Source: Candidatus Magasanikiibacteriota bacterium
GTDB taxonomy: Bacteria > Patescibacteriota > Patescibacteriia > Magasanikbacterales > 2-02-FULL-50-9b
DNA: 64,000 nucleotides
Assembly (NCBI GenBank): GCA_903893485.1
Contig: CAITMK010000014.1
Location: 2,144 to 66,143 of the forward strand
Reading direction: 5' to 3'
Shown: piece by piece, positions 1 through 64,000 of the stretch
Numbering within the stretch: position 1 is the first letter of the stretch
Layout of the letters: each line of letters opens with the position of its first letter
The notes under the pieces: generated by a model
What the model saw: the letters and a program-made list of their open reading frames with translations, nothing else
Told to the model about the DNA's origin: nothing
Database searches by the model: none
Translations under genes and position numbers: made by a program

Positions 1-849
1 GAGGAGCAAATCTTTTGCTTTCTGAAGCGCTTCGTCTTTGGTCATGGTGCCGGTACAACCAGTTGCACCTTTCCAACAAAGTAAAATGTGGCGAGCAGAA
101 ACAAAATCATGAGCTGAGGTAGCACCACGCTGCAAGAAATAGTATCCTTGCGCGTCTTCGAGTGGAGTGCGAGTAAACGTACCCTCACGAGTTTTTGCAG
201 CCCAGTTATAAATGGTTGCGCTATCGGCTTTGGTTACCGCGCCCAAATCTTTACCACCATTTTTTGCGTATACGTCATCAAAGGTTGCGGCGGTTTTGAG
301 TGATGCGGTAATTACATCTGCAGAAGTTTTTGCCGCTACGTTTGCATCAGCAATTGCTTTTTTCTGATCATCGGTAAGCTGAACGTTGCCGCCTTGCTTG
401 TCGCGGAATTCCAAAGTTGGTGTTGCACCAATCATGTCAATTGCCTGCTGCACATTGTGCACGTCTGGCAAATCAACCAAAATGCGCCACACGCCACTTG
501 ATTTGGTGGTTTGTACCAGCGGTTCTGAAACACCAAATGCGTTTACACGGCGTTCAATAACATCACGTGCGCCTTCAACGGCTGCTGGTTCGTCGCCAGC
601 GGCAACATTTTTAACATCAACATCGTACATGAGTGATGCGCCGCCGCGTAAATCAAGACCCAAACGAAATGGTTCTGGGTTTAAGTGACCAAGCGAAAGG
701 CCAACTTTTGTATTCAAAAAATCAGACGCTTCGTTGTATGGCGTTGGGTAACTATAGATACCAGCGGCAACTACAAACAAAACAACTGCGATCAGACCGT
801 TTCGGACTTTGCTGCGAGGCATTTCTGTGGACGTTTGACGTAATTTCAT
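1..849 (-). CDS. Membrane-anchored SecD-like protein with parvulin (PpiC)-like insertion; partial, continues past window start
   Basis: Minus-strand translation from ATG at 849: N-terminal TM segment, then a region closely resembling the SecD periplasmic head domain (LGLDLRGGASLMYDVD ... IGATPTLEFR), then parvulin-type motifs (GGKDLG ... ARHILL ... KDEALQKAKDLL). Open to coordinate 1, so it is absent from the complete-ORF track. Confidence 0.5.
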   Translation of the reverse strand, partial: MKLRQTSTEMPRSKVRNGLIAVVLFVVAAGIYSYPTPYNEASDFLNTKVGLSLGHLNPEPFRLGLDLRGGASLMYDVDVKNVAAGDEPAAVEGARDVIERRVNAFGVSEPLVQTTKSSGVWRILVDLPDVHNVQQAIDMIGATPTLEFRDKQGGNVQLTDDQKKAIADANVAAKTSADVITASLKTAATFDDVYAKNGGKDLGAVTKADSATIYNWAAKTREGTFTRTPLEDAQGYYFLQRGATSAHDFVSARHILLCWKGATGCTGTMTKDEALQKAKDLLL

Positions 850-900
850 AGGTTTTTCAAAGTGGCAATATAGTAACAAATTATGGGGCGGACGGCAAGT

Positions 901-1272
901 TTATTGTTCCAAGATGGCGCGTTCAGCGATCACATCACGATTCTTTGACAACTCATCGCTAAATTTTTCTGGGTATCGTAAGCTAAGTTTCGCAATATTT
1001 TTTTCCCAAATCTGCTCGAATGAAACGCCGAGTTCATCGGCGAGAAGTGCGAGGTACCACATAATGTCGCCCGCTTCTTCCATTAGGTTTACTTTATCGA
1101 GCGCGCGCCCATGCATTTTTGATTTTTTGAGTGCGTCCATGCATTCACCCGCTTCGCTTACGATGCCATAGACCGCATGTTCGATGCGTGGTGTCACGTC
1201 GCCGGTTGCAGTAAATAAATAACCTTCAGGCTGAGTTCGGAGTGCGTTGGTAATATATTCTTGTGGTGTCAT
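901..1272 (-). CDS. mazG: MazG-like nucleoside triphosphate pyrophosphohydrolase
   Basis: All-alpha 123-aa protein with the MazG/NTP-PPase EExxE-type motif (MEEAGDIMWYLALLADELG). Confidence 0.65.
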   Translation of the reverse strand: MTPQEYITNALRTQPEGYLFTATGDVTPRIEHAVYGIVSEAGECMDALKKSKMHGRALDKVNLMEEAGDIMWYLALLADELGVSFEQIWEKNIAKLSLRYPEKFSDELSKNRDVIAERAILEQ

Positions 1273-1691
1273 ATGGCAAACATGTTATAGGTTTTAAAGA
1301 CGTCGTGCAAATTGGGGATAATTGGAAACTGCGCAAATTCAGTTGGATTGATCCATTCAAAGGCGTCGTGATCTTCGGAAAGTTTAATTTCATTCGTCAC
1401 CACTTCGCATTCGAAAAATATTCCCACGATTTGCCATTCTTCGCCGCGCACGGTTGGGTGCCACTCGCCAACACTAAGTGGTTTTTTGATTTTTATAGTG
1501 AGGCCCGTTTCTTCAAGTACTTCACGCGCAAGAGCTTCGTCGTATTTTTCACCCGGATTCAGGCGACCACCTGGTAAATCGTAGCGGCCAGCGTTGGTCC
1601 CATCCTGATACGATCCAGATTCACGTAAAATGAGCACTTTGCCTTCATATATAATGAATGCTTTTGTAGCGAGGAAGAGTTTAGGGGGCAT
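1269..1691 (-). CDS. NUDIX hydrolase
   Basis: Canonical Nudix box GGRLNPGEKYDEALAREVLEETGL; 4-nt overlap with the upstream gene. Confidence 0.85.
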   Translation of the reverse strand: MPPKLFLATKAFIIYEGKVLILRESGSYQDGTNAGRYDLPGGRLNPGEKYDEALAREVLEETGLTIKIKKPLSVGEWHPTVRGEEWQIVGIFFECEVVTNEIKLSEDHDAFEWINPTEFAQFPIIPNLHDVFKTYNMFAI

Positions 1692-1692
1692 A

Positions 1693-2259
1693 TTATTTTA
1701 TTTCTTGCAATAATTTTCCCAAAAGTTTTTTTGGTAGGCCGCGAGCTATATCAAAGCTGCCATCTGTCTTACTCATAAATTGCATCATCGCTGGATTTTC
1801 GGACCGAAGTGCGCCCGCACAATCCATTACACCGTCATATTCAGCAAGCGACGCTGCGTCCGCGTCTGAGATAGGGTTGTACCATATGTGCATAGCACAA
1901 AGTCCTTCGGCACGTTTCCCTGTTTTGGTGTTCGTTACAACCATGCCGTTAATTATTGTTGCAGGCTGCTTGCCATACGATTTAATAAACTCGCGAGCCT
2001 GCTCTTTTGACACTGGCTTTTCCCGAATTTGCCCATTCCATACCACGACTTGATCAGAGGCAATCACAATCGATGGCTCTTTGACCTGTGCACTTACTGC
2101 GTCTGCCTTGGCGTGCGCAATCGCGAGTACTAATTTTTCAGGGTCTGCTTCGCGAATAGCCTTTTCGTCGATGTCTGGCGAAATGACATCGTAGGCAAGA
2201 CCCAACTCGTCCATGACCATGCGGCGAAATCTTGAAGAGGATCCGAGAATTATTTTCAT
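1693..2259 (-). CDS. maf: Maf-family nucleoside triphosphate pyrophosphatase (septum formation protein Maf)
   Basis: N-terminus MKIILGSSSRFR typical of Maf/Ham1-like dTTP/UTP pyrophosphatases; length 188 aa. Confidence 0.8.
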   Translation of the reverse strand: MKIILGSSSRFRRMVMDELGLAYDVISPDIDEKAIREADPEKLVLAIAHAKADAVSAQVKEPSIVIASDQVVVWNGQIREKPVSKEQAREFIKSYGKQPATIINGMVVTNTKTGKRAEGLCAMHIWYNPISDADAASLAEYDGVMDCAGALRSENPAMMQFMSKTDGSFDIARGLPKKLLGKLLQEIK

Positions 2260-2690
2260 AGTGCGACAGCATACTGCTGCGCAATCTCAAGCATCCCTGT
2301 CATAAAATAATCTTCGAGTTTTACGTTTTTTAAATCGAGCCACAAGATATCATTATGATCAGGCGACAACGTAATTTTTGCACCTTCTATATACTGCGCC
2401 ACAAACGCCAGATAAAATGTTGGTACACCGTTTTTATTCATGTGGCGTCCTGTCGCGACTGGCGTCATCGAAATTTCTCCGACAGCGTCGGTTCCAATTT
2501 CTTCAGCAACTTCGCGCATTAAAATATCGTAGATGGGCGTTGCAAATTCTGTTACATTGATGCGGCCGCCGGGAAAATCATGCACTTTATGAAATGGTGG
2601 TTCCCAAGTAGCTGGTTTTAAAACCAGAATTTTTCCCGCTGCATTTTTTAAAAATAGTTTAAGTGAAATTTCGTATCGTTCATTTTCCAT
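2256..2690 (-). CDS. NUDIX-like hydrolase (divergent)
   Basis: Degenerate Nudix box FPGGRINVTEFATPIYDILMREVAEEIG; translationally coupled to maf. Confidence 0.6.
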   Translation of the reverse strand: MENERYEISLKLFLKNAAGKILVLKPATWEPPFHKVHDFPGGRINVTEFATPIYDILMREVAEEIGTDAVGEISMTPVATGRHMNKNGVPTFYLAFVAQYIEGAKITLSPDHNDILWLDLKNVKLEDYFMTGMLEIAQQYAVAL

Positions 2691-2741
2691 AATTACAGAA
2701 CAGTTAAATTATATTTGTATTTAATAATTACACATGATGCC

Positions 2742-3398
2742 TTACCACGGATATATCTCACCCTTATACCAAAAATTACCTGATTCAACACGCTTTGCAA
2801 TAAGTGCAAAAATATCATTCGCAGCTTCTTGCGGCGTAATATCACCCTCACCTTCATTCATATCTGTCTTCACGTATCCTGGATGAACCGAGGAGACAAT
2901 CACCTTGCCCGCCAAACGCGCAGCAAGAATGCGAGTGAACATGTTCAACGCTGCTTTTGAAATACCATAATTTGGATATAGGCACGTCGTCGTAAATGAT
3001 AGCGAACCACGACGCGATGAAATGTTTATTATTTGTTCCGAAATCAAATTGTGAGCCAAAAGTTGTTCAGTAAAATCGATCGATCCAATTACATTTGAAT
3101 CCAATGTTTCCTGCAGAACCGCAACATCAATCGTTTGTGCCTCATCTTCTGGATGCCAAATGCCAGCATTATTAATCAAAATGTTAATCTTTTTATCAAG
3201 TGCTTGAATCGTGGCAGCGCATGTTTTGCGACTTTCTACTTGTGATAACTCGAGCGGTACAAACATTAAATTTTCATGCGAATACTCAGCTTCTCCAGAC
3301 CGGGATGTCCCGATAACGAAAAAACCTTCGTTCAAAAATTTTTCTGCGAGCGCGCGGCCGATGCCACGACTAGCGCCAGTGATTACTATGGTTTTCAT
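2742..3398 (-). CDS. Short-chain dehydrogenase/reductase (SDR) family oxidoreductase
   Basis: TGASRGIGRALA Rossmann motif, NNAG, and YxxxK catalytic motif (YGISKAAL). Confidence 0.85.
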   Translation of the reverse strand: MKTIVITGASRGIGRALAEKFLNEGFFVIGTSRSGEAEYSHENLMFVPLELSQVESRKTCAATIQALDKKINILINNAGIWHPEDEAQTIDVAVLQETLDSNVIGSIDFTEQLLAHNLISEQIINISSRRGSLSFTTTCLYPNYGISKAALNMFTRILAARLAGKVIVSSVHPGYVKTDMNEGEGDITPQEAANDIFALIAKRVESGNFWYKGEIYPW

Positions 3399-3712
3399 AT
3401 AAGTGGATACACATCAAGCGCAACCTCTTCATATGGGTGCGCAAATTTAATTGCAGCTATTACGTCATGAAGTGCAGATGACGGGCAAACAGTTTCGATG
3501 CGTTCCTCATTGACTTCTTCCAAATCACCAACCGATCCAATGTGCGGATGTGCACCTTCGAGCGGTTTAAATCGCCCAATGCCTTTGGATGAAAACGTGC
3601 AATTCGAGTAATTGCCTATGACACCTGCGCCCGCGGATGCCATTGCCTCGCGCACTACGTCGGCATGAGATTCCGGTACAAATACAACGATTTTATATTT
3701 TTCAAATTCCAT
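3395..3712 (-). CDS. PII/CutA-like small protein (standalone homologue of the NIF3/YqfO insert domain, COG3323-like)
   Basis: 105-aa sequence with GNYSNC and HPYEEVALDVYPL motifs reminiscent of the CutA/PII-fold insert of NIF3 proteins. Confidence 0.4.
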   Translation of the reverse strand: MEFEKYKIVVFVPESHADVVREAMASAGAGVIGNYSNCTFSSKGIGRFKPLEGAHPHIGSVGDLEEVNEERIETVCPSSALHDVIAAIKFAHPYEEVALDVYPLI

Positions 3713-4244
3713 ACTTTTCCAAAATAATATCTAACTGTTTGAACAAATCTACTTCTGAGCCTGAATTCTCAATTCGCGCATCTGCCGCATCGAGCACTTG
3801 TTGCATCGAATATCCTGGAGCTGATAATTCATATGTCTCCTGCGCTTTAAATTCATCAAGCGAGATTATATCACCTTCGCGCTGGCGCATCTGTGCACGC
3901 GCATAACGCAGCTCAATAGGGGCCGCAACTTCAAGTAATATAAAATCGCCAGGAAATTTTTTACGGAAAAAATCAACTCCCGCCATTTCACGAAACGCAC
4001 TAATAACCGTGTTGCCCGTAATATGTGGTAGCATTTCTTCATCCACGTATGCATCACCACGCAGCGCCCGCTGACGTGTTACATACGCCTGGATACTCGC
4101 ACGATCAAGTCGCAACCCTTCGGCGCGCATTGCAGTGCGGATTATGTCACCAGCAGATAACATCTTAAAGCTTTTCGTCACCAAATATTGCGCAACAGTA
4201 TCTTTTCCAGAGAGTGGAAAACCGGTAAGGCCTATGATTTTCAT
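3702..4244 (-). CDS. P-loop deoxynucleoside-monophosphate-kinase-like protein (phage T4 gp1-like)
   Basis: N-terminus MKIIGLTGFPLSGKDT resembles the Walker A region of the T4 dNMP kinase family. Confidence 0.55.
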   Translation of the reverse strand: MKIIGLTGFPLSGKDTVAQYLVTKSFKMLSAGDIIRTAMRAEGLRLDRASIQAYVTRQRALRGDAYVDEEMLPHITGNTVISAFREMAGVDFFRKKFPGDFILLEVAAPIELRYARAQMRQREGDIISLDEFKAQETYELSAPGYSMQQVLDAADARIENSGSEVDLFKQLDIILEKYGI

Positions 4245-4495
4245 ATCGAAACAAAAGTAAATCGAGGTACTTCTACACCATCAACAACTACATATTCTTG
4301 GAACATGGCGAGAGGTCGCACCCACATTTTGCCATTATGCTTATAAACAACTAGTTCTTCTTCGGTTTCTGTATGGGTCGCGACTCCAATCACCTCTGCA
4401 AGATGACCTTTGTGGTGTTTATAAATACCCAGTTGCATATGAATAAAGCAGTGATGCCTATTTTTTTCCAATAATTGCCACCGTGAATAATTCAA
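4241..4495 (-). CDS. DUF1653-like small protein
   Basis: 84-aa protein with the GIYKHHKG ... EVIGVATHTETEEELVVY ... WVRP motif pattern typical of DUF1653. Confidence 0.45.
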   Translation of the reverse strand: MNYSRWQLLEKNRHHCFIHMQLGIYKHHKGHLAEVIGVATHTETEEELVVYKHNGKMWVRPLAMFQEYVVVDGVEVPRFTFVSI

Positions 4496-5126
4496 ATTTC
4501 TTCACGCGTTTCAGGAAATCTTCAAGCGATTCTTTTTTATCCACTGTTGTTCCCTCTTTTTGCGGATCATTATAAAACACATTTGTGCCATCAAATCCGG
4601 TGATTGGAACCCAATGATTAAAATCCAGCAAGACAAGAGCGAATTCACCCGCCTGCACACGTCTAAAAACTTCTTCTATTTCAATTTCCGATTCTTTCAA
4701 AATACCGCGCGCCAACATTTCTTTAGTGGACTCTGCGCCGTCTTGCAAATTGTGATCACGTAAATATGTTGAGGCCTCTTCCGCTTCCACCGAAGAATCA
4801 TTTGACGTCAAACGCTCAAGCAGCTCAAGAGGCTCATAGGGAAATCGATTCCAATCGATATTCGAATACAAATCAACCGAATATCCCTTATCATGAAGCC
4901 AGGAAAGTATCCAACCAGGCCACGTGCCCAAATGTTCTCGCTTGTGGCTAGCCAGCTCCAGCGTTTTAAGATCAGGAACATCACCTGGCGATAGTGCCTC
5001 TAATATCATACCAACGGAGGCCTGCATACAACTGTTATCTGGCGATGGCTTTGCGGGGAGATTAATTTTAAATTTTGGTAGGTCTTCAAATGAGTGTATT
5101 GTTGGAAGCGTTTCAAACGGTCTCAT
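4458..5126 (-). CDS. Papain-like cysteine peptidase, C39-like (BtrH-like) domain protein
   Basis: Putative nucleophile in DNSCMQASVGMIL and downstream HWVPITGFDGTNVFYNDP resembling the C39 His/Asp region; no adjacent ABC transporter. Confidence 0.4.
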   Translation of the reverse strand: MRPFETLPTIHSFEDLPKFKINLPAKPSPDNSCMQASVGMILEALSPGDVPDLKTLELASHKREHLGTWPGWILSWLHDKGYSVDLYSNIDWNRFPYEPLELLERLTSNDSSVEAEEASTYLRDHNLQDGAESTKEMLARGILKESEIEIEEVFRRVQAGEFALVLLDFNHWVPITGFDGTNVFYNDPQKEGTTVDKKESLEDFLKRVKKFELFTVAIIGKK

Positions 5127-5209
5127 AGAAGTAAATAATGAACTTCATTTTTTAAATGAATAAGCGCCATCAACACTTGTCAGATACACCAGTGGTTTAC
5201 TCATATTAA

Positions 5210-8011
5210 TTACGCCCCATGACACTTCTTAAATTTCTTCCCGCTCCCGCAAGGACATTCATCATTGCGCCCAACCCCATGATATTTACTATCCATTGGC
5301 GTTTTGCTCATGCCGGCAAGTGCGGCGCCCGCGGCTTTCATGACATCGTCAACAATCTCGCCTTCATGCACGGTTTGTACCGGCATCGTGTCACCTTCTT
5401 TGGCAGCACCCGCAACTTCAAGACCCGCGCGCTGCAAAAGTGATGGCATCCACTGCGTTGCATTATTGATTTCCAAAATGCCATGCACAATATCTGAATT
5501 GATAAACGACAACAATTCCTGGAACAAACGATACGATTCGCGTTTGTATTCCACGAGCGGCTCACGCTGGCCGTAGCCACGCAAACCAATACCGGTACGC
5601 AAATAATTCAATGCTTCCAGATGTTCAATCCACAGCGTATCAATCGCACGGAGCATTACATTTTTAAATGTCTCACGTGCCTGCACGGGCGTCTCAAATG
5701 CCGCCGCGAACGCTGCAACGCGCTCTTTGGCATATTCTGCCATTGGCTCAATTAATTCGGTGCGGATGATTTGCGGCTCTTTGTGGCCCGCGTCTTCGAG
5801 CGGCGTTAAGAAACGTTTTGATTCATGCGCGTCGGTACCAAGCAAACGTGAAATTTCTTTTGCAAAATTTTCTTCGTCAACTTCGGTGTTTGCGGGAATT
5901 TCAGTGAAACGAAAAACGACTTGCTCAATTTCTTGTTCAAACAGCGCGCTTACCTGGCCGGTTAAAATTTCCAAACCAGTTTCTGATTCACCAGCTGCCA
6001 AAATTTCGGAGCGCTTTTTGTAAATCACTTCGCGATGACGATTCAAAACATCATCGTACTCCAAAAGATGCTTACGAATATCAAAGTTATGTCCTTCAAC
6101 TTTTTTCTGTGCGGTTTCCAAAGATTTGGTAATCAAAGAATGCTCGATTGGCATGTCTTCTGGCACATCCAGGCGCTTCAACAAATTTTTCATGCGGTCG
6201 GATCCAAAAATACGCATGAGATCATCCTCGGCGGAAATAAAGAATTGCGTTTCACCCGGATCACCCTGGCGACCTGCGCGGCCACGAAGCTGATTATCGA
6301 TGCGGCGCGATTCGTGGCGCTCGGTACCAAGCACGAACAAACCACCAACGCCGCGCACAGTTTCCTGCTCTTCCTTAATAACTGGATTACCACCAAGTAA
6401 AATATCAACGCCACGACCTGCCATGTTAGTTGCAAGCGTCACGGCGCCTCGGCGGCCAGCTTGCGCAACGATTTCACCTTCTTTTTCGTGATTTTTCGCA
6501 TTCAACATTTGGTGTGGCACACCAGCTTTCGCAAGCATGTCGGAAAGCATTTCATTTTTTTCAATCGAAATTGTACCAATCAAAATTGGCTGGCCACGTT
6601 CGCTACGTTCTTTAACCTCGCGCACCACGGCCTGGAATTTCCCCTGCTCGCTCGCGTAAATGCGATCACCCAAATCCACGCGTGAATTTTTTCGATGCGG
6701 CGGAATTACCGTAACTTCGAGTTTATAAATTTTTCCAAATTCTTCAGCTTCGGTAACTGCAGTACCGGTCATACCGCCAATTAAACCGTACAAGCGGAAA
6801 TAATTTTGGAATGTAATTGTTGCAAGTGTCTGCGATTCGCGCTGAATTGCAACGTGTTCTTTAGCTTCAATCGCCTGATGCAAACCTTCGGAATAACGGC
6901 GACCAACCATTAAGCGGCCCGTAAATTCATCGACAATCAAAACTTCGTTGTCTTTTACCACGTAATCTTTATCGCGCTTAAACAAAACTTCAGCACGAAG
7001 TGCAGAATCAATATGGTGCACCAAACGGTGGCCACCGGCAACATACAAATTTTCAACGCCCAATAATTTTTCGCACTCAGCAACACCCGCTTCGGTTAAG
7101 GTAACCGCGCGCTGCTTTTCGTCTTGCGTATAATGCTCATCTTTTTTGAGCTGACGAGCAATGTCTGCACATTTATAATACGTTTGCGCTGCCTCTTCGG
7201 CTGGCGCGCTAATGATCAAAGGTGTGCGCGCTTCATCAATTAAAATTGAATCAACTTCATCAATAAGCGCATATGCCAATTCGCGCTGCACCTGCTCTGC
7301 AGATGAAGACGCCATGTTGTCGCGCAAATAATCAAAACCAAATTCGTTGTTGGTACCGTATGTAATATCGGCAGCATACGATGCCTTACGCGTTGCCGGG
7401 CGTAAATAATCCATTTCCACGTGAAAACTGCCGAGCGTATCGCGCTCAACGTCTTCCGGTGTACCCTGATCAGTTAATCCGTCGGCTGTAACTTTATTCA
7501 CGACTTTAAATTCTGGATCGTACACGTACGAAGTCATTTGCTGCTGAATAATACCAACAGACAAACCGAGCGCATGAAAAATCTGACCCATCCAAACCGC
7601 GTCACGTTTTGCCAAATAATCATTCACCGTAACCACATGCACGCCGCGGCCCGTGAGCGCATGCAAATACACTGGCAACGTTCCGGTTAACGTTTTACCT
7701 TCACCGGTGCGCATTTCGGCAATGTTGCCGCGATGGAGCGCAATTGCACCCATGAGCTGCACGTCGTAGTGAAACTGGCCGATCGTGCGCTTTGCAGCTT
7801 CACGAACGGTTGCGTAGGCTTCGGGCAAAATATCATCCAAACTTTCCCCGCCAGCAAGACGGGTTTTAAACTCCGCAGTTTTGGCGCGCAAATCTGCATC
7901 AGAAAGCTGGCCATATTCTGGCGCCAATGCGTTAATCTGATCAACCAGCGGTTTTAAAGCTTTGATAACCTGCGCGTTCGGATCGCCGAAAAGTTTGGTG
8001 AGAAATGACAT
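5210..8011 (-). CDS. secA: Preprotein translocase ATPase SecA
   Basis: Full-length SecA with DEAD motor motifs and C-terminal zinc finger CPCGSGKKFKKCHG; real start MSFLTKLFGD at 8011 (the track ORF starts further upstream). Confidence 0.97.
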   Translation of the reverse strand: MSFLTKLFGDPNAQVIKALKPLVDQINALAPEYGQLSDADLRAKTAEFKTRLAGGESLDDILPEAYATVREAAKRTIGQFHYDVQLMGAIALHRGNIAEMRTGEGKTLTGTLPVYLHALTGRGVHVVTVNDYLAKRDAVWMGQIFHALGLSVGIIQQQMTSYVYDPEFKVVNKVTADGLTDQGTPEDVERDTLGSFHVEMDYLRPATRKASYAADITYGTNNEFGFDYLRDNMASSSAEQVQRELAYALIDEVDSILIDEARTPLIISAPAEEAAQTYYKCADIARQLKKDEHYTQDEKQRAVTLTEAGVAECEKLLGVENLYVAGGHRLVHHIDSALRAEVLFKRDKDYVVKDNEVLIVDEFTGRLMVGRRYSEGLHQAIEAKEHVAIQRESQTLATITFQNYFRLYGLIGGMTGTAVTEAEEFGKIYKLEVTVIPPHRKNSRVDLGDRIYASEQGKFQAVVREVKERSERGQPILIGTISIEKNEMLSDMLAKAGVPHQMLNAKNHEKEGEIVAQAGRRGAVTLATNMAGRGVDILLGGNPVIKEEQETVRGVGGLFVLGTERHESRRIDNQLRGRAGRQGDPGETQFFISAEDDLMRIFGSDRMKNLLKRLDVPEDMPIEHSLITKSLETAQKKVEGHNFDIRKHLLEYDDVLNRHREVIYKKRSEILAAGESETGLEILTGQVSALFEQEIEQVVFRFTEIPANTEVDEENFAKEISRLLGTDAHESKRFLTPLEDAGHKEPQIIRTELIEPMAEYAKERVAAFAAAFETPVQARETFKNVMLRAIDTLWIEHLEALNYLRTGIGLRGYGQREPLVEYKRESYRLFQELLSFINSDIVHGILEINNATQWMPSLLQRAGLEVAGAAKEGDTMPVQTVHEGEIVDDVMKAAGAALAGMSKTPMDSKYHGVGRNDECPCGSGKKFKKCHGA

Positions 8012-8038
8012 AGAATGGAGTAATTGTAGCGTTATTTG

Positions 8039-8220
8039 CAAAATAAGACAAGGGTGAAGATTTCCCGTACCGCTCAGGAGCACATGCTCATTTTGGCCAG
8101 CGCCAAAATGGCATTCGCTCTCGGCGAGCCATTTTGCCTACGGCAAAAACCGGCTGGCTCGCCTCCGAGAGTCTCCTTCGCGATACGGGAAACCTTTACC
8201 AAGTTTTTTCAAAATAAGAC
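8039..8220. repeat. Hairpin-forming element of about 160 bp flanked by 11-bp direct repeats CAAAATAAGAC (MITE-like or structured secA leader)
   Basis: Direct repeats at about 8039-8049 and 8210-8220; imperfect terminal inverted repeats GATTTCCCGTACCGC / GCGATACGGGAAACC; internal nested stems (ATTTTGGC/GCCAAAAT, TTTTGCC/GGCAAAA, GAGCACATGCTC); sits 30-200 nt upstream of the secA ATG. Confidence 0.4.
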
Positions 8221-8244
8221 TACAGTTCCCTCCCAAAACCTTAT

Positions 8245-8275
8245 AAAAAGCCTCTCATTCTTAGAGAGGCTTTTT
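8245..8275. terminator. Bidirectional intrinsic terminator after hpf
   Basis: AAAAAGCCTCTC-ATTCTTA-GAGAGGCTTTTT, a perfect stem flanked by an A-run and a T-run. Confidence 0.8.
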
Positions 8276-8298
8276 AGTGCTTATGCAGCGCCGATCAA

Positions 8299-8628
8299 TT
8301 ATGCGCGGAGCTTGCGTGCATCAACAGATTCTTCTTTAATTTTTACCACCTGTTTTTTGGTTGCCGCAATTGCTTGATCCATTGAATCGTAGAGATCATC
8401 GGATTCTGCAGCAGCGTACACTGATTTTTTGCCCATGATCATGTGCAATTCCGCGCGAAAAATTTTACCTTTGTGGTGATGATGCGTGGTGCGTGATAAT
8501 TCAACGCTTACAATTGCGTCATCGTGCAACGTGCCAACGATTTTGTCTAGGCGGCTGAATTTTTCTGCGGCGATTTGCTTAATAGCGGTGGTGAGGCTGA
8601 GGCCCGTACTATGGAATGTAATTTGCAT
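8299..8628 (-). CDS. hpf: Ribosome hibernation promoting factor (RaiA/HPF family)
   Basis: 109-aa sigma-54-modulation/RaiA fold signature MQITFHSTGLSLTTAIKQIAAEKFSRLDK. Confidence 0.85.
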   Translation of the reverse strand: MQITFHSTGLSLTTAIKQIAAEKFSRLDKIVGTLHDDAIVSVELSRTTHHHHKGKIFRAELHMIMGKKSVYAAAESDDLYDSMDQAIAATKKQVVKIKEESVDARKLRA

Positions 8629-8653
8629 ATGGATATATTGTAGCGCCGCTTGA

Positions 8654-9583
8654 TTAAATATTCAAGCGAGTGATTTCTTCGTGCAGCTGCACGCCAAATT
8701 GCGCCGCGACTTTTTCTTTTGCCAAATCAATGAGCGCGGCAATGTCCGCGGCCGTGGCGCCCGGTGCTGTCACCATAAAATTTCCATGAACCTCAGAAAT
8801 TTTCGCCCCGCCCTGCACCGCGCCTTTTAAATTCGCTTTTTCAATGAGCCATCCTGCAGGCACGCGATGCGCGGCCAAAAAATTTTCTGGAACGCCAAAC
8901 GCGCGAAGTTGCGGCACAGCCCGTTCTTCAATTTCAACATTTTTAAATGTGCAACCGCTGCTTGGAACACCTTTTGGCTGCGTCTTAATGCGATATTCCA
9001 AAACCTCACGCATTTTTGCAACCGGCCCTGCTGCATCTGCGGCATGCGCAAGTTGCAAAGTAGCAGATAAAATAATCGCATGCGGCAAATTTTTAAAAAC
9101 AGAATCGCGATATCCAAATTTACATTCAGCCGCACTATATTTTTTTACTTCACCATTTTCCAAAACAGAAACACTCACCACAGAATCTTTCATCTCGCCG
9201 CCAGTTGCACCGGCATTGCCATGCACGGCGCCACCAATCGTGCCGGGAACGCCCGCGCCCCACTCAAAACCAGTCAGGCCCGCCCGCACGGATGCACCAG
9301 CAACTGCCGCGGTGATAGCACCAGCGCCCGCGATCACCGCATTGCCTTCAATCAACAAATCGCGATTTTGATACCAAATAATAACGCCCGGAAAACCCAC
9401 ATCGCTTACCAATAAATTACTGCCGCCACCGAGCACGCGCCACGGCAATTTTTTTTCATCAGCAAATGTGATCGCCTCTTGCAGTTCTGCAACGGTGTGC
9501 GCAGCAATACCAAAAAGTGCGTTGCCGCCAACGCCAAACGTGGAATGTTTTGCAAGCGGTTCATTTTCTTTTATGTCGAGCAT
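8654..9583 (-). CDS. murB: UDP-N-acetylenolpyruvoylglucosamine reductase MurB
   Basis: FAD-binding MurB family features; overlaps murC. Confidence 0.9.
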   Translation of the reverse strand: MLDIKENEPLAKHSTFGVGGNALFGIAAHTVAELQEAITFADEKKLPWRVLGGGSNLLVSDVGFPGVIIWYQNRDLLIEGNAVIAGAGAITAAVAGASVRAGLTGFEWGAGVPGTIGGAVHGNAGATGGEMKDSVVSVSVLENGEVKKYSAAECKFGYRDSVFKNLPHAIILSATLQLAHAADAAGPVAKMREVLEYRIKTQPKGVPSSGCTFKNVEIEERAVPQLRAFGVPENFLAAHRVPAGWLIEKANLKGAVQGGAKISEVHGNFMVTAPGATAADIAALIDLAKEKVAAQFGVQLHEEITRLNI

Positions 9584-10953
9584 ACCTCGTGCGCAACTTT
9601 ATAAATATCACCCGCGCCCATTACCACTACAACGTCATCGGGCAACGCATGCGTGCGAATTAAATCCGCGGCTTCGGTTAAATTTGCCGCGTACCAGTGT
9701 GGTTTGCCATCGCGCGCTGCGGCAACATCCTTCAACAGCTGTGAAGAACTCACGGATTGATCCTCGGCGCGTTCGCGACCACGCACATCATAAATTTCAT
9801 GAAGCACCAATGCATCAGGTGCGGCGAGCGCGCTTACAAATTCAGGATATAACGATCCAGTGCGGTGGTGTTGATGCGGCTGATACACCAGCAAAACGCG
9901 GCGGCCCGGGAAAAATTCTTTGGTTGCCTGCACGGTTGCATTCACGGCCGTTGGGTGATGGCCATAATCCGAAATAACCGGCGCGCCATTTACAAAACCA
10001 ACGCGCTCAAAGCGGCGCCATGAACCTGGATATGCGTCGAGTGCCGCAAGCGCCACGTCGGGCGAAACGCCAATTGCAACCGCCGCGGTAAACGCCGCGG
10101 CCGCGTTTGAAACATTAAATGCACCCGGAATGCGCAGTGATAAAATTTTCTGCTCGCCGCCCACAAAAAATTCTGCGTTTTGCGCACCGTCCAAAATATG
10201 ACGTGCACCAATTTTGGTAGCTGTTGCAAATTCACTAAAACCAAAACTTTTTGTTTGCGCAAATTGTTCACCAAACAATTTTCGCACGCTTGATTCGTCT
10301 GCATTCACAATACAATTTTGCGGCGCAACTTTTTTCACATATTCCGCAAATGTCTCCGACAATTTTTCAAAGGAATGATAAAAATCTAAATGATCCGATT
10401 CCAAATTATTCACCACAATATAGGTTGGCGACAATTTCATCATCTGTGCTTCGTGCTCACACGCCTCAACCACAAACCATTCGCCCTGGCCCAAATGCAC
10501 ATTACCGTGCTGCAACGTTTTAACGCGCGTGCCAACCAGCACCAATGGATCTAAACCAGCCGCAATTAAAATTGAACCGAGCATTGCAGTGACCGTGCTT
10601 TTTCCATGTGTGCCCGAAACCGCAATTGTTTTATATTGTTTTGAAATTTCGCCCAGCGCTTCAGAATATGAAAATTGAGGAATGTTTTGATCCTGCGCAG
10701 CAACACGTTCGGCGTTTGAAGCTGGTACCGCACCAGAATATATAATCGCGTCAGCATCAGCAGGCAAATTCCCTGCATCGTGGCCAACATGCACCAAAAT
10801 TCCCTCGGCGCGCACGTCTTCAACTAATGGCGATTCTTCGGCATCAGATCCGGTAACTAAAACACCACGCGACGACAAAATCTTGGCAACCGCGGAAACA
10901 CCCACGCCGCCAATACCAATTACATGTACTTTTTTTGCCTCAAGTAAGCTCAT
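9571..10953 (-). CDS. murC: UDP-N-acetylmuramate--L-alanine ligase MurC
   Basis: Mur ligase motifs (GTHGKST), 460 aa. Confidence 0.9.
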   Translation of the reverse strand: MSLLEAKKVHVIGIGGVGVSAVAKILSSRGVLVTGSDAEESPLVEDVRAEGILVHVGHDAGNLPADADAIIYSGAVPASNAERVAAQDQNIPQFSYSEALGEISKQYKTIAVSGTHGKSTVTAMLGSILIAAGLDPLVLVGTRVKTLQHGNVHLGQGEWFVVEACEHEAQMMKLSPTYIVVNNLESDHLDFYHSFEKLSETFAEYVKKVAPQNCIVNADESSVRKLFGEQFAQTKSFGFSEFATATKIGARHILDGAQNAEFFVGGEQKILSLRIPGAFNVSNAAAAFTAAVAIGVSPDVALAALDAYPGSWRRFERVGFVNGAPVISDYGHHPTAVNATVQATKEFFPGRRVLLVYQPHQHHRTGSLYPEFVSALAAPDALVLHEIYDVRGRERAEDQSVSSSQLLKDVAAARDGKPHWYAANLTEAADLIRTHALPDDVVVVMGAGDIYKVAHEVCST

Positions 10954-10958
10954 ATTTT

Positions 10959-12734
10959 TTATTTTACCGGTCTGTCTGGCTGCACGCCCATGTACTCTAG
11001 CAGAAATGGTGCGACTTGGCCAAATACCGGCACCGCGGTACTTTCTGCAAACCGTGCGGCCGGCGCCTCATACGTGATCATCATAACAAATGCAGGATTG
11101 CCAATTGGGCCGTATCCAACGAATGTGTGGTTGTTGGTGTTGGCATCCAAATATTTACCGTTGCCCACAATCTGCGCGGTGCCTGTTTTCCCTGCAATCG
11201 AATACCCTGGCACACGAGCTAATTTGCCATGACCCAAATCGACCACCGACAACATCATGTCCGTAATTTTTTTCGCAGAATCAGCAGTCACCACTTGGCG
11301 AATTTTTTGCGGTGCACGCACGTCAACGGTGCCATCGTAGTGCCGCACACCATACACCACATACGGTTTCATCATGACGCCGCCATTTGCAAGCGCGCCA
11401 TATCCTTGAATTAACTGCAGTGACGTTGCGGTAAGCCCTTGCCCAAACGATGCGGTTGCTAAATATACACTTCCTGTTTTGTCGAGTGATTTTATTGTTC
11501 CCTTTGATTCAATTTTAAGTTCAATACCACTTGGCAAACCAAAACCAAATGCTTGCATATACGTACGAAACTTTTGCAGCCCCATTTTTTCCGCGGCAAA
11601 AATAGTACCTGTATTAATTGATTCACGAATAACATCAGTCATGGTTTGCACGCCCCACGTTTTATTCGCCGCGTTACGAATTGAAAAATGATCACGCACA
11701 TCAACACCCGTATCAGTATATTGCGTCGTTGGTGTTACCGCGCCTGCGTCCATTGCCGCAGACATGGTAAACGCCTTAAAAACCGAACCCGGTTCAAACG
11801 CACGAAAAATTGCGTTATTGTTAAAAGTACTCGCATCGGTAACATGCTGAAAATCATTTGGATCGAATGTTGGTGTATTACACATTGCCAAAATAGCACC
11901 CGTGTGCGGATCCATAATAATGCCACTACCAGATTTTGCATGATACGTTACCGCACCCGCGGCCAAGGCCTGACATAATTTTAATTGAATCGAACGATCG
12001 AGCGTTAAAATAATATCGTCCCCATCATGCGCATCTTGCAAATCGCGATTTGCAACCGGAATCCATCCGCCGAATGGATCTTTTTCCGTGTGCACAAAAC
12101 CATTCACCCCTTTTAATTCATCTTCAAAAAAACCTTCCACGCCATATTTACCCGTTGGGTCACCTTGCGCATCGCGCCCAACAAAACCAACAACTTGCGA
12201 AAATAAATCACCTTCCGGATAAAAACGCGCAGGATTGCGATCGATATAAATGCCCGCAATTTGTTCTGTTTTTAAACGATCAAGCAAATCAGTAACCGCA
12301 CCAGGCGAAACATCTTTAATCAGTGGCTGATATGCACGAAGTTTGTCAGACAGCTTTTCAAGCAACGCACTTTTATCCGGATCTGATAAATGCAGAACAT
12401 CAGCAATCACCGATGCGGCGTGCAGCGGATCTTCGATTTTGCGATTATCCGAAATCAAAATAAGTTGATCACGGTTCAACGCAACTGGAAATGTTTGATT
12501 CTGGCCGGCGCGCGCATCACGCACATAAATTTCACCGCGCTTGGCGGTTAAAATTTGCGTAAGGGTATGCGATGCAGCTGCTTCGGCCACAAACGCACTG
12601 TGACGCACCACCTGCATATAAAAAAGTCGTGCAATAAAAAGTGCAACCAAAACAATCCACACAATTGCAACATTACGTAGCCGCTTTGTCTCTGAACTAG
12701 AATTACCAGCCATTTTTATCATAAGCTCCCGCAA
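10959..12734 (-). CDS. Class B penicillin-binding protein (FtsI-like transpeptidase)
   Basis: N-terminal TM segment plus transpeptidase SxxK and KTGTA motifs; probable real start MAGNSS near 12712. Confidence 0.9.
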   Translation of the reverse strand: MRELMIKMAGNSSSETKRLRNVAIVWIVLVALFIARLFYMQVVRHSAFVAEAAASHTLTQILTAKRGEIYVRDARAGQNQTFPVALNRDQLILISDNRKIEDPLHAASVIADVLHLSDPDKSALLEKLSDKLRAYQPLIKDVSPGAVTDLLDRLKTEQIAGIYIDRNPARFYPEGDLFSQVVGFVGRDAQGDPTGKYGVEGFFEDELKGVNGFVHTEKDPFGGWIPVANRDLQDAHDGDDIILTLDRSIQLKLCQALAAGAVTYHAKSGSGIIMDPHTGAILAMCNTPTFDPNDFQHVTDASTFNNNAIFRAFEPGSVFKAFTMSAAMDAGAVTPTTQYTDTGVDVRDHFSIRNAANKTWGVQTMTDVIRESINTGTIFAAEKMGLQKFRTYMQAFGFGLPSGIELKIESKGTIKSLDKTGSVYLATASFGQGLTATSLQLIQGYGALANGGVMMKPYVVYGVRHYDGTVDVRAPQKIRQVVTADSAKKITDMMLSVVDLGHGKLARVPGYSIAGKTGTAQIVGNGKYLDANTNNHTFVGYGPIGNPAFVMMITYEAPAARFAESTAVPVFGQVAPFLLEYMGVQPDRPVK

Positions 12735-12788
12735 TTATAGCACATTGACATTTACGCTTCTTCCTGGTATACTTTTGCGTCATCGCCT

Positions 12789-13664
12789 ATGGATACCGAA
12801 TCACTGCGCGCGCTCGTACACGCGCATGAGCAACCACGACGCCAAGCGCTTTCTTCCAAACTGCCACATCTCAAACGTGGAATTATTTTGGCACGGCGCA
12901 CGCATCGGTCCATTACAAATTATTTAAATCCTGCGATTCAAAATAAAAAATCAAAAACTTTTTTTACTCATGTGATTGCGCGTCACCAAAGTGTGTTGGT
13001 GCGTAAACTTGGCAACAGCGATGTAAAATTGCAGGAAGAAAAAATTATCAATTTACGTCGTGCCTGCGAAGATTTAAACGGCATCATCATTGAACCAGGC
13101 AAAATTTTTTCGCTGTGGCATTTGATTGGCCAACCAACACATGCCAAAGGGTACGTAACTGGCATGCTGCTTTCGAATGGGAAAGTCGTGCCGGGCATCG
13201 GCGGTGGTCTGTGCCAACTTTCAAATTTTTTGTGCTGGATTTTTATGCACGCCGACACCAAAATTATTGAGCGTTACCACCATTCCATGGATGTGTTCCC
13301 TGATTCTGGCCGCGTGTTGCCATTTGGCAGTGGCGCAACGTGCCTTTATAATTTTATTGATTTAAAAATCAAAAACACGGGTGCTGAGCCACTGCAATTA
13401 AAAATTTGTGTCACCGATACGCATCTTAAAGGCCAGCTCGTTTCACCAAAATCAGCTGACGCTAAATTCTCAGTGTTTGAAGCCGAGCACTGCTTTGTAA
13501 AAACTACAAAAAAATATTTTCGATACAACGAAATTTTTCGCGCAAAAAAAATTAATGGTCAAGAAATTTCGCAGGAAAAATTATTTACTAATTTTGCGCC
13601 TGTTTTGTATCCAGTCACATCAGAATATTTAACCGAAAATAATTTTACTGTGGTCGAACTATAA
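12789..13664 (+). CDS. VanW-like protein
   Basis: VanW family signature GIGGGLCQLSNFL; only plus-strand gene in this neighbourhood. Confidence 0.8.
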   Translation: MDTESLRALVHAHEQPRRQALSSKLPHLKRGIILARRTHRSITNYLNPAIQNKKSKTFFTHVIARHQSVLVRKLGNSDVKLQEEKIINLRRACEDLNGIIIEPGKIFSLWHLIGQPTHAKGYVTGMLLSNGKVVPGIGGGLCQLSNFLCWIFMHADTKIIERYHHSMDVFPDSGRVLPFGSGATCLYNFIDLKIKNTGAEPLQLKICVTDTHLKGQLVSPKSADAKFSVFEAEHCFVKTTKKYFRYNEIFRAKKINGQEISQEKLFTNFAPVLYPVTSEYLTENNFTVVEL

Positions 13665-13703
13665 AAAATGCCTCAGCCCGCTCTGTTTCCAAAGGGGCCG
13701 AGG
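13663..13703 (-). terminator. Intrinsic terminator of GC-rich island A gene
   Basis: On the minus strand CCTCGGCCC-loop-GGGCTGAGG (9-bp stem with one G.U) followed by CATTTTTTAT. Confidence 0.7.
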
Positions 13704-13718
13704 ACTTGGTTTGCAGCA

Positions 13719-14708
13719 TTACTTGGGCGTGCCCGGCGTCGACACGATCACCTCATCACTTTCCAGAAAAGTCGATCCGAACAAAACACGTTCCAGCTGA
13801 ATTTGCGGCGGCATGCCATGCTCAGACCTCTTCAAGCGGATAAACATCCGCTCATTCTGGCCTTCGCTCTCGACGTAAGACATCGCAGTGTACGCCTTCC
13901 GCTCAGACCCGCGCCCAAAGCCGCTCAAGTTGAACGAACAACGATGCCACTCTTCCTGAAACCAGTAACCGGTTGGATTGTAGCAAAACATGATGCACAT
14001 GAACACCACTTGCGCTGGCGTTGCCGCGCGGTCCGATGAAACCGTATTCCCCACGCTCGGCTCGTATGCAATCCAGCGCCATTCAACTTCTTGTGGAGGC
14101 TGATAGAGAGACAGCACGCCAAAGCCCTCACGATCTGTTGTCCGTGGTGGAAAACAAATCTCTGGCCACGAACCACTACCTCTCGGAAACCACTCCAGCA
14201 GATTCGCCAGCGTCAAGTCCGGATGCATGGGATAAAGCAGTGCTGCCGGCGTTGCACCTTGCGTGTGCGTCTCAACCGCTTTCGGCAAGTCCTCTTGCAG
14301 TTTCTCGATCTGCGCAGCCGTGAAACGCACGTGTCCACGCATGGCCCGCTCAACTTCAACAGGGTGCACGATCCTGCGCGCCATGGGAGGCTTGCGATCA
14401 ATCACAAAGCTTTCCGCAATGGGATTTGTACCCATGAAGCGCGCCAACATGTCATCGATTTCGACGCAGGTGATTTGCCCATTACTCAGCGCCAGCAACA
14501 ATCGATTGATCCAGATACCCGCGCCAAGAAATTCACAAAGCGCTTCAGGATCGAACACGCCCTCTCGTGCAACTTCAAGGGCGCGTTTGGCCAGCCGCCA
14601 TTGAAAGTTCTCGCGCTGTGCGTGTTTGCCATGGCCGTGCCACCGGTCCTGCCAATAGGCGGCGTCAAACATTTGTTGAAGCGTCGGAAGTGAACGAATA
14701 ACACTCAT
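13719..14708 (-). CDS. GC-rich island A hypothetical protein (329 aa from ATG, 340 aa from the upstream GTG)
   Basis: About 60% GC ORF with SD GAGG 7 nt before ATG at 14708, its own terminator, and no recognisable domain; aromatic/Trp-rich. Confidence 0.5.
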   Translation of the reverse strand: MSVIRSLPTLQQMFDAAYWQDRWHGHGKHAQRENFQWRLAKRALEVAREGVFDPEALCEFLGAGIWINRLLLALSNGQITCVEIDDMLARFMGTNPIAESFVIDRKPPMARRIVHPVEVERAMRGHVRFTAAQIEKLQEDLPKAVETHTQGATPAALLYPMHPDLTLANLLEWFPRGSGSWPEICFPPRTTDREGFGVLSLYQPPQEVEWRWIAYEPSVGNTVSSDRAATPAQVVFMCIMFCYNPTGYWFQEEWHRCSFNLSGFGRGSERKAYTAMSYVESEGQNERMFIRLKRSEHGMPPQIQLERVLFGSTFLESDEVIVSTPGTPK

Positions 14709-14851
14709 TGTCAACCTCACGTTGCTCACCACGAATTTCACGAGGACAAGGCAGCTCTTTGCTGCCGATGCCAGTTCGTAATTCCTTGCAGCAAGCTAAA
14801 GGCATCCACCGCGGATGCTGCGCAAAACCTTACGCGCAATTTTTAAAAATG

Positions 14852-16795
14852 TCAATTTGCCCCGGCCGCGGCCTGCGCTGCCCGATACCCTGCCCACCAC
14901 GTATAAAATTGTTTTGCCGCTGGCACCGCAGCCGTTGCACCTTCAACACCTTCTTCAATTAAAAATACGGTTACGATTTCTGGTTTTTCGTATGGCGCAT
15001 ACGAAACAAACCATGCGTGCGGCTGTTTGGTAGTTGACCACTGCGCGGTACCGGTTTTACCCGCAACCGTGACACCAACATTTTGCAAACTACGGGCGGA
15101 GCCAGCCAAAATCGTCTGACGCATACCTTCGCGCACCACCTGCAGCCACTGCGAATCCACCGGAACTTTCGCGCGCATCGCCGGCGCCACAACATACGTG
15201 GATCCATCTGGCAATAATCGCGATTCCACCAATTGTGGTTTCCAAAGTGTGCCGTCATTGGCAATGGCAGAAATTCCCATTGCCATTTGCAGTGGCGTCA
15301 CCAAAATATCACCTTCACCAATCGACATATTATACGTATCGCCCGGATACCAGGCCTCACCCTTGGTTTCTTTTTTCCATGCTGGCGATTGCACAAAACC
15401 ACGTGCCTCGCCCGGCATATCAACGCCCGTATCGGAGCCAAAACCAAAATATTCCAAATATTGTTTCATGCGATCCGGACCCAAACCATCATTGCCCGTG
15501 CGTCCACCACCTAACAAATAGAAAAATGTATTCACGGATTCCGCAATCGCTTTGCGTACATCGGTTACGCCATGTCCGCCCGCTTTCCAATCCGGAAAAT
15601 AATGATTCCCCAACTGAATACCACCAACAGAATTTACCGTTGTCGTTGGCGTAATCACCCCTTCTTGCAAACCAGCTGCCGCATAAAATGGCTTGATAAT
15701 CGAACCCGATGGAAATTGTCCACCAATCACACGATTCAAAAGTGGCTGATCCGGCCCAGTAGTAAGAGCCGTGTAAGCTGCAGGCGAAATCGTATTAGAA
15801 AATAAATTTGGATCAAAACCCGGCAGTGAAACCATGCCTAAAATTTGTCCGTTACGCGGATCAACTGCAATCGCGCTACCACGCGTGCGATTTGAAACTT
15901 TTAAGCCCAACTGCAGCGCCGATTCCAACTGCTGTTGAATTTGCAAATCAATGCTAAGCACCAAGCCATCGCCCGGCACCGGATCAGTCACCGAAACCGT
16001 ACGCTGCTCCGCGCCGCGTGCGTTAAATTCCGCATCGCGCGCACCGGGCACGCCGCGTAAATAAGTTTCCATGGAATCTTCCAAACCCGTTTTACCAATC
16101 AAATCAGTTGGATAATATTCCTCATCCACATGTGATTCCAATTCATCCGCAGAAATACGCCCCATGTAACCCAAAACATGCGCCATACTTTCAGGCAAAG
16201 GCGTTTGGCTGCCTGGCACGCCCGCAACATATAAACGTTTTGCCGAACGTTCAATCGTTAGCCCTGGAAACGCCGCGCTTTTTAAATAAACTTGCACGGC
16301 TTCATCGTATGTAATCGGATCTTTTACCACGACACTTGCGTAGGAATATTTTTGAAATGCATCAAGCATGGCATTAATTTTATCTTCACCAACGCCAACC
16401 GTTGCGCCAATCTGACGAATCACGGCTTCGCGATCCGTAGCATTACGTGGTAAATCCTGTGCGCGCAACGTGAGTCGAAAGTTTGGCACATTCGTTACGA
16501 GCGGTACCATATTGCGGTCAAATAAAATGCCGCGCTCTGGAATAATCGGCTGCGTGTGCAATCGATTATGATCCGACAAAACTCGCCACGCGTTACCCTG
16601 CACGAGTTGTAATTGCACCACGCGTGCAGTAAGCGCACACAAAACCAATGCTGCAAAAAGTCCAAAAACTTTAATGCGCGTACCACCAACAGCGGCTCCT
16701 AAAAATCCAGAATTTTCATCTGTTGCAACAGGCGCCGCATCTTCCACCCATTGATTTCGCCGCTGGATAAAAACTCCACTTTGAAACCATTTCAT
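14852..16795 (-). CDS. mrdA: Penicillin-binding protein 2 (MrdA), elongasome transpeptidase
   Basis: PBP2 dimerisation plus transpeptidase domains (SxxK, KTGTAQ); start MKWFQS at 16795 gives a 4-nt overlap with mreD. Confidence 0.9.
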   Translation of the reverse strand: MKWFQSGVFIQRRNQWVEDAAPVATDENSGFLGAAVGGTRIKVFGLFAALVLCALTARVVQLQLVQGNAWRVLSDHNRLHTQPIIPERGILFDRNMVPLVTNVPNFRLTLRAQDLPRNATDREAVIRQIGATVGVGEDKINAMLDAFQKYSYASVVVKDPITYDEAVQVYLKSAAFPGLTIERSAKRLYVAGVPGSQTPLPESMAHVLGYMGRISADELESHVDEEYYPTDLIGKTGLEDSMETYLRGVPGARDAEFNARGAEQRTVSVTDPVPGDGLVLSIDLQIQQQLESALQLGLKVSNRTRGSAIAVDPRNGQILGMVSLPGFDPNLFSNTISPAAYTALTTGPDQPLLNRVIGGQFPSGSIIKPFYAAAGLQEGVITPTTTVNSVGGIQLGNHYFPDWKAGGHGVTDVRKAIAESVNTFFYLLGGGRTGNDGLGPDRMKQYLEYFGFGSDTGVDMPGEARGFVQSPAWKKETKGEAWYPGDTYNMSIGEGDILVTPLQMAMGISAIANDGTLWKPQLVESRLLPDGSTYVVAPAMRAKVPVDSQWLQVVREGMRQTILAGSARSLQNVGVTVAGKTGTAQWSTTKQPHAWFVSYAPYEKPEIVTVFLIEEGVEGATAAVPAAKQFYTWWAGYRAAQAAAGAN

Positions 16796-17301
16796 AGAAT
16801 ATGGCCCACACGTGATGGCGAACGGCTCGTCCACCAACGAGGAATTAAAATATATAACGTTGTAGTCACCAGTGCGGTGCCCAAACCTTGTATTAAAAGA
16901 ATGCGAGGCAATTCAGCCCATTCAATATTTCCAAATCCACTAAATAAAACATGGAGCGCTGCCCACAGCAACCCAACGCCCGCTGCAATTACGGCGCATC
17001 CTGTGTACGAGCGATGGGTCACCACTTCCGTGGCCACGCGTGACATAATATATACCACACAAACATACGCTAAAATTCCCACGCCAAATCCTGCACCGCG
17101 ATAGACGTCGGTAATGCCAACCGCAACCAAAAAAATCCAAAAGGTGCTGAGCGGCAATCGAAGTACGAGCGCTAATGCAACACAAACTGGCAAAAGTGGA
17201 AATAGTGAAAATGGATATGGAAGCGCAGCCACCACGCCAACCGTAAGCACACCTAATAAAAGTCCGGCCAGTAAAATTAAAATGGCACGGAAAATCCACA
17301 T
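16792..17301 (-). CDS. mreD: Rod shape-determining protein MreD
   Basis: Polytopic 169-aa membrane protein directly downstream of mreC in an mreBCD-mrdA arrangement. Confidence 0.55.
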   Translation of the reverse strand: MWIFRAILILLAGLLLGVLTVGVVAALPYPFSLFPLLPVCVALALVLRLPLSTFWIFLVAVGITDVYRGAGFGVGILAYVCVVYIMSRVATEVVTHRSYTGCAVIAAGVGLLWAALHVLFSGFGNIEWAELPRILLIQGLGTALVTTTLYILIPRWWTSRSPSRVGHIL

Positions 17302-17302
17302 A

Positions 17303-18094
17303 TTATTTATGCAAAATAATAGAAACAGTTTTTATTTGCTCAAATGGAATCGCTAAATTTAACAGCGCATGCTGAAACGGCTCGTACGTTTCGCGGCCAA
17401 CCGTAACCACGCTACCAATCAAAAGTCCCGCGGGCATTTTATCGTCGCTCGCATCAGTCACTAGCGTATCACCAGCAGCCACAACTTCTTCTGGCGGAAT
17501 AAGCGTGAGTCGCACACCCAAACCATAACCACCTTCAACAATGCCAATCGCACGACCGGATTTTCCTAAAAGCGCACCAACGCGCGATGCACGATCATTT
17601 AATAAACGCACAACCGCTCGAGCATCTTCAACACGTGCAACGCGACCAACTAATACACCATTTTCAGTAAACACCACATCGTCAACCGCAACACCATCAC
17701 TGCTACCACGATTCACAATAAATGCTTGCTCAGAAATATCAGTTGTTTTTGCAACCACGTCAGCACCGATCGTGCCCCATGCATTTCGTTCGGGATACGC
17801 AAGTTGCCGGCGGAGCGTTGCATTTTCAGATTCCACCAATGCAACGCGGGCTTCGAGTTCATCGCGCTGACGCATGACCGCGGGTAATAATTCTTTTGCG
17901 GCAACGGTACTGCGCCACGAAGAGAAACTGGTGCTCATACCCGAGGTACTTACAAATAATTTATTTACCAACCAATTAGTTGGTACTGCGGCCAATCGTT
18001 CAACCGGAGAAAGTAATCCAACAACATGAAGCGCCACTAAAAAAATCGTGGCGCCCGCATACCAGCGCAAATGTTTAACGGATCGAAACCGCAT
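17303..18094 (-). CDS. mreC: Rod shape-determining protein MreC
   Basis: N-terminal TM, coiled coil, beta-rich C-terminus; position between mreB and mreD. Confidence 0.8.
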   Translation of the reverse strand: MRFRSVKHLRWYAGATIFLVALHVVGLLSPVERLAAVPTNWLVNKLFVSTSGMSTSFSSWRSTVAAKELLPAVMRQRDELEARVALVESENATLRRQLAYPERNAWGTIGADVVAKTTDISEQAFIVNRGSSDGVAVDDVVFTENGVLVGRVARVEDARAVVRLLNDRASRVGALLGKSGRAIGIVEGGYGLGVRLTLIPPEEVVAAGDTLVTDASDDKMPAGLLIGSVVTVGRETYEPFQHALLNLAIPFEQIKTVSIILHK

Positions 18095-18111
18095 AAAAAA
18101 TTTTAAACGAC

Positions 18112-19167
18112 TTATCCAACTTTTTCTTGGATGCGCGCACTTGGCAATTCAACTTCACGTAAAACTTCTGGATGTTCAAGCAGTAAGCCAGTGCCGCGTA
18201 CAACCGCAGTTGTTGGATCATCAGCAACGCGTACCGGAATTTCGCAAGCCTTTGCAATCGCACTATCGAGGCCACGGAGCTGCGTGCCGCCACCAACCAT
18301 TACAATGCCGCGTTCATGAATATCTGCGACCAATTCTGGTGGGGTAACTTCCAAGGTTGCCTTAACCGCATCAATAATAGATTTAACTGAACGATGCAGC
18401 GCCTCGCGCACATGCGAATCCGTAATCATCACTTCTTTTGGCAAGCCCGTGAGCAAATCTCGACCGCGCACTGCCATCTGTTCCCCACTTGCAAACGGTT
18501 CAGCGGAGCCCAATTTCTTTTTTACTTCTTCAGCCTGGTGTTCACCAACTAACAAATTAAAAGCTTCGCGGCAATATTGCACAATATTATGATCCATTTC
18601 GTCGCCCGCAATTGGCAGTGAACGCCACGTTACCACACCACCCAGCGAAATAACGGCGATTTCGGTGATACCCGCACCAACTGACATAATCATGGTGCCA
18701 ACCGCCTCTTCAACCGGCAGTCGAACGCCAAATGCTGCGGCCATGAGCGCTTCAATAACGTGCACCTCGGATGCGCCAGCAGAATAAGTTGCGTCTTCAA
18801 TTGCTTTGCGTTCTACTTCAGTAATTTCGAGCGGCGCGCCAATAACCACACGAGGACGCGCAACCAAATTCACACCATCTTCATGGATTTTATCGATAAA
18901 ATATTTAATCATTTTTTCCGCAACTTCGTAATCGGAAATAATTCCACGGAGCAACGGGCGCGACGTAGTGATATGCCCCGGCGTTTTGCCAACCATATCG
19001 CGTGCATGATGGCCCACCGCAATAATCTGATCAGTTTTACTATTCAGCGCCACCACGGATGGCTCATCAACCACAATGCCTTTGTCGCGCACATACACGC
19101 GTGTAAAAGAAGACCCTAAATCAAGGCCAACGTCCTTACTAAATTTCCGGAAAAAATTTTTAAACAT
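18112..19167 (-). CDS. mreB: Rod shape-determining actin homologue MreB
   Basis: Actin-fold ATPase motifs (GIDLGSS-like DLGSSFTRVYV, VGGGTQL). Confidence 0.95.
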   Translation of the reverse strand: MFKNFFRKFSKDVGLDLGSSFTRVYVRDKGIVVDEPSVVALNSKTDQIIAVGHHARDMVGKTPGHITTSRPLLRGIISDYEVAEKMIKYFIDKIHEDGVNLVARPRVVIGAPLEITEVERKAIEDATYSAGASEVHVIEALMAAAFGVRLPVEEAVGTMIMSVGAGITEIAVISLGGVVTWRSLPIAGDEMDHNIVQYCREAFNLLVGEHQAEEVKKKLGSAEPFASGEQMAVRGRDLLTGLPKEVMITDSHVREALHRSVKSIIDAVKATLEVTPPELVADIHERGIVMVGGGTQLRGLDSAIAKACEIPVRVADDPTTAVVRGTGLLLEHPEVLREVELPSARIQEKVG

Positions 19168-19179
19168 AACGATCTGGTC

Positions 19180-19560
19180 TTAGCGTCGCGATTCAAGCGT
19201 AACATATTGTTGTTCCAAAAGACCAATGGCTGCAATAAGAAGCAGCACCACCCACCACCGTAAAAAATTGTAGTGGAGTAGCATGAGCGAAATGACGAAG
19301 AGCACGGACAAAAGCGTTGCCTGTCGAAACGTACGGCGCACATACATGACGATTAATTCATCACGCTTTTGAATGTACACCCGAATGACAAACCCAATGA
19401 CCGCAAAAAAACCAAGCAGCGCCAAAAGTAAACTGAGATAAAAAAGCGCAATAATAGGATATCCCGCGGCCGGTGTGGTGGTGGTAAGCAAAACGCCCCA
19501 CGCGCCCCACGCAAGAATGTCGGTAAAAAGAACAAGTGCCAGAAAACCCTTTAGGGACAT
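19180..19560 (-). CDS. Hypothetical polytopic membrane protein
   Basis: 126 aa with 3-4 predicted TM helices. Confidence 0.45.
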   Translation of the reverse strand: MSLKGFLALVLFTDILAWGAWGVLLTTTTPAAGYPIIALFYLSLLLALLGFFAVIGFVIRVYIQKRDELIVMYVRRTFRQATLLSVLFVISLMLLHYNFLRWWVVLLLIAAIGLLEQQYVTLESRR

Positions 19561-19572
19561 ATGGCGGAATTA

Positions 19573-19896
19573 TTAAAGCAAATAACGAATGCGTTCAATG
19601 GATGGATCTTCACAAGCGACTCGTACACCTTCGAGCAAGTGCTTTTCATTTTTTTTCACTTCCTGAGCAACTGGCGCAGCACTCACCGAGACGGTTAACG
19701 TATGGTTTTTTAAGTACAGCACACGCACTAATTGCGGGGTTGCACCAAAAAAATCATCGAACACTTTTTGAGATGCTTCAACAACAACAGCTGCTTGTAC
19801 GCCAGCTGTTACGCCTGCATGCGCCGCACGCCCTTTGAGGATATCGCGAAGGTCGTCCATATGGAGTATTGTGTCAAAAATTGGGCAGCGTGGCAA
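19573..19896 (-). CDS. DUF721/DciA-like small protein
   Basis: 107 aa; C-terminal pattern LVRVLYLKNHTLTVSVSAAPVAQEVKKNEKHLLEGVRVACEDPSIERIRYLL resembles DUF721. Confidence 0.4.
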   Translation of the reverse strand: MPRCPIFDTILHMDDLRDILKGRAAHAGVTAGVQAAVVVEASQKVFDDFFGATPQLVRVLYLKNHTLTVSVSAAPVAQEVKKNEKHLLEGVRVACEDPSIERIRYLL

Positions 19897-19920
19897 GTCA
19901 TTTTGCAGGATGTCAAGTGT

Positions 19921-19949
19921 TTGACCATGATAAAAATACGTGATATAAA
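19921..19949 (+). promoter_or_regulatory. Sigma70-type promoter of island B1 gene with overlapping TGTCAA/TTGACC palindrome
   Basis: TTGACC-17 nt-TATAAA; inverted half-sites GTCAAgtgtTTGAC overlap the -35; SD AAGGAG 7 nt before ATG at 20004. Confidence 0.55.
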
Positions 19950-20003
19950 AGGCAAAGGTCTAAAATAGATCTTCCAGGACGAATAACCCCAAGGAGAAAT
20001 TCC

Positions 20004-20234
20004 ATGCTCTCGACTCGAATCGGTTTTTTACTGGCTCAACGGTTTGCCTATGCCACTTGTGGCGTTCTCTGCGTGGCATTTGGCACGATCAGCGCCGGGA
20101 TTGGCGGTATCGCAGCTGTGAGCGTAATTCCGGAAATGATCAGGGATCGCAACCCGAGCCACTGCCTCGGCGCCTTTCAAGTCAGCCGCGATTTCTTCGT
20201 TCTTGGCGCGCAGATCACTTTTTCGCGAGAGTGA
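20004..20234 (+). CDS. GC-rich island B1 small hydrophobic protein (76 aa)
   Basis: Strong SD plus promoter plus own terminator; N-terminal half hydrophobic (IGFLLAQRFAYATCGVLCVAFGTISAGIGGIAAVSVI). Confidence 0.5.
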   Translation: MLSTRIGFLLAQRFAYATCGVLCVAFGTISAGIGGIAAVSVIPEMIRDRNPSHCLGAFQVSRDFFVLGAQITFSRE

Positions 20235-20262
20235 TGATTACCGCCACACACAAAGGCGACCC

Positions 20263-20304
20263 GACCACTTTGTTTCGCACACGCGGACAAGGTGGTCATT
20301 TTTT
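20263..20304 (+). terminator. Intrinsic terminator of B1
   Basis: GACCACTTTG-loop-CAAGGTGGTC followed by ATTTTTT. Confidence 0.65.
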
Positions 20305-20346
20305 ATAAAAAAAGCGCCAGCGCCCGCGAGGTGTGCGGGGCTGGCG
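20305..20346 (-). terminator. Intrinsic terminator of B2 (copy 1 of 40-bp module)
   Basis: Minus strand CGCCAGCCCCGCACACCTCGCGGGCGCTGGCGC + TTTTTTT; near-identical copy at 20985-21023. Confidence 0.75.
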
Positions 20347-20376
20347 TTGCGACAAGTCGCTGGCGGCTGCCAGGGC

Positions 20377-20739
20377 TTATTCGCTGTAGAGGCACGAGAT
20401 GAAGAGCGATTTTGTAATGCCACCGCGAGCGGCTTGTACCTGACACGACTCGCCGACCTTCAGGCGATTCCAATCTTCTCGCGTAACTGAGAGATTAGCT
20501 TCACCTTCATCAATACGAAGCCTCAGCGTAAAGCGATCTTGCGAAACGCGAACCGAGTAGCGACTGCTCGGCTGAATTGCTCCGGGAGCCTGCGTTTTGC
20601 TCACCACCACGGCTTTGCACCGACCCAGATTCTTGCCGAACAAGACCTGGTCGATACAAGAAAATACCATGAAGATGAGCACGCCAGCGAACGTGATCAG
20701 GATCGCCAAGAGTATGAAATTACTAAGAAAATTCAACAT
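20377..20739 (-). CDS. GC-rich island B2: single-pass membrane protein with about 90-aa beta-rich ectodomain (DUF3592-like?)
   Basis: Start MLNFLSNF with SD GGAGTGG; TM helix FILLAILITFAGVLIFMVF, then RYSVRVSQDRFTLRLRID ... SVTREDWNRLKVGESCQV. Confidence 0.5.
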   Translation of the reverse strand: MLNFLSNFILLAILITFAGVLIFMVFSCIDQVLFGKNLGRCKAVVVSKTQAPGAIQPSSRYSVRVSQDRFTLRLRIDEGEANLSVTREDWNRLKVGESCQVQAARGGITKSLFISCLYSE

Positions 20740-20984
20740 TGTCCACTCCAAATCGTACAGCTTAGCCCATGATTGTGTAATAGCTGCAAATTGCACAACA
20801 AAACAGCATAGCATAAATATGCCGTTTTGTCAATGCTTTTAGTGTTACAGACTCAATAATCGCCGTGCTTTTTCATAACCATCTTCATCATTTTCCAGAT
20901 CGCGCAAAACCTCTGTCACGTTTGAAAATTGGGCTTGTAGTTTTTTTAAAAAACGCATGTCGCCTATGGATTTAGGATCTTAAT

Positions 20985-21023
20985 AAAAAAGCGCCAGCGC
21001 CCGCGAGTTGTGCGGGGCTGGCG
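20985..21023 (-). terminator. Intrinsic terminator of B3 (copy 2 of 40-bp module)
   Basis: AAAAAAGCGCCAGCGCCCGCGAGTTGTGCGGGGCTGGCG; differs from copy 1 by a single G/T. Confidence 0.75.
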
Positions 21024-21045
21024 AGAAACAAACGATGCGTGGCGA

Positions 21046-21630
21046 TTAGCCAGGCAGACCGCCAATGCGGAAAGTTGGCGGACTCAGATCTACAATGCGC
21101 GGCGTGGCCGGCGGCGAGCAGCCAAAGTAGTCCAGGATTTTTGCAGCCATTTCTTCAGGACGGCCATAGCCACGGGCAACTGGCAACAAAAACGTCGCAA
21201 GTTCAATCTCGAAGTCCGCGCGCGTCTCGGCGGTGCAAAGCTCATCGAGCGTGGCGTTGCCGTGCTCCCGATAAAGCGCCTCGGCGTCGATGATCGGCAC
21301 CAGACGATAAAACGGCGCCGGCGCGTCATCCGTCGAAAAGGCATCGAGTGCCTTGCGATAAAAGCCACGACGCATCTCCTGCATCCGAACGCCCATCATC
21401 GCCGAATAGTTCAGGTCTCCCTGCATCTCGGCCATGAACGTCAACTGCGCCAGCGCTTCGACGCAGCATGCATACACGTTCGGGTCCGTCGCGACTTTCA
21501 AGAAAGACATGTGCCGAAGCACTTCTTGATATTTGTCGCTCGCCTCACTGCTATACACATCCAGCTGGCTGAGACAAAGCGCAACACGCTCCTGCAGCGT
21601 AGGCTTCACATACTCTGGAATCTTCGGCAT
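21046..21630 (-). CDS. GC-rich island B3 hypothetical all-alpha protein (194 aa)
   Basis: SD AGGGAG 8 nt before ATG; TTGACA -35 upstream; no recognisable domain. Confidence 0.5.
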   Translation of the reverse strand: MPKIPEYVKPTLQERVALCLSQLDVYSSEASDKYQEVLRHMSFLKVATDPNVYACCVEALAQLTFMAEMQGDLNYSAMMGVRMQEMRRGFYRKALDAFSTDDAPAPFYRLVPIIDAEALYREHGNATLDELCTAETRADFEIELATFLLPVARGYGRPEEMAAKILDYFGCSPPATPRIVDLSPPTFRIGGLPG

Positions 21631-21701
21631 GACAATTACTCCCTACTCTTGGTTGATAGAGCAAAAAAAGAGTAACACAAAAAGTGTTAAATGTCAACCC
21701 C

Positions 21702-21808
21702 AGACTTTGATTTTATTTTTCAAAAAGACTGAACCCCATAAAGCGAGCTGCAACGCAAAGCGTTGCAATAGCGAGCGTGTCTTTTTCGAAAAATAAAATC
21801 AAAGTTCT
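21702..21808. repeat. Nested inverted repeat (28-bp AT-rich arms around a central GC hairpin) at the helicase 3' end
   Basis: Arms AGACTTTGATTTTATTTTTCAAAAAGAC / GTCTTTTTCGAAAAATAAAATCAAAGTTCT; centre GCTGCAACGCaaaGCGTTGCAA; right arm overlaps the helicase stop codon. Confidence 0.6.
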
Positions 21809-24660
21809 CTATATGGACAGATGTCTTTAAAATCACAATTCCCACACGCAAACGCGCTCGGCGTCGCCGCAAAATCACTCGTTCGAATTTCCGCAACCGT
21901 TTCGCCAACAAACTTTTCAATTTTTTCCAAATCTTTTTCTTTCGGTACAAAGCTCGCCTTTTCATTATTTTGAATATAATAATAACTGAGCAGTGTTGAC
22001 GTGGTATCGAATTGGCGCAGCGCAGCTAAATAATAAATCAGCAATTGCTCCTTATCTTCGAATTTTAAATCATCAGATGTTTTTGGCGAACCTGTTTTAT
22101 AATCAATAATTTCAACCGTGCCACTTGGCAAAATATCCATGCGATCAATTGAACCGGTCAGCACTTCCCCGCCAACAGAAATTTTAAATCGCTGTTCAAT
22201 AAAAGATGGTTTGGTCCAATGTGCGCTGTTGGTGCGATAATAATCGCGCAGCATGGTTTCAGCTTCGGCGCGTTTTTTTTCTTCAAATATTCGCGACGGA
22301 TATCCCTCAGAAATCCAATGCGCGCCCAAGAGTTCAATCAGTTTTTCCATGGCCGGTGTTTCAATTTCTTCACGAAGTAATTCATACCACGCTTGCAGCG
22401 TACTATGAATCGTGCGCCCAAAATTCATGGTCCATTTGCTGCGCGTTGGCAATTTGAGTACATGACTAAACCAATACTGATACGGACAAGTTTCAAAAGA
22501 TTTGAGCGCGGTAAAACTGTAGGCTTCTTTTTTTTCTGCAGGAATTTGTAGCGGCAAAACGGGTGATTTTTTTTCCGCAACAACATCATCCGTTTCAAGC
22601 GTTGGGGTTATTGCAATTTTTGCTTCCGCAATAAATCGCGATGGTTTACGCACGCGCGAATTTTCCGCAGTTGAATATTTTTCCGCGCACGAAATAAATA
22701 ATTTATTTTTTGCGCGTGTAAATGCAACATACGCCAACCGACGTTCTTCTTGCGTATGATGATCATCGCTCACCGCTTGCTCACGTACCAGCGCATCAGG
22801 CAATTCAATTCCATTCGCGCGTTCGCTTCCCGGAAACCGTCCTTCAATAAAACTAACTACAAAAACATTTTCAAATTCTAATCCTTTCGATGAATGTGTC
22901 GTGAGCAGCTGCACTGCCTCAAGCGCGCCTGCATCCAATGTTTGCTGGCCTTCTTCTCCAAGCTCAAGCAACCGATCGCAGTCAGCCAAAAAATCTTGCG
23001 GTGTTGCATTCGAGTGCGCCGCTTCCCACTCCGCAACAAATTCCAAAAATTGATTTACCAGTTGCATGTCCGCACCGCCCGTTTCAGATCCTGCGGTAAT
23101 TTCTTGTAACAATGCACGAAAATATCCTGACTTTTCGAGCAACTCATACAAAATAGAACTTGCTTTATTCGTGCGTAAAAATTCTACATCGATTTTTATT
23201 TTTTCGCCAAGCGCAAGCAGTGCCGTTTTTCCTTCTTCACTGAGCGACGGCGCAAATTCAGATAACAACGCCTGCGACAATTGCAAATTATTTTTCTTCG
23301 CATGCGCAATACTTTCCAAAACATCAGTCGATGGCACCACGGACACGCGCGAAATTGCAAGCTGATACCACGCGTTGCCATTATGGCGTTCAAGCGCCAC
23401 ACGCAGCAGCGCAAGCATATCAATCGCCGCGCGCGTTCGAAGCAATCCATCGGTTTGTGCAATCACATATGGCACCTGCAAACGTCGAAGTTCACCCGCT
23501 GTTTCTTCCAAATGCGACGACGCACGCGCCAAAACCGCAATTTGTTTTGGATCGCAACCCGCCGCAATTAACTGCGCAATCTCTGCCGCAATCCATTTTG
23601 CTTCTTTTATTGCCGATGGAAATTGATGTGCCTCTACCATGCCACCCGCGCCGCGCGCCGCACGTAATTTTTTCTCACCATTTTTTTCCAAACGATCTGG
23701 ATTATTATTTTGAATCAGCGCATACGCCGCATCCAAAATTTCTTGCTCAGATCGATAATTTTCTGTTAAAAAAACTTCTGCATGATTTGGAAATCGATTG
23801 CGAAACTGCAAAATATTATCAACACTCGCGCCGCGAAATTTATAAATCGCTTGATCGTCATCACCCACCACCGTAATATTTTGTGCGCTGCCCGCGAGTG
23901 CACAAACTAAATCATATTGCGCCATATTCGTATCCTGAAATTCATCAACCACAATATATTTATATCGCGACTGCAATCGCGCCAGCACGCTTGGCCGCTC
24001 AGTTAAAACGCGGTTTGCATACAATAATAAATCACCAAAATCCATGACCCCGCGCTGCAATAAAATTGTTTGATAGGTTTCATATGCCGCGGCTAATTCG
24101 GCCCAGCGTGCCGCATCATCGGCAGCAACTACATCGTCCGTCACCGCGCCGCTCGCAAAATCATCAGCAAATTTTTTGTACTGCTCTACCGAAATATTTT
24201 CATCTTTCGCGCGCAAAAAATGTTTAATTAAACTTCGCAAAAATTTTGTTGGATTTCCATGCGGCTTAAAATATTTTAAATCAAACCGATCAAATTCGTG
24301 ATGCAGCAGTAACCAAAGTTCTACTTCGCTCAGCAGCGGCGCACCTGGCGTCACTCCAATTTCCAATCCATAACGCGACAAAAGTTGCTGACAAAATCCA
24401 TGAAACGTCGCGGTATTCACCGCAATCGCGTTGTGCCCAATTAATTTTTCCAAACGTTCGCTCATTTCCGCCGCGGCCTTTTCGGTAAACGTAAGCGCCA
24501 CAATTTCGCCTGGTTTCGCAAGCCCCTGCTCCACCAGCCACGCAATACGATGCGTAATTACATTTGTCTTGCCCGTGCCTGCGCCCGCAATAATCATGAG
24601 CGGTCCTTGGCCATGTGTGATTGCTTTTTTTTGCGCTTCATTAAGGTGAGACAAATCCAT
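21799..24660 (-). CDS. UvrD/PcrA-family helicase fused to C-terminal Cas4/RecB-like PD-(D/E)XK nuclease with 4-Cys Fe-S motif (single-chain AddAB-like helicase-nuclease)
   Basis: Walker A GAGTGKT, DEFQDT, C-terminal nuclease with CPYQYW ... CGNCDFKDIC; real start MDLSHLNEAQ near 24660. Confidence 0.85.
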   Translation of the reverse strand: MDLSHLNEAQKKAITHGQGPLMIIAGAGTGKTNVITHRIAWLVEQGLAKPGEIVALTFTEKAAAEMSERLEKLIGHNAIAVNTATFHGFCQQLLSRYGLEIGVTPGAPLLSEVELWLLLHHEFDRFDLKYFKPHGNPTKFLRSLIKHFLRAKDENISVEQYKKFADDFASGAVTDDVVAADDAARWAELAAAYETYQTILLQRGVMDFGDLLLYANRVLTERPSVLARLQSRYKYIVVDEFQDTNMAQYDLVCALAGSAQNITVVGDDDQAIYKFRGASVDNILQFRNRFPNHAEVFLTENYRSEQEILDAAYALIQNNNPDRLEKNGEKKLRAARGAGGMVEAHQFPSAIKEAKWIAAEIAQLIAAGCDPKQIAVLARASSHLEETAGELRRLQVPYVIAQTDGLLRTRAAIDMLALLRVALERHNGNAWYQLAISRVSVVPSTDVLESIAHAKKNNLQLSQALLSEFAPSLSEEGKTALLALGEKIKIDVEFLRTNKASSILYELLEKSGYFRALLQEITAGSETGGADMQLVNQFLEFVAEWEAAHSNATPQDFLADCDRLLELGEEGQQTLDAGALEAVQLLTTHSSKGLEFENVFVVSFIEGRFPGSERANGIELPDALVREQAVSDDHHTQEERRLAYVAFTRAKNKLFISCAEKYSTAENSRVRKPSRFIAEAKIAITPTLETDDVVAEKKSPVLPLQIPAEKKEAYSFTALKSFETCPYQYWFSHVLKLPTRSKWTMNFGRTIHSTLQAWYELLREEIETPAMEKLIELLGAHWISEGYPSRIFEEKKRAEAETMLRDYYRTNSAHWTKPSFIEQRFKISVGGEVLTGSIDRMDILPSGTVEIIDYKTGSPKTSDDLKFEDKEQLLIYYLAALRQFDTTSTLLSYYYIQNNEKASFVPKEKDLEKIEKFVGETVAEIRTSDFAATPSAFACGNCDFKDICPYREL

Positions 24661-24689
24661 AGGTATGAATTGTATCACATGCAGCATAA

Positions 24690-25500
24690 AAAAAAGTAGG
24701 GCTCGGCAGCGGCATACGATGCGAAACGAGTTCGCAGGTACACCGCTACCGAGCCGGGAAACTATTCACCGAACAACTTTCGCAGTCGGACACCCAGTTC
24801 GGGCACTAACAGATTTTCTCACGACTAGCAATCGCGATACTCATCTGAATTTCTACAGCCGCGGGCGCATCTTACGATCGCCCATTTTTCCCGCTCCCCA
24901 TTTCAGAGAAACGAGCCTTTAACCTAACTGTCGCTTGAAACAGCAGGTCTCAGTTGTCACAATGCCATCAATCGGCCGCGACTTGCGAATTCACCACCTT
25001 ACCAAATTCCATCGCCATGGAGTTTTGATATCGGACAAAATCAGTCCGACGTGCTGCACATGATAGCGCAGCCGAAGCATCTTTCAGAAGAACCCCAATG
25101 AACACTATCGCCGTTGGGCCAGCTCTGGACCCTTTGCGACGCCGGCTGTCTTTCAACAACCGACTTGCATACTCACCCTTAGAGGTCGCCACCACATCCT
25201 GGTAAAGCCATCCTTACGGTGGCTAACCGACCAAGCGAGATTCTCTACAGGGGAAGAACTCCAGCAATCCACTATGCCAATGGACGCTTTTACTGCCCTA
25301 TACGAGCGACAGCCGAGCAATTATTATACCAAAAAAATAGCAAAAATGGTTAGAGCCATTAATCGATCCGCGCTTTGCGAGATCAACACCCCCTTCGTCT
25401 GGGATTAGGTCGCCATGCCTAGAGGGCCGTTGACAACTTAGAACCAGGATAGCCTATAAAAAGCTATTTGTCAAGACCCGCTTGGCAAAAAAGCTAAAAT
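24690..25500. other. ORF-poor, GC-elevated, highly structured region of about 0.8 kb (candidate large ncRNA or decayed cassette)
   Basis: No ORF above 90 aa with RBS; 13-bp stem GGCTCGGCAGCGG ... CCGCTACCGAGCC at about 24702-24757; many further local stems. Confidence 0.3.
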
Positions 25501-25543
25501 AAAATAAAAAAGACCCGCGACGTGAGTTCTCACAATCGCGGGG
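25501..25543 (-). terminator. Intrinsic terminator of island C gene
   Basis: Minus strand CCCGCGA-loop-TCGCGGG followed by TCTTTTTTATTTT. Confidence 0.7.
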
Positions 25544-25572
25544 GCTCATTGAGCCTGGTTTGCTGGACGCGG

Positions 25573-26091
25573 CTACACCTCGGATGCGCCCGCAGAATTC
25601 GTAGCGAAGATAACGCGTGCGAACACAGAGGCTGGAAGCACTTTCGCTTTCAAGCGCTGCCACGTGGTCGGTTTGCCGTACTGATACAGCTTGAGCGACG
25701 GAAAATCCCGGAGATTCCACAGCGCCGCGCGTGCCGCACCTACATGCGTGACGTCCGTCCAGACCTTGATGACGGTATCCCGTGAGATTTCGCTCGCAAG
25801 CAGGTATTGATGGAACACCACCGTGCTCTGCTGCACCGAATCGCCACCGTAAAGCGTGACGAACGTGGGAGTTTGCTGATTTCCGTGAGGATCTCGCAGT
25901 GCCCACTCCTGCCTCAAATAGTCCAAAATGGCCGTGTGATTGCCTTCGCCACAGAGCGCAACAACCGTTCGGGCGTTGTGCTGCTTGGCAAGAGCGATCG
26001 CGTCGTCTAAGTAATGCTGATGATCAAATGTCTCCGGATTCACGTCGCGACACAAAATCGCAAGGCAGACTGGATGTTTGTTGAATTGCAT
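25573..26091 (-). CDS. GC-rich island C hypothetical protein (172 aa; weak DUF218/YdcF-like resemblance)
   Basis: SD AGGAGG 6 nt before ATG; TTGACA-17-TATTTT promoter with TGn extension; LCGEGNH ... TLYGGDS pattern. Confidence 0.5.
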   Translation of the reverse strand: MQFNKHPVCLAILCRDVNPETFDHQHYLDDAIALAKQHNARTVVALCGEGNHTAILDYLRQEWALRDPHGNQQTPTFVTLYGGDSVQQSTVVFHQYLLASEISRDTVIKVWTDVTHVGAARAALWNLRDFPSLKLYQYGKPTTWQRLKAKVLPASVFARVIFATNSAGASEV

Positions 26092-26119
26092 GGGTTCCTC
26101 CTGTTGGTCCTGCCTTTAC

Positions 26120-26148
26120 AAAATACCAGCTAAGTCGGTTTCTGTCAA
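26120..26148 (-). promoter_or_regulatory. Sigma70-type promoter of island C gene
   Basis: Minus strand TTGACA-N17-(TGg)TATTTT. Confidence 0.55.
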
Positions 26149-26165
26149 GGATTCGGCCCCAAATA

Positions 26166-26216
26166 CAAAAAACGCCCGCAAACCTGGCAAATCCATGGTC
26201 GCGGGCGCTATTTTTA
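26166..26216 (-). terminator. Intrinsic terminator of ATP synthase operon (downstream of atpC), bidirectional
   Basis: CGCCCGC-loop-GCGGGCG flanked by an A-run and a T-run. Confidence 0.7.
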
Positions 26217-26220
26217 TTAC

Positions 26221-28064
<1,844 letters not shown>

Positions 28065-28154
28065 TTTCGTGGTATGGTTGATGGGAGTCGAACGTCATTT
28101 TTCGCTTAAACACTTCGTTTTTAGCTGAAACTGGCCCGATCCCTGGAGGGTGTC

Positions 28155-28796
28155 ATGTTGCGTCGAATCGCTTCGTTTCTGGTTCTCTTTGTGCTCTGCT
28201 TCACAACGACGCCGGCATTTGCTTGGGGTCGCGGTGGTGGTGGAGGTGGTGGTCATGGCGGCGGCGGTTACCGCGGAGGTGGTGGCGGCTGGACCGGTGG
28301 CTATCGCGGCGGTGGCGGAGGTGGTTACTACAACGGCGGTTACCGCAGCGGTGGCAGCTGGGGTGGCTACAGCACCTGGGGCACTAGCCCTCGGTACGTA
28401 AACGCTTGGAACTACCCGAACCGGATCGTCTATCCCGCGCCCGTGCCGATGTGCACGTACCGCGACAGCTGGGGACGAATCTATCAGGCGATCTGCGTGG
28501 CACGTCCGGCCGTGGTGTATGCGCCGCCCGTGCAGCAATACGTGCAGCCCGCGCCGATCCCGCAGCAATACCTGGCGGATCAGCCGCCGGTATACGGACA
28601 GCCGCAGCAGCAAGTAGCTGCCCCGGCTCCGCCCGCAGCTGTTCAAGGCACGCACACCTTCGGCTGCTACCAGGCGCGCGACAACAACTTCTGGTACTGC
28701 GACGCAGACCAGCAGAAGTTCGCCAGCTGCACGCCGGCGGATACCACAGGCAACTTCGTTTGCCAGCAGCAAGTGATCGAATACGTCCGGCCATAA
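28155..28796 (+). CDS. GC-rich island D: secreted Gly/Tyr/Arg-rich, Pro/Gln-rich, Cys-rich protein (213 aa)
   Basis: Signal peptide MLRRIASFLVLFVLCFTTTPAFA; GGGGYRGGGGG repeats; PQQ/PAP linker; 6-Cys C-terminal domain; about 62% GC; opposite strand to the atp operon. Confidence 0.6.
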   Translation: MLRRIASFLVLFVLCFTTTPAFAWGRGGGGGGGHGGGGYRGGGGGWTGGYRGGGGGGYYNGGYRSGGSWGGYSTWGTSPRYVNAWNYPNRIVYPAPVPMCTYRDSWGRIYQAICVARPAVVYAPPVQQYVQPAPIPQQYLADQPPVYGQPQQQVAAPAPPAAVQGTHTFGCYQARDNNFWYCDADQQKFASCTPADTTGNFVCQQQVIEYVRP

Positions 28797-28822
28797 TGCC
28801 GCGCCGTTCGATCGCCAACCCA

Positions 28823-28864
28823 GGCTCCGACCACACAAGCGTGTGGCTCCGGAGTCCTTTTTTA
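28823..28864 (+). terminator. Intrinsic terminator of island D gene
   Basis: GC hairpin (CCACAC-AAGC-GTGTGG core) followed by TTTTTTATTTAT. Confidence 0.6.
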
Positions 28865-28879
28865 TTTATAAGAACTTTA

Positions 28880-29827
28880 TTATTCGAGCGCTGCTTTACC
28901 CGCACTAATTTCCGAAATTTCTTTCGTGATGCTGGCTTGGCGCGCTTGATTAAACACAAGGGTCAATGAATCGATCATGTCAGTTGCAGCATCAGAGGCA
29001 CTACGCATCGCCATCATGCGCGCGCTGTGCTCTGAGGCAGCAGATTCCAAGACCGTTTCAAACACTTGTGACTCAATCAACCGCGTCACGGCAGTAGTAA
29101 TAATTTTTTCTGCAGATGGTTCCAAAAGCAAAAACTTTTCTTCAAAGTTTTTGTGATCAGCTGGCATGCTTGCGTCCGCGCCCAATGTTTTTTCCAAATC
29201 AACTTCGGAAACTGGCAACACCTGACGAATTTTTGCGGTTTGCAAAAGTGGTGAAACAAAATGCGTGTACACGATTGCAACTTTATCGTATTCCTGTTTT
29301 GCAAAACTTTGCACCACCATATTTACCAAAGGCTGCGCCTCGGCAAATTTTGGCGTATCAGAAATATCAATGAAACTTGCAACGATTTTGCCACCTTGTT
29401 TACGCACCGAACTTTCCGCGCGCTTGCCAACGGTGATGTATTCAATTTCAACATCGGTTACCGATGATTCAACTGTTTTGTCGCCAACGCGGCTACGTAG
29501 AAGTTGCGGCAAATTTTTAAGCTGTTGTGCTAATTTTTTGCCAACGTTTGCATTAAAGCCGCCAGCTAAACCACGGTTAGAAGAAATCACGACAAGTAAA
29601 AGCTTTTTAACCGGGCGCTGCGCAAAAAGTGGATGATCCACCGGTGCCTGGGCGCGCAAACGAAGCAATAATTCCCACGCGTAACCTGCATAGGAACGAG
29701 ACTGAACCGCAGACGCAGTTGCACGACGCATCTTAGCCGCGGAAACAAGTTCCATGGCCTTGGTGATTTTTTTGGTGTTCTTCACCGACTTGATGCGATT
29801 GCGAATGACGCGTCCGGATACTGCCAT
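28880..29827 (-). CDS. atpG: F-type ATP synthase gamma subunit
   Basis: 315 aa, gamma family N- and C-terminal helices. Confidence 0.9.
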   Translation of the reverse strand: MAVSGRVIRNRIKSVKNTKKITKAMELVSAAKMRRATASAVQSRSYAGYAWELLLRLRAQAPVDHPLFAQRPVKKLLLVVISSNRGLAGGFNANVGKKLAQQLKNLPQLLRSRVGDKTVESSVTDVEIEYITVGKRAESSVRKQGGKIVASFIDISDTPKFAEAQPLVNMVVQSFAKQEYDKVAIVYTHFVSPLLQTAKIRQVLPVSEVDLEKTLGADASMPADHKNFEEKFLLLEPSAEKIITTAVTRLIESQVFETVLESAASEHSARMMAMRSASDAATDMIDSLTLVFNQARQASITKEISEISAGKAALE

Positions 29828-29828
29828 A

Positions 29829-31343
29829 TTATGCGGCGAAGAACGCGGTAAGCGCTTCTTTTAATTTAGTTTCGATAGCTGGTGTGAGCGCTTTTTCTTT
29901 TTGCAAGTCAGCAATCATATCTGAATATGATGCATCAAGATATGCGTGTAGTTTCTTTTCAGTTGCCTGCACAACTTCAACGGCGGTTTTGTCGAAGTAA
30001 CCATTGGTTACCGCGTAAATTACCGCGATCTGATGTTCCACAGAAAGTGGTTCGTATTGTGGCTGCTTTAAAATTTCAACGGTACGGCGGCCACGTTCGA
30101 TTTGGTTGCGGGTGCCTTCGTCGAGATCTGATGCAAATTGTGCAAACGCTTCAAGTTCACGGAACTGCGCTAAATCGAGGCGAAGTTTACCAGAAACTTT
30201 TTTCATGGCTTTAATTTGTGCCGCACCACCCACACGTGAAACAGACAAACCAACGTTCAAAGCTGGGCGAACACCTTTATAGAACAAATCTGATTCCAAG
30301 AAAATCTGACCATCGGTAATTGAAATTACGTTGGTTGGAATATATGCAGAAACATCATTCGCCTGAGTTTCGATAATTGGCAATGCGGTTAATGAACCAC
30401 CGCCCAATTCATCTGACAATTTTGCCGCGCGTTCCAAAAGACGTGAGTGCAAGTAAAAAATATCACCCGGGTATGCTTCACGACCTGGTGGACGACGGAG
30501 CAAAAGTGAAATTTCGCGGTATGCCCATGCGTGCTTAGATAAATCATCGTACACAACCAGCGCGTGCTGCTTGTTTTCCATGAAGTATTCACCAAGCGCG
30601 GCACCTGCAAATGGCGCAATATATGAAAGCGCAGCTGGATCTGAAGCACCAGCCACCACCACGATGGTTGATTTCATGGCACCAGATTTTTCCAAGGTTG
30701 CAACCAAACGTGCAACTTTTGATTCCTTTTGGCCAATTGCAACGTAAATTGAAATAACGCCTTGTGACTGTTGGTTGATAATGGTATCGATTGCCACCGC
30801 AGTTTTACCGGTCTGGCGATCGCCAATAATAAGTTCGCGCTGACCACGACCAATTGGGATCATGGCATCAATAGCTTTGATACCAGTTTGCACCGGTTCT
30901 ACAACCGGCTGACGCTGCAACACACCTGGAGCCACTTTTTCGATTGGATAAATCGCAGCTTCTTTAATTGGGCCCTTGCCGTCGAGTGGGCGACCAAGTG
31001 GATCAACCACGCGACCAATAAAGTTTGGGCCAACGGGAATTGAAAGAATGCGGCCGGTACGTCGTACCATGGTGCCTTCAACAATTTTTTTGTATTCACC
31101 CAAAATAATTGCACCAACAGCATCTTCTTCAAGGTTAAGTGCAACACCAAGTACTGGTTCTTCGCCAGGAGCTTCGAAAGAAAGCATTTCAGCAGATTGA
31201 CATTTGGTAAGCCCAGAAATTTTGGCAATACCATCACCTACTTCCATTACAGTACCAACTTCGGCAACTGATGGATCAAGTGACAAACCGGTAATTTGAT
31301 TTTTAAGTGCTTCCAAAACGGAATCTTTCATGTTAGTTTTCAT
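29829..31343 (-). CDS. atpA: F-type ATP synthase alpha subunit
   Basis: GDRQTGKT P-loop; start MKTNMKDS. Confidence 0.97.
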
Positions 31344-31713
31344 AGAGTTTCTGTAAAGCTGTTTTGACGGTGCCGTCAATGATCACATCACCCACCTGGA
31401 GGCGAAGTCCGCCAATAACATGGGGATCGATGGTGTGGTCAATAACGGCCGCAGCGCCGAATGATTCTTTGAGATTTTCAATTACTGCGTGTGAAAGTGG
31501 AAACGCGCCAACGGTTTTGAGTTGAACGACGCCCGCCTGTTCGTCTGCAAGCTCCGAAAAAACACGAACAATCCGCGGCAACAAGCGCACCGCGCGGCCA
31601 CGACGAAGCGCGCCGGCAAATGCAGCGATCACTTCTGGTAATTGTTCTGGAGTTGCGCGACCAGCGGCTGAAAGCAAAATTCCTGCCCACTGGCGTGGCG
31701 ATTGACGACGCAT
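31333..31713 (-). CDS. atpH: F-type ATP synthase delta (OSCP) subunit, short form (126 aa)
   Basis: C-terminal OSCP-like region [28 protein letters not shown]; ATG 1 nt after the atpF stop. Confidence 0.6.
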
Positions 31714-31714
31714 A

Positions 31715-32251
31715 TTATTTCTTCTTTGCTTTTTTAAGTGTCTTTTCGGCAAGTGACGCATCTGTTTTGGCATCAATTTTGTCTTTGAGCACCAATTCAG
31801 CGGTTGAAACCACCAATGCGGTAATTTCTTTTTTCAATTGCTTTTCTGCCTCAACGCGTTCGTCAGCAATATTTTTGCGAGCGTCCGCAACTAATTTATT
31901 TACTTCCGCGCGAGCCTTTTCCAAAGTTTCGGCGCGTTTGTCTTCGGCAAGCTTATGAGCATCCTGCAAAAAAGCCGCGGCTTCGACGCGAGCAGCACCA
32001 AGTGCCGCTGCGTGCTCCTTTTCTATGTCCTTTAAGCGAACGCCAGCTGCATCTGCATTGGCAAGGCCTTCTGCGATGCGCTTTTCGCGCGCCTCAAGCA
32101 TGGCAACAATAGGCTTGTATGCCCAGCGCCAGAGCACAAATAAAATAATGAGGAAATTAACAAGCTGCGCCAAGAACACGTCGCCCTTAAGGCCAAGTGT
32201 ACCTACAACGCCGCCGGAATTTTCTGTTGACTGTTCTGTTTGTGTTGCCAT
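31715..32251 (-). CDS. atpF: F-type ATP synthase b subunit
   Basis: N-terminal TM then long charged coiled coil. Confidence 0.7.
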   Translation of the reverse strand: MATQTEQSTENSGGVVGTLGLKGDVFLAQLVNFLIILFVLWRWAYKPIVAMLEAREKRIAEGLANADAAGVRLKDIEKEHAAALGAARVEAAAFLQDAHKLAEDKRAETLEKARAEVNKLVADARKNIADERVEAEKQLKKEITALVVSTAELVLKDKIDAKTDASLAEKTLKKAKKK

Positions 32252-32279
32252 AGAAAAGGAGCTAACGGCTTCCTGAGAA

Positions 32280-32498
32280 TTAGAGAACGAACACTACAAC
32301 CAATGCGTAAATAGCGATAGCTTCTGCGAATGCTGCACCAAGTAACATTGGGACAAAAACTTTGTCACTTGCTTCTGGGTTGCGACCAATTGCTTCCATT
32401 GCTTTACCAACAATGTTACCAACTGCCCAAGCAGGAAGCATACCACCCAAAGCGATAGTAAGACCTTTTGCGAGAACTGTAATTACTGCGACGTCCAT
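32280..32498 (-). CDS. atpE: F-type ATP synthase c subunit
   Basis: 72-aa helical hairpin GAAFAEAIAIYALVVVFVL. Confidence 0.85.
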   Translation of the reverse strand: MDVAVITVLAKGLTIALGGMLPAWAVGNIVGKAMEAIGRNPEASDKVFVPMLLGAAFAEAIAIYALVVVFVL

Positions 32499-32582
32499 AT
32501 AATTTTGTTAGATGAATGACTGTCAGCGACTCACTTTTTGTTCGACGATGTACAAAAGCGGGGCGCAATTCAGCCGATCATG

Positions 32583-33389
32583 TTAGTGGTGATCAGCGGC
32601 GTGCTCGGTGTGCTCTCCATGTGGCGGTTCCGTGGCAAGTGTAAGGAAAACCAACACCAGCATAGAAAATACCGTTGCCTGGATGAGACCCACCAAAAGC
32701 TCGAGAGCCTGAAACGGTAATGGCACAATATATGCTGCCAAAGAGATCATCACGGTCATGAGAACCTCACCGGCAAAGATATTACCAAATAAACGCAAAG
32801 AAAGCGAGACCACACGCGCAAGCTCCCCTACCATCTCGATTAAACCTACGCCAAATTGAATAACGCCAGTTAATAAACCAGTTGGCCCTTGGGTGAATGA
32901 TTTGAGCAAAGGCCCAATCTGAACAAACTTATTGGTATGACGCCAAACGCCTAAAGTGACAACGCCAAACAAGTGGGTACACACAATTGAGAATAAGCCG
33001 AGCGCCAAAGTAAGATTTAAATCTGACGTTGCAGGGCGAAGAAGTGGAACAAATTCCGTGCCCTTCCAAAAACCAATTGAACCGGTGCCCGGAAGCTGCC
33101 CGAGCCAGTTGTTAAGTAAAATGAAAAGAAAAAGCGTAAGCACCAGTGGCAAAAACTTTTTGCTGCGTGCGCGATCGTGCGTTACGTTGTCTGCTGTTTT
33201 TAAAAAGAATTCAACAATGGCTTCCATGATATTCTGAAGGCCGGTTGGTGCACCCGGTTTTGATTTGAAACGAATCCACGCTGCAACAAGTACCAAAAAA
33301 ATCGTAACGATCCATGCGTTGATCATCGAGTTGGTAATGGTAAGGCCGGCAAAATGTGCAATTGGCTCGGCAGCGAGTGGAACGTTCAT
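32583..33389 (-). CDS. atpB: F-type ATP synthase a subunit
   Basis: Polytopic a-subunit; start MNVPLAAEP; conserved R in NIFAGEVL-type helix. Confidence 0.85.
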   Translation of the reverse strand: MNVPLAAEPIAHFAGLTITNSMINAWIVTIFLVLVAAWIRFKSKPGAPTGLQNIMEAIVEFFLKTADNVTHDRARSKKFLPLVLTLFLFILLNNWLGQLPGTGSIGFWKGTEFVPLLRPATSDLNLTLALGLFSIVCTHLFGVVTLGVWRHTNKFVQIGPLLKSFTQGPTGLLTGVIQFGVGLIEMVGELARVVSLSLRLFGNIFAGEVLMTVMISLAAYIVPLPFQALELLVGLIQATVFSMLVLVFLTLATEPPHGEHTEHAADHH

Positions 33390-33676
33390 AGATTTTCTAA
33401 ATCCTGATCTGTGTAATGTTTTGTAGCGTGCGGCGTTTCGAGCGTTTTGTATTCTGCCGCGTACCAAGCTGCTTTGCGACGAATAATTAATGTGCTGATT
33501 GTTGCCGCTAACGCGAACCCGATTATTATACCAAATGGTGCAAAATGAAATTTTTCTTGGAGCCATTTGCCCGCAAGCACAAACAACACCACGGGCGCTG
33601 CAATACTTGCTCCAAAATCACCCATGATTTTGAGGCCTAACATGTATGATCGGCGATCTGAATCATTGAATGACAT
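33386..33676 (-). CDS. AtpZ/AtpI-like small membrane protein
   Basis: 96-aa two-TM protein immediately upstream of atpB. Confidence 0.45.
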   Translation of the reverse strand: MSFNDSDRRSYMLGLKIMGDFGASIAAPVVLFVLAGKWLQEKFHFAPFGIIIGFALAATISTLIIRRKAAWYAAEYKTLETPHATKHYTDQDLENL

Positions 33677-33734
33677 ACGGGTTCGATTGACGATGTATAT
33701 GATACAGAAAATTTTGCGCGGGGTCAAGCATTAT

Positions 33735-34580
33735 TTAAATTCCAAAAAGCAGCCGTGCATTTTGAGTAGTCTGAGCTGCGGCCTCTTCCTCCGACACGCC
33801 CCAGATCTGCGCTACGGCAGCCGCAGTAAACGCCACATACACCGGTTCATTACGCTCACCACGATGCGGCGCTGGCGTTAAAAAAGGGCAATCAGTTTCC
33901 ACCACCAAACGATCACGTGGCACCACGCGCACGGCAGCAGCGAGTGAATTTTCGGTTTCTGGCTTTTTTGGTGGAAACGTAATAATGCCTGGTACTGAAA
34001 TATACATGCCGAGCGCAACATATTTTTCTGCCTCGGCCGCGGTGCCGGTAAAACAATGCAGCACACCACGACGCGTCAATTTCCCTGCTGCAATATATTC
34101 AGTCAACACGCGCGTGACAATTTCGTGTGCATCACGGCAATGAATAATCACTGGCTTTACGAGCTCATCGCATAAATCCAAATGCAGTCGAAAAACTTTT
34201 TCCTGATCAGCCGCAACTTTTGCAGCATCCATTCCTTCGGGCACGCGATACAAATCCATTCCCGTCTCACCGATGGCAACAACTTTTGGCGACAGCGCGA
34301 GCTGCTTATAAAAATCAAAATCAAAATCTTCGTGACCATCGCCCTCGTCTTCGCTTGGATGAATATGATGAATGTTTGATGGATGTAAGCCAACCGCGGC
34401 CCATACATCAGGATGCTGCGCCGCAAACTCAACTGCCTCGCGACTTGTTTTTTGCATCGTGCCCACTGTAATCATGCCAACACCCGCCGCGCGTGCGTGG
34501 GCCAAAACATCATTGATATCATTTTTGTACGTCGCAAACGAAACGTGACTATGCGTGTCGATTAATTTAAAATTTTCCAT
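33735..34580 (-). CDS. tatD: TatD-family metal-dependent DNase/hydrolase
   Basis: DTHSHVSF start motif, TIM-barrel TatD family. Confidence 0.9.
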   Translation of the reverse strand: MENFKLIDTHSHVSFATYKNDINDVLAHARAAGVGMITVGTMQKTSREAVEFAAQHPDVWAAVGLHPSNIHHIHPSEDEGDGHEDFDFDFYKQLALSPKVVAIGETGMDLYRVPEGMDAAKVAADQEKVFRLHLDLCDELVKPVIIHCRDAHEIVTRVLTEYIAAGKLTRRGVLHCFTGTAAEAEKYVALGMYISVPGIITFPPKKPETENSLAAAVRVVPRDRLVVETDCPFLTPAPHRGERNEPVYVAFTAAAVAQIWGVSEEEAAAQTTQNARLLFGI

Positions 34581-35082
34581 ACATCACATCGCGAATCGAT
34601 TGTGGCACCAGTGGCAGCAATACTTGAGACATATTAATAAATTGCGGCGCAAGTGCAGAACCTTTTATTGCAACTGCAAATTCTGGAACTGGCAAATATT
34701 TTGCATAGTACAATGAAAGCCCAATCACCAAAACGCCTTCCGCAAAACCCAAAATTGCACCGGCCAAAGAATCGATTGAACCGATAACGGGCAAATGAAT
34801 AAGCACACCAAATGTTTTTTCAACAAACCAAAATAAAATACCAAACAAGCGCGCCGCCACCAAAAAAATCAGCAAAAAAGTAATCCACTTACCAAATGCT
34901 AAAATATTAATATGTGTTTTGTCTGCAATCCACAGCGCAATATCATTACCATAATGCGTTGCAACATACGCGCCAACAATTACCCCAATAATGGAACCAA
35001 TCGCATGAACCAATCCCATGCGAAATCCTGAAAAAATAAATCCTGCGAGCAAAACTACTAAAATGATATCAAAGAGCGCCAT
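34567..35082 (-). CDS. cvpA: CvpA-family membrane protein
   Basis: MALFDIILVVLLAGFIFSGFRMG N-terminus, 4 TM helices. Confidence 0.7.
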   Translation of the reverse strand: MALFDIILVVLLAGFIFSGFRMGLVHAIGSIIGVIVGAYVATHYGNDIALWIADKTHINILAFGKWITFLLIFLVAARLFGILFWFVEKTFGVLIHLPVIGSIDSLAGAILGFAEGVLVIGLSLYYAKYLPVPEFAVAIKGSALAPQFINMSQVLLPLVPQSIRDVMYGKF

Positions 35083-35086
35083 ATAA

Positions 35087-36603
35087 TTAAGTTAATTGTG
35101 GGAATAATGGATCCGCCGCGAGTAACACTCCACCTGGCTGCAGCAAACCCCATTCCATAATTTTTTCGAACTGAGGTTCGTAGGATTCAAAACCAAGTTG
35201 CGCCAATATTTTTTCTGATGACGCGGGCATGAATGGCGAAATCGCAAATGCAATCTGTCGCAAACCTTCGATCAAAGTGTAGAGTGTACGATCAACATCC
35301 GCGGTGCGCCCTTCTTTGGCAGCGGTCCATGGTTTTTCTTTGTCGATGAGTTGATTTAAACTGCGCACAAAATCCCACACCACTTCGAGCGCGAGTTGGA
35401 ATTCCCATTTTTCCATGTGCTCGGCATAACGGCTCCAAAAAATTTCGTGCGTTGCTTCGGTAATCGCTGGCACCACGCCTTCACAAAATTTAATATCCAT
35501 GGCAATCGTGCGCATGACTAAATTTCCTAAATCGTTTTGCAAATCGGCGCGATAGCGTTGTTCCAATTTGGTGAAAGAAAAATCACCATCGCCACCAAAC
35601 GGCATTTCGCGAAACAAGAAAAAGCGAAACGGATCCAAACCGTATTTAGAAATAATGTCGAGCGGATTTACCACATTGCCCAAAGACTTTGACATTTTTT
35701 GACCATCCACCGTAAGCCATCCGTGCGCTACAATTTTGCCCGGAAGCGGCAACTGCGCGGACATCAGCATTGCGGGCCAGAGCAGCGCGTGGAACCGATT
35801 GATTTCCTTAGCCATCACATGCGCATTTGCTGGCCACCACTCTGTAAAAAAATCATCTTGCGCTTCATCGCCATACCCAACTGCGGTTACATAATTAGTA
35901 AGCGCGTCAAACCACACGTACATTACTTGCGAGTCATCGCCCGGCACGGGAATGCCCCATGATAATTTTTCAACGCTGCGCGAAATTGAAATGTCTTCTA
36001 AACCTTCGTCCAAAAGATGACGCATTTCTTTTTGGCGATTTTGTGGAAACACAAAATCCATGTGCTCATCAAAATGTTTTTTTAGCGCGTCAGAATATTT
36101 TGAGAGACGGAAAAAATAATTTTCTTCTGCAAGTAATTCTGGTTTTTTTAAATGAATCGGGCAACGGCCTTCGGTGTCCAAATCTTTTTCGTTGTAAAAT
36201 TGTTCGCAGCCAACGCAATACAAACCTTCGTAAGTTTTTTTGTAAATATCGCCTGCTGCCGCGGCAGCCTCCCAAAATTTTTGAGCGCCCGCAATATGGC
36301 GCGGTTCGGTGGTACGAATAAAATCCGTGTTTGAACACCCCAGCGTTGTATGTAAATCACGAAACGTTTGTGCAATGCCATCAACAAACTGTTGTGGCGT
36401 CACGCCCGCTGCATCTGCGGCGCGCGCAATTTTTTGGCCGTGCTCGTCGGTACCGGTTAAAAAATTAACTTCTTTGCCCTGCAAGCGCTGAAACCGAGCC
36501 ATAATATCTGCCGCAATAGAAGTATACGCATGGCCAATATGAGCCGATGCGTTCACATAATAAATTGGCGTCGTGAGGTAATAATGGTCGGATCGCTTTG
36601 ACA
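35087..36603 (-). CDS. metG: Methionyl-tRNA synthetase
   Basis: TTPIYYVNASAHIGHAY (HIGH), KMSKS present; real start MSKRSD about 36603 (track ORF extends upstream through GC-rich DNA). Confidence 0.95.
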
Positions 36604-36641
36604 TATGGGACCAGCTTATCAAAAAATACGCGGCCGCGCAA

Positions 36642-36679
36642 TAAAAAAATCTGTGCAAGGTCCCGAAGGTCCTTGCACA
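36642..36679 (-). terminator. Intrinsic terminator of island E gene
   Basis: Perfect palindrome CTGTGCAAGGTCCCGAAGGTCCTTGCACAG followed on the minus strand by ATTTTTTTATT. Confidence 0.8.
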
Positions 36680-36705
36680 GAGTCGCTGCGACGCACGCCG
36701 AAGTT

Positions 36706-37299
36706 CTAGGCGTGCAGCACAAGCGTGGTGCCAGCCGACAGCAGATGGCCGGGCGTGCCGAATGGAGTGCGTTCCACCATAATGCCAGACCCCTTGGGCT
36801 TTGCTTCGTACACCCAACGCTCGCCTTCAGCGCTGACAAACGCCGCCAGTGGCAAATTGTTGCGCCGACGGCGACTGCAGTACCCCAAGTAGGCCAAGAA
36901 GGTCGCCTCCGTAATGGACGCGGACAGGTATGGGCCAAGCGCGTCATCTTTGCAGAGAAACGTCGGCTCCACCTGATAGCGCAGACTTGCGACGCACACC
37001 GCACCGCCCGGAAATCCACCCGTCGGAATCGATTCATCGACCCGCTCCGGATTGATTCCCCGAACCAGCATGTCGTACTCCAAAAAGTACCCGCAGGACA
37101 AATCTCGGTGCGTGAGCCAAACGCGCGCGAGAAGAATGTCCACTTCCTTCAACGCACGATTAACCTTGCCGAATGCGCCGTCTTCAGGCGCGCCCACCAC
37201 GAGGCGAGCGATGTCGGTTACGGTACGCACAATTTCGCAATAGACACCGGCGACTTGCCGCAACCCCGTTTGGGGATGAAAATTCAAAGTCTGATGCAT
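36706..37299 (-). CDS. GC-rich island E hypothetical protein (197 aa)
   Basis: SD GAGGGGG 7 nt before ATG; canonical promoter and operator upstream; no recognisable domain. Confidence 0.5.
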   Translation of the reverse strand: MHQTLNFHPQTGLRQVAGVYCEIVRTVTDIARLVVGAPEDGAFGKVNRALKEVDILLARVWLTHRDLSCGYFLEYDMLVRGINPERVDESIPTGGFPGGAVCVASLRYQVEPTFLCKDDALGPYLSASITEATFLAYLGYCSRRRRNNLPLAAFVSAEGERWVYEAKPKGSGIMVERTPFGTPGHLLSAGTTLVLHA

Positions 37300-37310
37300 G
37301 GAAACCCCCT

Positions 37311-37363
37311 CGTACTGTTCAGTACGTAAAAAAGATTGTAGTTACAAAATATAAAAAAGTCAA
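37311..37363 (-). promoter_or_regulatory. Promoter TTGACT-17-TACAAT with perfect palindromic operator CGTACTG-NN-CAGTACG at the predicted TSS of the island E gene
   Basis: Minus-strand -35 at about 37363-37358, -10 at about 37340-37335, palindrome 37311-37326 immediately upstream of the SD. Confidence 0.55.
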
Positions 37364-37366
37364 GTA

Positions 37367-38080
37367 TTACTGCGGCGCCAAAACAATAACAAATTCGCCG
37401 CGCGTTTCTTCAGCTTTGAGCTGCGATAAAACTTCTGCGGGCGTGCCACGATATAATGTTTCGTGAATTTTGGTAAGCTCACGCGCGAGAAGCATTTGGC
37501 GAGCAGGCGCAACGCGCGCAACATCTTGCAGTGTTTTTGAAATACGATGTACTGATTCTAAAAAGACCACGGTTTCTTCGGTGGCCGCAACTTCGTCAAA
37601 AAATTTGTTGCGTTTATTTTTATGGGGCGCAAAACCCATAAAACGGAACCGGTCGGTAGGAAAACCAGAAACCGAAAGCGCAGCCGTAACGCATGACGCA
37701 CCAGGAATTGGAGAAATTTCAATTTCTGGATGTTGCGTTGCAATGGTATGCACAAAAAAATTGCCTGGATCGGAAATGCCCGGCGTACCCGCATCGGTAA
37801 CAAGCGCAGCCTCCCCTACTTTTTGCAGCGACGCCACCGCACGCTGAATTTCTTGTGGCGTGCTGTGATGATGGAGTGATGCAACCGATGGCGTCGCGCC
37901 AATATGTGCCAATAATTTGGAAGTCATGCGCGTATCTTCCGCAAAAACAAGCGGTACAGCCAATAAGACCTCACGCGCGCGGGCCGTGAGGTCTCCTAAA
38001 TTTCCAATTGGCGTTGCTACAATATACAGTTTCACACTAATCAATGTACACGGAGTTCTTAGAGAATGCAATGTCACCAA
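37367..38080 (-). CDS. rsmI: 16S rRNA (cytidine1402-2'-O)-methyltransferase RsmI
   Basis: LYIVATPIGNLGDLT ... AEDTR motif; probable GTG start at about 38035. Confidence 0.85.
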   Translation of the reverse strand: MVTLHSLRTPCTLISVKLYIVATPIGNLGDLTARAREVLLAVPLVFAEDTRMTSKLLAHIGATPSVASLHHHSTPQEIQRAVASLQKVGEAALVTDAGTPGISDPGNFFVHTIATQHPEIEISPIPGASCVTAALSVSGFPTDRFRFMGFAPHKNKRNKFFDEVAATEETVVFLESVHRISKTLQDVARVAPARQMLLARELTKIHETLYRGTPAEVLSQLKAEETRGEFVIVLAPQ

Positions 38081-38681
38081 GCCAGAAATAGTTTACAATT
38101 GGAAGAACGAGCATGATACCCATCCATTTTGAGTGACCAAATCTTTCGGAAACCAACATGCCAAGCCAAATATAGTACGCAAGCAAAATAAGTGATGAAA
38201 GAGCGCTTACCATACCACCAAATGATGCAAAAATAAATACAAATTGGATAAGACCAAACCAGGCAGATTTGCCGCCAATTTTAGCAAACATAAATGGTGC
38301 TACGAATGGCAAAAAAATCGTCCAGCCATAACGAATATGTGCCTTATATGCAATTTTAATGAGCGCCCAAATTGGAAAAACAACTAAAAGTAATGTAAGT
38401 GGAATAAATACAATTGCGAAAGTTGCAAACGTAGACATCACGCGAGTTGCAATACTTGCGTAATCGTTCACCCCAAGCGCTGAGGATTGCGCATACGTTT
38501 GAACTTGGTCATTCTGTGCTTGCAAACCTAAATCGCCCTGTACCGGAGCAGTGTTTGCCGCAGCTGCCTGACCCTGCAAACCAAGATCAGCTTGAGCGGG
38601 CGCAGTTTGAGCAAATGCAAATGCAGGAGCAGCGGTTACCGCGAGCATTGCACCGCCAATTACTAAATTTCGAAAACGCAT
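38037..38681 (-). CDS. Secreted/membrane protein with N-terminal DLGLQ(G/A)Q repeats and 4-5 TM helices
   Basis: Signal peptide, repeats DLGLQGQAAAANTAPVQGDLGLQAQNDQV, hydrophobic C-terminal half. Confidence 0.45.
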   Translation of the reverse strand: MRFRNLVIGGAMLAVTAAPAFAFAQTAPAQADLGLQGQAAAANTAPVQGDLGLQAQNDQVQTYAQSSALGVNDYASIATRVMSTFATFAIVFIPLTLLLVVFPIWALIKIAYKAHIRYGWTIFLPFVAPFMFAKIGGKSAWFGLIQFVFIFASFGGMVSALSSLILLAYYIWLGMLVSERFGHSKWMGIMLVLPIVNYFWLGDIAFSKNSVYID

Positions 38682-38723
38682 AAAATTTTGTAAGTTTAAA
38701 TTAAGCAGTAACAGTATATCACA

Positions 38724-38748
38724 AAAATCTACCCATTATGGGTAGATT
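38724..38748 (-). terminator. Hairpin terminator after ferredoxin gene
   Basis: AAATCTACCC-ATTAT-GGGTAGATTT perfect 10-bp stem then T-run on the minus strand; overlaps the stop codon. Confidence 0.55.
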
Positions 38749-38972
38749 TGATTTCCCTCTTCGTCGATAAGGGTGATCGCAAGCGTTGGACAGCTTTGCG
38801 CACCAAGCAAAATCGTGTCGTAATCGTCAGTCCATGGTTCAATAACCACTGCTTTGTTTTCATCGTCCATATAAAAGGTACGGCCCGCAACAGCCACACA
38901 CGATGCGGCACCAATGCAAGCTTCACGATCAACAATTACTTTTGCAATTTTCTTTTTTGGTGTTTCTTCCAT
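38736..38972 (-). CDS. Small mono-cluster ferredoxin (Fer4_13-like)
   Basis: 78 aa, DREACIGAASCVAVAG ... CPTLAI cysteine pattern. Confidence 0.6.
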   Translation of the reverse strand: MEETPKKKIAKVIVDREACIGAASCVAVAGRTFYMDDENKAVVIEPWTDDYDTILLGAQSCPTLAITLIDEEGNQIYP

Positions 38973-38992
38973 ATAACTTCATTATATCACAA

Positions 38993-39679
38993 TTAAGCGC
39001 CAAAATATTTTTCTTTATAAAAGCGAATCAACTGTTCAATTTCCGGAATTGCGGCCGGATCGCCCACGCCAACTTTCAATTTTTTCTGCATGTCTTCGAG
39101 GTTCAGTGCGCCTTCCAAAACGGCTTCTTCAATATCTTTGTCGGTAATATTCATGCGTGCGTCAATCACACGTGCGCCTTCAACTTCTACGCGATCATGT
39201 TTACCAACCGCGTGGAAATAATTATTTACCGCTTTGCGGAATGCTTTGTCAGCGAGCACCGAACAATGAATTTTACGATTTGGCAAACCACCAAGGCGTT
39301 CCATAATATCTTGCGGTTTAATTTTAAGCGCATCGGTAAGCGTGAGACCGTCATTTTCGGTAACCATGACACTAAACATTGAGGTCGCCGCAATGGCACT
39401 ACCACAACCAAAAGTTTTCCATTTCAAATCAACGACGCGTTCAGTTGCAGGATCAACTTTAATCCAAATATCCATTACGTCGCCGCATGCAGGCGAACCA
39501 ACCGTACCGCGCGCATCAAATTGATCTGGCGCTGGTTCTTCCAAAAGCAAATTTTTTGGATGAAAAAAATGTTCCTTCACAATTGGTGAATACGCCCACT
39601 TTTGTTTGGTGTGCGGGTTAACGACATCAGCCGTTTGCATGTCGGAGGTTGTGAGTGGTTTTGCGTTTGTATCTTCCAT
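38993..39679 (-). CDS. NifU/IscU-like Fe-S cluster scaffold protein with Cys-less C-terminal extension
   Basis: IscU-like core GSPACGDVMDIWIKVD ... KIHCSVLA; C-terminal 70 aa resembles a BFD-like domain but lacks cysteines. Confidence 0.8.
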   Translation of the reverse strand: MEDTNAKPLTTSDMQTADVVNPHTKQKWAYSPIVKEHFFHPKNLLLEEPAPDQFDARGTVGSPACGDVMDIWIKVDPATERVVDLKWKTFGCGSAIAATSMFSVMVTENDGLTLTDALKIKPQDIMERLGGLPNRKIHCSVLADKAFRKAVNNYFHAVGKHDRVEVEGARVIDARMNITDKDIEEAVLEGALNLEDMQKKLKVGVGDPAAIPEIEQLIRFYKEKYFGA

Positions 39680-39688
39680 ATAATTATT

Positions 39689-40981
39689 TTATTTTTTCAT
39701 CCAGTGAGGCACACCGTCTTCGACGAATGCACTGTGCGCTGCAATATTTTCTTGTTTTTGATCCATTGAGAGATTGAGCGGCGAAATTGACCGCAGAAGT
39801 GCGACAACCGGTGGAAGCACTTCGAGCACGTGATCAATATCTTCGCGCGTAGTAGACGCGCCGAGTGTCATACGAAGCGATCCATGCGCATATTCATATG
39901 GCTTGCCCATCGCCAAAATCACGTGTGATGGATCGAGCGATGTTGAAGTGCATGCCGAACCGGTTGAAAGCGAAATTCCAAATTCATCCATGTAAAGTAG
40001 CGCGGCTTCGCCTTCGATATCTAAAATCGTAAAATTCAAATTATTTGGCAAACGATTCGTCGGATGGCCATTCAAAATTACTTTTGGTACACGCACTTGA
40101 ATTTCGGCCCACAAATAATTGCGAAGTTCAGCAAGACGCGCATTTTCGGTTTCACGTTTTTCTGTTGCAATTTCCAACGCGCGTGCAAGCCCTACAATCG
40201 CAGGAACGTTTTCAGTACCCGAACGAAGTCGATTTTCCTGACCGCCACCAACGATAAGTGGTACAAGTTGTACGCCGCGGCGTACATACAAAATCCCAAC
40301 ACCTTTTGGCCCATAAATTTTAGAACCATTCAGTGTAAGCAAATCAACTTTTAATTCATCAACGTTTAGGTTGAGCGCGCCAGCTGCCTGACATGCATCG
40401 GTGTGCAAAAAAGGCGGATCAATTGGCTTGCGGCCATTGTCTTTTTTCCAACGCTGAATCGCCGCGCCAATTTCTGCAATTGGCTCAATAGTGCCAACTT
40501 CATTGTTGGCATACATAATTGAAATCAAAACAGTTTCCGGGCGAAGCGCTGCAATAATATTTTCAACCGAAACTTCGGCGTGTTCATTCACGGTTGTTTC
40601 AGTAATTTCAAAACCTTCTTTTTTTAAAACTTCAGTTGGAAGCAAAACTGCATGATGTTCGATTTGGCTAGTTATAATATGCTTTCCCCATTTTGCACCG
40701 TACTTGCGGGCAATGCCAAAGAGTGCCAAATTATCACTTTCCGTGCCGCCGCCGGTAAAAATAATTTCTTCTGGACGTGAATGTAAAATTTGAGCGATTG
40801 ATTCGCGCGCGCTTGAAAGCGCTTCACTTGCATCGCGAGAAATTTCGTACAAACCGCTTGGATTACCAAAGTGGTCCGTGAAGTATGGAAGCATCGCTGC
40901 AACAACGTCTGGATGCGTTGGAGTGGTCGCCGCATGATCTAAATATACAATTCGTTTTTCAATTTCAGAAAGTGATTTCAT
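39689..40981 (-). CDS. Cysteine desulfurase (NifS/IscS family)
   Basis: PLP-dependent class V aminotransferase, active-site SGSACTS. Confidence 0.9.
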   Translation of the reverse strand: MKSLSEIEKRIVYLDHAATTPTHPDVVAAMLPYFTDHFGNPSGLYEISRDASEALSSARESIAQILHSRPEEIIFTGGGTESDNLALFGIARKYGAKWGKHIITSQIEHHAVLLPTEVLKKEGFEITETTVNEHAEVSVENIIAALRPETVLISIMYANNEVGTIEPIAEIGAAIQRWKKDNGRKPIDPPFLHTDACQAAGALNLNVDELKVDLLTLNGSKIYGPKGVGILYVRRGVQLVPLIVGGGQENRLRSGTENVPAIVGLARALEIATEKRETENARLAELRNYLWAEIQVRVPKVILNGHPTNRLPNNLNFTILDIEGEAALLYMDEFGISLSTGSACTSTSLDPSHVILAMGKPYEYAHGSLRMTLGASTTREDIDHVLEVLPPVVALLRSISPLNLSMDQKQENIAAHSAFVEDGVPHWMKK

Positions 40982-41391
40982 ACTTTTTTGATAAGATCCG
41001 CGACAGTTATTGATTGTAAATATTTTTGAATATACGCATTGATGGTATGAAAATTAGTACGCGTCATGCACACCGATGCGTGAGGACAGCTCACGTCATT
41101 TACAGTAAGACAAGGCACCATGGCCATTTCACCTTCAAGTGCATCAGCGACTTTGAGCACCGTGATTTTGTCGGCAGGCAAAGCAAGTTTATAACCCCCG
41201 CTGCGTCCTTTGGATGCGGTCACCAAGTTTGCCGCACGAAGTTTACCTACAATGCGCTGCAAAAAAAGAAACGAAACGCGCCCACGCTTTGCAAATACTG
41301 ACAACGCCAAACTCTCCCCTTCTTGAAGTTTTGAAAGGGCTGCTAAAAATTGGAGTGCGTAATCGGTTTGTTTGTTGAGGGTTAAGGCCAT
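40978..41391 (-). CDS. Rrf2-family transcriptional regulator (IscR-like, 3-Cys)
   Basis: wHTH MALTLNKQTDYALQFL; CLTVNDVSCPHASVC cluster ligands. Confidence 0.85.
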   Translation of the reverse strand: MALTLNKQTDYALQFLAALSKLQEGESLALSVFAKRGRVSFLFLQRIVGKLRAANLVTASKGRSGGYKLALPADKITVLKVADALEGEMAMVPCLTVNDVSCPHASVCMTRTNFHTINAYIQKYLQSITVADLIKKV

Positions 41392-41519
41392 AAATACATA
41401 CCATTCAGGCATGTGAAATACATTACCAGAACTAATTCAGACTGTCAAGGTATGTTATTAATGCGGCTAAAACCAGATTTTCTTGCTTTATTAGCCTAAA
41501 CTTCGTATAGTAATCACAT

Positions 41520-41897
41520 ATGACACAAACAAAAAACCTGATTCGAAACATCTATTTATACCTCGTTAGTGCAATCTCACTTTTCATGATTGTATTTTCG
41601 CTTGTAAGTATGGTTAATTTAGCGCTTCGCACTTGGGTATTTCCGCAAGCTGACTATAATTATTACCAGACTGCACCAGTAGCCATTCCATGCACCCCAG
41701 ACCCAACAAATAAAATTACTTGTCCAACCGCCGAGCAGCAAGCAACTCAAAAAGCGCTTGATGATAAAAATGCCGAACAAAATCGCATTGCGCAGCGCGA
41801 CCGCGATTTAGTACAAGAAATTTCGTTTTTAATCATTGCCATACCACTTTTCTGGTATCATTGGTTATTAATTCGTCGCGACCGCGAAGAAGCCTAA
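41520..41897 (+). CDS. Hypothetical two-TM membrane protein
   Basis: TTGCTT-17-TATAGT promoter upstream; TM helices at both ends. Confidence 0.45.
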   Translation: MTQTKNLIRNIYLYLVSAISLFMIVFSLVSMVNLALRTWVFPQADYNYYQTAPVAIPCTPDPTNKITCPTAEQQATQKALDDKNAEQNRIAQRDRDLVQEISFLIIAIPLFWYHWLLIRRDREEA

Positions 41898-41949
41898 ATA
41901 AATTTACTCAAAAGTGCGTACGGGCGGTAGCCAATGCGCACTTTTGATT

Positions 41950-42516
41950 TTAGGCGTACGAGAGAATCGCCGGCGCCATAAAAGACCGTGTAACCGTTGC
42001 GTCTACAACACCAAGCGAGTAGGCCCCTGTGTCGCGCATGAAGCACGCCCGATACTGAAACGAATTTCCAATATACGTGCAGGAACACACAATTGGTTCG
42101 TCCCAAAATAAATGCGGAAATTGCGCGTACACAAACATGCCCTGACGAATGGTGATACCCTGATCAGGAAACTTACCGCTTTCAAATTGGACCGCAAACC
42201 AATACACGGAATTTTCGTGACTCGGCTCCAAATCAACAGCCAAATACTTTTGCGCACCAAGCGGAAACCAGATGGTCAGCTGACGGCACATATCACGAAA
42301 AAACATACGCTCATCGGCTAAAATGAGATGTGCTCCTGCGTGCTGCGCCGCAAAAAATAACTCCTTGGGAATCTCGGGAATCGAGAGAAGGTACTTTTGG
42401 AACGGCTGCCGCGCGCCAGGCCACCCACAATCATGCAACCGTTGCGCACGCTGCACGCGAAGTTCGTGACGATTTTGCACCGCGGTACCGAGAGAAAGTT
42501 TGGTTACCAATTCCAT
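41950..42516 (-). CDS. GC-rich island F hypothetical protein (188 aa)
   Basis: SD AGGAG 7 nt before ATG; TTGACA 60 nt upstream; aromatic-rich; no recognisable domain. Confidence 0.5.
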   Translation of the reverse strand: MELVTKLSLGTAVQNRHELRVQRAQRLHDCGWPGARQPFQKYLLSIPEIPKELFFAAQHAGAHLILADERMFFRDMCRQLTIWFPLGAQKYLAVDLEPSHENSVYWFAVQFESGKFPDQGITIRQGMFVYAQFPHLFWDEPIVCSCTYIGNSFQYRACFMRDTGAYSLGVVDATVTRSFMAPAILSYA

Positions 42517-42595
42517 GACGCACTCCTATGAACTGAAGGATAGTTCTATTAACCGGGTTCCACGCTTTCCAAAAACTGTCAAGTGTGATTAAATT

Positions 42596-43249
42596 GTGAG
42601 TATGTTACTCACACTTCTCGAAAAAAAGATCCTCACCGAGGATACCCGTAGCTTTACTTTTGCAGCAGAAGGCCCTTTTTTATTTGAACCAGGCCAATTT
42701 ACCATGCTCAGCCAAATAGGTGCAGCACCCAAAGATCGCCGGGCATTTTCCGTGGCAAGCGCGCCAAATGCCTCAACTTTAACTTTTTTAGTCACTTACA
42801 AACCAGAGGGTCATGTTTCAGGTTTTTTAGAAACCGCAAACATCGGCGCTCAAATTGAAGCTCAAAAACCAATTGGACGTTTTGTACTAAACCCTCAGGA
42901 CACGGCTCGAGTTTTTATTGCAACTGGCACAGGCCTTGCGCCAATGATTAGTTTTATTGAAAGCGACACGCCAAAAATTCCAACTACCATTTTATTTGGC
43001 GTTCGAAATGAATCACGTTTGTTTTGGACGGATAAGTTACCCGTGGATGCGCTCATCACGCTTTCGCAACCTTCAAATACTTGGAGCGGCCTAAAAGGAC
43101 GCGTCACAAATCATACAGCTGATTTAATTACAAAAAACGCAAATGCCGCTTGGTACATTTGTGGAAACCCTGAAATGGTAAAAGAGGTTCGCGCCGCACT
43201 ACTTACAGCTTCAATACCAACGGCAAATATTCACTTTGAGATTTACTAA
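42596..43249 (+). CDS. Ferredoxin-NADP reductase-like FAD/NAD(P)-binding oxidoreductase
   Basis: RAFSVAS (RxYS-type FAD motif) and GTGLAPM NAD(P) motif. Confidence 0.75.
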   Translation: MSMLLTLLEKKILTEDTRSFTFAAEGPFLFEPGQFTMLSQIGAAPKDRRAFSVASAPNASTLTFLVTYKPEGHVSGFLETANIGAQIEAQKPIGRFVLNPQDTARVFIATGTGLAPMISFIESDTPKIPTTILFGVRNESRLFWTDKLPVDALITLSQPSNTWSGLKGRVTNHTADLITKNANAAWYICGNPEMVKEVRAALLTASIPTANIHFEIY

Positions 43250-44373
43250 ACAATACTTAAATACAAACTCTCAATTGAATTTACCATGTGATTCAGTGTA
43301 AATTCTTCTGGCAAGCCTGGCATAAGATGCGGTGGATTCAATAAAATCTCAGAGATTTTTTCTGCTAACAATTCTGGAGAATGCGAAACCACCAATTGCA
43401 TTCCAGGACCTTCGCCAATTTCCGCAACACCACCAACGCGCGTTGCAACAATCGGGACGCCAGCTAATTTTGCTTCAAGCAAAACATATGGCAGACCTTC
43501 TTTGGTTGATGACAGGCAAATTACATCGGCACCTTTGATATGCGAAACCGCACCAGCCCGCTGCCCTGCCATAAATACGGTCTTAGCAAGGATTGGCACT
43601 GCCTGAATAAGCGCTTCACATTTTGCGCGTTCTTCGCCGTCACCGATAATTAAAAGCCGCGCTTTTGGATCTCTACGAACCACAAATTCAAATGAACGAA
43701 TCAAGAGCGGAATATTTTTTGGTGGGTACAAATTTGCAATCGCAACTGCCAAATGCGCGTCCGACAAATTCGCTCCAGCCCAGCGAGACATTTCTGCACG
43801 CGCATTCGATCGCGACAAAAACGCATCCGTGCTTTGAAGTGCAATACCATTATGTATGGTAATAATTTTTTTTGGTTGCACAATCCACGCTTTAATTGCT
43901 GCCTCACGATCACTATCTGAAACCGCAATAACGCGATCTCGAAAAATAGATGCAAACCATTCCACGCATCTATAAAACCATTGTTTTTTTAATGAAATAT
44001 TTTCTCGAAATACAAATCCGTGTGCGGTATACACAACATGCGCCCCAGCAATCTTGCCCGCAATTGAAGCGATAACTCCAGCTTTTGAGCTGTGACAATG
44101 TACCACATCTGGTTTTAATTTTCGGACAAGCCGATAGAGTTCAACTAGTGCGCGAATTTCTGATACAAATGAAATATCTCGAATCAAATGTGGAATCCGA
44201 ACAACAGCAATGGTGGAATTTGCCTCATAGAGCGCTGATTCGAGCGCCATTTGAGTTCCACCGATCGCAACCGTCACTTCATAGCCGCGTGCTGCAAGTT
44301 CCGCTGAGGTATCCAAAACATGACGCTGCGCGCCACCAAGATCCCCCAGCGTAATTACCATTAAAATTTTCAT
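43246..44373 (-). CDS. GT4-family glycosyltransferase
   Basis: C-terminal EGLPYVLLEAKLAGVPIVAT motif; start MKILMVI. Confidence 0.85.
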   Translation of the reverse strand: MKILMVITLGDLGGAQRHVLDTSAELAARGYEVTVAIGGTQMALESALYEANSTIAVVRIPHLIRDISFVSEIRALVELYRLVRKLKPDVVHCHSSKAGVIASIAGKIAGAHVVYTAHGFVFRENISLKKQWFYRCVEWFASIFRDRVIAVSDSDREAAIKAWIVQPKKIITIHNGIALQSTDAFLSRSNARAEMSRWAGANLSDAHLAVAIANLYPPKNIPLLIRSFEFVVRRDPKARLLIIGDGEERAKCEALIQAVPILAKTVFMAGQRAGAVSHIKGADVICLSSTKEGLPYVLLEAKLAGVPIVATRVGGVAEIGEGPGMQLVVSHSPELLAEKISEILLNPPHLMPGLPEEFTLNHMVNSIESLYLSIV

Positions 44374-44517
44374 GATTAGGAAATAGTATACCCTACGGGC
44401 GCTGATGTGTGCCATACCACCAAGCGCCCGCAAAATATTCCCCCCTTACAATAATGCGAGATATCCTCCGTCTTACAAGCTGTCCCCAGGGATTTTCCAG
44501 CAATTCCCCTCCTTGCC

Positions 44518-44678
44518 AAAAAAACCGTGCGCGTTGATCTCGGCAACGCGGTGAACAAAAGTTCATCAGACCGCCCCCCTCCTTTGCATACGGGGTCTTT
44601 TTTAAAAAAATGACCGCTCAAACAAAGTTTCTGGAGCGACTTAACCTTAACACAAATGGCGCCCTTTTTCAAGGGCGC
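44518..44678. other. Hairpin-rich, C-tract-rich 5' region of GT4 gene with three GC hairpins (candidate sRNA or attenuator)
   Basis: CGCGTTG-loop-CAACGCG preceded by an A-run; AGACCGCCCC ... GGGGTCTTTTTT; GGCGCCC-TTTTTCAA-GGGCGCC. Confidence 0.3.
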
Positions 44679-44711
44679 CACGATCACAACTTATCCCTGG
44701 GGAAAAGTGGA

Positions 44712-44993
44712 TTATTTCAACTTCTTAGCCAGCGAATTTAAAGCTTTTTTAACTTCGGCGTGACCTGCTGATTTATCCCAACTCTTAAGTGCTGCTGACA
44801 CATCTTTCTTGATATTTTTAATACCATCTGGATGTCCAGCTGCATATTCTTTTTGGATTTTGCCCCACACGTCTTTAATTTTTTCTTCGATTAAAGCCTT
44901 TTTTTCTTTACCTTTTGGCGTTGTCTGCATCCAAACAGACAAAGCGCCCACAAGACCTCCAAGAGCGACGCCCTTTAAAAATCTTTTACCCAT
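44712..44993 (-). CDS. YtxH-like small membrane-associated protein
   Basis: N-terminal GVALGGLVGALSV then Lys-rich helix. Confidence 0.4.
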   Translation of the reverse strand: MGKRFLKGVALGGLVGALSVWMQTTPKGKEKKALIEEKIKDVWGKIQKEYAAGHPDGIKNIKKDVSAALKSWDKSAGHAEVKKALNSLAKKLK

Positions 44994-44998
44994 AGATT

Positions 44999-45772
44999 TT
45001 ATTTTGCAAGTGCGCGATCAACATATGCCTTTGCGCTATCGTATGAAAGCGCGCCTGGCATAAGTTCGAATGAACCATCAGCTGCTACAACAAATGTAGC
45101 TGGAGTACCCTGAACACCGATATTATTACCTTCCTGCTGCATTGCAGCAACCTTTGACGCAAATTTGCCGCTCTTAACACAAGCATCAACCGCTGCACGA
45201 TTTACGCCAACTTTAGCTGCAGTATCAAGGAGCATTGAAGCGCTCAGTGATTCCTGATTGCCAAATATTACTGTTGCAAACTTCCAAAATGCTGTGTTAC
45301 CACCAAGACTTGTTACACATTCAGCGGTTTGAGCTGCTTGTTGTGCAAATTGGTGAATAGAATCAAGTGGAAAATGACGGTACACAAGGCGAACCTGACC
45401 ATTTGAGCTGTCAACTAACTGTTCTGCGGTTGGAAAAAAACTCTTACAAAATGGGCACTGCAAATCTGAGTATTCAACCAAAGTTACTTTTGCATTTTTG
45501 TTACCGTATAAATGTTCATCGGCGCCAACAGCTGCGGGAGCTTTGGTCGTAGGCTGAGCACCGGATGGTGCTGCAGCAGATGGGCTTGGAGCCGCACCAT
45601 TTGCCTGATCACCATACGTGGTGCTGTAATCGCCACCTTTATGAAGCGTGATGCCAAGTAAAATGAAAAAACCAATCGTACAAAGTACTAAAACGCCACC
45701 GAGCAATCCTCCCCAAAATAAAACGCGTGGTGGCAAAGCGTCCATCCAAGATTTCTGTTCTTGTGTGTCCAT
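44999..45772 (-). CDS. DsbA-family thiol:disulfide oxidoreductase, membrane-anchored
   Basis: N-terminal TM, CPFC active site in DLQCPFCKSF. Confidence 0.8.
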   Translation of the reverse strand: MDTQEQKSWMDALPPRVLFWGGLLGGVLVLCTIGFFILLGITLHKGGDYSTTYGDQANGAAPSPSAAAPSGAQPTTKAPAAVGADEHLYGNKNAKVTLVEYSDLQCPFCKSFFPTAEQLVDSSNGQVRLVYRHFPLDSIHQFAQQAAQTAECVTSLGGNTAFWKFATVIFGNQESLSASMLLDTAAKVGVNRAAVDACVKSGKFASKVAAMQQEGNNIGVQGTPATFVVAADGSFELMPGALSYDSAKAYVDRALAK

Positions 45773-45803
45773 ATAAAAAATAAAATGAATTACGTGGCTG
45801 GGA

Positions 45804-46886
45804 TTATAGCAGATTTACAAGTCGCTCTGCAACTTTTTTCCAGTTACCTTGGGCTGCAGCGGCCGCCGGCGCGTGCTCCGCTGCCCGAATCCACCATGGC
45901 TGATCAATAATAAAACTTTCGAGTACCTGCGCAAGCGCGCCAGCATCGCCAGGAGGTACTAATTTACCTACTGAAAAGCCCTGCATCACTGTACTCGTAC
46001 CCGGCAAATCACTCACAATGATTGGCGTACCACAAGCAAGCGCCTCAAGAAGCACCAATCCAAACGTTTCCGAGCTATCAGTTGATGGCAAAACTAACGC
46101 ATGTGCATTTTGATATTCCTGTACGAGCAATTCATCAGAAATAGAACCTAAAAAAGTTACGCGATCTGCGATAGCCAGTTCTTTTGCCCGAAGTTCAAAT
46201 GAAGCGCGCAAGTCACCGTCACCAACAATACGCAAAAAACAGTTATGCCCCGCGGTAACGCATGCCGCAAACGCTTCAAGCAAAATCGGTACACCTTTAA
46301 AATAATGTGTCGTCGCTAAGCGACCAACAAATAAAAATGTAATATCGTTGCCCCATTTTTTAGGAACCGAAAAAAATTTTTGATGAACACCGAACGGAAT
46401 AACTCGAATCTGCTGCGAGGGACCAATCAAAGAATTTGTAGCGAGTGCATCACTACTGACGCGCACGATATCCGCCATGCGCACCGCCGCTCGCAAAAAT
46501 AATCGTTCACACGCAAAAATAATGTTACGCCAACCTGTACCAACGGGGTCCATGTGCAATGTCACCACTAATCGCCCTCGAAAAATAAGTTTCCAAAAAA
46601 TAAGCGGCACCAAAAAACCGTACGCTGGCAACTGCGCATATACCACATCAAAATCGCGCAGATACCAAAAAAGTTGTGGCACAAATCCGCCAAGCGAAAT
46701 CCGTGGAAATCCACGGAGCCGACGCAAAGCAAATGGTACGTCGCCCAAATCACCGCCGGCGAGCGTAAAAACAGTTACGTCAAAAAAATCAGGTAACGCG
46801 ATTGCCTCCGCAGTCGCAGCCGTTGCCATTCCACCTTGGGTTGGCGCAAAAACAGCGCTTACCAATGCGATTTTTTTTTTGGTCAT
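45804..46886 (-). CDS. GT4-family glycosyltransferase
   Basis: ETFGLVLLEALACGTPIIVSDLPG motif. Confidence 0.8.
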   Translation of the reverse strand: MTKKKIALVSAVFAPTQGGMATAATAEAIALPDFFDVTVFTLAGGDLGDVPFALRRLRGFPRISLGGFVPQLFWYLRDFDVVYAQLPAYGFLVPLIFWKLIFRGRLVVTLHMDPVGTGWRNIIFACERLFLRAAVRMADIVRVSSDALATNSLIGPSQQIRVIPFGVHQKFFSVPKKWGNDITFLFVGRLATTHYFKGVPILLEAFAACVTAGHNCFLRIVGDGDLRASFELRAKELAIADRVTFLGSISDELLVQEYQNAHALVLPSTDSSETFGLVLLEALACGTPIIVSDLPGTSTVMQGFSVGKLVPPGDAGALAQVLESFIIDQPWWIRAAEHAPAAAAAQGNWKKVAERLVNLL

Positions 46887-47239
46887 ACCAAATCTTCTTT
46901 TTTTTCTTCAGCATTCAGCAGCGCAATTTCAGTCACCAAACGCGTCATGATATCTTCTTGACGCTCCAAACGAATTAAAATTCTGAGCACAATAAAAAAT
47001 AAAAGTGCAACTGAAATATACAGCGCTGCATCAACACCACGACCCACACCAATTTTTTGTGAGACCACGGTTGCGTAATTTGGAAACCACACAAAAAACA
47101 AAAAGCCTAGCGCGCCCGCAAACCAAACAGCCGCAAACATAATACCCATGCGTCGTGCGGCAGTGCGAGTAAAAATATTATAAATCGCAAAAAGCGCAAT
47201 AACCGAAAGTAAAATTTGAATAACCGAAGGTCCGTGCAT
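46883..47239 (-). CDS. DUF2304-family small membrane protein (GT2-associated)
   Basis: Three TM helices plus C-terminal amphipathic helix; directly downstream of a GtrB-like GT2. Confidence 0.5.
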   Translation of the reverse strand: MHGPSVIQILLSVIALFAIYNIFTRTAARRMGIMFAAVWFAGALGFLFFVWFPNYATVVSQKIGVGRGVDAALYISVALLFFIVLRILIRLERQEDIMTRLVTEIALLNAEEKKEDLV

Positions 47240-47240
47240 A

Positions 47241-47894
47241 TTAGGAAAAACTTTTAAGTACCAAACGCCACGCGGTACGGAATCCTTCAAATAAATTTTG
47301 GCCTTTGCTCATGGAGTATTCGGTATACACAATCTGAATGGGAATCTCAACAACTTTTGCATGAACACGATGTGCCTCCGCAACAATTTCGGATGAAATT
47401 TCCATGCGCGATGACGTTAAATGCATGCGACGAAGTGCTGACACCGAAATTGCACGAAAACCAGATTGCGTATCAACGAGCGCTGAACCAAATAAAATTC
47501 GTGTAAGAAGTGCGCCCAACCCGTTATACCACTGACGAATGGGCGGCATATGATTTGCTTGGCGGCGACCAATGATTATGTCTGCTCCCTGACCCAAGGC
47601 CGTAACAAAAGCTGCAATATCCGCACCAGTGTGCTGCCCATCGCTATCCATGGTAATTACCGAGTCAAAACCAAAACGCTGTGCATACAAAAAACCAGTG
47701 CGCAGCGCCGCACCCAAACCACGATTAATTACGTGGGTAACCACGCGAGCGCCACATGCGGCCGCAATTTGGCCCGTTGTGTCGCCAGAGCCATCATCAA
47801 CCACTAACACTGCCGATCCAGCCGGAATCGTCTTTAAGACGCTTGCGATGGTTCGGGCTTCATTATATGCAGGAATGATGATGAGAGTCTTCAT
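47241..47894 (-). CDS. GT2-family glycosyltransferase (dolichyl-phosphate mannose synthase/GtrB-like)
   Basis: MKTLIIIPAYNEARTIASVL ... VVDDGSGDTT. Confidence 0.85.
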   Translation of the reverse strand: MKTLIIIPAYNEARTIASVLKTIPAGSAVLVVDDGSGDTTGQIAAACGARVVTHVINRGLGAALRTGFLYAQRFGFDSVITMDSDGQHTGADIAAFVTALGQGADIIIGRRQANHMPPIRQWYNGLGALLTRILFGSALVDTQSGFRAISVSALRRMHLTSSRMEISSEIVAEAHRVHAKVVEIPIQIVYTEYSMSKGQNLFEGFRTAWRLVLKSFS

Positions 47895-47912
47895 AAGAAG
47901 GCCATTCTACCC

Positions 47913-48926
47913 TTACCCGCCTTCGTACGCAAGCCGGTGGCGATTAGCTGTAACATAGTCGATCATGCGCTGTAAACCATTATCAAGGCGCATCAGCGGC
48001 ATCCAACCGATCGCTTCTTTCGCATAGGTGATGTCTGGCATTGGGTGTTCTGATAAAAATTCGAGTGGCTGTTCGTATAGTATTGGCACTGTAGTACCCA
48101 AAAGTTTATTCACACGTGCTGCAACATCTTTCATGTAAAATTCTTCATCACCACCAATATTTACTGGCCCAACACCCGCAGGTACTTTTGCTAATTTGAT
48201 AAGCGCAGAAACCGCGTCTGTAACATATAAAAGTGACGTGCGAAAATTTTCCGTGCCATAAATTTTCATTGGCTCACCATCCATGGCTGACAAAACAAAT
48301 TCTGTAATCATCTGATCATCGAACATTTTAAGTCGTGGGCCGTAGGTGCGGAACAAACGCGCGATGCGCACATCAACACCAAATGTGTCTGCATAAATCG
48401 TAAGCATTGTTTCGGCAAACCGCTTACTTTCATCGTAGGCGGCGCGACTTTGCAAATGATTGGTAATGCCCACATCAGATTCCTTGACCGCCACATCTGA
48501 ATACCGCTGGCCATAAACAGTTGAAGACGATGCAAAAATAACTTTCGCCTTATACTGCATTGCAAGCATGAGCATGTTTTTGATACCAACACTGTGCGCA
48601 TCCAAAATTGGCACGCGCATGGCACGAAAATTGCGCACGCTCATAGGACATGCTAAATGATAAATTTCTGAAACACCATGCACGCTCATTTTGAAACGTT
48701 CGTACACAGGTAATGTTGATAAATCAAGCGGCTCAGTGATATCGTGTTTAATAAAAACAAAATCCGGATGCGCCAAAAGTTGTTCAATATTTGCTGAAGT
48801 GCTACTTGATAAATTATCAATGCAAATTACTCGCGCATCATCGAGTAATGATTCGCAAAGATGCGAGCCAATAAAACCGGCCCCGCCCAAAACAATTACG
48901 GTGCGTTTTTGTGTGCTATCTGCCAT
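47913..48926 (-). CDS. NAD-dependent epimerase/dehydratase (UDP-glucuronate decarboxylase/UXS-like)
   Basis: GGAGFIGSHL and YDESKRFAE catalytic YxxxK. Confidence 0.8.
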   Translation of the reverse strand: MADSTQKRTVIVLGGAGFIGSHLCESLLDDARVICIDNLSSSTSANIEQLLAHPDFVFIKHDITEPLDLSTLPVYERFKMSVHGVSEIYHLACPMSVRNFRAMRVPILDAHSVGIKNMLMLAMQYKAKVIFASSSTVYGQRYSDVAVKESDVGITNHLQSRAAYDESKRFAETMLTIYADTFGVDVRIARLFRTYGPRLKMFDDQMITEFVLSAMDGEPMKIYGTENFRTSLLYVTDAVSALIKLAKVPAGVGPVNIGGDEEFYMKDVAARVNKLLGTTVPILYEQPLEFLSEHPMPDITYAKEAIGWMPLMRLDNGLQRMIDYVTANRHRLAYEGG

Positions 48927-48970
48927 ATTTCAAAAAATAAGAACGTGCAAACACTATATACCAAAATGCG

Positions 48971-50971
48971 CTACTGTGCAAAAATAAACGGATCAAATCG
49001 ATCACCTTTTACAATATCACGACGAAGTACATAATTGATAAGACCGTGCGCGTCAAAAATCGATAGTTCAAGCGAGTTGTCAATTTGTGAAGTTGCGGTA
49101 AGGCGAAGTGCATCACCAATGTGCGCAAAAGAAATTCCAATTAGCTTACCATCCGGAATTGCAGGCGAATACGTTGTTAACAGTTTTCCAAAAATATCGT
49201 AGTACGTGATTAAAATATTTTGTCCAGTTGTTGCCGAGACAAATAAGGCATCATCTGATCCGTTCATTTGTGGAGCAGAACCAAATGAATAATTTACTCC
49301 CTTTTGAGTTGGTACTTGAAACGATGAAACAAACGCACCGATATCATTCCATGCATATGCGGTAATGTCATTTTTGTGTGTAACCGTTGTTACAATATAT
49401 TCTGCACCCGCCCGAAAATACGAAGTGATTCCGAGCACCCCTTTGGCATCGATTAATGGAAGTGCACGCCGAATTTTTCCATCACCGCCAATAATTACCA
49501 TGGTTGGATTATTATCCGCGACCGCAATAATTTCTGATGAGCCATCGCGATTAAGATCGGCGGCAGTAATATGCACCGCGCCACGCACCTTTGGACCAAA
49601 TGGTCTGATGGTGGTAATTAAGGTTCCATTTTGTTGCAAAAATTTAATAATTGGCCCCTTTGCATCATTATACGCAACGATAAATGGCGTTGCGCCTGAG
49701 CCGTCGATATCGGCACTGAGCGCCTGAGCCGTGGTGATTTTTCCCGGCGCAAATAAAATACGACGCTGTTCATCGAGCGATTCATTTTGAACGACCAACG
49801 ATGCGCCTTTTTTATTGTATACAATCCCCGCTACGGCACTTGTATCTGGCGCCGCGCCACCATGAATTGCATATTGAACCGCCTTTGCCGCATTGAGTGA
49901 ACCGCGCCCCGCGGATAAATCTCCATTACCCGGAATTGGATCTGATGTGTCGACAAGCGCTTGTCGAATTTCATTGGGACCCCAATTTGGTTGAATTGAT
50001 TTAACCAACGCCGCAACACCCGTAACAAATGGTGCAGCGATTGAAGTACCCGACCATGTGCCACCATAAATATCAGAAAATCCATGTGTTGGATCAAAAA
50101 ATAATGTCGATGAAATTCGAAATCCTGGCGCTGAAATATCAACACATTTACTTCCGTAATTTGAAAATGGTGCAAGCGTTCCAATATCATTTAAAGCCGC
50201 AACTCCAATTACCCAATTTTCTTCTTTGAGTGGATCATCAAAACAAACGGGATATTGTGGTTCCAAATTTAAATTAGTGCCCGCAGCATGTTCCGGCGCA
50301 TTTCCTGCTGCTGCAATAACCGTGATACCCGCACGATACGCACGGCGAATTGCCTGAATAAAATTTAAACTTGGTGTTGGGCCGACAAAACTCAAATTGA
50401 TAATCTGCGCTTTGTGTGCAATCGCATAATCAATTGCCTTAACAGCCAAATCAGAATCTCCATCACCACGTTCATTTAAAATTTTAAGCGGCATGATTTT
50501 AACATGCCACGCAACGCCCGCGCCACCCAAAAAATTATTTCCCTCCGCGCCAATAATACCCGCAACCACGGTACCATGATTTATTCCAATCCGAGTTGAT
50601 GATGTAACTGAAGGATCTGGTCGAACATTTGAATTATTATCAACAAAGTTCCAGCCATTTAAATCATCGATATATCCATCGTTGTCATTATCCAAGCCAT
50701 CTAACTTTTCTCCGGGATTTGACCAAATATTTTGGCTGATATCGGGATTTAAAATATCAACACCCGTATCAATTACTGCAACAATCACGTCGCTTGATCC
50801 CTGAGTTTTATCCCACGCATCGGGTAAATGCAGCATACTAATTCCATTTGCCTCTGACCATTGTGGATCGTTTGGTTGAAATGCAAACGCAGACAGTGGC
50901 GATACAAAAAGCGCGCACAAAATAATTGTGTGTGCGATTCGTGATGGAATGGTATGAGAATGAACCGTCAT
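48971..50971 (-). CDS. Secreted subtilisin-like serine protease (S8 family) with C-terminal beta-rich domain
   Basis: Signal peptide; D/H/S triad motifs VAVIDTGVD, HGTVVAGIIG, GTSIAAPFVTG. Confidence 0.9.
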   Translation of the reverse strand: MTVHSHTIPSRIAHTIILCALFVSPLSAFAFQPNDPQWSEANGISMLHLPDAWDKTQGSSDVIVAVIDTGVDILNPDISQNIWSNPGEKLDGLDNDNDGYIDDLNGWNFVDNNSNVRPDPSVTSSTRIGINHGTVVAGIIGAEGNNFLGGAGVAWHVKIMPLKILNERGDGDSDLAVKAIDYAIAHKAQIINLSFVGPTPSLNFIQAIRRAYRAGITVIAAAGNAPEHAAGTNLNLEPQYPVCFDDPLKEENWVIGVAALNDIGTLAPFSNYGSKCVDISAPGFRISSTLFFDPTHGFSDIYGGTWSGTSIAAPFVTGVAALVKSIQPNWGPNEIRQALVDTSDPIPGNGDLSAGRGSLNAAKAVQYAIHGGAAPDTSAVAGIVYNKKGASLVVQNESLDEQRRILFAPGKITTAQALSADIDGSGATPFIVAYNDAKGPIIKFLQQNGTLITTIRPFGPKVRGAVHITAADLNRDGSSEIIAVADNNPTMVIIGGDGKIRRALPLIDAKGVLGITSYFRAGAEYIVTTVTHKNDITAYAWNDIGAFVSSFQVPTQKGVNYSFGSAPQMNGSDDALFVSATTGQNILITYYDIFGKLLTTYSPAIPDGKLIGISFAHIGDALRLTATSQIDNSLELSIFDAHGLINYVLRRDIVKGDRFDPFIFAQ

Positions 50972-50983
50972 GTGACTTTAAAA

Positions 50984-51667
50984 TTATTTTTGAGCCGCAG
51001 AAAGCTCTTTAAGCGCTGATGCGTAAGCTTGATCCGATAATGCGCCACCTTTATGTGCTGCCTCATAATCCGCGCGTGCGTCTGCAAAACGACCAATATC
51101 GCGCAAATATGCGGCGCGTTCAATGAATAGCTCGCCCGCGCCAAGAACACGCTTAATTCCCTCTGCATATACGGCCAAGATTTCATCAGGTGACGCTTTT
51201 GATTTATACCGAAGCAAATCAATGAGCGTTGAATAAACCGTGGCATCGCCAGGTGTAAGTGCGATCGTTCGTTCAAGCGTGTTTTTTGCATCATTATACT
51301 GACCAAGTTGCGTTTGTGTATCTGCTAAATTTAGCAAGATTACAGAGTTCTTGCCCTGAAGTGCAGCATCAGCTTGCTGATATACACGCAATGCTGCCTG
51401 ATACCATACAGGATCTTTTGTAATACTACCAATCGTTGCCCACTCAAGACCAACGTGCAAATACGGTTGGGCGATCGAACCATTTGATGCGATATCCTTC
51501 TGGGCCGCAATAGCCTCATCATAATACGTATACAACTCTGGATGTGATGCAAGTAATGTGCGTGATGGATTATCTGATTTTTTTGGAGCCAAGTAAAAAA
51601 ATCCTCCGGCGCAGACAACAATAACAACCACTAAAACCGATAAAATAGATATTCCGCGCGTATTCAT
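50984..51667 (-). CDS. Membrane-anchored TPR-repeat protein
   Basis: Start MNTRGISIL; TM segment then TPR-like helical repeats. Confidence 0.6.
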   Translation of the reverse strand: MNTRGISILSVLVVVIVVCAGGFFYLAPKKSDNPSRTLLASHPELYTYYDEAIAAQKDIASNGSIAQPYLHVGLEWATIGSITKDPVWYQAALRVYQQADAALQGKNSVILLNLADTQTQLGQYNDAKNTLERTIALTPGDATVYSTLIDLLRYKSKASPDEILAVYAEGIKRVLGAGELFIERAAYLRDIGRFADARADYEAAHKGGALSDQAYASALKELSAAQK

Positions 51668-51716
51668 ACTAACTTGAAAAAATTTTGCTTTTATGGTATA
51701 ACTTTGCCAATTATAC

Positions 51717-53087
51717 GTGGGTCTTATGGTCAATGTCAAAAAACGTCAATTCATTCTTCTCGTGGTTGATTTTTTGCTAATGTATGGGGCATTAGCACTT
51801 ACCCTTCTGGTACGCTACAAATCAGCCGGATTTAAAGCAATGTTTGCACTTCATGTGGCCCCTATGAGCCTTGTTTTTGCGATCTGGCTGGTGCTTTTGT
51901 ATGCAAATGGCATGTATGACTTATCACTACAAAAACCGTCCTTGCCTCTGTATCGCCGCCTGTTCGAGACCGTGATTATCTGTCTCGTAATCGCCGCGCC
52001 GCTATTTTATATTTTTCCCTTTTTTGGTATTGCACCAAAAACAAACCTGATGATTTGTCTCGGATTTTTCTCTGCACTGTTAGTGCTTTGGCGACTCGGC
52101 ATTAGCAGTGTCAGTGCCGCACGCATTCGTACCCTCATTGTTCATCCATCCGCGGAACTTCTTGAGGTCGTTACTGATTTAGTGAATCATCCACAATTTG
52201 GATATGAAATTGTGGGTATCGTTTCAGAAGCGCCGCATCCAATTGCTGGTATACCTCATTTTCCAGAAAGCACGCCGCTACGCGCTATTGCATCGGAACA
52301 TTCCATCAATCTCATGGTTGTGGGACAAACACATATTGCACTGCGCGTACAACAGGAACTTTACGAGTTACTTTTTTGGCACATGAATGTGTTGCCCGCG
52401 GACGAATTTATCAGCACCTTTACCGGCCGCATTCCACTTGAAGCGCTCAATGAAGAGTGGTTTTTTCACCATATCAAGACGGAACGAATTGGGTATGATT
52501 TACTGCATCGCGTGTTTGATTTTGTCACCGCGACCGTTGGTTTTCTCATGCTCTGTTTGTTAACACCGATTGTTGCTATTGGCATTAAAATGGGTTCACC
52601 GGGCCCCTTATTTTATCTACAAGAACGCGTTGGTAAAAATGGAAAACACTTTAAAGTTATTAAATTTCGTACCATGCAAGCTTTAAGCGCGGATGGCGGC
52701 GCCGAATTAGCTGGCGCGCAAATGGCAGATCGCAACGATCCACGCGTGTTGCCATTTGGCAAATGGCTCCGTCGTATGCGCATCGATGAATTACCACAGG
52801 TCATCAACATTTTTAATGGTGATATGAGTTTTATCGGTCCCCGCCCCGAGCGCCCACAATTTGTATATGAATTTGAACGACAAATGCCGTACTATCAGAT
52901 ACGGCATTTGGTAAAACCTGGAATTACGGGCTGGGCACAAGCGGTTTATCCGTATGCCGCAAACACCGAGCAACAAATCCGCAAATTTCAATACGATTTA
53001 TATTACATTAAAAATCGATCACTGGTAATCGATTTGGCAATTATTTTAAAAACCATCCACGTGGTTTTTTATCAAAAAGGCCAATAA
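51717..53087 (+). CDS. Polyprenyl-phosphate sugar-1-phosphate transferase (WbaP/CpsE family)
   Basis: Four N-terminal TM helices, C-terminal bacterial sugar transferase domain with PGITGWAQ. Confidence 0.9.
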   Translation: MGLMVNVKKRQFILLVVDFLLMYGALALTLLVRYKSAGFKAMFALHVAPMSLVFAIWLVLLYANGMYDLSLQKPSLPLYRRLFETVIICLVIAAPLFYIFPFFGIAPKTNLMICLGFFSALLVLWRLGISSVSAARIRTLIVHPSAELLEVVTDLVNHPQFGYEIVGIVSEAPHPIAGIPHFPESTPLRAIASEHSINLMVVGQTHIALRVQQELYELLFWHMNVLPADEFISTFTGRIPLEALNEEWFFHHIKTERIGYDLLHRVFDFVTATVGFLMLCLLTPIVAIGIKMGSPGPLFYLQERVGKNGKHFKVIKFRTMQALSADGGAELAGAQMADRNDPRVLPFGKWLRRMRIDELPQVINIFNGDMSFIGPRPERPQFVYEFERQMPYYQIRHLVKPGITGWAQAVYPYAANTEQQIRKFQYDLYYIKNRSLVIDLAIILKTIHVVFYQKGQ

Positions 53088-53094
53088 GCAGCGT

Positions 53095-53910
53095 TTAGCG
53101 GTCTTTATCAAGGCGAGATTGTGCAACCAATGCGTTATTAATCGCTTCCGTGGTTTTAAGTAACTCAACAGGAGCACCTAAACGATCACCAAGTTGAATA
53201 AGCGCGCGAGTATCTTTTGGCAAACATTTACCGCCATATCCGCGAAACCCTTTGTGAAACACATCAAGATGCGAGCGGCCAATGCGTTTATCTGCGGCAG
53301 CAGATTCTTTAACCGTATCGTAATCGATGCCAAGTTTTTGGCAAACATCGTACATTTGATTTGCAAAAACAACCTTAACCGCAAACCAAGTATTACCAAA
53401 ATATTTAACCATTTCTGCTTCAGTCGCAGGAATAATTCGCTCGAATGGCGCGAGCGGCAAAAGCAGCATGACATCGGCAGCAACCGTAAAACTTTGTTTG
53501 GTGTAACCAATAATCTGGCGATCTGGAAATGACATGTCCTGATCTGCTGTTTCTTCGGTCAAAAATTCTGGATTAAAAAGTAATTTTAATTCTGGAAATT
53601 TGGTTTGATAGCTTTCGGTGGTACCAGGAAGTACGGTTGATTTAATTACCACGGTTTTGCCGGCAGGAATAACTGCAAGCGCCGCATCAACGTACGATAA
53701 ATCAAAACCGCCACGATCTTCGTCGTATGGAGTTGGCACGCAAACGAAAATAATATCGGCCTTGCCCAATGCAGCAACATCGTCCAATCCCTTTGGTGGA
53801 TCGTAAGAAACAATTTCGTAATTTTGTTTACCCAAAAAACGCTGCATTGCACCGCCTACCATGCCGGTGCCCATTATTCCAATCGTTGGTTTCTGTGTCA
53901 TAGTGCTCAT
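53095..53910 (-). CDS. UDP-glucose/GDP-mannose dehydrogenase family protein, C-terminally truncated (271 aa)
   Basis: NAD-binding GIMGTGMVGGAM and catalytic GGKCLPKD present; ends about 25 aa after the catalytic Cys, so the UDP-binding domain is absent. Confidence 0.7.
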   Translation of the reverse strand: MSTMTQKPTIGIMGTGMVGGAMQRFLGKQNYEIVSYDPPKGLDDVAALGKADIIFVCVPTPYDEDRGGFDLSYVDAALAVIPAGKTVVIKSTVLPGTTESYQTKFPELKLLFNPEFLTEETADQDMSFPDRQIIGYTKQSFTVAADVMLLLPLAPFERIIPATEAEMVKYFGNTWFAVKVVFANQMYDVCQKLGIDYDTVKESAAADKRIGRSHLDVFHKGFRGYGGKCLPKDTRALIQLGDRLGAPVELLKTTEAINNALVAQSRLDKDR

Positions 53911-53937
53911 TAGTCTAACAAAAAATAAACCTGATTG

Positions 53938-55086
53938 TCAAACATCGAATACCGTTTTCGTAATCCACTCGTCTATCTGCGGCGCCAAGATTGACCAGTC
54001 AAATAATTGCACCTGTTTTTGTGCCGCGGCCACTAATTGTGCTGCTAGTAATGGGTCTGATTGAATTTGTCGAAGCGCGGCCGCGAGTTCATGTACTTGT
54101 TGCGGCAAAACCAATATACCCGTACCCGAAACCACGGTTTCTGGAATACCACCAACTTTAGTTGCAACCACCGGCAGGCCCATTGCCATCGCCTCCAAAA
54201 AAACAATACCCTGCCCCTCAGATAAAGCCGCGCGACAAAAAATATCACTAGCAGCCGCATATTTCAATATCTTTGCGCGATCGGCGGTGCCGACAAAGTG
54301 TACCCGCCCAGCAAAAGCAGCTGCAGCCTGACCCAACGATTCCCGAAGCAATCCATCACCGACAATTATCAAATGCGTATCTGGCAAATCAGTAAGTGCG
54401 CTAATTAAATCTTGCACGCCATTTTTTGTGACCAAACGAGAAACGGTTACTATTGTTGAAGCCGAATCTGGAATTCCTAATTTTGTTCGCACATCGCGGC
54501 GCCAATCCTTTCGATTCTCTGGTGTGATATTGAAATCAGAAACCGATACGCCATTTGGAATTACCACAGGCTCACGCATCAGTGGGCCGAACGTTTTTGC
54601 CCACTGCGCAAGAAAACTCGCGATCGCCTGAATCCCCACAGCGCGTTTAAAAATCTGTGCAAAAATAATTCGCACTCGCGCGACCCGTTTATTTACAATT
54701 CGCAAATCGTCACCTTCTTGCAACGTGAGCGCATACTTAATTTTAAGCAATCGATTGGTAATGAACGCGCTCATACCGGCATAACTTGCCATAATTGCCC
54801 ATACGCCAATCGGTGTATTTTTTTTGTGCACGCGCTGCACATACCACCAGCCAAAAAACATGAGCAATAGTTTATCCAATTTTGGATTACCAATACCAAC
54901 GCGAATCACGGGAACGCCCGCAAAAAAGTCGCGTGCCGGCAAATCAGCACGAAGCCGCGCCGTAACAACTGTACAATCCAAATGAGTCGAAAGCTGCGGT
55001 AAAATTGCCTGCACCGCCATTTCTGCACCGCCCACGTGTGGATAAAAAGCCGTTGTCAAAATAACCAACTGAGGGCGCTGTTCCAT
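53938..55086 (-). CDS. GT4-family glycosyltransferase
   Basis: GQGIVFLEAMAMGLPVVATKVGG motif. Confidence 0.85.
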   Translation of the reverse strand: MEQRPQLVILTTAFYPHVGGAEMAVQAILPQLSTHLDCTVVTARLRADLPARDFFAGVPVIRVGIGNPKLDKLLLMFFGWWYVQRVHKKNTPIGVWAIMASYAGMSAFITNRLLKIKYALTLQEGDDLRIVNKRVARVRIIFAQIFKRAVGIQAIASFLAQWAKTFGPLMREPVVIPNGVSVSDFNITPENRKDWRRDVRTKLGIPDSASTIVTVSRLVTKNGVQDLISALTDLPDTHLIIVGDGLLRESLGQAAAAFAGRVHFVGTADRAKILKYAAASDIFCRAALSEGQGIVFLEAMAMGLPVVATKVGGIPETVVSGTGILVLPQQVHELAAALRQIQSDPLLAAQLVAAAQKQVQLFDWSILAPQIDEWITKTVFDV

Positions 55087-55088
55087 AT

Positions 55089-57287
55089 TTATTTAATAGC
55101 CGGTAAATTGGCCGCAGGAAACTGTTGACGAATCCAATAACGCGTCGCGGAATCATTTGCTTTTGCAGCAGTCGTATCAAACAAACCAATGGCTGGATCG
55201 CGCGGATCCGAAATATATTTTTGAGTTACTGCCAATTTATATAAACGAACTGCTGAACCATACTGGCCAGCGTCAGAATAAATCATGATGGCCGCTTGTA
55301 CTGCCGCTGAAGAATCGAGCGTTTGACCAAGCTCAAGCGCAGTTGCAAGTTCGGAAGCTGCTCGTTGCTTATCAACGCCAATAAGCATTGTTGCAAAAAT
55401 CCAATGTGAAAAAGGCACATCAGGTTCTAATTTTACCGCGTGATCCATGAGCTGTATTGCGGTTGCCGTATCTTTTACCGTCATTTTAAGTCGCGCCCAG
55501 CTATAATAAATCTGCTGGCGATTTGGACTAAACCTTACTGCCAATGCAAACCGCGCATCTGCCTGCTGCACCGTTGTAGCGCCACCAATTGGCGCATAAT
55601 TAGACATAATTTGAGCCTCCAATAACGCGGCCAAAACATTTGCCGGCTCGTAATTTGCTAATAACGTATCGAGCGATTTAATTCCATACGCATAATAATC
55701 TTGATGCGCCTGCAAATCTTGCGTTGACATCGATTGCATGGTGCGGCCAACATCAAGTAGCACATCAGCGGTATGCGGCCCCTTAAGTGCAAAAGCGCTA
55801 TCGAACGATACTTCAGCGCCAGAATAATCCTGGCCATTGATAGCCATCTGCGCATCTAAATCTGCTGAATTTTGGCGAACCGACGGCACGACCATCCAAA
55901 GCATTGCCAAAAATAATAGTGCCTGCAACATAAAAACAAGTACGGGGGACGGTACACTTGCTTTTTTTACATCGCCGGATTCTTTAAGTCGCGCATATTC
56001 CGCAAAAACCAAGCCCGCCATGAAATAAAACATGGCATAGGACGATGGATGATCAAACACAAATAAATTGTGAATGAAATGCACGACAAAAAAAGCAACG
56101 TAAATACTTGCACGGAATTCAGATAGTTCGTCAGATTGGTATGCGCGACATAATTGAATTCCCATCCAGATAAGCAAAATATATTGCAAAAGATATAGTG
56201 AAAATCCAACCGCACCTTGCGTTACCAACGCTTCGATCGGTGCATCATGCGCGTGATCAAACCACGTTTCATAACTACCAAACAGCTGTGATTGTGGATT
56301 AAAGAATTTATTAAAAACATAAAAATAATTTTCTGGCCCCCAACCAAATACTGGTCGCTCCTTAAATCCTTTAAATGCAATTTCCCACGCAATGAAACGA
56401 GTACTTGCGGTACCGCTGCTTGATGAAATATCAAGCAAACGATTCACCATGCTGGCCTGACCAAGCGCACCAAAATGATCAGCGACAAATAAAGCGGCGG
56501 CCAAGAAAATAAATACGCCACCAATTTGTTTGATGCGCGTTGCGTATCCTCGCTTCCAAAAACGCGGCAAATAAATAATACCAATACCACAAAGTCCAAC
56601 AATTAACGCAAGCAAAGCACTTCGCGTGCCAGAAAAATATAAAGCCAGCAAATGAATAACCCCAATGCCAATATACACACCACGCATTTTGGTGCGCCAG
56701 TATTTATAAATAAACCAACCCGTGATAAGTAGCGATTCCGCAGCAAAGCCACCCATATAAATTGGGTTACCAAACACACCGGCCACACGATTGCTGGCAG
56801 AATTTAAAAAACTTGGATCAATTACCTGAATGAGTCCGGAAAGCGAAACCGGAATTGAAACCCATAAAAAAACCGAGAGCGCTTTTTCAATTGCACTAAT
56901 TCGCGCTTCATAAAAATAAAGCCCAACTAATACACTAAAAACTAATGCATGGATAATAAACACCGCGCCGGTCATACGCTCAAAGTTGCTCCACAGTGCA
57001 CGATTTACATCGAATGCAGAAAACGCGCTAAGTAAAAGCGCAACGATATATGCCCCCGCAAACCAAAAGTACGCGCCGCGCAAAAAAGGTCGCGCCGCGC
57101 CCGCAACCAAGGCAGGCACTGAAAAAATAGCAAGCAAAAAAACAACAACTTCAAAAAAAATTGCCTTTGGAAAAACAAATGGAAAAATTGATTGCGAACT
57201 AAGTACAATCAGCGGCGTAATAAATGATGCGTAAATTACCCAACGACGCATGCGATTTGAGAAAATAGTTGCAAGAAAATCTGACAT
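55089..57287 (-). CDS. O-antigen ligase (Wzy_C)-like polytopic membrane protein with C-terminal TPR domain, paralogue 1
   Basis: About 12 TM helices with a Wzy_C-like periplasmic loop (FGNPIYMGG ... HAHDAPIEALVTQG), then TPR repeats. Confidence 0.7.
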   Translation of the reverse strand: MSDFLATIFSNRMRRWVIYASFITPLIVLSSQSIFPFVFPKAIFFEVVVFLLAIFSVPALVAGAARPFLRGAYFWFAGAYIVALLLSAFSAFDVNRALWSNFERMTGAVFIIHALVFSVLVGLYFYEARISAIEKALSVFLWVSIPVSLSGLIQVIDPSFLNSASNRVAGVFGNPIYMGGFAAESLLITGWFIYKYWRTKMRGVYIGIGVIHLLALYFSGTRSALLALIVGLCGIGIIYLPRFWKRGYATRIKQIGGVFIFLAAALFVADHFGALGQASMVNRLLDISSSSGTASTRFIAWEIAFKGFKERPVFGWGPENYFYVFNKFFNPQSQLFGSYETWFDHAHDAPIEALVTQGAVGFSLYLLQYILLIWMGIQLCRAYQSDELSEFRASIYVAFFVVHFIHNLFVFDHPSSYAMFYFMAGLVFAEYARLKESGDVKKASVPSPVLVFMLQALLFLAMLWMVVPSVRQNSADLDAQMAINGQDYSGAEVSFDSAFALKGPHTADVLLDVGRTMQSMSTQDLQAHQDYYAYGIKSLDTLLANYEPANVLAALLEAQIMSNYAPIGGATTVQQADARFALAVRFSPNRQQIYYSWARLKMTVKDTATAIQLMDHAVKLEPDVPFSHWIFATMLIGVDKQRAASELATALELGQTLDSSAAVQAAIMIYSDAGQYGSAVRLYKLAVTQKYISDPRDPAIGLFDTTAAKANDSATRYWIRQQFPAANLPAIK

Positions 57288-57288
57288 A

Positions 57289-59376
57289 TTAATGAAGTTG
57301 TTTTAAAAATATCTCTGCATCTGGCGCGAACGACGGATCAAGATCCACTGCCGATTGAACCGCTGCGCGCGCTTCAGCATTTTTATGAAGCACCGCATAG
57401 GTTGCCGCGAGATGTGCATAGCGTGATGCCGTTGGATGAATTGCCAGCAGCTTCTGAAATAAATCTACGATAAGTGCATATTCTTTTTCAGTCGTTAAAC
57501 GCTGCACCAGCGCGTCTACGGTCGGTTGAATTTCATCGTTATCTCGAATACGAACCGCCTGCACCACGCTTGCAATTGCCGCCGGATACTTAGGTTTTAA
57601 CATGTATACATACGTAAGCACATCCCAAGCTTCTTGCCGATACGGCGAAATAATTTGTGCTTGCAAAAATGCTTTTTCCGAAACATCCAGATACGAAGTA
57701 TCATCAAGCAAGAGTGCGGTATGATATGCTGCCTTACCACCAAACAATTCCCAACGAGAATCATTTTTATTTGCGGCAATATAATTTATGGTTCGCTGTC
57801 CGTTTTGTTTTACCGCGGCCAACCACAAACCGTGTGCTGGCTCTGGCATGGCTTGCGCAGCCTGTAAATCCGCATCAAATGGACTTAGAAGTGCGCCGGA
57901 TGTCCACTGCCACACCTCAAAATCATACGGCCCAGCTGGCGCAGCATACACGGTTTGTACGTCAGCGGCAACCGCCGCAAAATCTTTATCGGAAGCGCGG
58001 TTTAAAGCCTCTTGCGTAAAATATGCGGCGCGGACTGGCAAAACACCGCCGTAAACGATAGCGCCAATAGCAAAACAAAATACCACAAATTGAATCCCGC
58101 GATTTTTTCGAAACGCCCACGCGCGTGGCATTACAATAAAATTTCCTGGATCCGCAACCGCGGCAAGCAAAATTAATAAACTCAGCGCAGCCAGACTCGC
58201 ATACGTCTCGAATGAAACAAAAAGCATGAGCTGCAGCGCAACAAGTGACCCAACGAGTAGCGACGCGCCGAGCAGCCCAAATGCACGCGCCCCACGCGTT
58301 AACAAGGTATAACAAATTCCAGTTATAAATAACAAATATGCCAATAAACCCACAATTCCCGAAGCAACCAACGTTTCTAAATACATGTTATGCGGTTTAT
58401 CGATACGTGTTTCGTAATATGAATAATCCAAAAGTGCTGGATCAAAATATTTATCAGCAACCGCGCGATAATTTTCTGGTCCGCGACCTAAAATTGGATT
58501 ATCTTTGAAACCTTTCAATGCGATTTTCCAATTAATAATACGTGTCTGCACCGTGCTACTGCCACGCCCAAGTAAAATTATATTTTGCACCGTACCCTGC
58601 GCACCTGCAAAATATACAATGGTGCTAACAAGTATCGCAGCAAAACAAAACCCAGCGATATATATTTTTCCCTTTTTATAGCCACGCCAAAAATAAATCA
58701 GCGCAGCAACTAAAAGCCCCGCACCAACCCCAAGCACCGCACCACGCGTTAATGTTTGATAAAGTGCCGCCGCCACAACCACCATGGTGATGGGCAAAAA
58801 AAATAATCGAAACCACGCTGGCAAATGCAAACGTTTTCCATGAATCCATGCAAGTGGTAGTAGTAATAAAAGCGGCGAAAGCCATGCGCCAAAAACCATC
58901 GGATTACCATACGTACCACATAAACGCACGGGATCAACACAATCAAAAATAATCGGGCGAAACAGGGACAGTCCGCTAATTACGGCAGCCTGCAAAACAA
59001 CTACGTACCAAAAAATCCTTTGATTATCTGCGTGCTGCATTTCGCTGCGAGCAACCAATATCCACAGAAAAAAGGCGATCAAATGTGCAGCGCCCAACGC
59101 GCGCGTTCCGTCACTCCAAAAAGATTGCCCGGCGTTTACCCCAAAAATGCTGGTGATAATAAATATCGCCAAATACAGGGCAAATAATGCTTCAACCGCT
59201 CCAAACGTAAATTTTTCAATCTTGCTTTTTAGCAAAACATACAAACTCAGCAGACCAATAAGCAACACCCAGCACGCACGCGGCAGCGTTGATGGCATGA
59301 TAGTAAGGGGTACCACAATAAGTGGCGACAAAAGCCCTCCGACAAACGCAATGCGCGAAATGAGATTTTTGTTCAT
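57289..59376 (-). CDS. O-antigen ligase-like membrane protein with TPR domain, paralogue 2
   Basis: Same architecture (YGNPMVFGAW ... KPHNMYLETLVASG). Confidence 0.7.
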   Translation of the reverse strand: MNKNLISRIAFVGGLLSPLIVVPLTIMPSTLPRACWVLLIGLLSLYVLLKSKIEKFTFGAVEALFALYLAIFIITSIFGVNAGQSFWSDGTRALGAAHLIAFFLWILVARSEMQHADNQRIFWYVVVLQAAVISGLSLFRPIIFDCVDPVRLCGTYGNPMVFGAWLSPLLLLLPLAWIHGKRLHLPAWFRLFFLPITMVVVAAALYQTLTRGAVLGVGAGLLVAALIYFWRGYKKGKIYIAGFCFAAILVSTIVYFAGAQGTVQNIILLGRGSSTVQTRIINWKIALKGFKDNPILGRGPENYRAVADKYFDPALLDYSYYETRIDKPHNMYLETLVASGIVGLLAYLLFITGICYTLLTRGARAFGLLGASLLVGSLVALQLMLFVSFETYASLAALSLLILLAAVADPGNFIVMPRAWAFRKNRGIQFVVFCFAIGAIVYGGVLPVRAAYFTQEALNRASDKDFAAVAADVQTVYAAPAGPYDFEVWQWTSGALLSPFDADLQAAQAMPEPAHGLWLAAVKQNGQRTINYIAANKNDSRWELFGGKAAYHTALLLDDTSYLDVSEKAFLQAQIISPYRQEAWDVLTYVYMLKPKYPAAIASVVQAVRIRDNDEIQPTVDALVQRLTTEKEYALIVDLFQKLLAIHPTASRYAHLAATYAVLHKNAEARAAVQSAVDLDPSFAPDAEIFLKQLH

Positions 59377-59411
59377 ATCTTCCGCCTATAATAGCTCATT
59401 TTATTGACGCA

Positions 59412-61265
59412 ATGCAAGCCGCCTTTTATACTGCATCCATGAAACAACACATTATCTCACTACTTTTCATTGTAAGTCCGCTGGTCATCTGTACCGGACT
59501 TCCCTATCCACAGATTCTGCCACGCACGATTCTGATTGGTCTACTCGGCGCCGCGGCGCTTGGTTTTGAATTTTATGAGGCTAAAAAAATACAATTTACG
59601 CTTGTGGAATGTGCCTGGCTCACCTTCTTTGCAGCGCTCATCACATCTTCATTACTTGGCGGTCAATTTGCGCACAGTCTTTGGAGTACCCTTGAGCGTG
59701 GCACCGGTCTTTTCTTTTTTGCAAGTTGCGCGGCGTTTTATCTCGTTCTAAAAAAAGATTTTAAAGCCGCTGCGCCGCTTCTTACCAACACCATCACCTA
59801 TACGCTGATCGTGATGAGCGTATTTGCAATTGCGCAAAAATTATTTCCTGGTTTTGCACAAACATTTTCAGGCAATCGTATTGGCGGCACCCTGGGCAAT
59901 GCAATTTTCTTTGGCATGTATCTTACACTTAACATTTTTTTGGTGGGATTATTTTGGGAAAAAAAGCACCGCATACTTCAGTCGATTGCGATTGCTAGCG
60001 GTTTAATCGCTCTTGGACTCGCCGCTGTTACGGGCCCGGTAGCGGGTTTTATTGCCGGGCTTCTCATCACAGCCACAATTTTGCTTTATCAAAAATATCC
60101 TCGTTTAATTATTGCATTTTCTAGCGTAGTAATAGTCATTGCCCTCTGTGGTGCATTATTTTTAGGCCCAAATTCAATCAAAAAATTACCAACATTTCAA
60201 AGTCGTTTAGTTAACTGGAGTATTGGCTACAAAAATTTTAAAGCGCATCCAATTTTCGGAACCGGATGGGAATCGTATCAAGCGGTTGCGGCCGCAAATT
60301 TTGATCCGCGACTTATTAATTTTGGTGGCGCCGAAACGTATCCGGATAAACCACATAATGCATACATTGAATTGCTCAGTAGCACGGGCATCGTTGGCAC
60401 AATCTTATATTTTTGTTTCATCGCAGCACTTTTTTGGACTGCCCTTTATTTATATCGACACAAAAAAATTTCACTTTTGCAGTTTGCAATAAGTGCTGGT
60501 TTTTTAACAACGTACCTGGTACAAAATTTTTCTGCGTTCGAAACCCACGGAACTCTAATTCCACTTACCATTTTTGCCGCATGGACTGGCGCGCGACAGG
60601 AAAATAAAATTTTTAGCACTTCGCCAAAAATTATTTTGGGAACCAGTACCATACTTTTTGTGATCTGTTATTGGATCGGCATCATGAGTTGCATTCCAGA
60701 ATTTATCGCGCTCAAAAATGCAGATGGCGCCGCGCTCAGTCAAAAACTTTCTTCAATATATCGAACAGAATATTTCAGCGTATTAAATCCTGCCGATGTC
60801 TCACAAGTTACTGCGGTTGTACGAAATTTTAAACCGCAAACCGCATGGGATGATTTAATTCTGGCAAAATTTTTGGGGTCCGCCGCAACGTTTCATCCAG
60901 AATTTGTTGAAGTTGCCGAAACTGCAATTGCGCGTGCAATTAATACAAATCCAAAACGACAAGAATTATTTATCATAAAAGGTCAGCTCGCGCTTGCACA
61001 AAATAATCTCAATGACGCAACACTGGCATTTAGCGAAGCAATCGCAATTGAGCCGCGCACCTCACAGCCACATTATTTGCTCGGACTCGTTTTATTTGCT
61101 CAAAATAATAACGATGTCGGTTGGACCGAAATTCAACTCGCCGCTTCGCACGGATTAAAATCGGCATCGCGCACTTCACTTATTTTTATTGCACAAAAAC
61201 TGCAAGCAGCAAACATGCAAAACCAATTACAAATTCTTGAAACAACCTTTACCCCAACTGAATAA
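59412..61265 (+). CDS. O-antigen ligase-like membrane protein with TPR domain, paralogue 3
   Basis: Same architecture (GNAIFFGMY ... KPHNAYIELLSSTG). Confidence 0.7.
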   Translation: MQAAFYTASMKQHIISLLFIVSPLVICTGLPYPQILPRTILIGLLGAAALGFEFYEAKKIQFTLVECAWLTFFAALITSSLLGGQFAHSLWSTLERGTGLFFFASCAAFYLVLKKDFKAAAPLLTNTITYTLIVMSVFAIAQKLFPGFAQTFSGNRIGGTLGNAIFFGMYLTLNIFLVGLFWEKKHRILQSIAIASGLIALGLAAVTGPVAGFIAGLLITATILLYQKYPRLIIAFSSVVIVIALCGALFLGPNSIKKLPTFQSRLVNWSIGYKNFKAHPIFGTGWESYQAVAAANFDPRLINFGGAETYPDKPHNAYIELLSSTGIVGTILYFCFIAALFWTALYLYRHKKISLLQFAISAGFLTTYLVQNFSAFETHGTLIPLTIFAAWTGARQENKIFSTSPKIILGTSTILFVICYWIGIMSCIPEFIALKNADGAALSQKLSSIYRTEYFSVLNPADVSQVTAVVRNFKPQTAWDDLILAKFLGSAATFHPEFVEVAETAIARAINTNPKRQELFIIKGQLALAQNNLNDATLAFSEAIAIEPRTSQPHYLLGLVLFAQNNNDVGWTEIQLAASHGLKSASRTSLIFIAQKLQAANMQNQLQILETTFTPTE

Positions 61266-63161
61266 TTATTTTTTCAGCTGCGCATACCAATTCAACTGCT
61301 CGGTGGACCATCCATCAGGCCGAAGCTGAAAAGCACGCGTTGCATAGGTCACCGCACCCGCATGATCGCCACTTGCATCCAAATGAACAGCCCAATAAAA
61401 ATTAGCGGTTGGTGAATTAGGATAGAGTGCCAAGAAGTTAGTGAGAACCTCGCCTGCGGCCTTTTCTTGGCCCTGACTGCTTAATAATCCCGCCAAAGCT
61501 ACTGATGTTGCAGGTCGCCCAGGCGCCCGCGCAAGCACCGCACGATAACCGGTTTCTGCAAGCGCCTCCCAATATGAAACCGTATGATCTGGCGCATTTG
61601 GCGCATACATCTGAAAAAATACCGCGACATTATGTAATTTGGTCGTTGGAATTTTTTGCGATTGCATATAACCCTCGAGCCGCGGTACATATGATTCACT
61701 GAGCGGCTGCAACTCAAAGGAAGAAATAATTTGCGCCTGCAGCAGCGTAACCAAACGTTGAGAATAAATTACATCGCGCTCCTGGGTGTATGGAAAAAGC
61801 ATTGGCGTTTGCCCCGCGGCGCGCGAAACAGTACCAAGCGTTTGCGTGACTGATAATGCATCTTGCATATGCCACACCTCTGACGTAATACCAATAATCA
61901 TAATCACCGCGCTCACCCCTAACACCAATCCACCAACTTGAAATACTTTTTGTAAATTTTTATTGAGCGCTAAATTTGGTAATTCAGTTTTCTTACCCAT
62001 ACTCACAAGCAGCACAAGCGCAGGCACTGCCCACATTTGAAAAGGCGCGGTTGCAAGTGCCACATGATATGCAACAAATGTCGCTCTTCCAATGGTGCTT
62101 AGCGAACGAAACACAAACCATGCCCAAAAACCATATAGCAACAATCCCACAACGCCGCCAGCCAAAAGTAAATCAAAATACCAAGAATGTGTTGAATCAA
62201 AAACTTGTTCGCTATTGGTAATTTCGTCTAAATTTCCAAGATCGCGCACGATGATATCGTGAAATCCAACCGGCCCATAGCCAACAAGCGGTCGTGCAGC
62301 AAATTCATGCAATGCATTTTTATATAATGTTGCACGCGACTGAACCGTTTCATCTTGCATTGAAATATGCAGCGCGCGGCCGCCCAAGCCGTATGCTAAA
62401 AAAATAAAAAGCACAAGTGCACCAACGCTTAGCCCAATTCGTTTTTGCCATGATGTATAGTGATTAAAAACCCAATGCGCCCCAACGTAACAAGCGCCCA
62501 CGGCTGCCGCAAGCATGGTGCCACGACTCCCCGTAGCATAGAGCAAAAACAAAGTTACCGCGGCCATGCAACTCAGATACACGCGAGAATGTTTTGTTTT
62601 TTCAAAAGCAATCTGCGCAAAAAATGGTACAAATAAAATTACGGTACCAAAAAATAATGCGTTGCCAACGGATCCTGCCCATCGTGAATCAGTAACTAAC
62701 AATTCTGAGCCCGGCGCAAGTACAAATAATCGACTTATCAACGCACCAAATATTAAAACGCCAAGATATACCGCGCTTACATAATTATTTTTTTTATGTG
62801 CATATAATACAGCTGCTAAAATTGGCAGCATCCCCCAAAGCAAAAATAATCCATCGCTTCGAATCCATGATCCCCACCACGCTGCGCCAATTTCCCCGCC
62901 AAAAATAGCACGTACCGTAAGCCACAAAACAAAAATACCAAGCCATGATAACCGCGGATCAGTAATAAAAACTTTTGCTGATATCTTTTCTTGCCACAAA
63001 AAATAAATTGCAAGCAAAATCGCCACGCACCACAACACTACCCTGCCCGTGATAAATGAATAGTACCAAAATGGCGTTACGACAAATGGTATTATTGCCA
63101 ACAGGTAACCTAGCCAATTTATTCTAATTTTCATAGCTGTTTTATTTTCATAGAATAACAT
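61266..63161 (-). CDS. O-antigen ligase-like membrane protein with TPR domain, paralogue 4
   Basis: Same architecture (GNALFFGTV ... STHSWYFDLLLAGG). Confidence 0.7.
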   Translation of the reverse strand: MLFYENKTAMKIRINWLGYLLAIIPFVVTPFWYYSFITGRVVLWCVAILLAIYFLWQEKISAKVFITDPRLSWLGIFVLWLTVRAIFGGEIGAAWWGSWIRSDGLFLLWGMLPILAAVLYAHKKNNYVSAVYLGVLIFGALISRLFVLAPGSELLVTDSRWAGSVGNALFFGTVILFVPFFAQIAFEKTKHSRVYLSCMAAVTLFLLYATGSRGTMLAAAVGACYVGAHWVFNHYTSWQKRIGLSVGALVLFIFLAYGLGGRALHISMQDETVQSRATLYKNALHEFAARPLVGYGPVGFHDIIVRDLGNLDEITNSEQVFDSTHSWYFDLLLAGGVVGLLLYGFWAWFVFRSLSTIGRATFVAYHVALATAPFQMWAVPALVLLVSMGKKTELPNLALNKNLQKVFQVGGLVLGVSAVIMIIGITSEVWHMQDALSVTQTLGTVSRAAGQTPMLFPYTQERDVIYSQRLVTLLQAQIISSFELQPLSESYVPRLEGYMQSQKIPTTKLHNVAVFFQMYAPNAPDHTVSYWEALAETGYRAVLARAPGRPATSVALAGLLSSQGQEKAAGEVLTNFLALYPNSPTANFYWAVHLDASGDHAGAVTYATRAFQLRPDGWSTEQLNWYAQLKK

Positions 63162-63186
63162 GCTCTGCCGAAAAACAAAACACCCG

Positions 63187-63223
63187 ACCTTACGGCCGGG
63201 TGTTTTGCGATTCTTCCTTTTAC
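63187..63223 (-). terminator. Intrinsic terminator after surface-protein gene
   Basis: CACCCGACC-TTAC-GGCCGGGTG stem flanked by an A-run and a T-run; a second perfect palindrome CATTCAACTATTAGTTGAATG lies at about 63241-63261. Confidence 0.6.
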
Positions 63224-63250
63224 AGAAGTTTCATCTCTTTCATTCAACTA

Positions 63251-64000
63251 TTAGTTGAATGAAATTGACTTACCAGAAAGAGGCAAACTGTTAACCACGG
63301 TGGTTGGAGTTAAGCCATCAGACCAGGTCACTGCAGTTGCTGGCATACCAACCGAAAGGGTAGCATTACCTGCTGCAGTTGCTGTGGTGTCCAAAGTTAC
63401 CAAGATTGGTAATGATGAACCTGGGTCAATTGCGAGAGTTGCTGACAACGCTGCTGGAGTTGCGCCAAATACCAAACATGAGGTTGAACCAAATGTACAG
63501 CTTGTTGCACCACCACCAAGGGTTGTTGTTTCAATCAACTGGTTAGAGTCAATTGTTTCGCTCTTATACACGTTCAACACATGTGATGAACCTGCAGATG
63601 CTGACAATGAACCTGAAGCCAAGAAGTTCAATTTTGTAATCAATGCTTTCGCACCGTTTACATTAGCACTGTTCGAGATCACGAACAAAGCTGCTGGCAT
63701 TTCTGAGGTACGAGTACCGATAGTGCCTGGAGCATTTGCTGAGCTTGAATATGCAACTGAAAGTTTGGTCTTAAGTGATGTCTGTGCAGCACCCTGAATT
63801 GTTGCTGGACTGCTGAAAAGACGACCGCCACCAATACCTGCAACGGTGATTGATGCGCCACTCTTAGCGCCCTTAGCAACTACTGCTGTTGATGATGCGT
63901 TGTCATACTTATCAATCAAGAAGCCCTTGAATGAAACGCCTGAGTACACGTCCTGAGTTGCTGAAACTGCAGCTACAACAGTAAATGTCTTAGAAGTGTT
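63251..64000 (-). CDS. Ser/Thr/Ala/Gly-rich cell-surface protein, partial (extends past window end)
   Basis: Low-complexity S/T/A/G-rich sequence; reading frame stays open upstream of the listed GTG start to coordinate 64000. Confidence 0.4.
   Translation of the reverse strand, partial: NTSKTFTVVAAVSATQDVYSGVSFKGFLIDKYDNASSTAVVAKGAKSGASITVAGIGGGRLFSSPATIQGAAQTSLKTKLSVAYSSSANAPGTIGTRTSEMPAALFVISNSANVNGAKALITKLNFLASGSLSASAGSSHVLNVYKSETIDSNQLIETTTLGGGATSCTFGSTSCLVFGATPAALSATLAIDPGSSLPILVTLDTTATAAGNATLSVGMPATAVTWSDGLTPTTVVNSLPLSGKSISFN

Follow-up and report, generated by a model that had tools for sequence, protein, structure and literature searches.

GC-rich orphan genes with their own predicted expression signals between housekeeping operons of a Magasanikbacteria chromosome

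The chromosome of Candidatus Magasanikbacteria (Patescibacteria/CPR), an uncultured bacterium of groundwater type, contains eight small orphan protein genes as well as a non-coding unit between its housekeeping operons. The presence of these islands was confirmed in the window, the whole stretch of 64,000 nucleotides that was analysed, and raises the question of how they came to be there. A sequence-only reading had proposed repeated acquisition of insulated cassettes from a donor of higher GC content, or a single unrecognised insertion mechanism. We consider it probable that the islands are a resident, persistent, and fast-evolving class of moron-like, lineage-specific accessory genes that occupy inter-operon slots and turn over there, and that no single insertion mechanism produced them. 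The interpretation is built on direct observations of unit anatomy, of a dichotomy in composition and Shine-Dalgarno (SD) use, of synteny, of gain and loss, and of high GC at four-fold sites (GC4) retained at saturated dS.

Composition and predicted anatomy of the units

The units are listed with predicted promoters (-35, spacer length, -10), SD sites, and terminators.

13662-14855, minus strand: I1; -35 TTGACA at 14855-14850, overlapping the mrdA stop codon, N17, TAAGGT; leader about 118 nt, SD GTGAGG; CDS 13719-14708, 329 aa, GC 0.55, GC3 0.61; terminator hairpin then T6
19921-20304, plus strand: I2, convergent with I3; TTGACC-17-TATAAA, SD AAGGAGA; CDS 20004-20234, 76 aa, hydrophobic, GC3 0.60; own terminator
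20306-20833, minus strand: I3; TTGACA-17-TATGCT, leader about 65 nt, SD TGGAGTGG
20377-20739, minus strand: I3 CDS, 120 aa, N-terminal transmembrane segment; terminator 3' of it
20303-20346, no strand assigned: terminator copy B (I3), 93% identical to copy A
20980-21023, no strand assigned: terminator copy A (I4), with a related terminator 3' of the I4 homologue in locus L088
20984-21697, minus strand: I4; TTGACA-17-TACTCT, SD GGGAG; CDS 21046-21630, 194 aa; terminator
24689-25474, minus strand: non-coding unit; TTGACA-17-TATCCT; terminator with 18-bp stem and T8
25505-26148, minus strand: I6; TTGACA-17-TATTTT, 28-nt leader, SD AGGAGGA; CDS 25573-26091, 172 aa; terminator
28050-28863, plus strand: I7, divergent from atpD; TTGACA-17-TATGGT, 76-nt leader, SD CTGGAGGG
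28155-28796, plus strand: I7 CDS, 213 aa; signal peptide, Gly/Tyr/Arg repeats, Pro/Gln- and Cys-containing tail; terminator
36642-37363, minus strand: I8; TTGACT-17-TACAAT, starting 3 nt past the rsmI stop codon, SD GAGGGGG; CDS 36706-37299, 197 aa; terminator about 40 nt short of the metG start
41907-42582, minus strand: I9; -35 TTGACA at 42582-42577, SD TAGGAGTG; CDS 41950-42516, 188 aa; bidirectional hairpin

The mean GC content of the window is 0.461 (sd 0.048 in 300-bp windows), and peaks of 0.57-0.66 are located at 13.8-15.3, 20.0-20.7, 20.9-21.6, 25.5-26.1, 28.1-28.9, and 36.6-37.3 kb. The islands are GC-rich relative to this mean; however, the 58-62% previously assigned to them was somewhat overstated, as the GC content of their CDSs is 0.50-0.64, and merely about 0.50-0.51 in I3 and I9. 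The GC3 of the island CDSs (0.53-0.70, minimum 0.534) does not overlap with that of 54 host genes (0.389 +/- 0.046, maximum 0.50, core range 0.30-0.50; Mann-Whitney p = 3e-6). By the leave-one-out codon log-likelihood ratio, I1-I8 score +0.13 to +0.20, I9 scores about 0, and host genes score -0.175 +/- 0.048 (maximum -0.047). Codon usage unlike that of the host is common to seven of the eight island genes, and I9 has the weakest composition signal (GC 0.51, GC3 0.53). The sliding-window and codon-usage check proposed by the sequence-only reading separates islands from host.

An SD site precedes the ATG by 5-8 nt in all eight island genes, with duplex energies of -6.0 to -11.6 kcal/mol, whereas host genes average -1.1 kcal/mol at the first start (p = 1.4e-5); the 16S rRNA 3' end of the host lies outside the window, and the energies are those of predicted pairing with ACCUCCUUA. 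The 54 core genes are essentially without SD, in agreement with the earlier claim. The anti-SD motif is reportedly missing from about half of the 16S genes of Parcubacteria (PMC9297842), so the SD sites are putative; their conservation between species argues for function.

The motif TTGACW-N17-TANNNT occurs nine times in the window, compared with 0.88 expected, and none of 100 shuffles reached nine. Seven of the sites belong to I1, I3, I4, the non-coding unit, I6, I7, and I8, while the remaining two precede genes of host composition, vanW (12745) and the Rrf2 operon (41448). The promoter type is therefore the host's own. I2 has TTGACC-17-TATAAA, and the TTGACA box of I9 is not followed by a clear -10. 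The stand-alone vanW and Rrf2 operon, which have no SD, have 15 and 7 nt between -10 box and ATG, compared with about 28-118 nt in the islands. A terminator hairpin of -22 to -35 kcal/mol follows all eight island genes, as claimed; the T-run (T6-T7) is present after only seven. The units thus have a common predicted layout of TTGACA-type promoter, 5' leader with SD, GC-rich body, and hairpin plus T-run terminator, and are probably monocistronic. Judged by sequence, each single gene has its own putative promoter upstream and an intrinsic terminator downstream, and the description of insulated expression units with composition, codon usage, and SD foreign to the core was upheld.

The island at 24690-26160 had been counted among the gene cassettes, but contains one protein gene (I6) and a separate non-coding transcription unit of roughly 780 nt. 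The latter has about 750 nt in which no ORF of the same strand exceeds 75 aa. Its minimum free energy is -296 kcal/mol versus -257 kcal/mol for shuffles (z -5.4); without the terminator z is -3.9, whereas most island CDSs have a z of -2.1 to +0.2. The search against the covariance models of Rfam 15 yielded nothing above gathering score, and only chance-level matches at E <= 10.

RNA genes can be GC-rich patches in AT-richer genomes, the unit at 24689-25474 looks non-coding and highly structured, and I4, I7, and I8 also contain long antisense ORFs, so it has to be considered whether the islands are an artefact of chimeric assembly or contamination, or structured RNAs with spurious ORFs. This is highly improbable. 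The junctions recur with 99.8-100% identity in ENA and Logan assemblies that were made independently, from several samples and with several assemblers, and therefore do not result from an assembly artefact. ORFs of up to 329 codons, the codon-position GC pattern, and SD plus ATG indicate coding, and the coding units fold with z-scores (-3.7 to +0.2, in most cases -2.1 to +0.2) that overlap with those of host genes (-2.6 to +1.0). Homologues exist at the protein level, and the I9 pair described below has a dN/dS of 0.14. The artefact explanation is largely refuted for the eight coding units.

Homologues and slot occupancy in related genomes

Searches of Pfam, NCBIfam, PHROG, and PADLOC provided no significant matches for the island proteins, consistent with the previous statement that the eight proteins belong to no recognised family. 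Six of them (I1, I3, I4, I6, I8, and I9) were compared by HMMER with 1.84 billion representatives, which stand for about 15 billion proteins. Beyond self-matches, the search retrieved one homologue with 65% identity, one with 30% identity, and two remote matches. I3, I6, and I8 matched only themselves, I4 and I9 have one homologue each, both in relatives, and I1 has two remote homologues, P0008 and P0009, with the common core HP..ER..RG..RFT...LLFPGHPD. At close range I1 matched only itself; thus, neither I1 nor I6 has a close homologue anywhere in the search. The six proteins therefore qualify as ORFans, with almost no homologues beyond close relatives. The AF2 model of I6 is a low-confidence alpha/beta structure (pLDDT 50) whose PDB matches are all non-significant. 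Three scans of viral contigs found no relatives, and no donor is visible in these scans or among the HMMER representatives. An anti-phage defence or toxin-antitoxin module was rejected, as the units are single genes without significant match in PADLOC, Pfam, and NCBIfam. Phage or prophage residence was likewise rejected, based on the housekeeping neighbours and the absence of significant PHROG matches and of relatives in viral contigs.

The occupied slots are atpG|atpD, atpC|helicase, helicase|dciA, mrdA|PBP, rsmI|metG, and FNR|Rrf2, which correspond to operon boundaries and a few breaks common to relatives. The mrdA|PBP slot of relatives contains a tRNA.

The slots of I4, I9, and I7 are filled in relatives. 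The I4 homologue P0007 (30% identity, E 6e-9 in a search of the whole library) likewise fills the helicase|dciA slot of L088 and has a GC3 of 0.63 versus about 0.38 in host genes, SD GGAGG, a TTGACT promoter, and a similar terminator. Core dS relative to L088 is 1.4-2.2, so synonymous sites are saturated; nevertheless, the GC4 of the I4 pair is 0.81/0.76, compared with 0.4-0.5 in core genes. Four species have a member of the I9 family, always at FNR|Rrf2, with homologues in L087 (65% identity, dN/dS 0.14), L100 (29% identity, E 4e-13, GC3 0.68), and L099 (23% identity, E 3e-5). I9 is under purifying selection. Where host genes allow a comparison, in three species, the GC3 of the family exceeds theirs by 0.13-0.25. 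The SD is conserved in the homologues, and the promoter block is conserved in the window, L099, and L100. The slot, orientation, promoter, SD, and signal peptide of I7 are conserved in L007, L099, and L100. In four species, the atpG|atpD slot contains a divergent SD-led gene of 0.57-0.65 GC for a secreted protein or lipoprotein, with a conserved TTGACA-17-TATRGT promoter and signal peptide. The mature parts of these proteins are unalignable (E = 0.11), and their homology rests on position, promoter, and signal peptide.

Other slots differ between species. I8 is absent between rsmI and metG in L099 and L100, where a gene for a Gly/His-rich membrane peptide of 51/65 aa is present instead. I2 and I3 are absent in L088, in which the terminator of the I4 homologue abuts the dciA promoter. 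I8, I2, and I3 are missing from the closest relative examined. Conversely, the TatD|atpI slot contains a unit in relatives and is empty in the window. The helicase|dciA slot of L007 and L097 contains an unrelated low-GC gene; slot occupants are not always GC-rich.

In more distant Patescibacteria, locus L009 contains TTGACA-17-TAGTAT, AGGAGG, and an ORF of 70% GC directly after atpC, and L010 has the same unit architecture. In a crude pooled screen of 15 related loci, the GC3 excess of SD-positive ORFs was +0.09 versus +0.004 (p = 8e-5).

Origin and persistence of the units

One explanation of the islands is repeated recent horizontal acquisition, in which every unit came from a donor pool that is richer in GC and uses SD, entered a permissive intergenic site by illegitimate recombination, and has not ameliorated since. 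It agrees with the distinct codon usage common to seven units, with SD use foreign to core genes, with the absence of I8, I2, and I3 from the closest relative examined, and with the different genes that fill the same slots in different species. The only detectable relatives of I1 are in unrelated contexts, one of them in a contig of 56% GC in which neighbouring genes are partly SD-bearing. However, I4, I9, and the atpG|atpD gene are syntenic at saturated synonymous divergence, and the homologues or equivalents of the persistent units I4, I9, and I7 still have a GC4 of 0.67-0.81, versus 0.4-0.5 in the core. Passive amelioration is expected to erase most of this difference, and the retained GC4 therefore counts against recent import. 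Furthermore, the promoters are of host type, those of I7 and I9 are conserved across species, and the search space described above contains no donor. As an account of all units, recent acquisition is unlikely, even if it has more in its favour than the other alternatives. Acquisition from a donor of higher GC content is thus consistent with slot turnover, but not with the apparent age of I4, I9, and I7, and the proposed comparison with relatives found the insertions of I8, I2, and I3 lacking, but the slots of I4, I9, and I7 filled with genes that are still GC-rich. These three units appear to be old residents common to related species, rather than recent imports. I1, I2, I3, I6, and I8, which have no syntenic homologue, may have been transferred recently from an unsampled source. 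In principle, the homologues of I4 and I9 might stem from separate captures of related genes at one shared hot spot.

A dedicated mechanism, integron-like or targeted to terminator hairpins, that delivers promoter-gene-terminator modules is improbable. Every unit ends with a hairpin and T6-8, followed by AT, and terminator copies A and B, 44 nt each and 677 bp apart, flank the I3 segment, as would be left if a circular module had entered by one crossover at the terminator of I4. Nevertheless, this is the only duplication: the two copies are the only ones in the window, the direct-repeat check of boundaries between 12 and 44 kb identified nothing else, and the other terminators and boundaries have no common sequence. 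The islands share no boundary repeat, attC-like site, or recombinase, and integrase or recombinase domains are absent among annotated neighbours over about 10-46 kb. The units are dispersed in both orientations with their own promoters, which is unlike integron arrays, and three of them appear to be old residents. A classical genomic island or integrative element was also rejected, as the 64-kb window contains no tRNA, integrase is absent among annotated neighbours, and the units measure 0.4-1.2 kb.

If the islands are resident accessory genes, each unit would be expressed from a host-type sigma-70-like promoter through an SD leader and a GC-rich ORF to a strong intrinsic terminator. The core genes would be organized in tight operons with SD-less starts, in which first genes have short or absent leaders and downstream ORFs abut or overlap, and probably use leaderless or coupled initiation. 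At operon boundaries, an additional self-contained unit would leave its neighbours undisturbed. Units come and go as species diverge and, after settling, would persist with fast protein evolution, as suggested by I4, I9, and the secreted-protein gene of the atpG|atpD slot. Since the persistent units have kept GC-rich silent sites and SD, these traits are maintained and are not fading marks of recent transfer. Some force presumably keeps the GC content of the units high, and their ultimate origin is probably horizontal.

Likeness to known systems

The units resemble phage morons, reportedly described by Hendrix, Juhala, and colleagues as autonomous extra genes between conserved phage genes. Like morons, they are single genes with their own predicted promoter and intrinsic terminator. 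I8 (rsmI|metG) and I2/I3 lie between genes adjacent in relatives; the slots of I4, I9, and I7 are occupied there by homologues or equivalents. Composition that deviates from the surrounding genome, a usually unknown function, and insulation that spares the neighbours are also common to both. In contrast to morons, the island units are in a bacterial chromosome, between atp, mre/mrd, metG, and Fe-S housekeeping operons, and several are conserved in place across species with their composition maintained.

The island genes share lineage restriction, small size, fast evolution, lack of family, and a few variable slots with the ORFans or flexible "islet" genes of streamlined genomes. In most cases, ORFans are richer in AT than the genome around them, whereas the island genes are GC-richer by 0.13-0.30 GC3, differ from the core in initiation signal, and keep both traits past synonymous saturation. 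Integron gene cassettes likewise accumulate in a genome as small modules of one gene each, with foreign composition and unknown function. However, the islands have no attC, integrase, or tandem array. An integron was rejected on the grounds that the repeat search at 12-44 kb revealed no boundary element except the duplicated terminator, that no integrase Pfam domain indicative of an IntI/attI/Pc platform is present among annotated neighbours, and that every dispersed unit has a promoter.

Bacteroidota are SD-poor, with a sequestered anti-SD, and their SD-led genes form a special translational class. The SD-less core and small set of genes with strong conserved SDs are similar here, and two initiation regimes would therefore exist in one cell. 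The phylum is different, the likeness rests on the SD pattern and not on anti-SD sequestration or bS21, and a tie of the SD to GC-rich, orphan, autonomously transcribed genes is not known from Bacteroidota.

We tentatively propose, as a speculative extension, that the genomes of Magasanikbacteria, and possibly other Parcubacteria, have two compartments: an SD-independent, AT-leaning core, and autonomous, SD-dependent, GC-rich, fast-evolving genes, including those for secreted proteins and lipoproteins, with composition and SD actively maintained. The structured RNA unit of ~750 nt would be a new large non-coding RNA of the second compartment. If so, translation of the GC-rich set might be controlled separately through anti-SD availability, and such control could serve interaction with a host or the environment.

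Composition and location of the islands

On the minus strand, the window reads PBP, vanW (plus strand), mrdA, mreD, mreC, mreB, a 126-aa gene, dciA and the helicase gene; then atpC, atpD, atpG, atpA, atpH, atpF, atpE, atpB and atpI; and then tatD, cvpA, metG, rsmI, ferredoxin, nifU, iscS and Rrf2, followed by DUF5671 and FNR-like genes (both plus strand) and a glycosyltransferase gene. This order comes from the Pfam domains stored for metagenome contigs identical to the window. The AddA-like helicase (21799-24687) has its best genome match in a Candidatus Magasanikiibacteriota MAG (69% amino-acid identity; other Patescibacteria at most 40%), and MetG homologues of 73-81% identity carry the source name Candidatus Magasanikbacteria. 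The window DNA, including the island junctions, is present at 99.8-100% identity in contigs from several samples, assembled independently with different pipelines. Therefore, the islands belong to a real chromosome. The GC-rich orphan protein genes, positioned in gaps (slots) between the core, or host, genes, are:

I1: 13719-14708, minus strand, 329 aa
I2: 20004-20234, plus strand, 76 aa
I3: 20377-20739, minus strand, 120 aa
I4: 21046-21630, minus strand, 194 aa
I6: 25573-26091, minus strand, 172 aa
I7: 28155-28796, plus strand, 213 aa
I8: 36706-37299, minus strand, 197 aa
I9: 41950-42516, minus strand, 188 aa

The mean GC content of the window is 0.461 (sd 0.048, 300-bp windows), and sustained peaks of 0.57-0.66 occur only at the places flagged from the sequence alone. 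The eight coding sequences have a GC content of 0.50-0.64 and a GC content at third codon positions (GC3) of 0.53-0.70, whereas host GC3 is 0.389 +/- 0.046 and never exceeds 0.50 (n = 54 genes; zero overlap, p = 3e-6). Leave-one-out scoring of synonymous codon usage yielded +0.13 to +0.20 for I1-I8, approximately 0 for I9, and -0.047 or lower for all host genes. Thus, seven of the eight island genes share one codon signature that sets them apart from the core. The composition of the window is not uniform, and the observation of distinct islands is robust beyond chance. The sequence-only reading had put the islands at 58-62% GC, which overstates I3 and I9, and had drawn one island at 24690-26160, which consists of I6 and a separate non-coding unit.

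Several local features adjoin the islands. The mrdA (PBP2) gene ends in a TGA that falls inside the -35 box TTGACA of I1 (14850-14855), and a hairpin within the I1 leader (14818-14802) could be the terminator of the mrd operon. An AT-rich 37-codon ORF (MRFLKKLQAQFSNVTEVLRDLENDEDGYEKARRLLSL; 20845-20958, minus strand) separates the I4 terminator from the promoter of I3, and is missing in the related locus L088. Just upstream of the I4 promoter, a 23-nt inverted repeat (21704-21726 / 21783-21805; 96% complementary, 56-nt loop) spans the stop codon of the helicase gene. The short metagenome contigs L002, L003 and L005 end beside it, at 21810-21814.

Predicted expression signals

All eight island genes have a Shine-Dalgarno (SD)-like site 5-8 nt before the ATG, with duplex energies between -6.0 and -11.6 kcal/mol when paired to the canonical anti-SD, compared with a host mean of -1.1 kcal/mol. 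The proposed difference in SD usage between islands and host is thus borne out. Four host ORFs reach -6 kcal/mol or lower. Three of them are long-ORF TTG starts (atpC, atpA and the glycosyltransferase gene) that disagree with the starts in stored gene tables; the fourth is 8654-9583, with a predicted start. The vanW and DUF5671 genes, each standing alone on the opposite strand, resemble the host in composition and lack an SD. Therefore, the SD tracks the GC-rich class and not stand-alone status alone.

The promoter pattern TTGACW-N17-TANNNT occurs nine times in the window, against 0.88 expected. Seven of the sites are upstream of island units, and two are upstream of genes with host composition, vanW and the Rrf2-iscS-nifU operon. 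Because these two also carry it, the promoter type is the host's own. The TTGACA-type promoters are therefore enriched before islands, as had been noticed, but are not an imported feature. A strong hairpin follows each of the eight island genes, and in seven it is followed by T6-7, in agreement with the claim that the islands have their own terminators.

The -10 box is 15 nt from the ATG of vanW (12745-12789) and 7 nt from that of Rrf2 (41448-41410), and downstream host genes abut or overlap their neighbours. The short promoter-to-start gaps suggest that the core operon mRNAs are leaderless or near-leaderless. In the island units, 28-118 nt separate the -10 box from the ATG, and every leader contains an SD. 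We infer that the SD, promoter and leader signals of the islands are functional. Approximately half of Parcubacteria 16S genes have been reported to lack the CCTCCT motif (PMC9297842); the window itself contains no 16S gene. The preservation of SDs across species, within otherwise divergent leaders, argues that they are in use.

Slot occupancy in related genomes

The gene order of the window is shared with the loci L007 (JAHFHU01), L088, L099, L100 and L097 from other genomes and metagenomes, and with the more distant L008-L010. L088 and L099 are both from GCA_026396555.1 (MetG 81% identity), and the MetG of L100 is 77% identical. A metagenome scan anchored on DciA added one locus only, L097.

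In the slot between the helicase gene and dciA, L088 has a 163-aa homologue of I4, which aligns end to end with 30% identity (E 6e-9, whole library). Its GC3 is 0.63 compared with approximately 0.38 in its neighbours, and it has the SD GGAGG, a TTGACT promoter and an I4-like terminator. L088 lacks I2 and I3, and the terminator of its I4 homologue directly meets the conserved dciA promoter. In L007 and L097, the slot holds an unrelated low-GC gene.

The slot between the FNR-like gene and Rrf2 contains I9 homologues in L087 (65% identity), L100 (29%, E 4e-13) and L099 (23%, E 3e-5). A promoter block (aatttaatcacacTTGAC...) is common to them, an SD precedes the corrected start, and their GC3 exceeds host GC3 by 0.13-0.25 in the species with host genes to compare. 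I9 and its L087 homologue differ with dN 0.26 and dS 1.81, which identifies I9 as a real gene under purifying selection.

In the window, L007, L099 and L100, the slot between atpG and atpD holds a divergently transcribed gene with an SD, a signal peptide and a conserved promoter (cTTGACA-17-TATRGT). The signal peptide includes a lipobox in three of the four species. These genes have a GC content of 0.57-0.65, and their mature regions, rich in Tyr, Pro, Gln and Gly, cannot be aligned. I7 and its slot-mates are predicted to be secreted proteins or lipoproteins. Long antisense ORFs in GC-rich islets may lead to the wrong strand being called, as in the stored gene table for this gene in L100 (19262-19960). 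Antisense ORFs in the GC-rich units of the window (21010-21675, 28095-28838 and 36598-37329) likewise match or exceed the length of the real genes.

Other slots have different occupants. Where the window has I8, between rsmI and metG, L099 (7919-8074) and L100 (9738-9935) have a gene without an SD for a 51- or 65-aa peptide with a conserved Gly/His-rich N-terminus and a single transmembrane segment. The slot between TatD and atpI is empty in the window, but contains an SD-led 165-aa gene in L099 (GC3 0.58) and an SD-led gene for a 400-aa Sigma70_r4 protein in L100 (GC3 0.56). Directly after atpC, L009 has TTGACA-17-TAGTAT, AGGAGG, a 70% GC ORF and a terminator, and in L010 SD-led genes with high GC3 adjoin the helicase gene. 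In a pooled screen of 15 related loci, SD-positive ORFs were rare (6%) and had a GC3 excess of +0.09 compared with +0.004 (p = 8e-5), an association that is supportive but not decisive, since the procedure is crude: greedy ORF picking takes antisense ORFs within GC-rich islets, and just three SD-positive ORFs were recovered in the window.

Some observations concern the loci themselves. L009 (CAYFME010000007.1) is titled 'uncultured Gammaproteobacteria bacterium', which is probably wrong because its gene order and protein similarity (atp operon, helicase, mreBCD-mrdA) match the Patescibacteria loci. The slot between mrdA and PBP contains a tRNA gene in L007 (20274-20346) and L088 (7833-7905), and I1 and vanW in the window; no tRNA gene was found within the 64-kb window. 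The Rrf2 gene of L100 (5935-6351) has GC 0.59 and GC3 0.68, compared with approximately 0.43 in its neighbours, and may be a core gene replaced by a GC-rich allele; the window Rrf2 is host-like in composition (GC3 0.41). The core genes atpD, atpG and helicase of L007 have a GC content at four-fold sites of 0.67-0.72 compared with 0.37-0.53 for the window, a strong change in genomic base composition inside this clade.

Origin and nature of the islands

No single cassette mechanism accounts for the islands. In a repeat search over 12-44 kb, the sole relevant feature was a 44-nt terminator duplication, with 93% identical copies at 20303-20346 (I3) and 20980-21023 (I4), 677 bp apart, that bracket the I3 segment; the other boundaries share no sequence. 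One recombination event at the I4 terminator hairpin could have left the duplication, but it is a lone example. A related terminator also follows the I4 homologue in L088. The units occur in both orientations, and the annotation of nearby genes contains no integrase or recombinase domain. The suggestion of one cassette-insertion mechanism is thus not upheld.

Recent import from a higher-GC donor fits the absence of I2, I3 and I8 from some relatives, but not the occupied slots of I4, I9 and I7. Core genes of the window and L088 are saturated (dS 1.4-2.2; four-fold-site identity 0.30-0.42). If the I4 and I9 pairs each stem from an ancestor already resident there, as position, promoter and terminator indicate, passive amelioration should have erased most of the GC difference. 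However, shared four-fold sites have a GC content of 0.81/0.76 for I4 and its partner and 0.67/0.76 for I9 and its partner, compared with 0.4-0.5 in core genes. Recent import is therefore insufficient to explain I4 and I9. Either selection or a gene-specific bias would keep I4 and I9 GC-rich, or related genes would have been acquired again and again at the same sites. Repeated acquisition finds no support in the homology searches. Six proteins searched against 1.84 billion representatives matched, beyond themselves, only the L087 I9, the L088 I4 and two remote I1 relatives, and no donor. The exhaustive HMMER search used a 1200-aa concatenation and recovered the self-matches. I1 alone had itself as sole close-range match, and a viral-contig profile search with the I1, I4 and I9 families returned no relatives. 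The remote I1 relatives are in unrelated contexts, one of them on a 56% GC contig. It is possible that I1, I2, I3, I6 and I8 were gained recently from an unsampled source.

The islands thus appear to be autonomous accessory genes that resemble morons and occupy inter-operon slots in a CPR chromosome. They seem to make up a class apart in composition and translation, part ancient and part turning over. Its signature is a GC-rich, SD-led gene that stands alone in one of a few slots between operons, separate from a core without SD use, and the distinction outlasts saturated synonymous divergence. That GC-rich silent sites and SDs persist beside a core with neither is the point worth pursuing. Genomes of CPR/Patescibacteria are small, keep their synteny and contain many genes without an assigned function; the window suggests that some of this fraction has a recognisable organisation. 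If general, the signature would offer a simple way to recognise, in uncultured symbionts, accessory genes that may serve host interaction, a natural case for asking how one cell runs two translation-initiation regimes, and a counter-example to the usual equation of atypical composition with recent transfer.

As had been anticipated, none of the island proteins has a significant match in Pfam, NCBIfam, PHROGs or PADLOC. I2 and I3 contain hydrophobic segments, and I1, I4, I6, I8 and I9 look cytoplasmic. Compared with host proteins, those of the islands contain more Cys (2.6% vs 0.7%), Arg, Pro and Trp, and less Lys and Ile. Origin from random or de novo sequence was rejected on amino-acid composition, which resembles the host proteome (r = 0.91) more than it does random translation (r = 0.80), with a shift towards Cys, Arg and Trp, although this is suggestive only. 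The structure prediction of I1 with its two remote homologues is unusable (pLDDT 36). That of I6 from a single sequence (pLDDT 50) has a generic alpha/beta pattern; its best PDB matches were CARF-like Rossmann domains (E >= 0.03, TM approximately 0.4), too weak to count as evidence. The idea that the coding islands are structured RNAs was also rejected, since they and the host genes overlap in folding z-score.

The non-coding unit at 24689-25474 (minus strand) is a candidate for a large structured RNA of approximately 750 nt. It has its own TTGACA-17-TATCCT promoter, a terminator with an 18-bp stem and many GNRA-like loops, and its MFE z-score is -5.4, or -3.9 without the terminator. It contains no same-strand ORF longer than 75 aa and has no Rfam match, and no homologues were found among the fetched loci, phages and plasmids. 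Near its 5' end, an AGGGGG motif is followed by a 20-codon, TTG-started hydrophobic ORF.

What the first reader, a model, noticed from the sequence alone, without database searches (positions are those of the whole stretch)
19900..21640. Three-gene GC-rich island with a duplicated 40-bp terminator module and a host-like remnant ORF
B1 (small hydrophobic 76-aa protein, plus strand) converges on B2 (TM helix plus beta-rich ectodomain, 120 aa) with back-to-back terminators. B2 and B3 (194-aa all-alpha protein) each end in the same sequence AAAAAAGCGCCAGCGCCCGCGAG(G/T)TGTGCGGGGCTGGCG (20305-20346 and 20985-21023, one mismatch). Between them lies a 150-bp AT-rich, host-like segment with a 37-aa ORF (about 20845-20958, MRFLKKLQAQFSNVTEVLRDLENDEDGYEKARRLLSL). 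This suggests two cassettes carrying the same 3' module were inserted one after another into an older locus. The membrane/ectodomain/cytoplasmic composition could be a small signalling or toxin-immunity-type module.
Basis: seen in the sequence. Interest (0 to 1): 0.7.

Follow-up and report, generated by a model that had tools for sequence, protein, structure and literature searches.

The report
Accessory-gene islet with a duplicated terminator
Three small orphan genes, each with its own promoter, ribosome-binding site and terminator, fill a variable gap between two conserved housekeeping genes of an uncultivated Magasanikbacteria (CPR) bacterium. The repeated 44-bp sequence is one gene's transcription terminator copied locally for its neighbour, so it is real but not a new kind of mobile cassette.

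Summary
A 44-bp sequence occurs at 20303-20346 and 20980-21023, with one loop substitution, and nowhere else in the window or in three public collections. On the minus strand it is a GC-rich hairpin followed by a U-run, 22-30 nt after the stops of B2 and B3. That makes it an intrinsic terminator.

The host is a Magasanikbacteria-like CPR bacterium. In relative L008 the flanking genes (UvrD/AddA-type helicase and dciA) are 47 bp apart, so the 1.9-kb block is an insertion in a variable slot.

B3 is not a fresh cassette. Its only homologue in about 15 billion proteins (29% identity) lies directly upstream of dciA in another Magasanikbacteria MAG. That copy is also GC-rich, and its terminator is 35/41 identical to the B3 copy here. 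B3 and its terminator are therefore old residents, and the B2 copy is a local duplicate. Recombination within the hairpin is the likely route, but this is inferred.

No integrase, attC features or toxin, immunity or signalling homology were found. The 37-aa ORF has no support as a gene.

B1-B3 belong to a wider class of eight GC3-rich, Shine-Dalgarno-led, promoter-plus-terminator ("moron-like") orphan genes in a genome whose native genes lack SD. Protein functions remain unknown.

The parts
19921..19949 (+). Predicted promoter of B1: TTGACC, 17-nt spacer, TGaTATAAA (extended -10).
   Evidence: Read directly from the sequence. The scan tool missed it because it requires T at the last -10 position. 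It lies just beyond the last base conserved with the L087 dciA upstream region.
20004..20234 (+). B1: 76-aa small membrane protein with one hydrophobic, Gly-rich helix at about residues 15-43. Orphan.
   Evidence: ORF. SD AAGGAG lies 8 nt before the ATG. GC3 is 0.60. KD hydropathy. No family, plasmid, phage or viral hit. Singleton 90% cluster.
20263..20304 (+). Intrinsic terminator of B1: hairpin 20263-20297 plus TTTTTT. Together with copy A it forms a back-to-back, bidirectional termination zone.
   Evidence: Fold of 20225-20350 on the plus strand gives -56.3 kcal/mol, z = -4.7.
20303..20346 (-). Terminator repeat, copy A (serves B2): 12-bp GC-rich stem with one bulge, 7-nt loop, U7 run. It starts 30 nt after the B2 stop.
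   Evidence: -36.1 kcal/mol in context, z = -4.0. Its loop base differs from both copy B and the L087 orthologue, so it is the derived copy.
20377..20739 (-). B2: 120-aa bitopic membrane protein with an N-terminal TM helix followed by a beta-rich domain. Orphan.
20805..20833 (-). Predicted promoter of B2: TTGACA, 17-nt spacer, TATGCT, with an upstream TG. It lies inside the AT-rich spacer.
   Evidence: Best promoter-like site in the region, 10 of 12 matches. It also overlaps the start of the 145-aa ORF version, which favours the 120-aa start.
20845..20958 (-). 37-aa ORF in the AT-rich spacer. Probably not a gene.
   Evidence: No SD or promoter. GC3 is 0.29. No family hit. No tblastn or tblastx relative in 80+ related loci.
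20980..21023 (-). Terminator repeat, copy B (serves B3). It starts 22 nt after the B3 stop and is the ancestral copy.
   Evidence: -24.8 kcal/mol, z = -2.2. It is 35/41 identical to the terminator after the B3 homologue in L087, and 0 of 300 shuffles reach that score. The upstream GTTTCT and the loop base are also shared.
21046..21630 (-). B3: 194-aa acidic, predicted all-alpha, soluble protein. It belongs to a fast-evolving two-member family.
   Evidence: ORF. SD GGGAG. GC1/2/3 = 0.63/0.43/0.67. Exhaustive HMMER over 1.84 billion representatives found one true relative, P0003, at E = 6e-10. BLASTP gives 29% identity with a conserved FY-x-VPIID-EA...LC block. The AF2 model is unusable, pLDDT 39.
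21669..21696 (-). Predicted promoter of B3: TTGACA, 16-nt spacer, TACTCT. The -10 is weak.
   Evidence: Read from the sequence. The same layout (TTGACT, 17-nt spacer, TAGAGT, then SD) precedes the L087 homologue. The similarity is only marginal: 45/64 identical, with 13 of 300 shuffles as good.
21704..21805 (.). 102-bp hairpin with 23-bp AT-rich arms and an inner GC stem. It overlaps the helicase stop codon and marks the helicase-side edge of the islet. Probably the helicase terminator or an insulator.
   Evidence: Inverted repeat I2. Folds at -43 kcal/mol on either strand, z = -5.7 and -8.9. Absent downstream of the helicase in L007 and L008. No other copy and no Rfam family.

Best explanation
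The region is a small flexible-genome islet of about 1.9 kb (roughly 19920-21805). It sits in a variable slot between a UvrD/AddA-type helicase gene and the dciA-mreBCD-PBP2 cluster of a Magasanikbacteria-like (CPR/Patescibacteria) chromosome.

It consists of three independent, monocistronic, 'moron-like' units. Each has a sigma-70-type promoter, a canonical Shine-Dalgarno, a short GC3-rich orphan ORF and a Rho-independent terminator.

The 44-bp repeat is the intrinsic terminator of B3. B3 with this terminator is an old resident of the slot, because an orthologous gene with an orthologous terminator sits there in a second genome. The B2 unit (AT-rich promoter spacer plus B2) was added later, between that terminator and the B1/dciA side, and the terminator was duplicated in the process.

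The most likely route is recombination inside the 44-bp hairpin: either single-crossover insertion of DNA already carrying the terminator, or unequal crossover between two slot alleles that shared it. Either route leaves one copy with the old upstream flank (copy B) and the other on the dciA side (copy A). This step is inferred, not shown.

Functionally, both copies stop B3 and B2 transcription. With the B1 terminator they form a bidirectional stop that shields the apparently leaderless dciA-mreB operon from read-through.

The proteins are a small membrane protein (B1), a membrane-anchored beta-domain protein (B2) and a fast-diverging soluble helical protein (B3). I take them to be dispensable accessory genes, probably envelope- or conflict-related. 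That functional guess rests only on inference.
For: Terminator:
- Hairpin plus U-run on the coding strand, 22-30 nt after each stop.
- Only 2 copies in the window.
- None in GTDB representative genomes, JGI metagenomes or IMG/VR.

Insertion into a variable slot:
- The helicase-to-dciA gap is 47 bp in L008 (67% helicase identity) against 1,938 bp here.
- Other relatives hold unrelated genes in the same gap.

B3 is an old resident:
- Its only homologue, P0003, lies directly upstream of dciA in the Magasanikbacteria MAG GCA_026396555.1.
- That terminator is 35/41 identical to copy B, with 0 of 300 shuffles reaching the score. The dciA upstream region is 46/58 identical.
- L087 lacks B1 and B2.
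- Copy B shares the loop base and the GTTTCT upstream flank with L087; copy A does not.

Autonomous units:
- Promoters.
- SD in all three genes, while neighbouring native genes lack SD: 8/8 against 4/54, Fisher p = 1.5e-7.
- Every GC-rich orphan in the window ends in its own hairpin, seven of the eight followed by TTTTTTAT.

B3 diverges fast: 29% identity, against 64-87% for dciA, TM126, MreB, VanW and PBP2 in the same pair of genomes.

The arrangement is real: independent assemblies agree.
Against: - No transcript data exist, so promoters and terminators are predictions. The B3 -10 is weak, and the promoter homology to L087 is only marginal.
- The recombination route for the duplication is inferred from two genomes. 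No allele with B2 alone or B3 alone was found.
- The rest of this genome could not be scanned, because the source genome is not in the GTDB-representative collection. More copies could exist elsewhere.
- In L087 the gene upstream of the B3 homologue is not the helicase, so the slot is only half-syntenic there.
- The persistently high GC3 and SD of B3 in two diverged genomes is not explained by a simple old-resident model.
Confidence: 0.6

Rival explanations
1. Cassette model. B2 and B3 are two mobile cassettes that each brought the same 3' recombination module, integron-attC-like or otherwise, and were inserted one after the other by a site-specific recombinase.
For: - Two near-identical hairpin-forming 3' modules follow unrelated ORFs.
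- The stem has one bulged base.
- The slot is variable between genomes.
Against: - The module has a U-run and lies exactly where a terminator should.
- Both units have their own predicted promoters, whereas integron cassettes lack promoters.
- No shared RYYYAAC / GTTRRRY cores flank the copies (sequence).
- No integrase, transposase or resolvase Pfam appears in the gene lists, which cover most but not all of the window.
- There are no other copies in any collection.
- The L087 orthologue shows that the module is inherited with B3 in place.
Confidence: 0.08
2. Single recent horizontal transfer. The whole GC-rich block (B1, B2 and B3) came at once from a GC-richer, SD-using donor such as a host bacterium or a phage, and the terminator duplication happened in the donor.
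For: - GC3 of 0.59-0.67 against about 0.40 for native genes.
- Canonical SDs in a genome whose native genes lack them.
- Absent from L008.
Against: - A B3 homologue with an orthologous terminator is already in the same slot of a genome whose dciA is only 70% identical at the nucleotide level. That genome has no B1 or B2.
- No donor-like homologue exists among about 15 billion proteins, plasmids, phages or IMG/VR.
- The islet is split by a 37% GC spacer.
- Other GC-rich SD-led orphans, such as the one in the atpG/atpD slot, are syntenic across three genomes. They are therefore long-term residents.
Confidence: 0.12
3. Dispersed palindromic repeat. The 44-mer is a REP/BIME-like or host-wide terminator repeat that happens to have two copies here.
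For: - Palindromic, extragenic and GC-rich.
- The complete genome could not be searched.
Against: - Only 2 copies occur in the 64-kb window plus the small extra stretches of this genome held as loci, both in this locus.
- The other terminators in the window all have different stems.
- Among the fetched relatives it occurs only in L087, and there only after the B3 homologue.
- The 50 hits to a loosened pattern are unrelated terminators, mostly on GC-rich contigs, without the inner stem or loop.
Confidence: 0.08
4. Functional three-gene module (toxin-immunity, signalling or exclusion system). B1, B2 and B3 work together.
For: - Two membrane proteins and one fast-evolving soluble protein lie side by side.
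- B3 diverges much faster than its neighbours, as conflict genes often do.
- In L087 the B3 homologue directly follows the C-terminus of an unknown larger protein, a layout seen for immunity genes.
- Phage morons often encode small membrane exclusion proteins (PMC3594210).
Against: - No hit in Pfam, NCBIfam, PADLOC, PHROGs or PDB for any of them, or for the L087 upstream fragment.
- They are three separate transcription units, one on the opposite strand.
- B3 occurs without B1 or B2 in L087.
Confidence: 0.1

Closest known systems
Phage 'morons' (Juhala/Hendrix; reviewed by Cumby et al. 2012, PMC3594210)
   Same: - Self-contained units with their own promoter and factor-independent terminator.
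- GC content differs from that of the flanking genes.
- Present between two genes that are adjacent in a related genome.
- Often encode small membrane proteins.
   Different: The flanks here are cellular housekeeping genes (helicase, dciA, mreBCD, ATP synthase), not a phage or prophage. At least B3 and the atpG/atpD occupant are long-term syntenic residents rather than sporadic additions. No benefit to the host has been shown.
Rho-independent (intrinsic) terminators, including back-to-back bidirectional pairs between convergent genes
   Same: GC-rich stem-loop followed by a U-run just after the stop codon. The convergent B1 and B2 terminators share an A/T tract.
   Different: The same 44-bp terminator is used twice within 680 bp after unrelated genes. 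This is unusual, because all other terminators in the window differ from each other.
Integron gene cassettes with attC sites
   Same: ORFs followed by an imperfect hairpin-forming 3' element. Neighbouring elements are alike, as in chromosomal integron arrays.
   Different: Differences from attC cassettes:
- No R'/R'' core sites.
- A U-run is present.
- The genes have their own promoters.
- There is no IntI.
- There are only two copies.
- One copy is orthologous to a terminator in the same place in another species.
Flexible genomic islets at conserved 'slots' (replacement or additive flexible islands of pangenome studies)
   Same: The same chromosomal position between conserved genes holds different or no genes in related genomes.
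   Different: It is very small (0-1.9 kb). It has no tRNA or integrase anchor. The occupants share unusual GC3 and SD signatures.
REP/BIME-type extragenic palindromes
   Same: A short GC-rich extragenic palindrome that can act as a terminator and as a recombination substrate.
   Different: It is not dispersed: there are two copies, both in this locus, and none in relatives apart from the orthologous site.

Membership tests
Rho-independent terminator | GC-rich stem-loop immediately followed by a U-run on the transcribed strand | tested here: met
   12-bp stem with one bulge, 7-nt loop, and U6-U7 on the minus strand in both copies.
Rho-independent terminator | Located shortly downstream of the stop codon of a co-oriented gene | tested here: met
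   30 nt after the B2 stop and 22 nt after the B3 stop.
Rho-independent terminator | Transcripts actually end there | not testable with these tools
   Needs Term-seq or RNA-seq from a sample containing this organism, or a reporter assay.
Integron cassette / attC | Inverse core sites R'' (RYYYAAC) and R' (GTTRRRY) bounding the hairpin | tested here: not met
   Neither motif is shared by the two copies. Similarity ends at the hairpin and A-run.
Integron cassette / attC | IntI tyrosine recombinase with attI nearby | tested here: not met
   No integrase or recombinase Pfam appears among the called genes covering most of the 64-kb window. The rest of the genome was not seen.
Integron cassette / attC | Promoterless ORFs expressed from a common Pc | tested here: not met
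   Each unit has its own promoter-like site, and B1 is on the opposite strand. These are predictions only.
Moron (phage accessory unit) | Own promoter and terminator | tested here: met
   By sequence prediction for B1, B2 and B3.
Moron (phage accessory unit) | Base composition differs from that of the flanking genes | tested here: met
   GC3 of 0.59-0.67 against about 0.40.
Moron (phage accessory unit) | Absent between the same two genes in a related genome | tested here: met
   L008 has a 47-bp helicase-to-dciA gap.
Moron (phage accessory unit) | Resides in a phage or prophage genome | tested here: not met
   The flanks are the helicase, dciA, mreBCD, PBP2, ATP synthase and SecA. B1-B3 have no phage or viral hits.
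DUF3592 (proposed for B2) | Match to the Pfam profile at or above the gathering score | tested here: not met
Toxin-immunity / TA module | Recognisable toxin or immunity domain, and co-transcribed adjacent partners | tested here: not met
   No hits in Pfam, NCBIfam, PADLOC or PHROGs. The units are separate, and B3 occurs alone in L087.
Dispersed extragenic palindrome (REP-like) | Many copies scattered through the genome | tested here: inconclusive
   Only 2 copies were found in the 64-kb window and the few other stretches of this genome held. The complete genome was unavailable.

The most novel reading that the evidence does not exclude
B1-B3 are examples of a distinct gene class in Magasanikbacteria. 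Members are GC3-rich, Shine-Dalgarno-led, and each has its own promoter and terminator. They are fast-evolving orphan genes that persist for long periods in fixed slots between operons. The native genes around them are SD-less and often apparently leaderless.

This would imply one of two things. Either two translation-initiation regimes coexist in one reduced CPR cell, or there is a private, recombining accessory gene pool that keeps its foreign composition and swaps or stacks genes by recombination at terminator hairpins. The duplicated 44-mer would be a footprint of one such event.
Probability: 0.2. Interest if true: 0.65.

Novelty: new variant of a known kind. Interest (0 to 1): 0.4.

Why it matters
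On its own the finding is a tidy but ordinary case. It shows how a tiny CPR genome gains accessory genes in a fixed slot, and how an intrinsic terminator can be duplicated and reused, probably serving as a patch of homology for recombination.

The wider pattern it led to is more useful. In this genome and two relatives, the orphan accessory genes differ sharply from native genes in codon GC and in how translation starts (SD against SD-less or leaderless). Some of them stay in the same slots across species while diverging very fast.

If confirmed, this gives a simple sequence signature for picking out the accessory or conflict gene pool of CPR bacteria. It also gives a concrete test case for translation initiation in Parcubacteria, many of which are reported to lack the anti-SD motif (PMC9297842).

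Tried and rejected
- **Exact-stem scans.** GCGCCAGCGCCCGC-N7-GCGGGGCTGGCG was scanned against GTDB representative genomes, JGI metagenomes and IMG/VR with no hits. This also shows that the source genome itself is not in the GTDB set.
- **Loosened hairpin pattern.** It gave 49 metagenome hits and 1 viral hit. All are unrelated terminators, mostly on GC-rich contigs, with no B1-B3 homologues.
- **Protein homology.** The word-index searches for B2, B3 and the B3+P0003 profile returned only the query proteins themselves. In the exhaustive HMMER run, the second hit, P0004 (2,220 aa), is a repetitive translation artefact and was discarded.
- **Profile libraries.** Pfam, NCBIfam, PADLOC, PHROGs and PDB-sequence searches gave nothing above noise for B1, B2, B3, orf37, P0003 or the L087 upstream fragment.
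- **Mobile-element collections.** tblastn against plasmids and phages, and IMG/VR scans for all three proteins, found nothing.
- **Non-coding segments.** blastn-short and tblastx of the AT-rich spacer, the IR hairpin and the B1 unit against all loci found nothing significant. This removes the idea that orf37 is a remnant of a host gene. Rfam found no family and there are no tRNAs.
- **B2 against B3.** No similarity, which rules out a diverged tandem gene duplication.
- **Assembly artefact.** Rejected by concordant independent assemblies.
Full report
**What is in the sequence**

The three ORFs exist as described:
- B1: 20004-20234, plus strand, 76 aa.
- B2: 20377-20739, minus strand, 120 aa.
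- B3: 21046-21630, minus strand, 194 aa.

The block is GC-rich. Sliding GC is 0.56-0.61 over B3 and 0.53-0.57 over B1 and B2, against a window average near 0.46. A 37% GC spacer at about 20700-20999 interrupts it. The excess is mainly at third codon positions. GC3 is 0.60, 0.59 and 0.67, against a mean of 0.42 for 47 long ORFs. For B3, GC3 > GC1 > GC2, as expected of a real GC-rich coding frame. The antisense 221-aa ORF is Arg-rich and looks spurious.

The repeat is confirmed at 20303-20346 and 20980-21023. It has one substitution (20331 G, 21008 T) and a small T/A difference in the A-run. There are two matches in 64 kb and none in 100 shuffles. Similarity ends sharply at the repeat edges.

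**What the repeat is**

On the minus strand, which is the coding strand of B2 and B3, each copy reads CGCCAGCCCCGC-loop-GCGGGCGCUGGCG followed by U6-U7. This is a 12-bp GC-rich stem with one bulge. It starts 30 nt after the B2 stop and 22 nt after the B3 stop. That is the anatomy of a Rho-independent terminator.

B1, on the plus strand, has a different hairpin plus T-run (20263-20304). Its T-run abuts the A-run of copy A, so the convergent B1/B2 pair ends in a compact back-to-back termination zone.

Each gene also has a sigma-70-like promoter:
- B1: TTGACC, 17-nt spacer, TGaTATAAA at 19921-19949.
- B2: TTGACA, 17-nt spacer, TATGCT with an upstream TG at 20833-20805.
- B3: TTGACA, 16-nt spacer, TACTCT at 21696-21669.

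Each has a canonical Shine-Dalgarno as well: AAGGAG, GGAG and GGGAG. The islet is therefore three separate monocistronic units, not an operon.

**Host and context**

The flanking genes are:
- a UvrD/PDDEXK helicase-nuclease (21799-24597/24687, minus strand);
- dciA, a 126-aa membrane protein, mreB, mreC, mreD and PBP2 on the other side;
- ATP synthase, SecA, Mur ligases and Wzy-type genes further out.

The closest genomes are Candidatus Magasanikiibacteriota/Magasanikbacteria MAGs, with 69% and 67% helicase identity. The same locus appears at 99.8-100% identity in several independent assemblies, including contigs that span both repeat copies. It is therefore not an assembly artefact.

**The islet is an insertion in a variable slot**

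In L008 the helicase stop and the dciA start are 47 bp apart. Here they are 1,938 bp apart.

Other relatives fill the same gap differently:
- L007 has an AT-rich roughly 300-aa HExxH protein.
- L010 has two other ORFs.
- L011, L012 and L014 have small opposite-strand ORFs.
- L013 has nothing.

The helicase-side edge here is a 102-bp hairpin (21704-21805, about -43 kcal/mol) that overlaps the helicase stop codon. It is absent in L007 and L008.

**B3 is an older resident, and so is its terminator**

B2 and B3 have no relatives in the 5.8-billion-protein word-index search. An exhaustive HMMER run of B3 against 1.84 billion representatives found one true homologue, P0003 (163 aa, E = 6e-10). A second hit is a repetitive artefact. 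A profile search added nothing further.

P0003 is encoded in the Magasanikbacteria MAG GCA_026396555.1 (L087), directly upstream of dciA-TM125-mreB-mreC-mreD-PBP2. That is the same side of the same slot.

In this pair of genomes, identities are as follows:

| Protein | Identity |
|---|---|
| DciA | 74% |
| TM126 | 64% |
| MreB | 83-87% |
| VanW | 85% |
| PBP2 | 66% |
| B3 | 29% |

Even so, the B3 pair keeps a clear conserved block, FY-x-VPIID-EA...LC.

The L087 gene is also GC3-rich (0.63, against about 0.38 for its neighbours) and has the SD GGAGG. Its terminator, UUGCCAGUGCCC-CAACUCU-CGGGCGCUGGCAG-U6, is 35/41 identical to copy B here. None of 300 shuffles reaches that score. The adjacent dciA upstream region is 46/58 identical.

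Copy B shares its loop base, and the GTTTCT just upstream of the stem, with L087. Copy A differs at both. L087 has no B1 or B2; its terminator runs straight into the conserved dciA upstream element.

**How the duplicate probably arose (inferred)**

Compared with L087, the window has extra DNA between the terminator and the dciA upstream element. In order, this is the AT-rich spacer with the B2 promoter, then B2, then a second terminator copy, then the B1 unit.

Copy B keeps the ancestral upstream flank (the B3 3' UTR). Copy A now faces the dciA side. This is the pattern expected from recombination within the 44-bp sequence. It could have been a single crossover with DNA that already carried the terminator, for example a sibling allele with B2 in front of the same slot terminator. 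It could also have been unequal crossover between two such alleles.

Several alternatives fit less well:
- A tandem gene duplication is excluded, because B2 and B3 are unrelated.
- There are no attC-type cores, and no recombinase appears among the called genes covering most of the 64-kb window.
- A loosened pattern search found the hairpin type only at this locus and at the orthologous L087 site. It was absent from the other fetched relatives.
- The 50 loose hits in metagenomes and IMG/VR are unrelated terminators, mostly on GC-rich contigs.

I could not scan the rest of this genome, so a dispersed family is not fully excluded.

**The 37-aa ORF**

It starts 22 nt after copy B. It has no SD and no promoter, its GC3 is 0.29, and it has no relative in any search, including tblastx against more than 80 related loci. 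The AT-rich spacer is better explained as ordinary promoter-bearing intergenic DNA for B2. The 'host-like remnant' reading is unsupported.

**The proteins**

- B1 has one hydrophobic, Gly-rich helix at residues 15-43.
- B2 has a confident N-terminal TM helix and a low-confidence beta-rich domain. There is no positive charge before the helix, and K36, R40 and K42 follow it. This leans towards a cytoplasmic rather than external domain, but it is not settled.
- B3 is acidic and predicted helical, but the model is unusable at pLDDT 39.
- Nothing matches Pfam, NCBIfam, PADLOC, PHROGs, PDB, plasmids, phages or IMG/VR.

A toxin-immunity or signalling role therefore has no direct support. The only hints are B3's very fast divergence and the fact that its L087 homologue follows the C-terminus of an unknown larger protein.

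**A wider pattern**

The window holds eight GC3-rich, Pfam-less orphan genes: B1, B2, B3 and ORFs at 13719-14708, 25573-26091, 28155-28796, 36706-37299 and 41950-42516.

All eight have a canonical SD. Of 54 native genes only four have even a weak AGGA or GGAG, and one has a GGAG/GAGG core. Fisher p is 1.5e-7 and 2.7e-9 respectively. All eight also have their own promoter-like site and their own hairpin terminator, each with a different stem except the B2/B3 pair. In seven of the eight the hairpin is followed by TTTTTTAT.

Many native first genes have a -10 box 5-12 nt before the ATG, which suggests leaderless mRNAs. L087 shows the same split.

The atpG/atpD gap holds an opposite-strand, GC3-rich (0.67-0.78), SD-led, signal-peptide-bearing, Gly/Tyr/Pro-rich protein in the window, in L007 and in L008. 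At least some members of this class are therefore long-term syntenic residents that diverge beyond BLAST recognition, like B3.

Published work reports that the anti-SD motif is undetected in about half of Parcubacteria 16S rRNAs (PMC9297842). Whether this organism keeps it could not be checked.

**Comparison with known systems**

The anatomy matches the definition of phage morons: own promoter and terminator, deviant GC, and presence between genes that are adjacent in a relative (PMC3594210). It fails the 'in a phage' criterion. It is not an integron array and not a REP family on present evidence. I file it as a moron-like accessory islet in a chromosomal flexible slot, with a locally duplicated intrinsic terminator.

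**Verdict**

The finding is a new variant of a known kind and of moderate interest. Most of that interest comes from the genome-wide split between GC3-rich, SD-led orphan genes and native genes. The duplicated 40-mer itself is less remarkable.

Noticed in passing
window 13719-14708 (-), 20004-20234 (+), 20377-20739 (-), 21046-21630 (-), 25573-26091 (-), 28155-28796 (+), 36706-37299 (-), 41950-42516 (-): Eight GC3-rich (0.53-0.70) Pfam-less orphan genes all carry a canonical Shine-Dalgarno, a promoter-like site and their own hairpin terminator; in seven of the eight the hairpin is followed by TTTTTTAT. Only 4 of 54 native genes have even a weak SD (Fisher p = 1.5e-7). None except B3 has a tblastn hit in close relatives. 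L087 shows the same split.
   Followed up: partly
window, e.g. dciA 19860, S30AE 8628, SecA 8011, Fer4 38972; L088 Wzy2, GT2: Many native first-in-operon genes have a -10-like box (TACAAT, TATAAT, CACAAT) ending 5-12 nt before the ATG, with no SD. This suggests widespread leaderless mRNAs in this CPR genome. The literature notes loss of the anti-SD motif in part of Parcubacteria (PMC9297842).
   Followed up: partly
window 28155-28796 (+); L007 4216-4521 (-); L008 5490-5990 (-): The ATP synthase operon is split between atpG and atpD by an opposite-strand gene. It encodes a protein with a signal peptide that is rich in Gly, Tyr, Pro and Gln and contains Cys. The gene is GC3-rich and SD-led. It is present in all three genomes but too diverged for BLAST.
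   Followed up: partly
window 21704-21805: A 102-bp hairpin (23-bp AT-rich arms, inner GC stem, about -43 kcal/mol, z down to -8.9) overlaps the helicase stop codon. It is absent from L007 and L008 and has no other copy and no Rfam family.
   Followed up: partly
L007 12886-13773 (+): In relative L007 the helicase-dciA slot holds an AT-rich (39% GC, against 48% for the locus) roughly 296-aa protein with an HEMAH zinc-protease-like motif. It gives only sub-threshold hits to Peptidase_M91, eCIS_core and capP.
   Followed up: partly
L087 1-511 (+): Upstream of the B3 homologue in L087 is the C-terminal 167+ aa of an unknown protein (GC 51%, no family hit), cut by the contig end. It is not the helicase, so the slot is only half-syntenic there.
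   Followed up: partly
L087 1922-2797: MreB in L087 is called at 291 aa. It aligns to the window MreB in two pieces that skip residues 187-244. This could be a deletion or an assembly or frame problem in that MAG.
   Followed up: no
window about 55089-63161 (L088 1926-9998): Four consecutive large Wzy_C (O-antigen ligase/polymerase-like) paralogues, one of them inverted, lie next to glycosyltransferase and sugar-nucleotide genes.
   Followed up: no
Beyond window position 1 (gene list, locus 20542-22802): Just outside the window, the same contig encodes a DUF8128 protein followed by a TraG/VirD4-type coupling protein (T4SS-DNA_transf, TrwB). This hints at a conjugation or DNA-uptake module nearby.
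   Followed up: no

Follow-up and report, generated by a model that had tools for sequence, protein, structure and literature searches.

Between ORF172 and the gene for a UvrD-helicase/PD-(D/E)XK nuclease, an uncultured Candidatus Magasanikiibacteriota bacterium carries an ORF-free segment of about 0.8 kb (24690-25500 of the window, i. e. of the whole stretch of 64,000 nucleotides that was analysed). We regard it as a species-specific non-coding accessory segment with promoter-like sites and a terminator of its own, and hence as a candidate orphan ncRNA; we prefer this reading and hold it with somewhat less than even confidence. The segment codes for no protein, none of the relatives carries it, its predicted folding is more stable than that of shuffled sequences and controls, and the terminator-like hairpin at its downstream end favours the minus strand. 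We infer three further things: that the promoters may fire, that an RNA may accumulate, and that this RNA may have a function.

Position and gene content of the segment

All genes around the segment are carried by the minus strand and, read along that strand, follow each other in this order:
28880-29827, minus strand: atpG
between atpG and atpD: a GC-rich insert
26639-28012, minus strand: atpD
26221-26652, minus strand: atpC
25573-26091, minus strand: ORF172 (172 aa)
24690-25500: the segment
21799-24660, minus strand: the UvrD-helicase/PD-(D/E)XK nuclease gene (the helicase gene)

An earlier sequence-only reading had singled out the segment as the sole stretch of more than 300 bp in the window without a credible ORF, and this description holds: wherever else large ORFs are more than 300 nt apart, a credible small gene lies in between (at 8299-8628, HPF-like; at 44712-44993; at 3395-3712; at 32280-32498, atpE; and at 38736-38972, ferredoxin-like), so that only this one long stretch remains ORF-free. 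The longest ORFs within the segment comprise 85 aa (plus strand, overlapping the terminator), 75 aa and 55 aa (minus strand), and public gene callers left the interval equally empty on the identical metagenome contig L001, which stems from an ENA assembly. The elevated GC content that had been noted is real but modest: it amounts to 0.501 as compared to 0.461 for the window and 0.30-0.49 in 13 spacers, while the neighbouring GC-rich islands reach 0.55-0.63. On the minus strand G exceeds C, and this skew matches the coding strand of the helicase gene. With a DGR template, a CRISPR array or terminal inverted repeats in mind, we searched for repeats; none of significance was found inside the segment, and none elsewhere in the window.

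Several tests agree that the segment does not code for protein. The period-3 chi-square is 1-10 over 24600-25600 (null about 6, window median about 20), which makes this the longest aperiodic run of the window, and the adjoining ORF172 is clearly periodic in the same test. Within 24690-25500, the number of stop codons per frame is 6-19, and no frame lacks any of the three stop types; an alternative genetic code was therefore rejected, as it would rescue no ORF. The codon-usage log-likelihood does not exceed 0.07 in any of the six frames as compared to 0.2-0.4 for host genes. The six-frame translation had no match in Pfam at E<=1 and none at E<=10 among 5.8 billion proteins in a search that uses a word index, and tblastx of the segment against the genes that fill the same slot in relatives was negative as well. 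Two larger ORFs from that slot, of 371 aa in L006 and of 364 aa in L091, were considered and are unrelated to the segment. The earlier reading, in which decayed coding DNA was one option, had named a frame-shifted ORF with protein homologues as the finding that would point to a pseudogene; Pfam, the large protein search and tblastx failed to reveal one, and neither the period-3 test nor codon usage gave a coding signal. Despite these negative pseudogene tests, an old or foreign relic is an alternative that has to be taken seriously (see below).

The GC-rich islands of the neighbourhood contain genes of their own. The island between atpG and atpD (28155-28796, plus strand; GC content 0.62-0.68), lies within the ATP synthase operon and proved to be a genuine antisense gene, which has the SD sequence GGAGGG and encodes a protein of 213 aa with a signal-peptide-like N-terminus and a low-complexity body rich in glycine, tyrosine and proline. 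L002, L006 and L091 carry an ORF at the same position, and the island has no detectable similarity to L002 or L006. Two adjacent GC-rich orphan genes on the minus strand, ORF145 (20377-20814) and ORF194 (21046-21630), end in the same 39-nt terminator, CGCCAGCCCCGCACA(C/A)CTCGCGGGCGCTGGCGCTTTTTT (20308-20346 and 20985-21023, 97% identical), which hints at a cassette-like duplication or recombination.

Border elements and predicted folding

The segment is framed by putative regulatory elements; these and its other parts are, in the direction of the minus strand:
25485-25544, minus strand: intrinsic terminator of ORF172, made up of a hairpin (25544-25514) and a long U-rich tract; it delimits the segment upstream
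25446-25474, minus strand: P1, a candidate sigma-70-like promoter (TTGACA, 17 nt, TATCCT; 10 of 12 matches)
25323-25331, minus strand: P2, a candidate internal promoter with the extended -10-like motif TGGTATAAT, put forward from the motif
24971-25192, minus strand: a 74-aa ORF, probably spurious (GTG at 25192, stop codon 24968-24970; AGGA, 4 nt, GTG)
24756-25316, minus strand: the core, a predicted G- and U-rich RNA with about 17 local hairpins, among them 10-bp stems with GAAA and UGAAAU loops
24700-24755, minus strand: terminator-like hairpin (inverted repeat 24700-24717 / 24738-24755)
24688-24695, minus strand: U8 tract (A8 on the plus strand), 4 nt (CUAC) downstream of the hairpin, as read from the letters
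24669-24677, minus strand: putative promoter of the helicase gene, with the extended -10 TGATACAAT 8 nt ahead of the ATG at 24660; outside the segment, at its downstream border

The most conspicuous of these elements is the hairpin at the downstream end. A 13-bp stem about 40 nt upstream of the helicase start had been noticed before; it exists and lies where it had been placed, yet it is longer than described, with an outer stem of 18 bp and an inner helix of 6 bp. A distance of 40 nt separates it from the helicase ATG at 24660, and on the minus strand it has a minimum free energy of -42.5 kcal/mol (z -9.8). The corresponding plus-strand hairpin is weaker (-34.3 kcal/mol), since C.A mismatches take the place of the G.U pairs; moreover, on the plus strand the A-run precedes the hairpin and there is no U-run after it. 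In both the window and L009, the relative with the most similar helicase, hairpin and U-run are followed by the -10 motif of the helicase gene in the same order, and we therefore read the hairpin with its U8 tract as the intrinsic terminator of the upstream unit, which would also insulate the helicase promoter. It shares with known intrinsic terminators the succession of a stable GC-rich hairpin and a U-run on the transcribed strand, here the minus strand, as well as a location where one unit ends and the promoter of the next one follows, and the terminator of L009 has the same position. It differs from them in that it is unusually long and stable and in that U8 starts 4 nt after the stem, as opposed to 0-2 nt for the canonical U-run. 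A simple terminator scan skipped the hairpin, since its limits for loop and spacing were exceeded.

The promoter calls are matches to consensus motifs and should be taken as candidates. Four promoter-like sites are present in 2 kb as compared to 1.7 +/- 1.1 in shuffled sequences. About 100 nt beyond P1 and ahead of P2, a weak hairpin with a U-rich run is predicted (approximately 25337-25362). At the helicase border, L009 has a hairpin, a U-run, TGATAAAAT, 7 nt and the ATG (975-996), and this arrangement follows the unrelated ORF162. The extended -10 motif (TGATACAAT in the window, TGATAAAAT in L009) is thus conserved in two species, 7-8 nt before the helicase ATG. The helicase gene appears to be near-leaderless.

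On both strands, and more so on the minus strand, the segment is predicted to fold better than shuffled sequences, and the excess stability is genuine but moderate. The whole segment has a z-score of -5.3 against shuffled sequences on the minus strand and of -4.8 on the plus strand; with the terminators left aside, the core (24760-25445) still reaches -3.99 and -2.61, respectively, as compared to a mean of -0.33 (sd 1.22, minimum -2.62) for 32 size-matched coding controls. The comparison with shuffled controls, which had been proposed as a check, thus turned out in favour of structure. The excess persists when the sequence is shuffled in blocks of 50 or 100 nt that keep the local composition (z -3.9 and -3.1). 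In a scan of 10-40 kb with 200-nt windows, the minus strand of the segment has the lowest running-mean z of these 30 kb and, with ten in a row, the longest series of windows with z<-1.5. The many local helices that had been seen by eye are borne out by the minus-strand minimum free energy fold, which contains 20 hairpins as compared to a mean of 13.9 and a maximum of 19 in the 32 coding controls. The gain is modest, about 25 kcal/mol or 10%, and it comes from short local hairpins with no defined long-range architecture; the frequency of the minimum free energy fold in the ensemble is about 0, i. e. the ensemble is far from a single fold. For the plus strand, the same scan gave its strongest folding signal at 20101-20700, where 200-nt windows have z-scores of -3.8, -6.0 and -2.6; this region belongs to the GC-rich island downstream of the helicase gene and overlaps small orphan ORFs.

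The atpC-helicase interval in relatives and strains

By the homologues of its helicase, the bacterium belongs to Candidatus Magasanikbacteria (Patescibacteria/CPR). Its nearest relatives carry helicases that are 60-76% identical, and the interval between atpC and the helicase gene is filled differently in them:
L009, the closest relative (helicase 76%): one unrelated 162-aa ORF (ORF162); segment absent
L002, L003, L004 and L015 (helicase 70-74%): interval empty, 108 nt only
L007 (helicase 71%): genes for a pseudouridine synthase and an S8 peptidase
L005 (helicase 69%): three genes on the opposite strand
L176, L177 and L178 (helicase 67-70%): other cargo again
L091 (helicase 67%): one 364-aa ORF
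L006 (helicase 60%): two ORFs

Judging from this comparison of gene content, the atpC-helicase interval is a gene-flux hotspot. The segment itself has been found in this species only: in blastn, tblastx and nhmmer searches against 171 non-self helicase-linked loci (about 1.6 Mb), solely the N-terminus of the helicase gave matches. No match to the segment was obtained among PLSDB plasmids and GenBank phages (distant blastn) or, with four probes of 20-25 nt, in IMG/VR, and the rest of the window has no similarity to it. The neighbouring ORF172 is an orphan as well, as the contig scan and the protein search returned only ORF172 itself; for the orphan ORFs nearby, no meaningful match was obtained with PADLOC, PHROGs and NCBIfam. 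The gap of L005 is unstructured (z +0.7 to +0.8). In L007, a GC-rich ORF-free stretch of 379 nt (709-1087) is located on the atpC-proximal side and has a z-score of -2.9; this stretch has no Rfam match and no sequence similarity to the segment of the window.

Identical contigs were obtained from lake or groundwater samples (ENA ERZ18661749, ERZ18662010, ERZ27313556/57; run ERR4194672). Within the species, contigs are 100% identical over the segment wherever they cover it, and no polymorphism was seen. The segment is covered only in part by several of them, which break off at 24799, 24982 (twice) and 24999. L174, which represents the same species in two samples, diverges right after the ORF172 terminator at about 25487-25494, and its remaining 34 nt (659-692) are absent from the window. 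This suggests strain-level structural variation at the upstream border of the segment; taken together, the L174 variant and the contig breaks suggest that the segment may be dispensable within the species. Gene content also varies at another site of these loci: in L002, L005, L006 and L007, hisS (tRNA-synt_2b, 415 aa) is located between an ORF of 126-128 aa and mreB, and the window (about 19180-19560 to 18112-19167) and L001 lack hisS at that position.

Readings of the segment

If the segment is a transcription unit of its own, the following scenario can be envisaged. The ORF172 terminator would close the upstream unit; P1 (25474-25446) and/or P2 with its motif TGGTATAAT (25331-25323) would start a G- and U-rich RNA of about 630-750 nt, this RNA would fold into about 20 short local hairpins, and its 3' end would be formed at the 24-bp hairpin with the subsequent CUAC and U8 (24755-24688), which may in addition insulate the near-leaderless helicase promoter just downstream. 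Four observations speak for such a unit: the layout of promoter and terminator elements, the minus-strand bias of the terminator and of the folding of the core, a GC content above that of the spacers, and the lack of any coding trace. On the other hand, no homologue and no Rfam match were found, the segment is missing from L009, the closest relative, the excess stability is modest, and the distance of 4 nt between stem and U-run falls short of the ideal intrinsic terminator. Conservation would normally be expected of a functional structured RNA as large as this, and the absence from all relatives argues against a conserved structured RNA. The idea of a large structured ncRNA, as it had been raised from the sequence, fares accordingly: folding, strand asymmetry, promoter-like sites and terminator are compatible with it, and the lack of an Rfam match and of homologues and the absence from relatives are not in its favour. 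If functional, the segment would be a candidate for a young orphan ncRNA outside any conserved family.

Nearly as likely, and close to the candidate ncRNA unit in our estimate, is that the segment is a non-functional relic: an accessory gene or cassette, or a piece of foreign non-coding DNA, would at some time have entered the hotspot between atpC and the helicase gene and left this remnant. Of it, only the terminator shielding the helicase promoter would still be useful, and the hairpins would be a residue, e. g. of old terminators or palindromes, rather than selected RNA structure. Such an origin would fit a slot that turns over rapidly, with different cargo or none in each relative, next to a gene, ORF172, that is an orphan too, and in a position where the closest relative L009 lacks the segment. 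It is also in line with the divergence of L174 exactly at the upstream border and the breaks of assemblies at 24799, 24982 (twice) and 24999, with the failure to find conservation or a known family, and with an unremarkable architecture, a string of short hairpins in an ensemble far from a single fold. Moreover, the plus strand folds better than shuffled sequences as well (z -2.6), as would be expected of palindromes at the DNA level. As in pseudogenes of other hotspots, the segment occupies a slot of diverse accessory genes, has an orphan gene as its neighbour, and relatives can do without it; it differs from them in that no residual frame, periodicity or protein similarity is left in any frame. 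This complete lack of a coding trace (period-3 chi-square 1-10, stops in every frame, no protein or tblastx match) speaks against the relic: a decay as complete as this should have eroded GC content, promoter and terminator, yet the GC content is 0.50 and the hairpin is near-perfect. In addition, the minus strand is more structured than the plus strand, and CPR genomes are compact, so that 0.8 kb of junk would be unusual. The two readings are compatible with each other since a relic can still be transcribed.

It is tempting to speculate that the segment is the gene for a large structured ncRNA (about 0.63-0.75 kb) that is new and restricted to its lineage, carried as cargo in a CPR hotspot, with a lifestyle similar to that of GOLLD or ROOL, and perhaps working together with ORF172; we consider this unlikely. 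With OLE, GOLLD, ROOL, HEARO and raiA, the segment shares the size of about 0.6-0.75 kb, the organization as a stand-alone unit with promoter-like and terminator elements, and a predicted fold of more than the expected stability. GOLLD and ROOL, moreover, are often located in DNA that is variable or mobile. In contrast to the large ncRNA families, however, the segment matches no covariance model (E<=10), has neither homologues nor covarying structure, and folds into a string of short hairpins with no multi-domain architecture. Hairpins in series are also typical of the CsrB/RsmZ sponge RNAs; the segment differs from these in that no loop motif is repeated and GGA is not enriched (9 occurrences as compared to 14.7 expected from composition), and a CsrB-like sponge was rejected for this reason. 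The literature on structured ncRNAs of CPR bacteria and on Magasanikbacteria yielded nothing relevant.

It is even less likely, to the point of being quite improbable, that the segment is the mRNA for a small protein, i. e. for the 74-aa ORF, with the remainder as untranslated region. This ORF is the only one in the segment with an SD-like motif (AGGA 4 nt before GTG), and an identical 74-aa protein has been predicted somewhere by a public gene caller. Yet the spacer is too short and the SD sequence is weak in comparison to the AGGAGG of ORF172, the codon score of the ORF is 0.04 as opposed to 0.2-0.4 in small host genes, and the period-3 signal is absent. Among 1.84 billion cluster representatives the ORF matches only itself, and on L001 it was left uncalled.

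Hardly any weight can be given to the idea that a large RNA of known class (RNase P, tmRNA, group I or II intron, OLE/GOLLD/ROOL/HEARO, 6S, SRP) has diverged so far as to escape the models. Size and richness in hairpins would fit, and RNAs of CPR bacteria can be divergent. However, cmscan with Rfam 15 gave no match in the whole window at gathering thresholds and none at E<=10 over 24300-26000 on both strands with permissive filters, ARAGORN found neither tRNA nor tmRNA, and Rfam gave no match on ten related loci; these scans agree with the earlier inspection by eye, in which no tmRNA, RNase P, SRP, 6S or group II intron signature had been recognized. Moreover, a housekeeping RNA would be conserved, and yet the slot is empty in some relatives; nor does the window contain an adjacent IscB, TnpB, reverse transcriptase or intron-encoded protein. 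Equally improbable is a long regulated 5' leader of the helicase-nuclease gene (an attenuator or riboswitch), as had also been proposed: the segment lies directly upstream of the helicase gene on the same strand and the terminator-like hairpin could in principle serve as an attenuator, but the helicase has its own conserved extended -10 motif between U-run and ATG, 8 nt from the start codon, which leads us to reject this reading, the same arrangement is present in L009 after an unrelated protein gene, the helicase orthologues of L002 and L015 have just 108 nt upstream, and no riboswitch or leader family of Rfam matches.

The candidate orphan ncRNA, the reading that we prefer, introduces no feature of an unfamiliar kind, as intrinsic terminators, accessory hotspots and candidate orphan ncRNAs are all known. 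If it is a relic, the segment marks a sharply bounded hotspot of gene flux between the core genes atpC and UvrD-nuclease helicase, with strain-level variation, that would be useful for understanding how DNA is gained and lost in streamlined CPR genomes. If it is transcribed and functional, its RNA would be among the very few large ncRNAs that have been proposed for Patescibacteria/CPR, the RNA repertoire of which has barely been explored, and accessory hotspots of tiny genomes would then be able to carry RNA genes besides orphan proteins.

Follow-up and report, generated by a model that had tools for sequence, protein, structure and literature searches.

On the minus strand of the window (the whole 64-kb stretch of DNA analysed here), a 197-aa orphan ORF (36706-37299), called the 'island E gene' in an earlier note on this DNA, lies between two housekeeping genes. 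On its 5' side is rsmI (37367-38035; 222 aa), which encodes a 16S rRNA (cytidine1402-2'-O)-methyltransferase (Pfam TP_methylase, 9.7e-30), and on its 3' side is metG (35087-36604; 505 aa), which encodes a methionyl-tRNA synthetase (Pfam tRNA-synt_1g, 2.9e-109). A 222-aa form of RsmI in the protein collections (P0002) is 99% identical to the protein encoded here, and close homologues are named RsmI in their sources; the best genome matches, at 65-70% identity, are from Candidatus Magasanikbacteria MAGs, followed by other Patescibacteria, which assigns the window to a CPR genome near Magasanikbacteria.

The rsmI stop codon (TAA, 37369-37367) is separated from the ATG of the orphan (37299-37297) by an intergenic gap of 67 bp (37366-37300; 33% GC). 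Read along the minus strand, this gap contains a -35 hexamer, TTGACT (37358-37363), a spacer of 17 nt, a -10 hexamer, TACAAT (37335-37340), the perfect 7-2-7 palindrome CGTACTG-AA-CAGTACG (37311-37326), and a Shine-Dalgarno-like AGGGGG (37305-37310), which abuts the palindrome and lies 5 nt 5' of the ATG.

An orphan gene between rsmI and metG

The composition of the orphan ORF is foreign to its surroundings, with a GC content of 59% and a GC3 of 68% (0.59 and 0.68), as compared with a GC content of 0.46 for the window and GC3 values of 0.40-0.45 for the neighbouring genes. Because its GC content is periodic across codon positions (0.63/0.46/0.68; chi-square p = 4e-5), the orphan is probably protein-coding rather than an RNA gene. 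Rfam covariance models gave no match in 36400-37600 at E values up to 1. A search of 5.8 billion (5.8e9) clustered proteins, together with a full HMMER search against 1.84e9 representatives, returned a sole homologue (P0001), which is 99% identical, differs by one I-to-S substitution, and comes from the same strain and locus in another sample (L081). The protein had no match in Pfam (down to E = 10), PADLOC, PHROGs or the PDB sequences, and the cassette that carries it had no BLASTN match among plasmids. A single-sequence AlphaFold2 model predicted the N-terminal half to be helical, at a pLDDT of 44, which is too poor for a fold search.

The arrangement of this locus in related genomes shows where the orphan has been added. 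In the five closest relatives examined (L001, L002, L268, L269 and L271), the gene order is rsmI, a tiny ORF, metG, cvpA and tatD. The tiny ORF begins 4-16 nt from rsmI, encodes 51-68 aa (His/Gly-rich with a hydrophobic tail, as translated from L001 and L002), and is separated from its neighbours by a few nucleotides. In more distantly related Patescibacteria, metG comes directly after rsmI, mostly within ~30 nt and at most ~200 nt away. The tiny ORF was not found in the window by tblastn; its place is occupied by ~760 bp that run from the promoter to the terminators described below, and none of the relatives examined carries this cassette. One further relative (L270) has another insertion at the rsmI/metG junction, consisting of two genes whose products (318 and 339 aa) match nothing in Pfam. 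Within the species itself, the cassette is present in all eight contigs, which share at least 99.7% identity and represent six or more samples; the promoter is found in all eight and the palindrome in each contig that reaches that far. The cassette is thus fixed in the population, and no empty site occurs among these eight same-species contigs, from which neither the insertion boundaries nor selection can be read.

The 3' end of the orphan is marked by an intrinsic terminator on the minus strand (36639-36681; inverted repeat I3), whose 14-bp stem (36681-36668 paired with 36663-36650) is closed by a TTCG loop and followed by a T-run. The 101-nt 3' region of the orphan folds at -44.9 kcal/mol (z = -4.72). 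A terminator scan also placed a second, small terminator-like hairpin on the minus strand, GCGCGGCCGCG with a T-run (36617-36640). This hairpin is overlapped by a weak putative promoter, TTGCGC-17-TAAGCT, with 8 nt between its end and the ATG of metG.

Its own terminator, its foreign GC content, its lack of homologues and its insertion relative to related genomes lead us to view the orphan as part of an autonomous, moron-like cassette of a single gene, comprising promoter, leader, Shine-Dalgarno sequence, orphan ORF and intrinsic terminator. In the concept of Juhala and Hendrix, morons are autonomous promoter-ORF-terminator units that lie between genes adjacent in related genomes. Like phage morons, the orphan is equipped with a sigma-70-like promoter and a factor-independent terminator of its own, it has an atypical composition (59% GC for the ORF versus 46%), and it sits between genes that are contiguous in relatives. 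Unlike them, it resides outside any prophage, in the housekeeping operon rsmI-metG on the chromosome of a CPR bacterium: there are no phage genes near the cassette and no PHROGs matches, and its neighbours, as assigned by Pfam, are rsmI, metG, cvpA, tatD, ATP synthase genes and isc genes.

The predicted promoter in the gap and the palindrome

Direct reading of the minus strand confirmed the TTGACT-17-TACAAT promoter that had been reported for the gap between rsmI and the orphan, and the perfect palindrome is present at 37326-37311 as described. An independent promoter scan recovered the promoter in the right orientation with 10 of 12 consensus positions matched; its hexamers are near TTGACA and TATAAT, and its spacer falls within the 16-18 nt of sigma-70-type promoters. 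By standard sigma-70 geometry, transcription would start at T37328 or A37327, 7-8 nt past the -10 hexamer, so that the dyad symmetry overlaps the predicted start region. The earlier placement of the palindrome at +2 to +17 holds if the start is A37327, itself a predicted position. A dedicated promoter is to be expected in this gap, since the downstream ORF is an autonomous unit that interrupts the rsmI-metG pair, and the promoter reading is supported as a reasonable one that agrees with the architecture of the cassette. No terminator precedes the gap, and read-through from rsmI is possible.

Both features exceed chance expectation only modestly. A promoter scan of the surrounding 3 kb found four sites, as compared with 3.9 expected in shuffled sequence, and, counting both strands, the window has 22 promoter-like sites matching at least 10 of 12 positions, of which several are intragenic; at this frequency, ~0.01 sites would be expected in the gap in the right orientation. 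As for the palindrome, 13 of the perfect 7-2-7 kind occur in the window. The broader class of perfect dyads (arms ≥7, spacer 0-4) has 44 distinct members there, versus ~28 ± 4 in first-order Markov simulations. From these counts and an intergenic density of 1.4 such dyads per kb, the chance of finding one in the leader is ~0.02-0.1. An internal control shows the same layout: within the coding region of vanW (Pfam VanW), TTGGCA-17-TATAAT lies at 13324 and is followed at its predicted start by another 7-2-7 palindrome, TTGATTTAAAAATCAA (13357-13372; whole layout 13324-13372), an occurrence that we ascribe to chance.

These figures bear on the simplest explanation, namely that the palindrome is functionless, a perfect dyad that arose by chance where an AT-rich leader adjoins a real or apparent promoter. 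We consider this unlikely on balance, and yet an explanation that carries real weight. Besides the abundance of palindromes and dyads in the window and the equivalent arrangement within vanW, it is favoured by the predicted fold of the 48-nt leader, which is no more stable than that of shuffled sequence (z = 0.12), and by the behaviour of the same pattern elsewhere: CGTACTGNNCAGTACG, with 14 specified bases, has 59 scattered matches in viral contigs, with all centre dinucleotides, no recurring context and mostly unremarkable surroundings. On the other hand, the dyad in the gap, without a mismatch in its 7+7 bp, falls exactly between the predicted start and the Shine-Dalgarno sequence, and the joint placement of promoter (~0.01) and dyad (~0.02-0.1) in one gap is improbable, though this combination was picked post hoc.

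Readings of the palindrome

The earlier note had interpreted the palindrome as the operator of a dimeric helix-turn-helix repressor whose gene may lie elsewhere in the genome; a repressor bound at +2 to +17 would stand in the way of RNA polymerase. Among well-known repressor operators that overlap the transcription start are lac O1, tetO and the 7-1-7 boxes of Fur and Zur, with lac O1 centred at +11. The gap resembles these in having a 16-bp dyad centred at about +9.5 of the predicted start of a near-consensus promoter, comparable to lac O1; its symmetry is perfect, the innermost pair included, and with such a promoter the gene would otherwise be constitutively expressed. It differs from them in that neither a cognate regulator nor a second site was found, and it matches none of the operator consensus sequences tested.

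The search for further copies of the palindrome that had been suggested found none, either in the 64 kb of the window or in 80 related CPR loci. Specifically, the 12-bp core has no further copy in the window at up to one mismatch, TACTG-N(0-14)-CAGTA occurs nowhere else in the window at any spacing, the best 16-mer relative of the palindrome in the window has three mismatches, and the 14-bp core is without a further copy in the 80 loci. The Rrf2 gene (40978-41412), named in the earlier note as the nearest regulator, lies about 3.6 kb away; no other regulator could be recognised in the ORFs that were scanned, and Pfam searches of the neighbourhood and most window ORFs revealed no other helix-turn-helix regulator. 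Its own promoter (TTGACA-17-TAATGT, with the ATG 7 nt past the -10 hexamer) contains no dyad similar to CGTACTG-AA-CAGTACG. Moreover, a dedicated host repressor is not to be expected for an orphan of foreign origin when the CPR genome that carries it is a reduced one, and the perfection of the dyad is atypical of natural operators, which are usually imperfect. Of the promoter-operator reading, then, the promoter half is upheld by the cassette context, while the operator half has gained no positive support. The evidence against a repressor acting in trans is circumstantial and comes from one near-clonal locus and 64 kb of sequence; we regard such an operator as improbable.

Alternatively, the cassette could be self-contained in its regulation as well, with the palindrome serving as an autoregulatory operator bound by the 197-aa orphan protein. 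The cassette already carries its promoter, Shine-Dalgarno sequence, ORF and terminator, a transferred gene would be unable to rely on a host repressor, and the N-terminal half of the protein is predicted to be helical. However, the protein has no DNA-binding domain detectable with Pfam (to E = 10) or among PDB sequences, the structure model is unreliable at its pLDDT of 44, and the pI of 6.95 is not basic. Autoregulation is possible but unsupported, since the protein is not basic and shows no DNA-binding domain in these searches, and we rate it slightly below the operator in trans; an operator of either kind, considered jointly, remains a doubtful proposition rather than a negligible one. A more far-reaching version would have the orphan be an autorepressor of undescribed fold acting on the 16-bp dyad, and the cassette a self-regulating, selfish, moron-type module whose invasion of the conserved rsmI-metG operon would have driven metG to use a new and perhaps leaderless promoter. 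This version we hold to be speculative and quite improbable.

Known operator types fare worse still. The E. coli SOS consensus is TACTG(TA)5CAGTA, and the half-sites of the gap dyad, TACTG and CAGTA, are identical to its outer bases. The earlier remark that these LexA-like half-sites have the wrong spacing is correct: CTG and CAG are 2 rather than 10 bp apart, which brings the halves 8 bp closer than in the E. coli box CTGT-N8-ACAG and is incompatible with the footprint of a canonical LexA dimer, and there is no evidence of a regulon. The ORF scan turned up no lexA gene, no correctly spaced E. coli-type LexA site occurs in the window, and Gram-positive-type (Cheo-type) boxes, GAAC-N4-GTTC, are at chance level there (26 versus 29.6 expected). 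The palindrome pattern is not among the LexA motifs in PMC8565304. With a spacing of N2 as against CTGT-N8-ACAG or GAAC-N4-GTTC, a canonical LexA box is effectively refuted. An Rrf2/IscR site is opposed by the Rrf2 promoter, which has no similar dyad. That the palindrome is a LexA/SOS box or any other operator of a known type thus seems extremely unlikely.

The exact 16-mer also occurs in at least 120 stretches of metagenome contigs. By an eye count of the flanks, it forms the apex of a long hairpin in roughly 40-45% of the first 120 of these matches. The element is ~160-200 nt long and is found in contigs of 55-68% GC; the flanks of its apex are conserved (CGCAGG-16-mer-TCGAGG), its stems vary in sequence and yet stay base-paired, and its ends are conserved as CCCG[C/G]ATTAT[T/G]CA[T/C]GAA..., with the reverse complement at the opposite end, the whole being bracketed by short palindromes that contain TA (CTAG or TTAA). 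At two loci there are two or three copies, in which the apexes of the extra copies are slightly different, and these multiple copies point to a family that is probably a multi-copy, MITE-like repeat. Rfam, plasmid BLAST and string searches of the literature gave no identification of the family, and the palindrome string itself retrieved only unrelated primer sequences from the literature.

Could the gap palindrome be a remnant or member of this long-hairpin element? It has in common with it the exact 16-mer, which in the family stands at the apex between conserved CGCAGG and TCGAGG flanks. However, the window shares these 16 bases only: the flanks in the gap neither align with those of the family (A2) nor extend or pair as a stem, the terminal repeat CCCGSATTATKCAYGAA is not above chance level in the window, and the family is found in contigs of 55-68% GC, which is not CPR-like DNA. 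As a candidate member, the palindrome was rejected; it lacks CCCGSATTATKCAYGAA ends, a stem of at least 60 bp and the CGCAGG/TCGAGG apex flanks. We therefore treat the identity of the 16-mers as coincidence and give membership next to no credence; even when it is pooled with LexA and the other known operator types, the combined probability is very small.

The palindrome may instead be a feature of the RNA. In the predicted fold of the transcribed sequence, a 6-bp stem closes a GAAC loop (about -6 kcal/mol), and the centroid fold of the leader consists of this hairpin alone, with AGGGGG largely unpaired. Only 1-2 nt separate the hairpin from the predicted 5' end, and on its other side the Shine-Dalgarno sequence follows immediately. 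If the palindrome has a role, we tentatively rank first that of a 5'-terminal stem-loop in the leader; it is likelier than an operator for a repressor acting in trans, though still well short of probable. The 67-bp gap would then supply both the promoter and a 28-nt leader for the autonomous cassette, a single-gene insertion at the rsmI-metG junction of a Magasanikbacteria-like CPR genome. With TTGACT-17-TACAAT as the promoter, transcripts would begin at ~37328/37327, the palindrome would be the first sequence transcribed, and its transcript, if it folds in vivo as predicted, would form the 6-bp GAAC-loop stem. A hairpin in this 5'-terminal position may restrict 5'-end-dependent decay enzymes while the ribosome binding site stays free.

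Stem-loops at the 5' terminus are known to stabilise mRNAs such as ompA and papA (Emory, Bouvet and Belasco 1992, in PMC3997798), and the RppH of B. subtilis needs at least two unpaired 5' nucleotides and prefers at least three (review PMC3997798). The gap hairpin is like those of ompA and papA in lying 1-2 nt from the predicted 5' end, so few unpaired nucleotides being the geometry that blocks RppH and 5'-end-dependent RNases, and in being followed by an accessible Shine-Dalgarno sequence. It is unlike them in that its stem is short and weak (6 bp, about -6 kcal/mol) and its start is a predicted one.

Several lines of evidence argue for the leader stem-loop. The 10/12 promoter, the Shine-Dalgarno sequence with its ATG and the strong terminator make up the architecture of a cassette, the predicted start leaves merely 1-2 unpaired 5' nucleotides, and the second site, the cognate regulator and the dyad in the Rrf2 promoter that would speak for an operator were all not found. 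Weak support comes from another GC-rich orphan island (13719-14741), in which a perfect 6-5-6 hairpin, GCATCC-GCGGT-GGATGC, follows TTGACA-17-TAAGGT at the same predicted position. Across the window, however, hairpins at predicted starts occur at five of 116 promoter-like sites, versus a background of 1.7% (~2 expected), an enrichment that is not convincing.

Other observations weigh against the leader stem-loop. The stem is weak, and the fold of the leader, as noted above, is no more stable than that of shuffled sequence. A 2-nt loop is too short for the G-C at the inner end of the 7-bp arms to pair, and the seventh symmetric position therefore suits a dyad acting at the DNA level slightly better than an RNA hairpin. 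The start is predicted, and with no terminator before the gap, read-through from rsmI is possible. All eight same-species contigs are at least 99.7% identical and offer no variation for covariation.

Gene gain in conserved operons

The layout of promoter and palindrome is in itself ordinary regulatory anatomy. Were the dyad truly an operator, it would be among the very few regulatory sites defined in Patescibacteria, and it would offer a handle on how newly acquired orphan genes are controlled in reduced genomes. At present, the value of the locus lies in its context and not in the dyad. Several GC-rich orphan genes in the window are autonomous promoter-to-terminator units that stand among housekeeping genes, and orphan cassettes are inserted even within the rsmI-metG and ATP synthase operons. 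Foreign, self-contained orphan cassettes set into conserved operons thus provide a concrete picture, open to testing, of how CPR bacteria gain genes.

The rsmI-metG junction

In relatives, rsmI and metG are separated by a tiny conserved ORF, 51-68 aa in length (L001:6716-6910, L002:4024-4209, L268:3180-3335, L269:3181-3378 and L271:3176-3346), and its translations from L001 and L002 start MADAHG, are rich in His and Gly, and end in a hydrophobic tail. This ORF is absent at the junction in the window, where the studied cassette resides, and no copy was detected elsewhere in the 64 kb. At the same junction a Magasanikbacteria-like relative carries a different insertion, comprising two unknown genes of 318 and 339 aa (L270:3387-5377). 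The rsmI-metG junction seems to be a site of repeated insertion. We also observed on this relative's contig a NifU gene product with LAGLIDADG/intein Pfam hits (L270:1-1141).

Other samples yielded four short contigs of the window's species, and all of them terminate within the 67-bp gap upstream of the orphan ORF, at window positions 37306 (L264 and L267), 37333 (L265) and 37356 (L266), with two of the four ending immediately past the palindrome. These ends could reflect low coverage, or strain heterogeneity that leads to assembly-graph branching at the cassette boundary.

The layout and the 16-mer in other settings

Within the vanW coding region, a promoter-like TTGGCA-17-TATAAT (13324-13372, +), matching TTGACA/TATAAT at 11 of 12 hexamer bases, has at its predicted start a perfect 7-2-7 palindrome, TTGATTTAAAAATCAA. 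The pairing is a control for chance occurrence of the studied gap's layout.

Among the metagenome matches listed, an intergenic, multi-copy, long-hairpin element of ~160-200 nt recurs in GC-rich contigs, and its apex is the same 16-mer as the window palindrome, CGTACTGAACAGTACG. The apex has conserved flanks (CGCAGG/TCGAGG), the stems vary in sequence from copy to copy while pairing is kept, and the conserved ends are CCCGSATTATKCAYGAA, with CTAG/TTAA on either side. Copies were located at L160:391-566, L164:1425-1600 and 5298-5475, and L093:2111-2310 and 7024-7223, as well as in L113, L185, L151, L138, L141, L182 and others. No match was found in Rfam, among plasmids or by literature string search, and the element looks like an undescribed MITE-like repeat.

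A series of GC-rich orphan ORFs

Besides the studied cassette, the window holds four more GC-rich ORFs (GC 0.49-0.63, measured on the analysed ORFs or frames); these are placed among housekeeping genes, which makes the cassette one of a series. Promoter-like sites lie upstream of 25573-26091 (-; TTGACA-17-TATTTT at 26148), 20377-20814 (-; TTGACA-17-TATGCT at 20833) and 28155-28796 (+; TTGACA-17-TATGGT at 28050), each with at least 10 of 12 matches. For 13719-14741 (-) the upstream site, TTGACA-17-TAAGGT at 14855, matches at 9 of 12 bases. Some of the four are followed 3' by terminator-like hairpins, and the three minus-strand ORFs, when tested, had no match in Pfam, PADLOC or PHROGs.

The plus-strand ORF, 213 aa long (region 28050-28838), sits between atpG and atpD on the strand opposite to them. 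It has a signal-peptide-like N-terminus, a repeat region rich in Gly, Tyr and Arg (GGGGGGGHGGGGYRGGGGGWTGGYRGGGGGG...) and a Cys-containing C-terminal part, and the underlying DNA forms a tandem repeat family in a 47-nt register. Separately, ORF 20377-20814 is flanked by a 44-nt direct repeat (20303-20346 and 20980-21023; 93% identical, 677 nt spacing) that includes a terminator-like hairpin (GCGCCAGCGCCCGCGAG...) and could mark a duplication or an insertion.

Leaders of native genes and cassettes

In several native genes the ATG comes just 6-10 nt 3' of a -10-like hexamer (41445-41410, Rrf2; 36641-36602, metG; 59404-59440; 53941-53900), suggesting that this organism makes leaderless or near-leaderless mRNAs. 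The orphan cassettes whose ATGs lie at 37299 and 26091 differ: each has a leader of 28 nt with a Shine-Dalgarno sequence.
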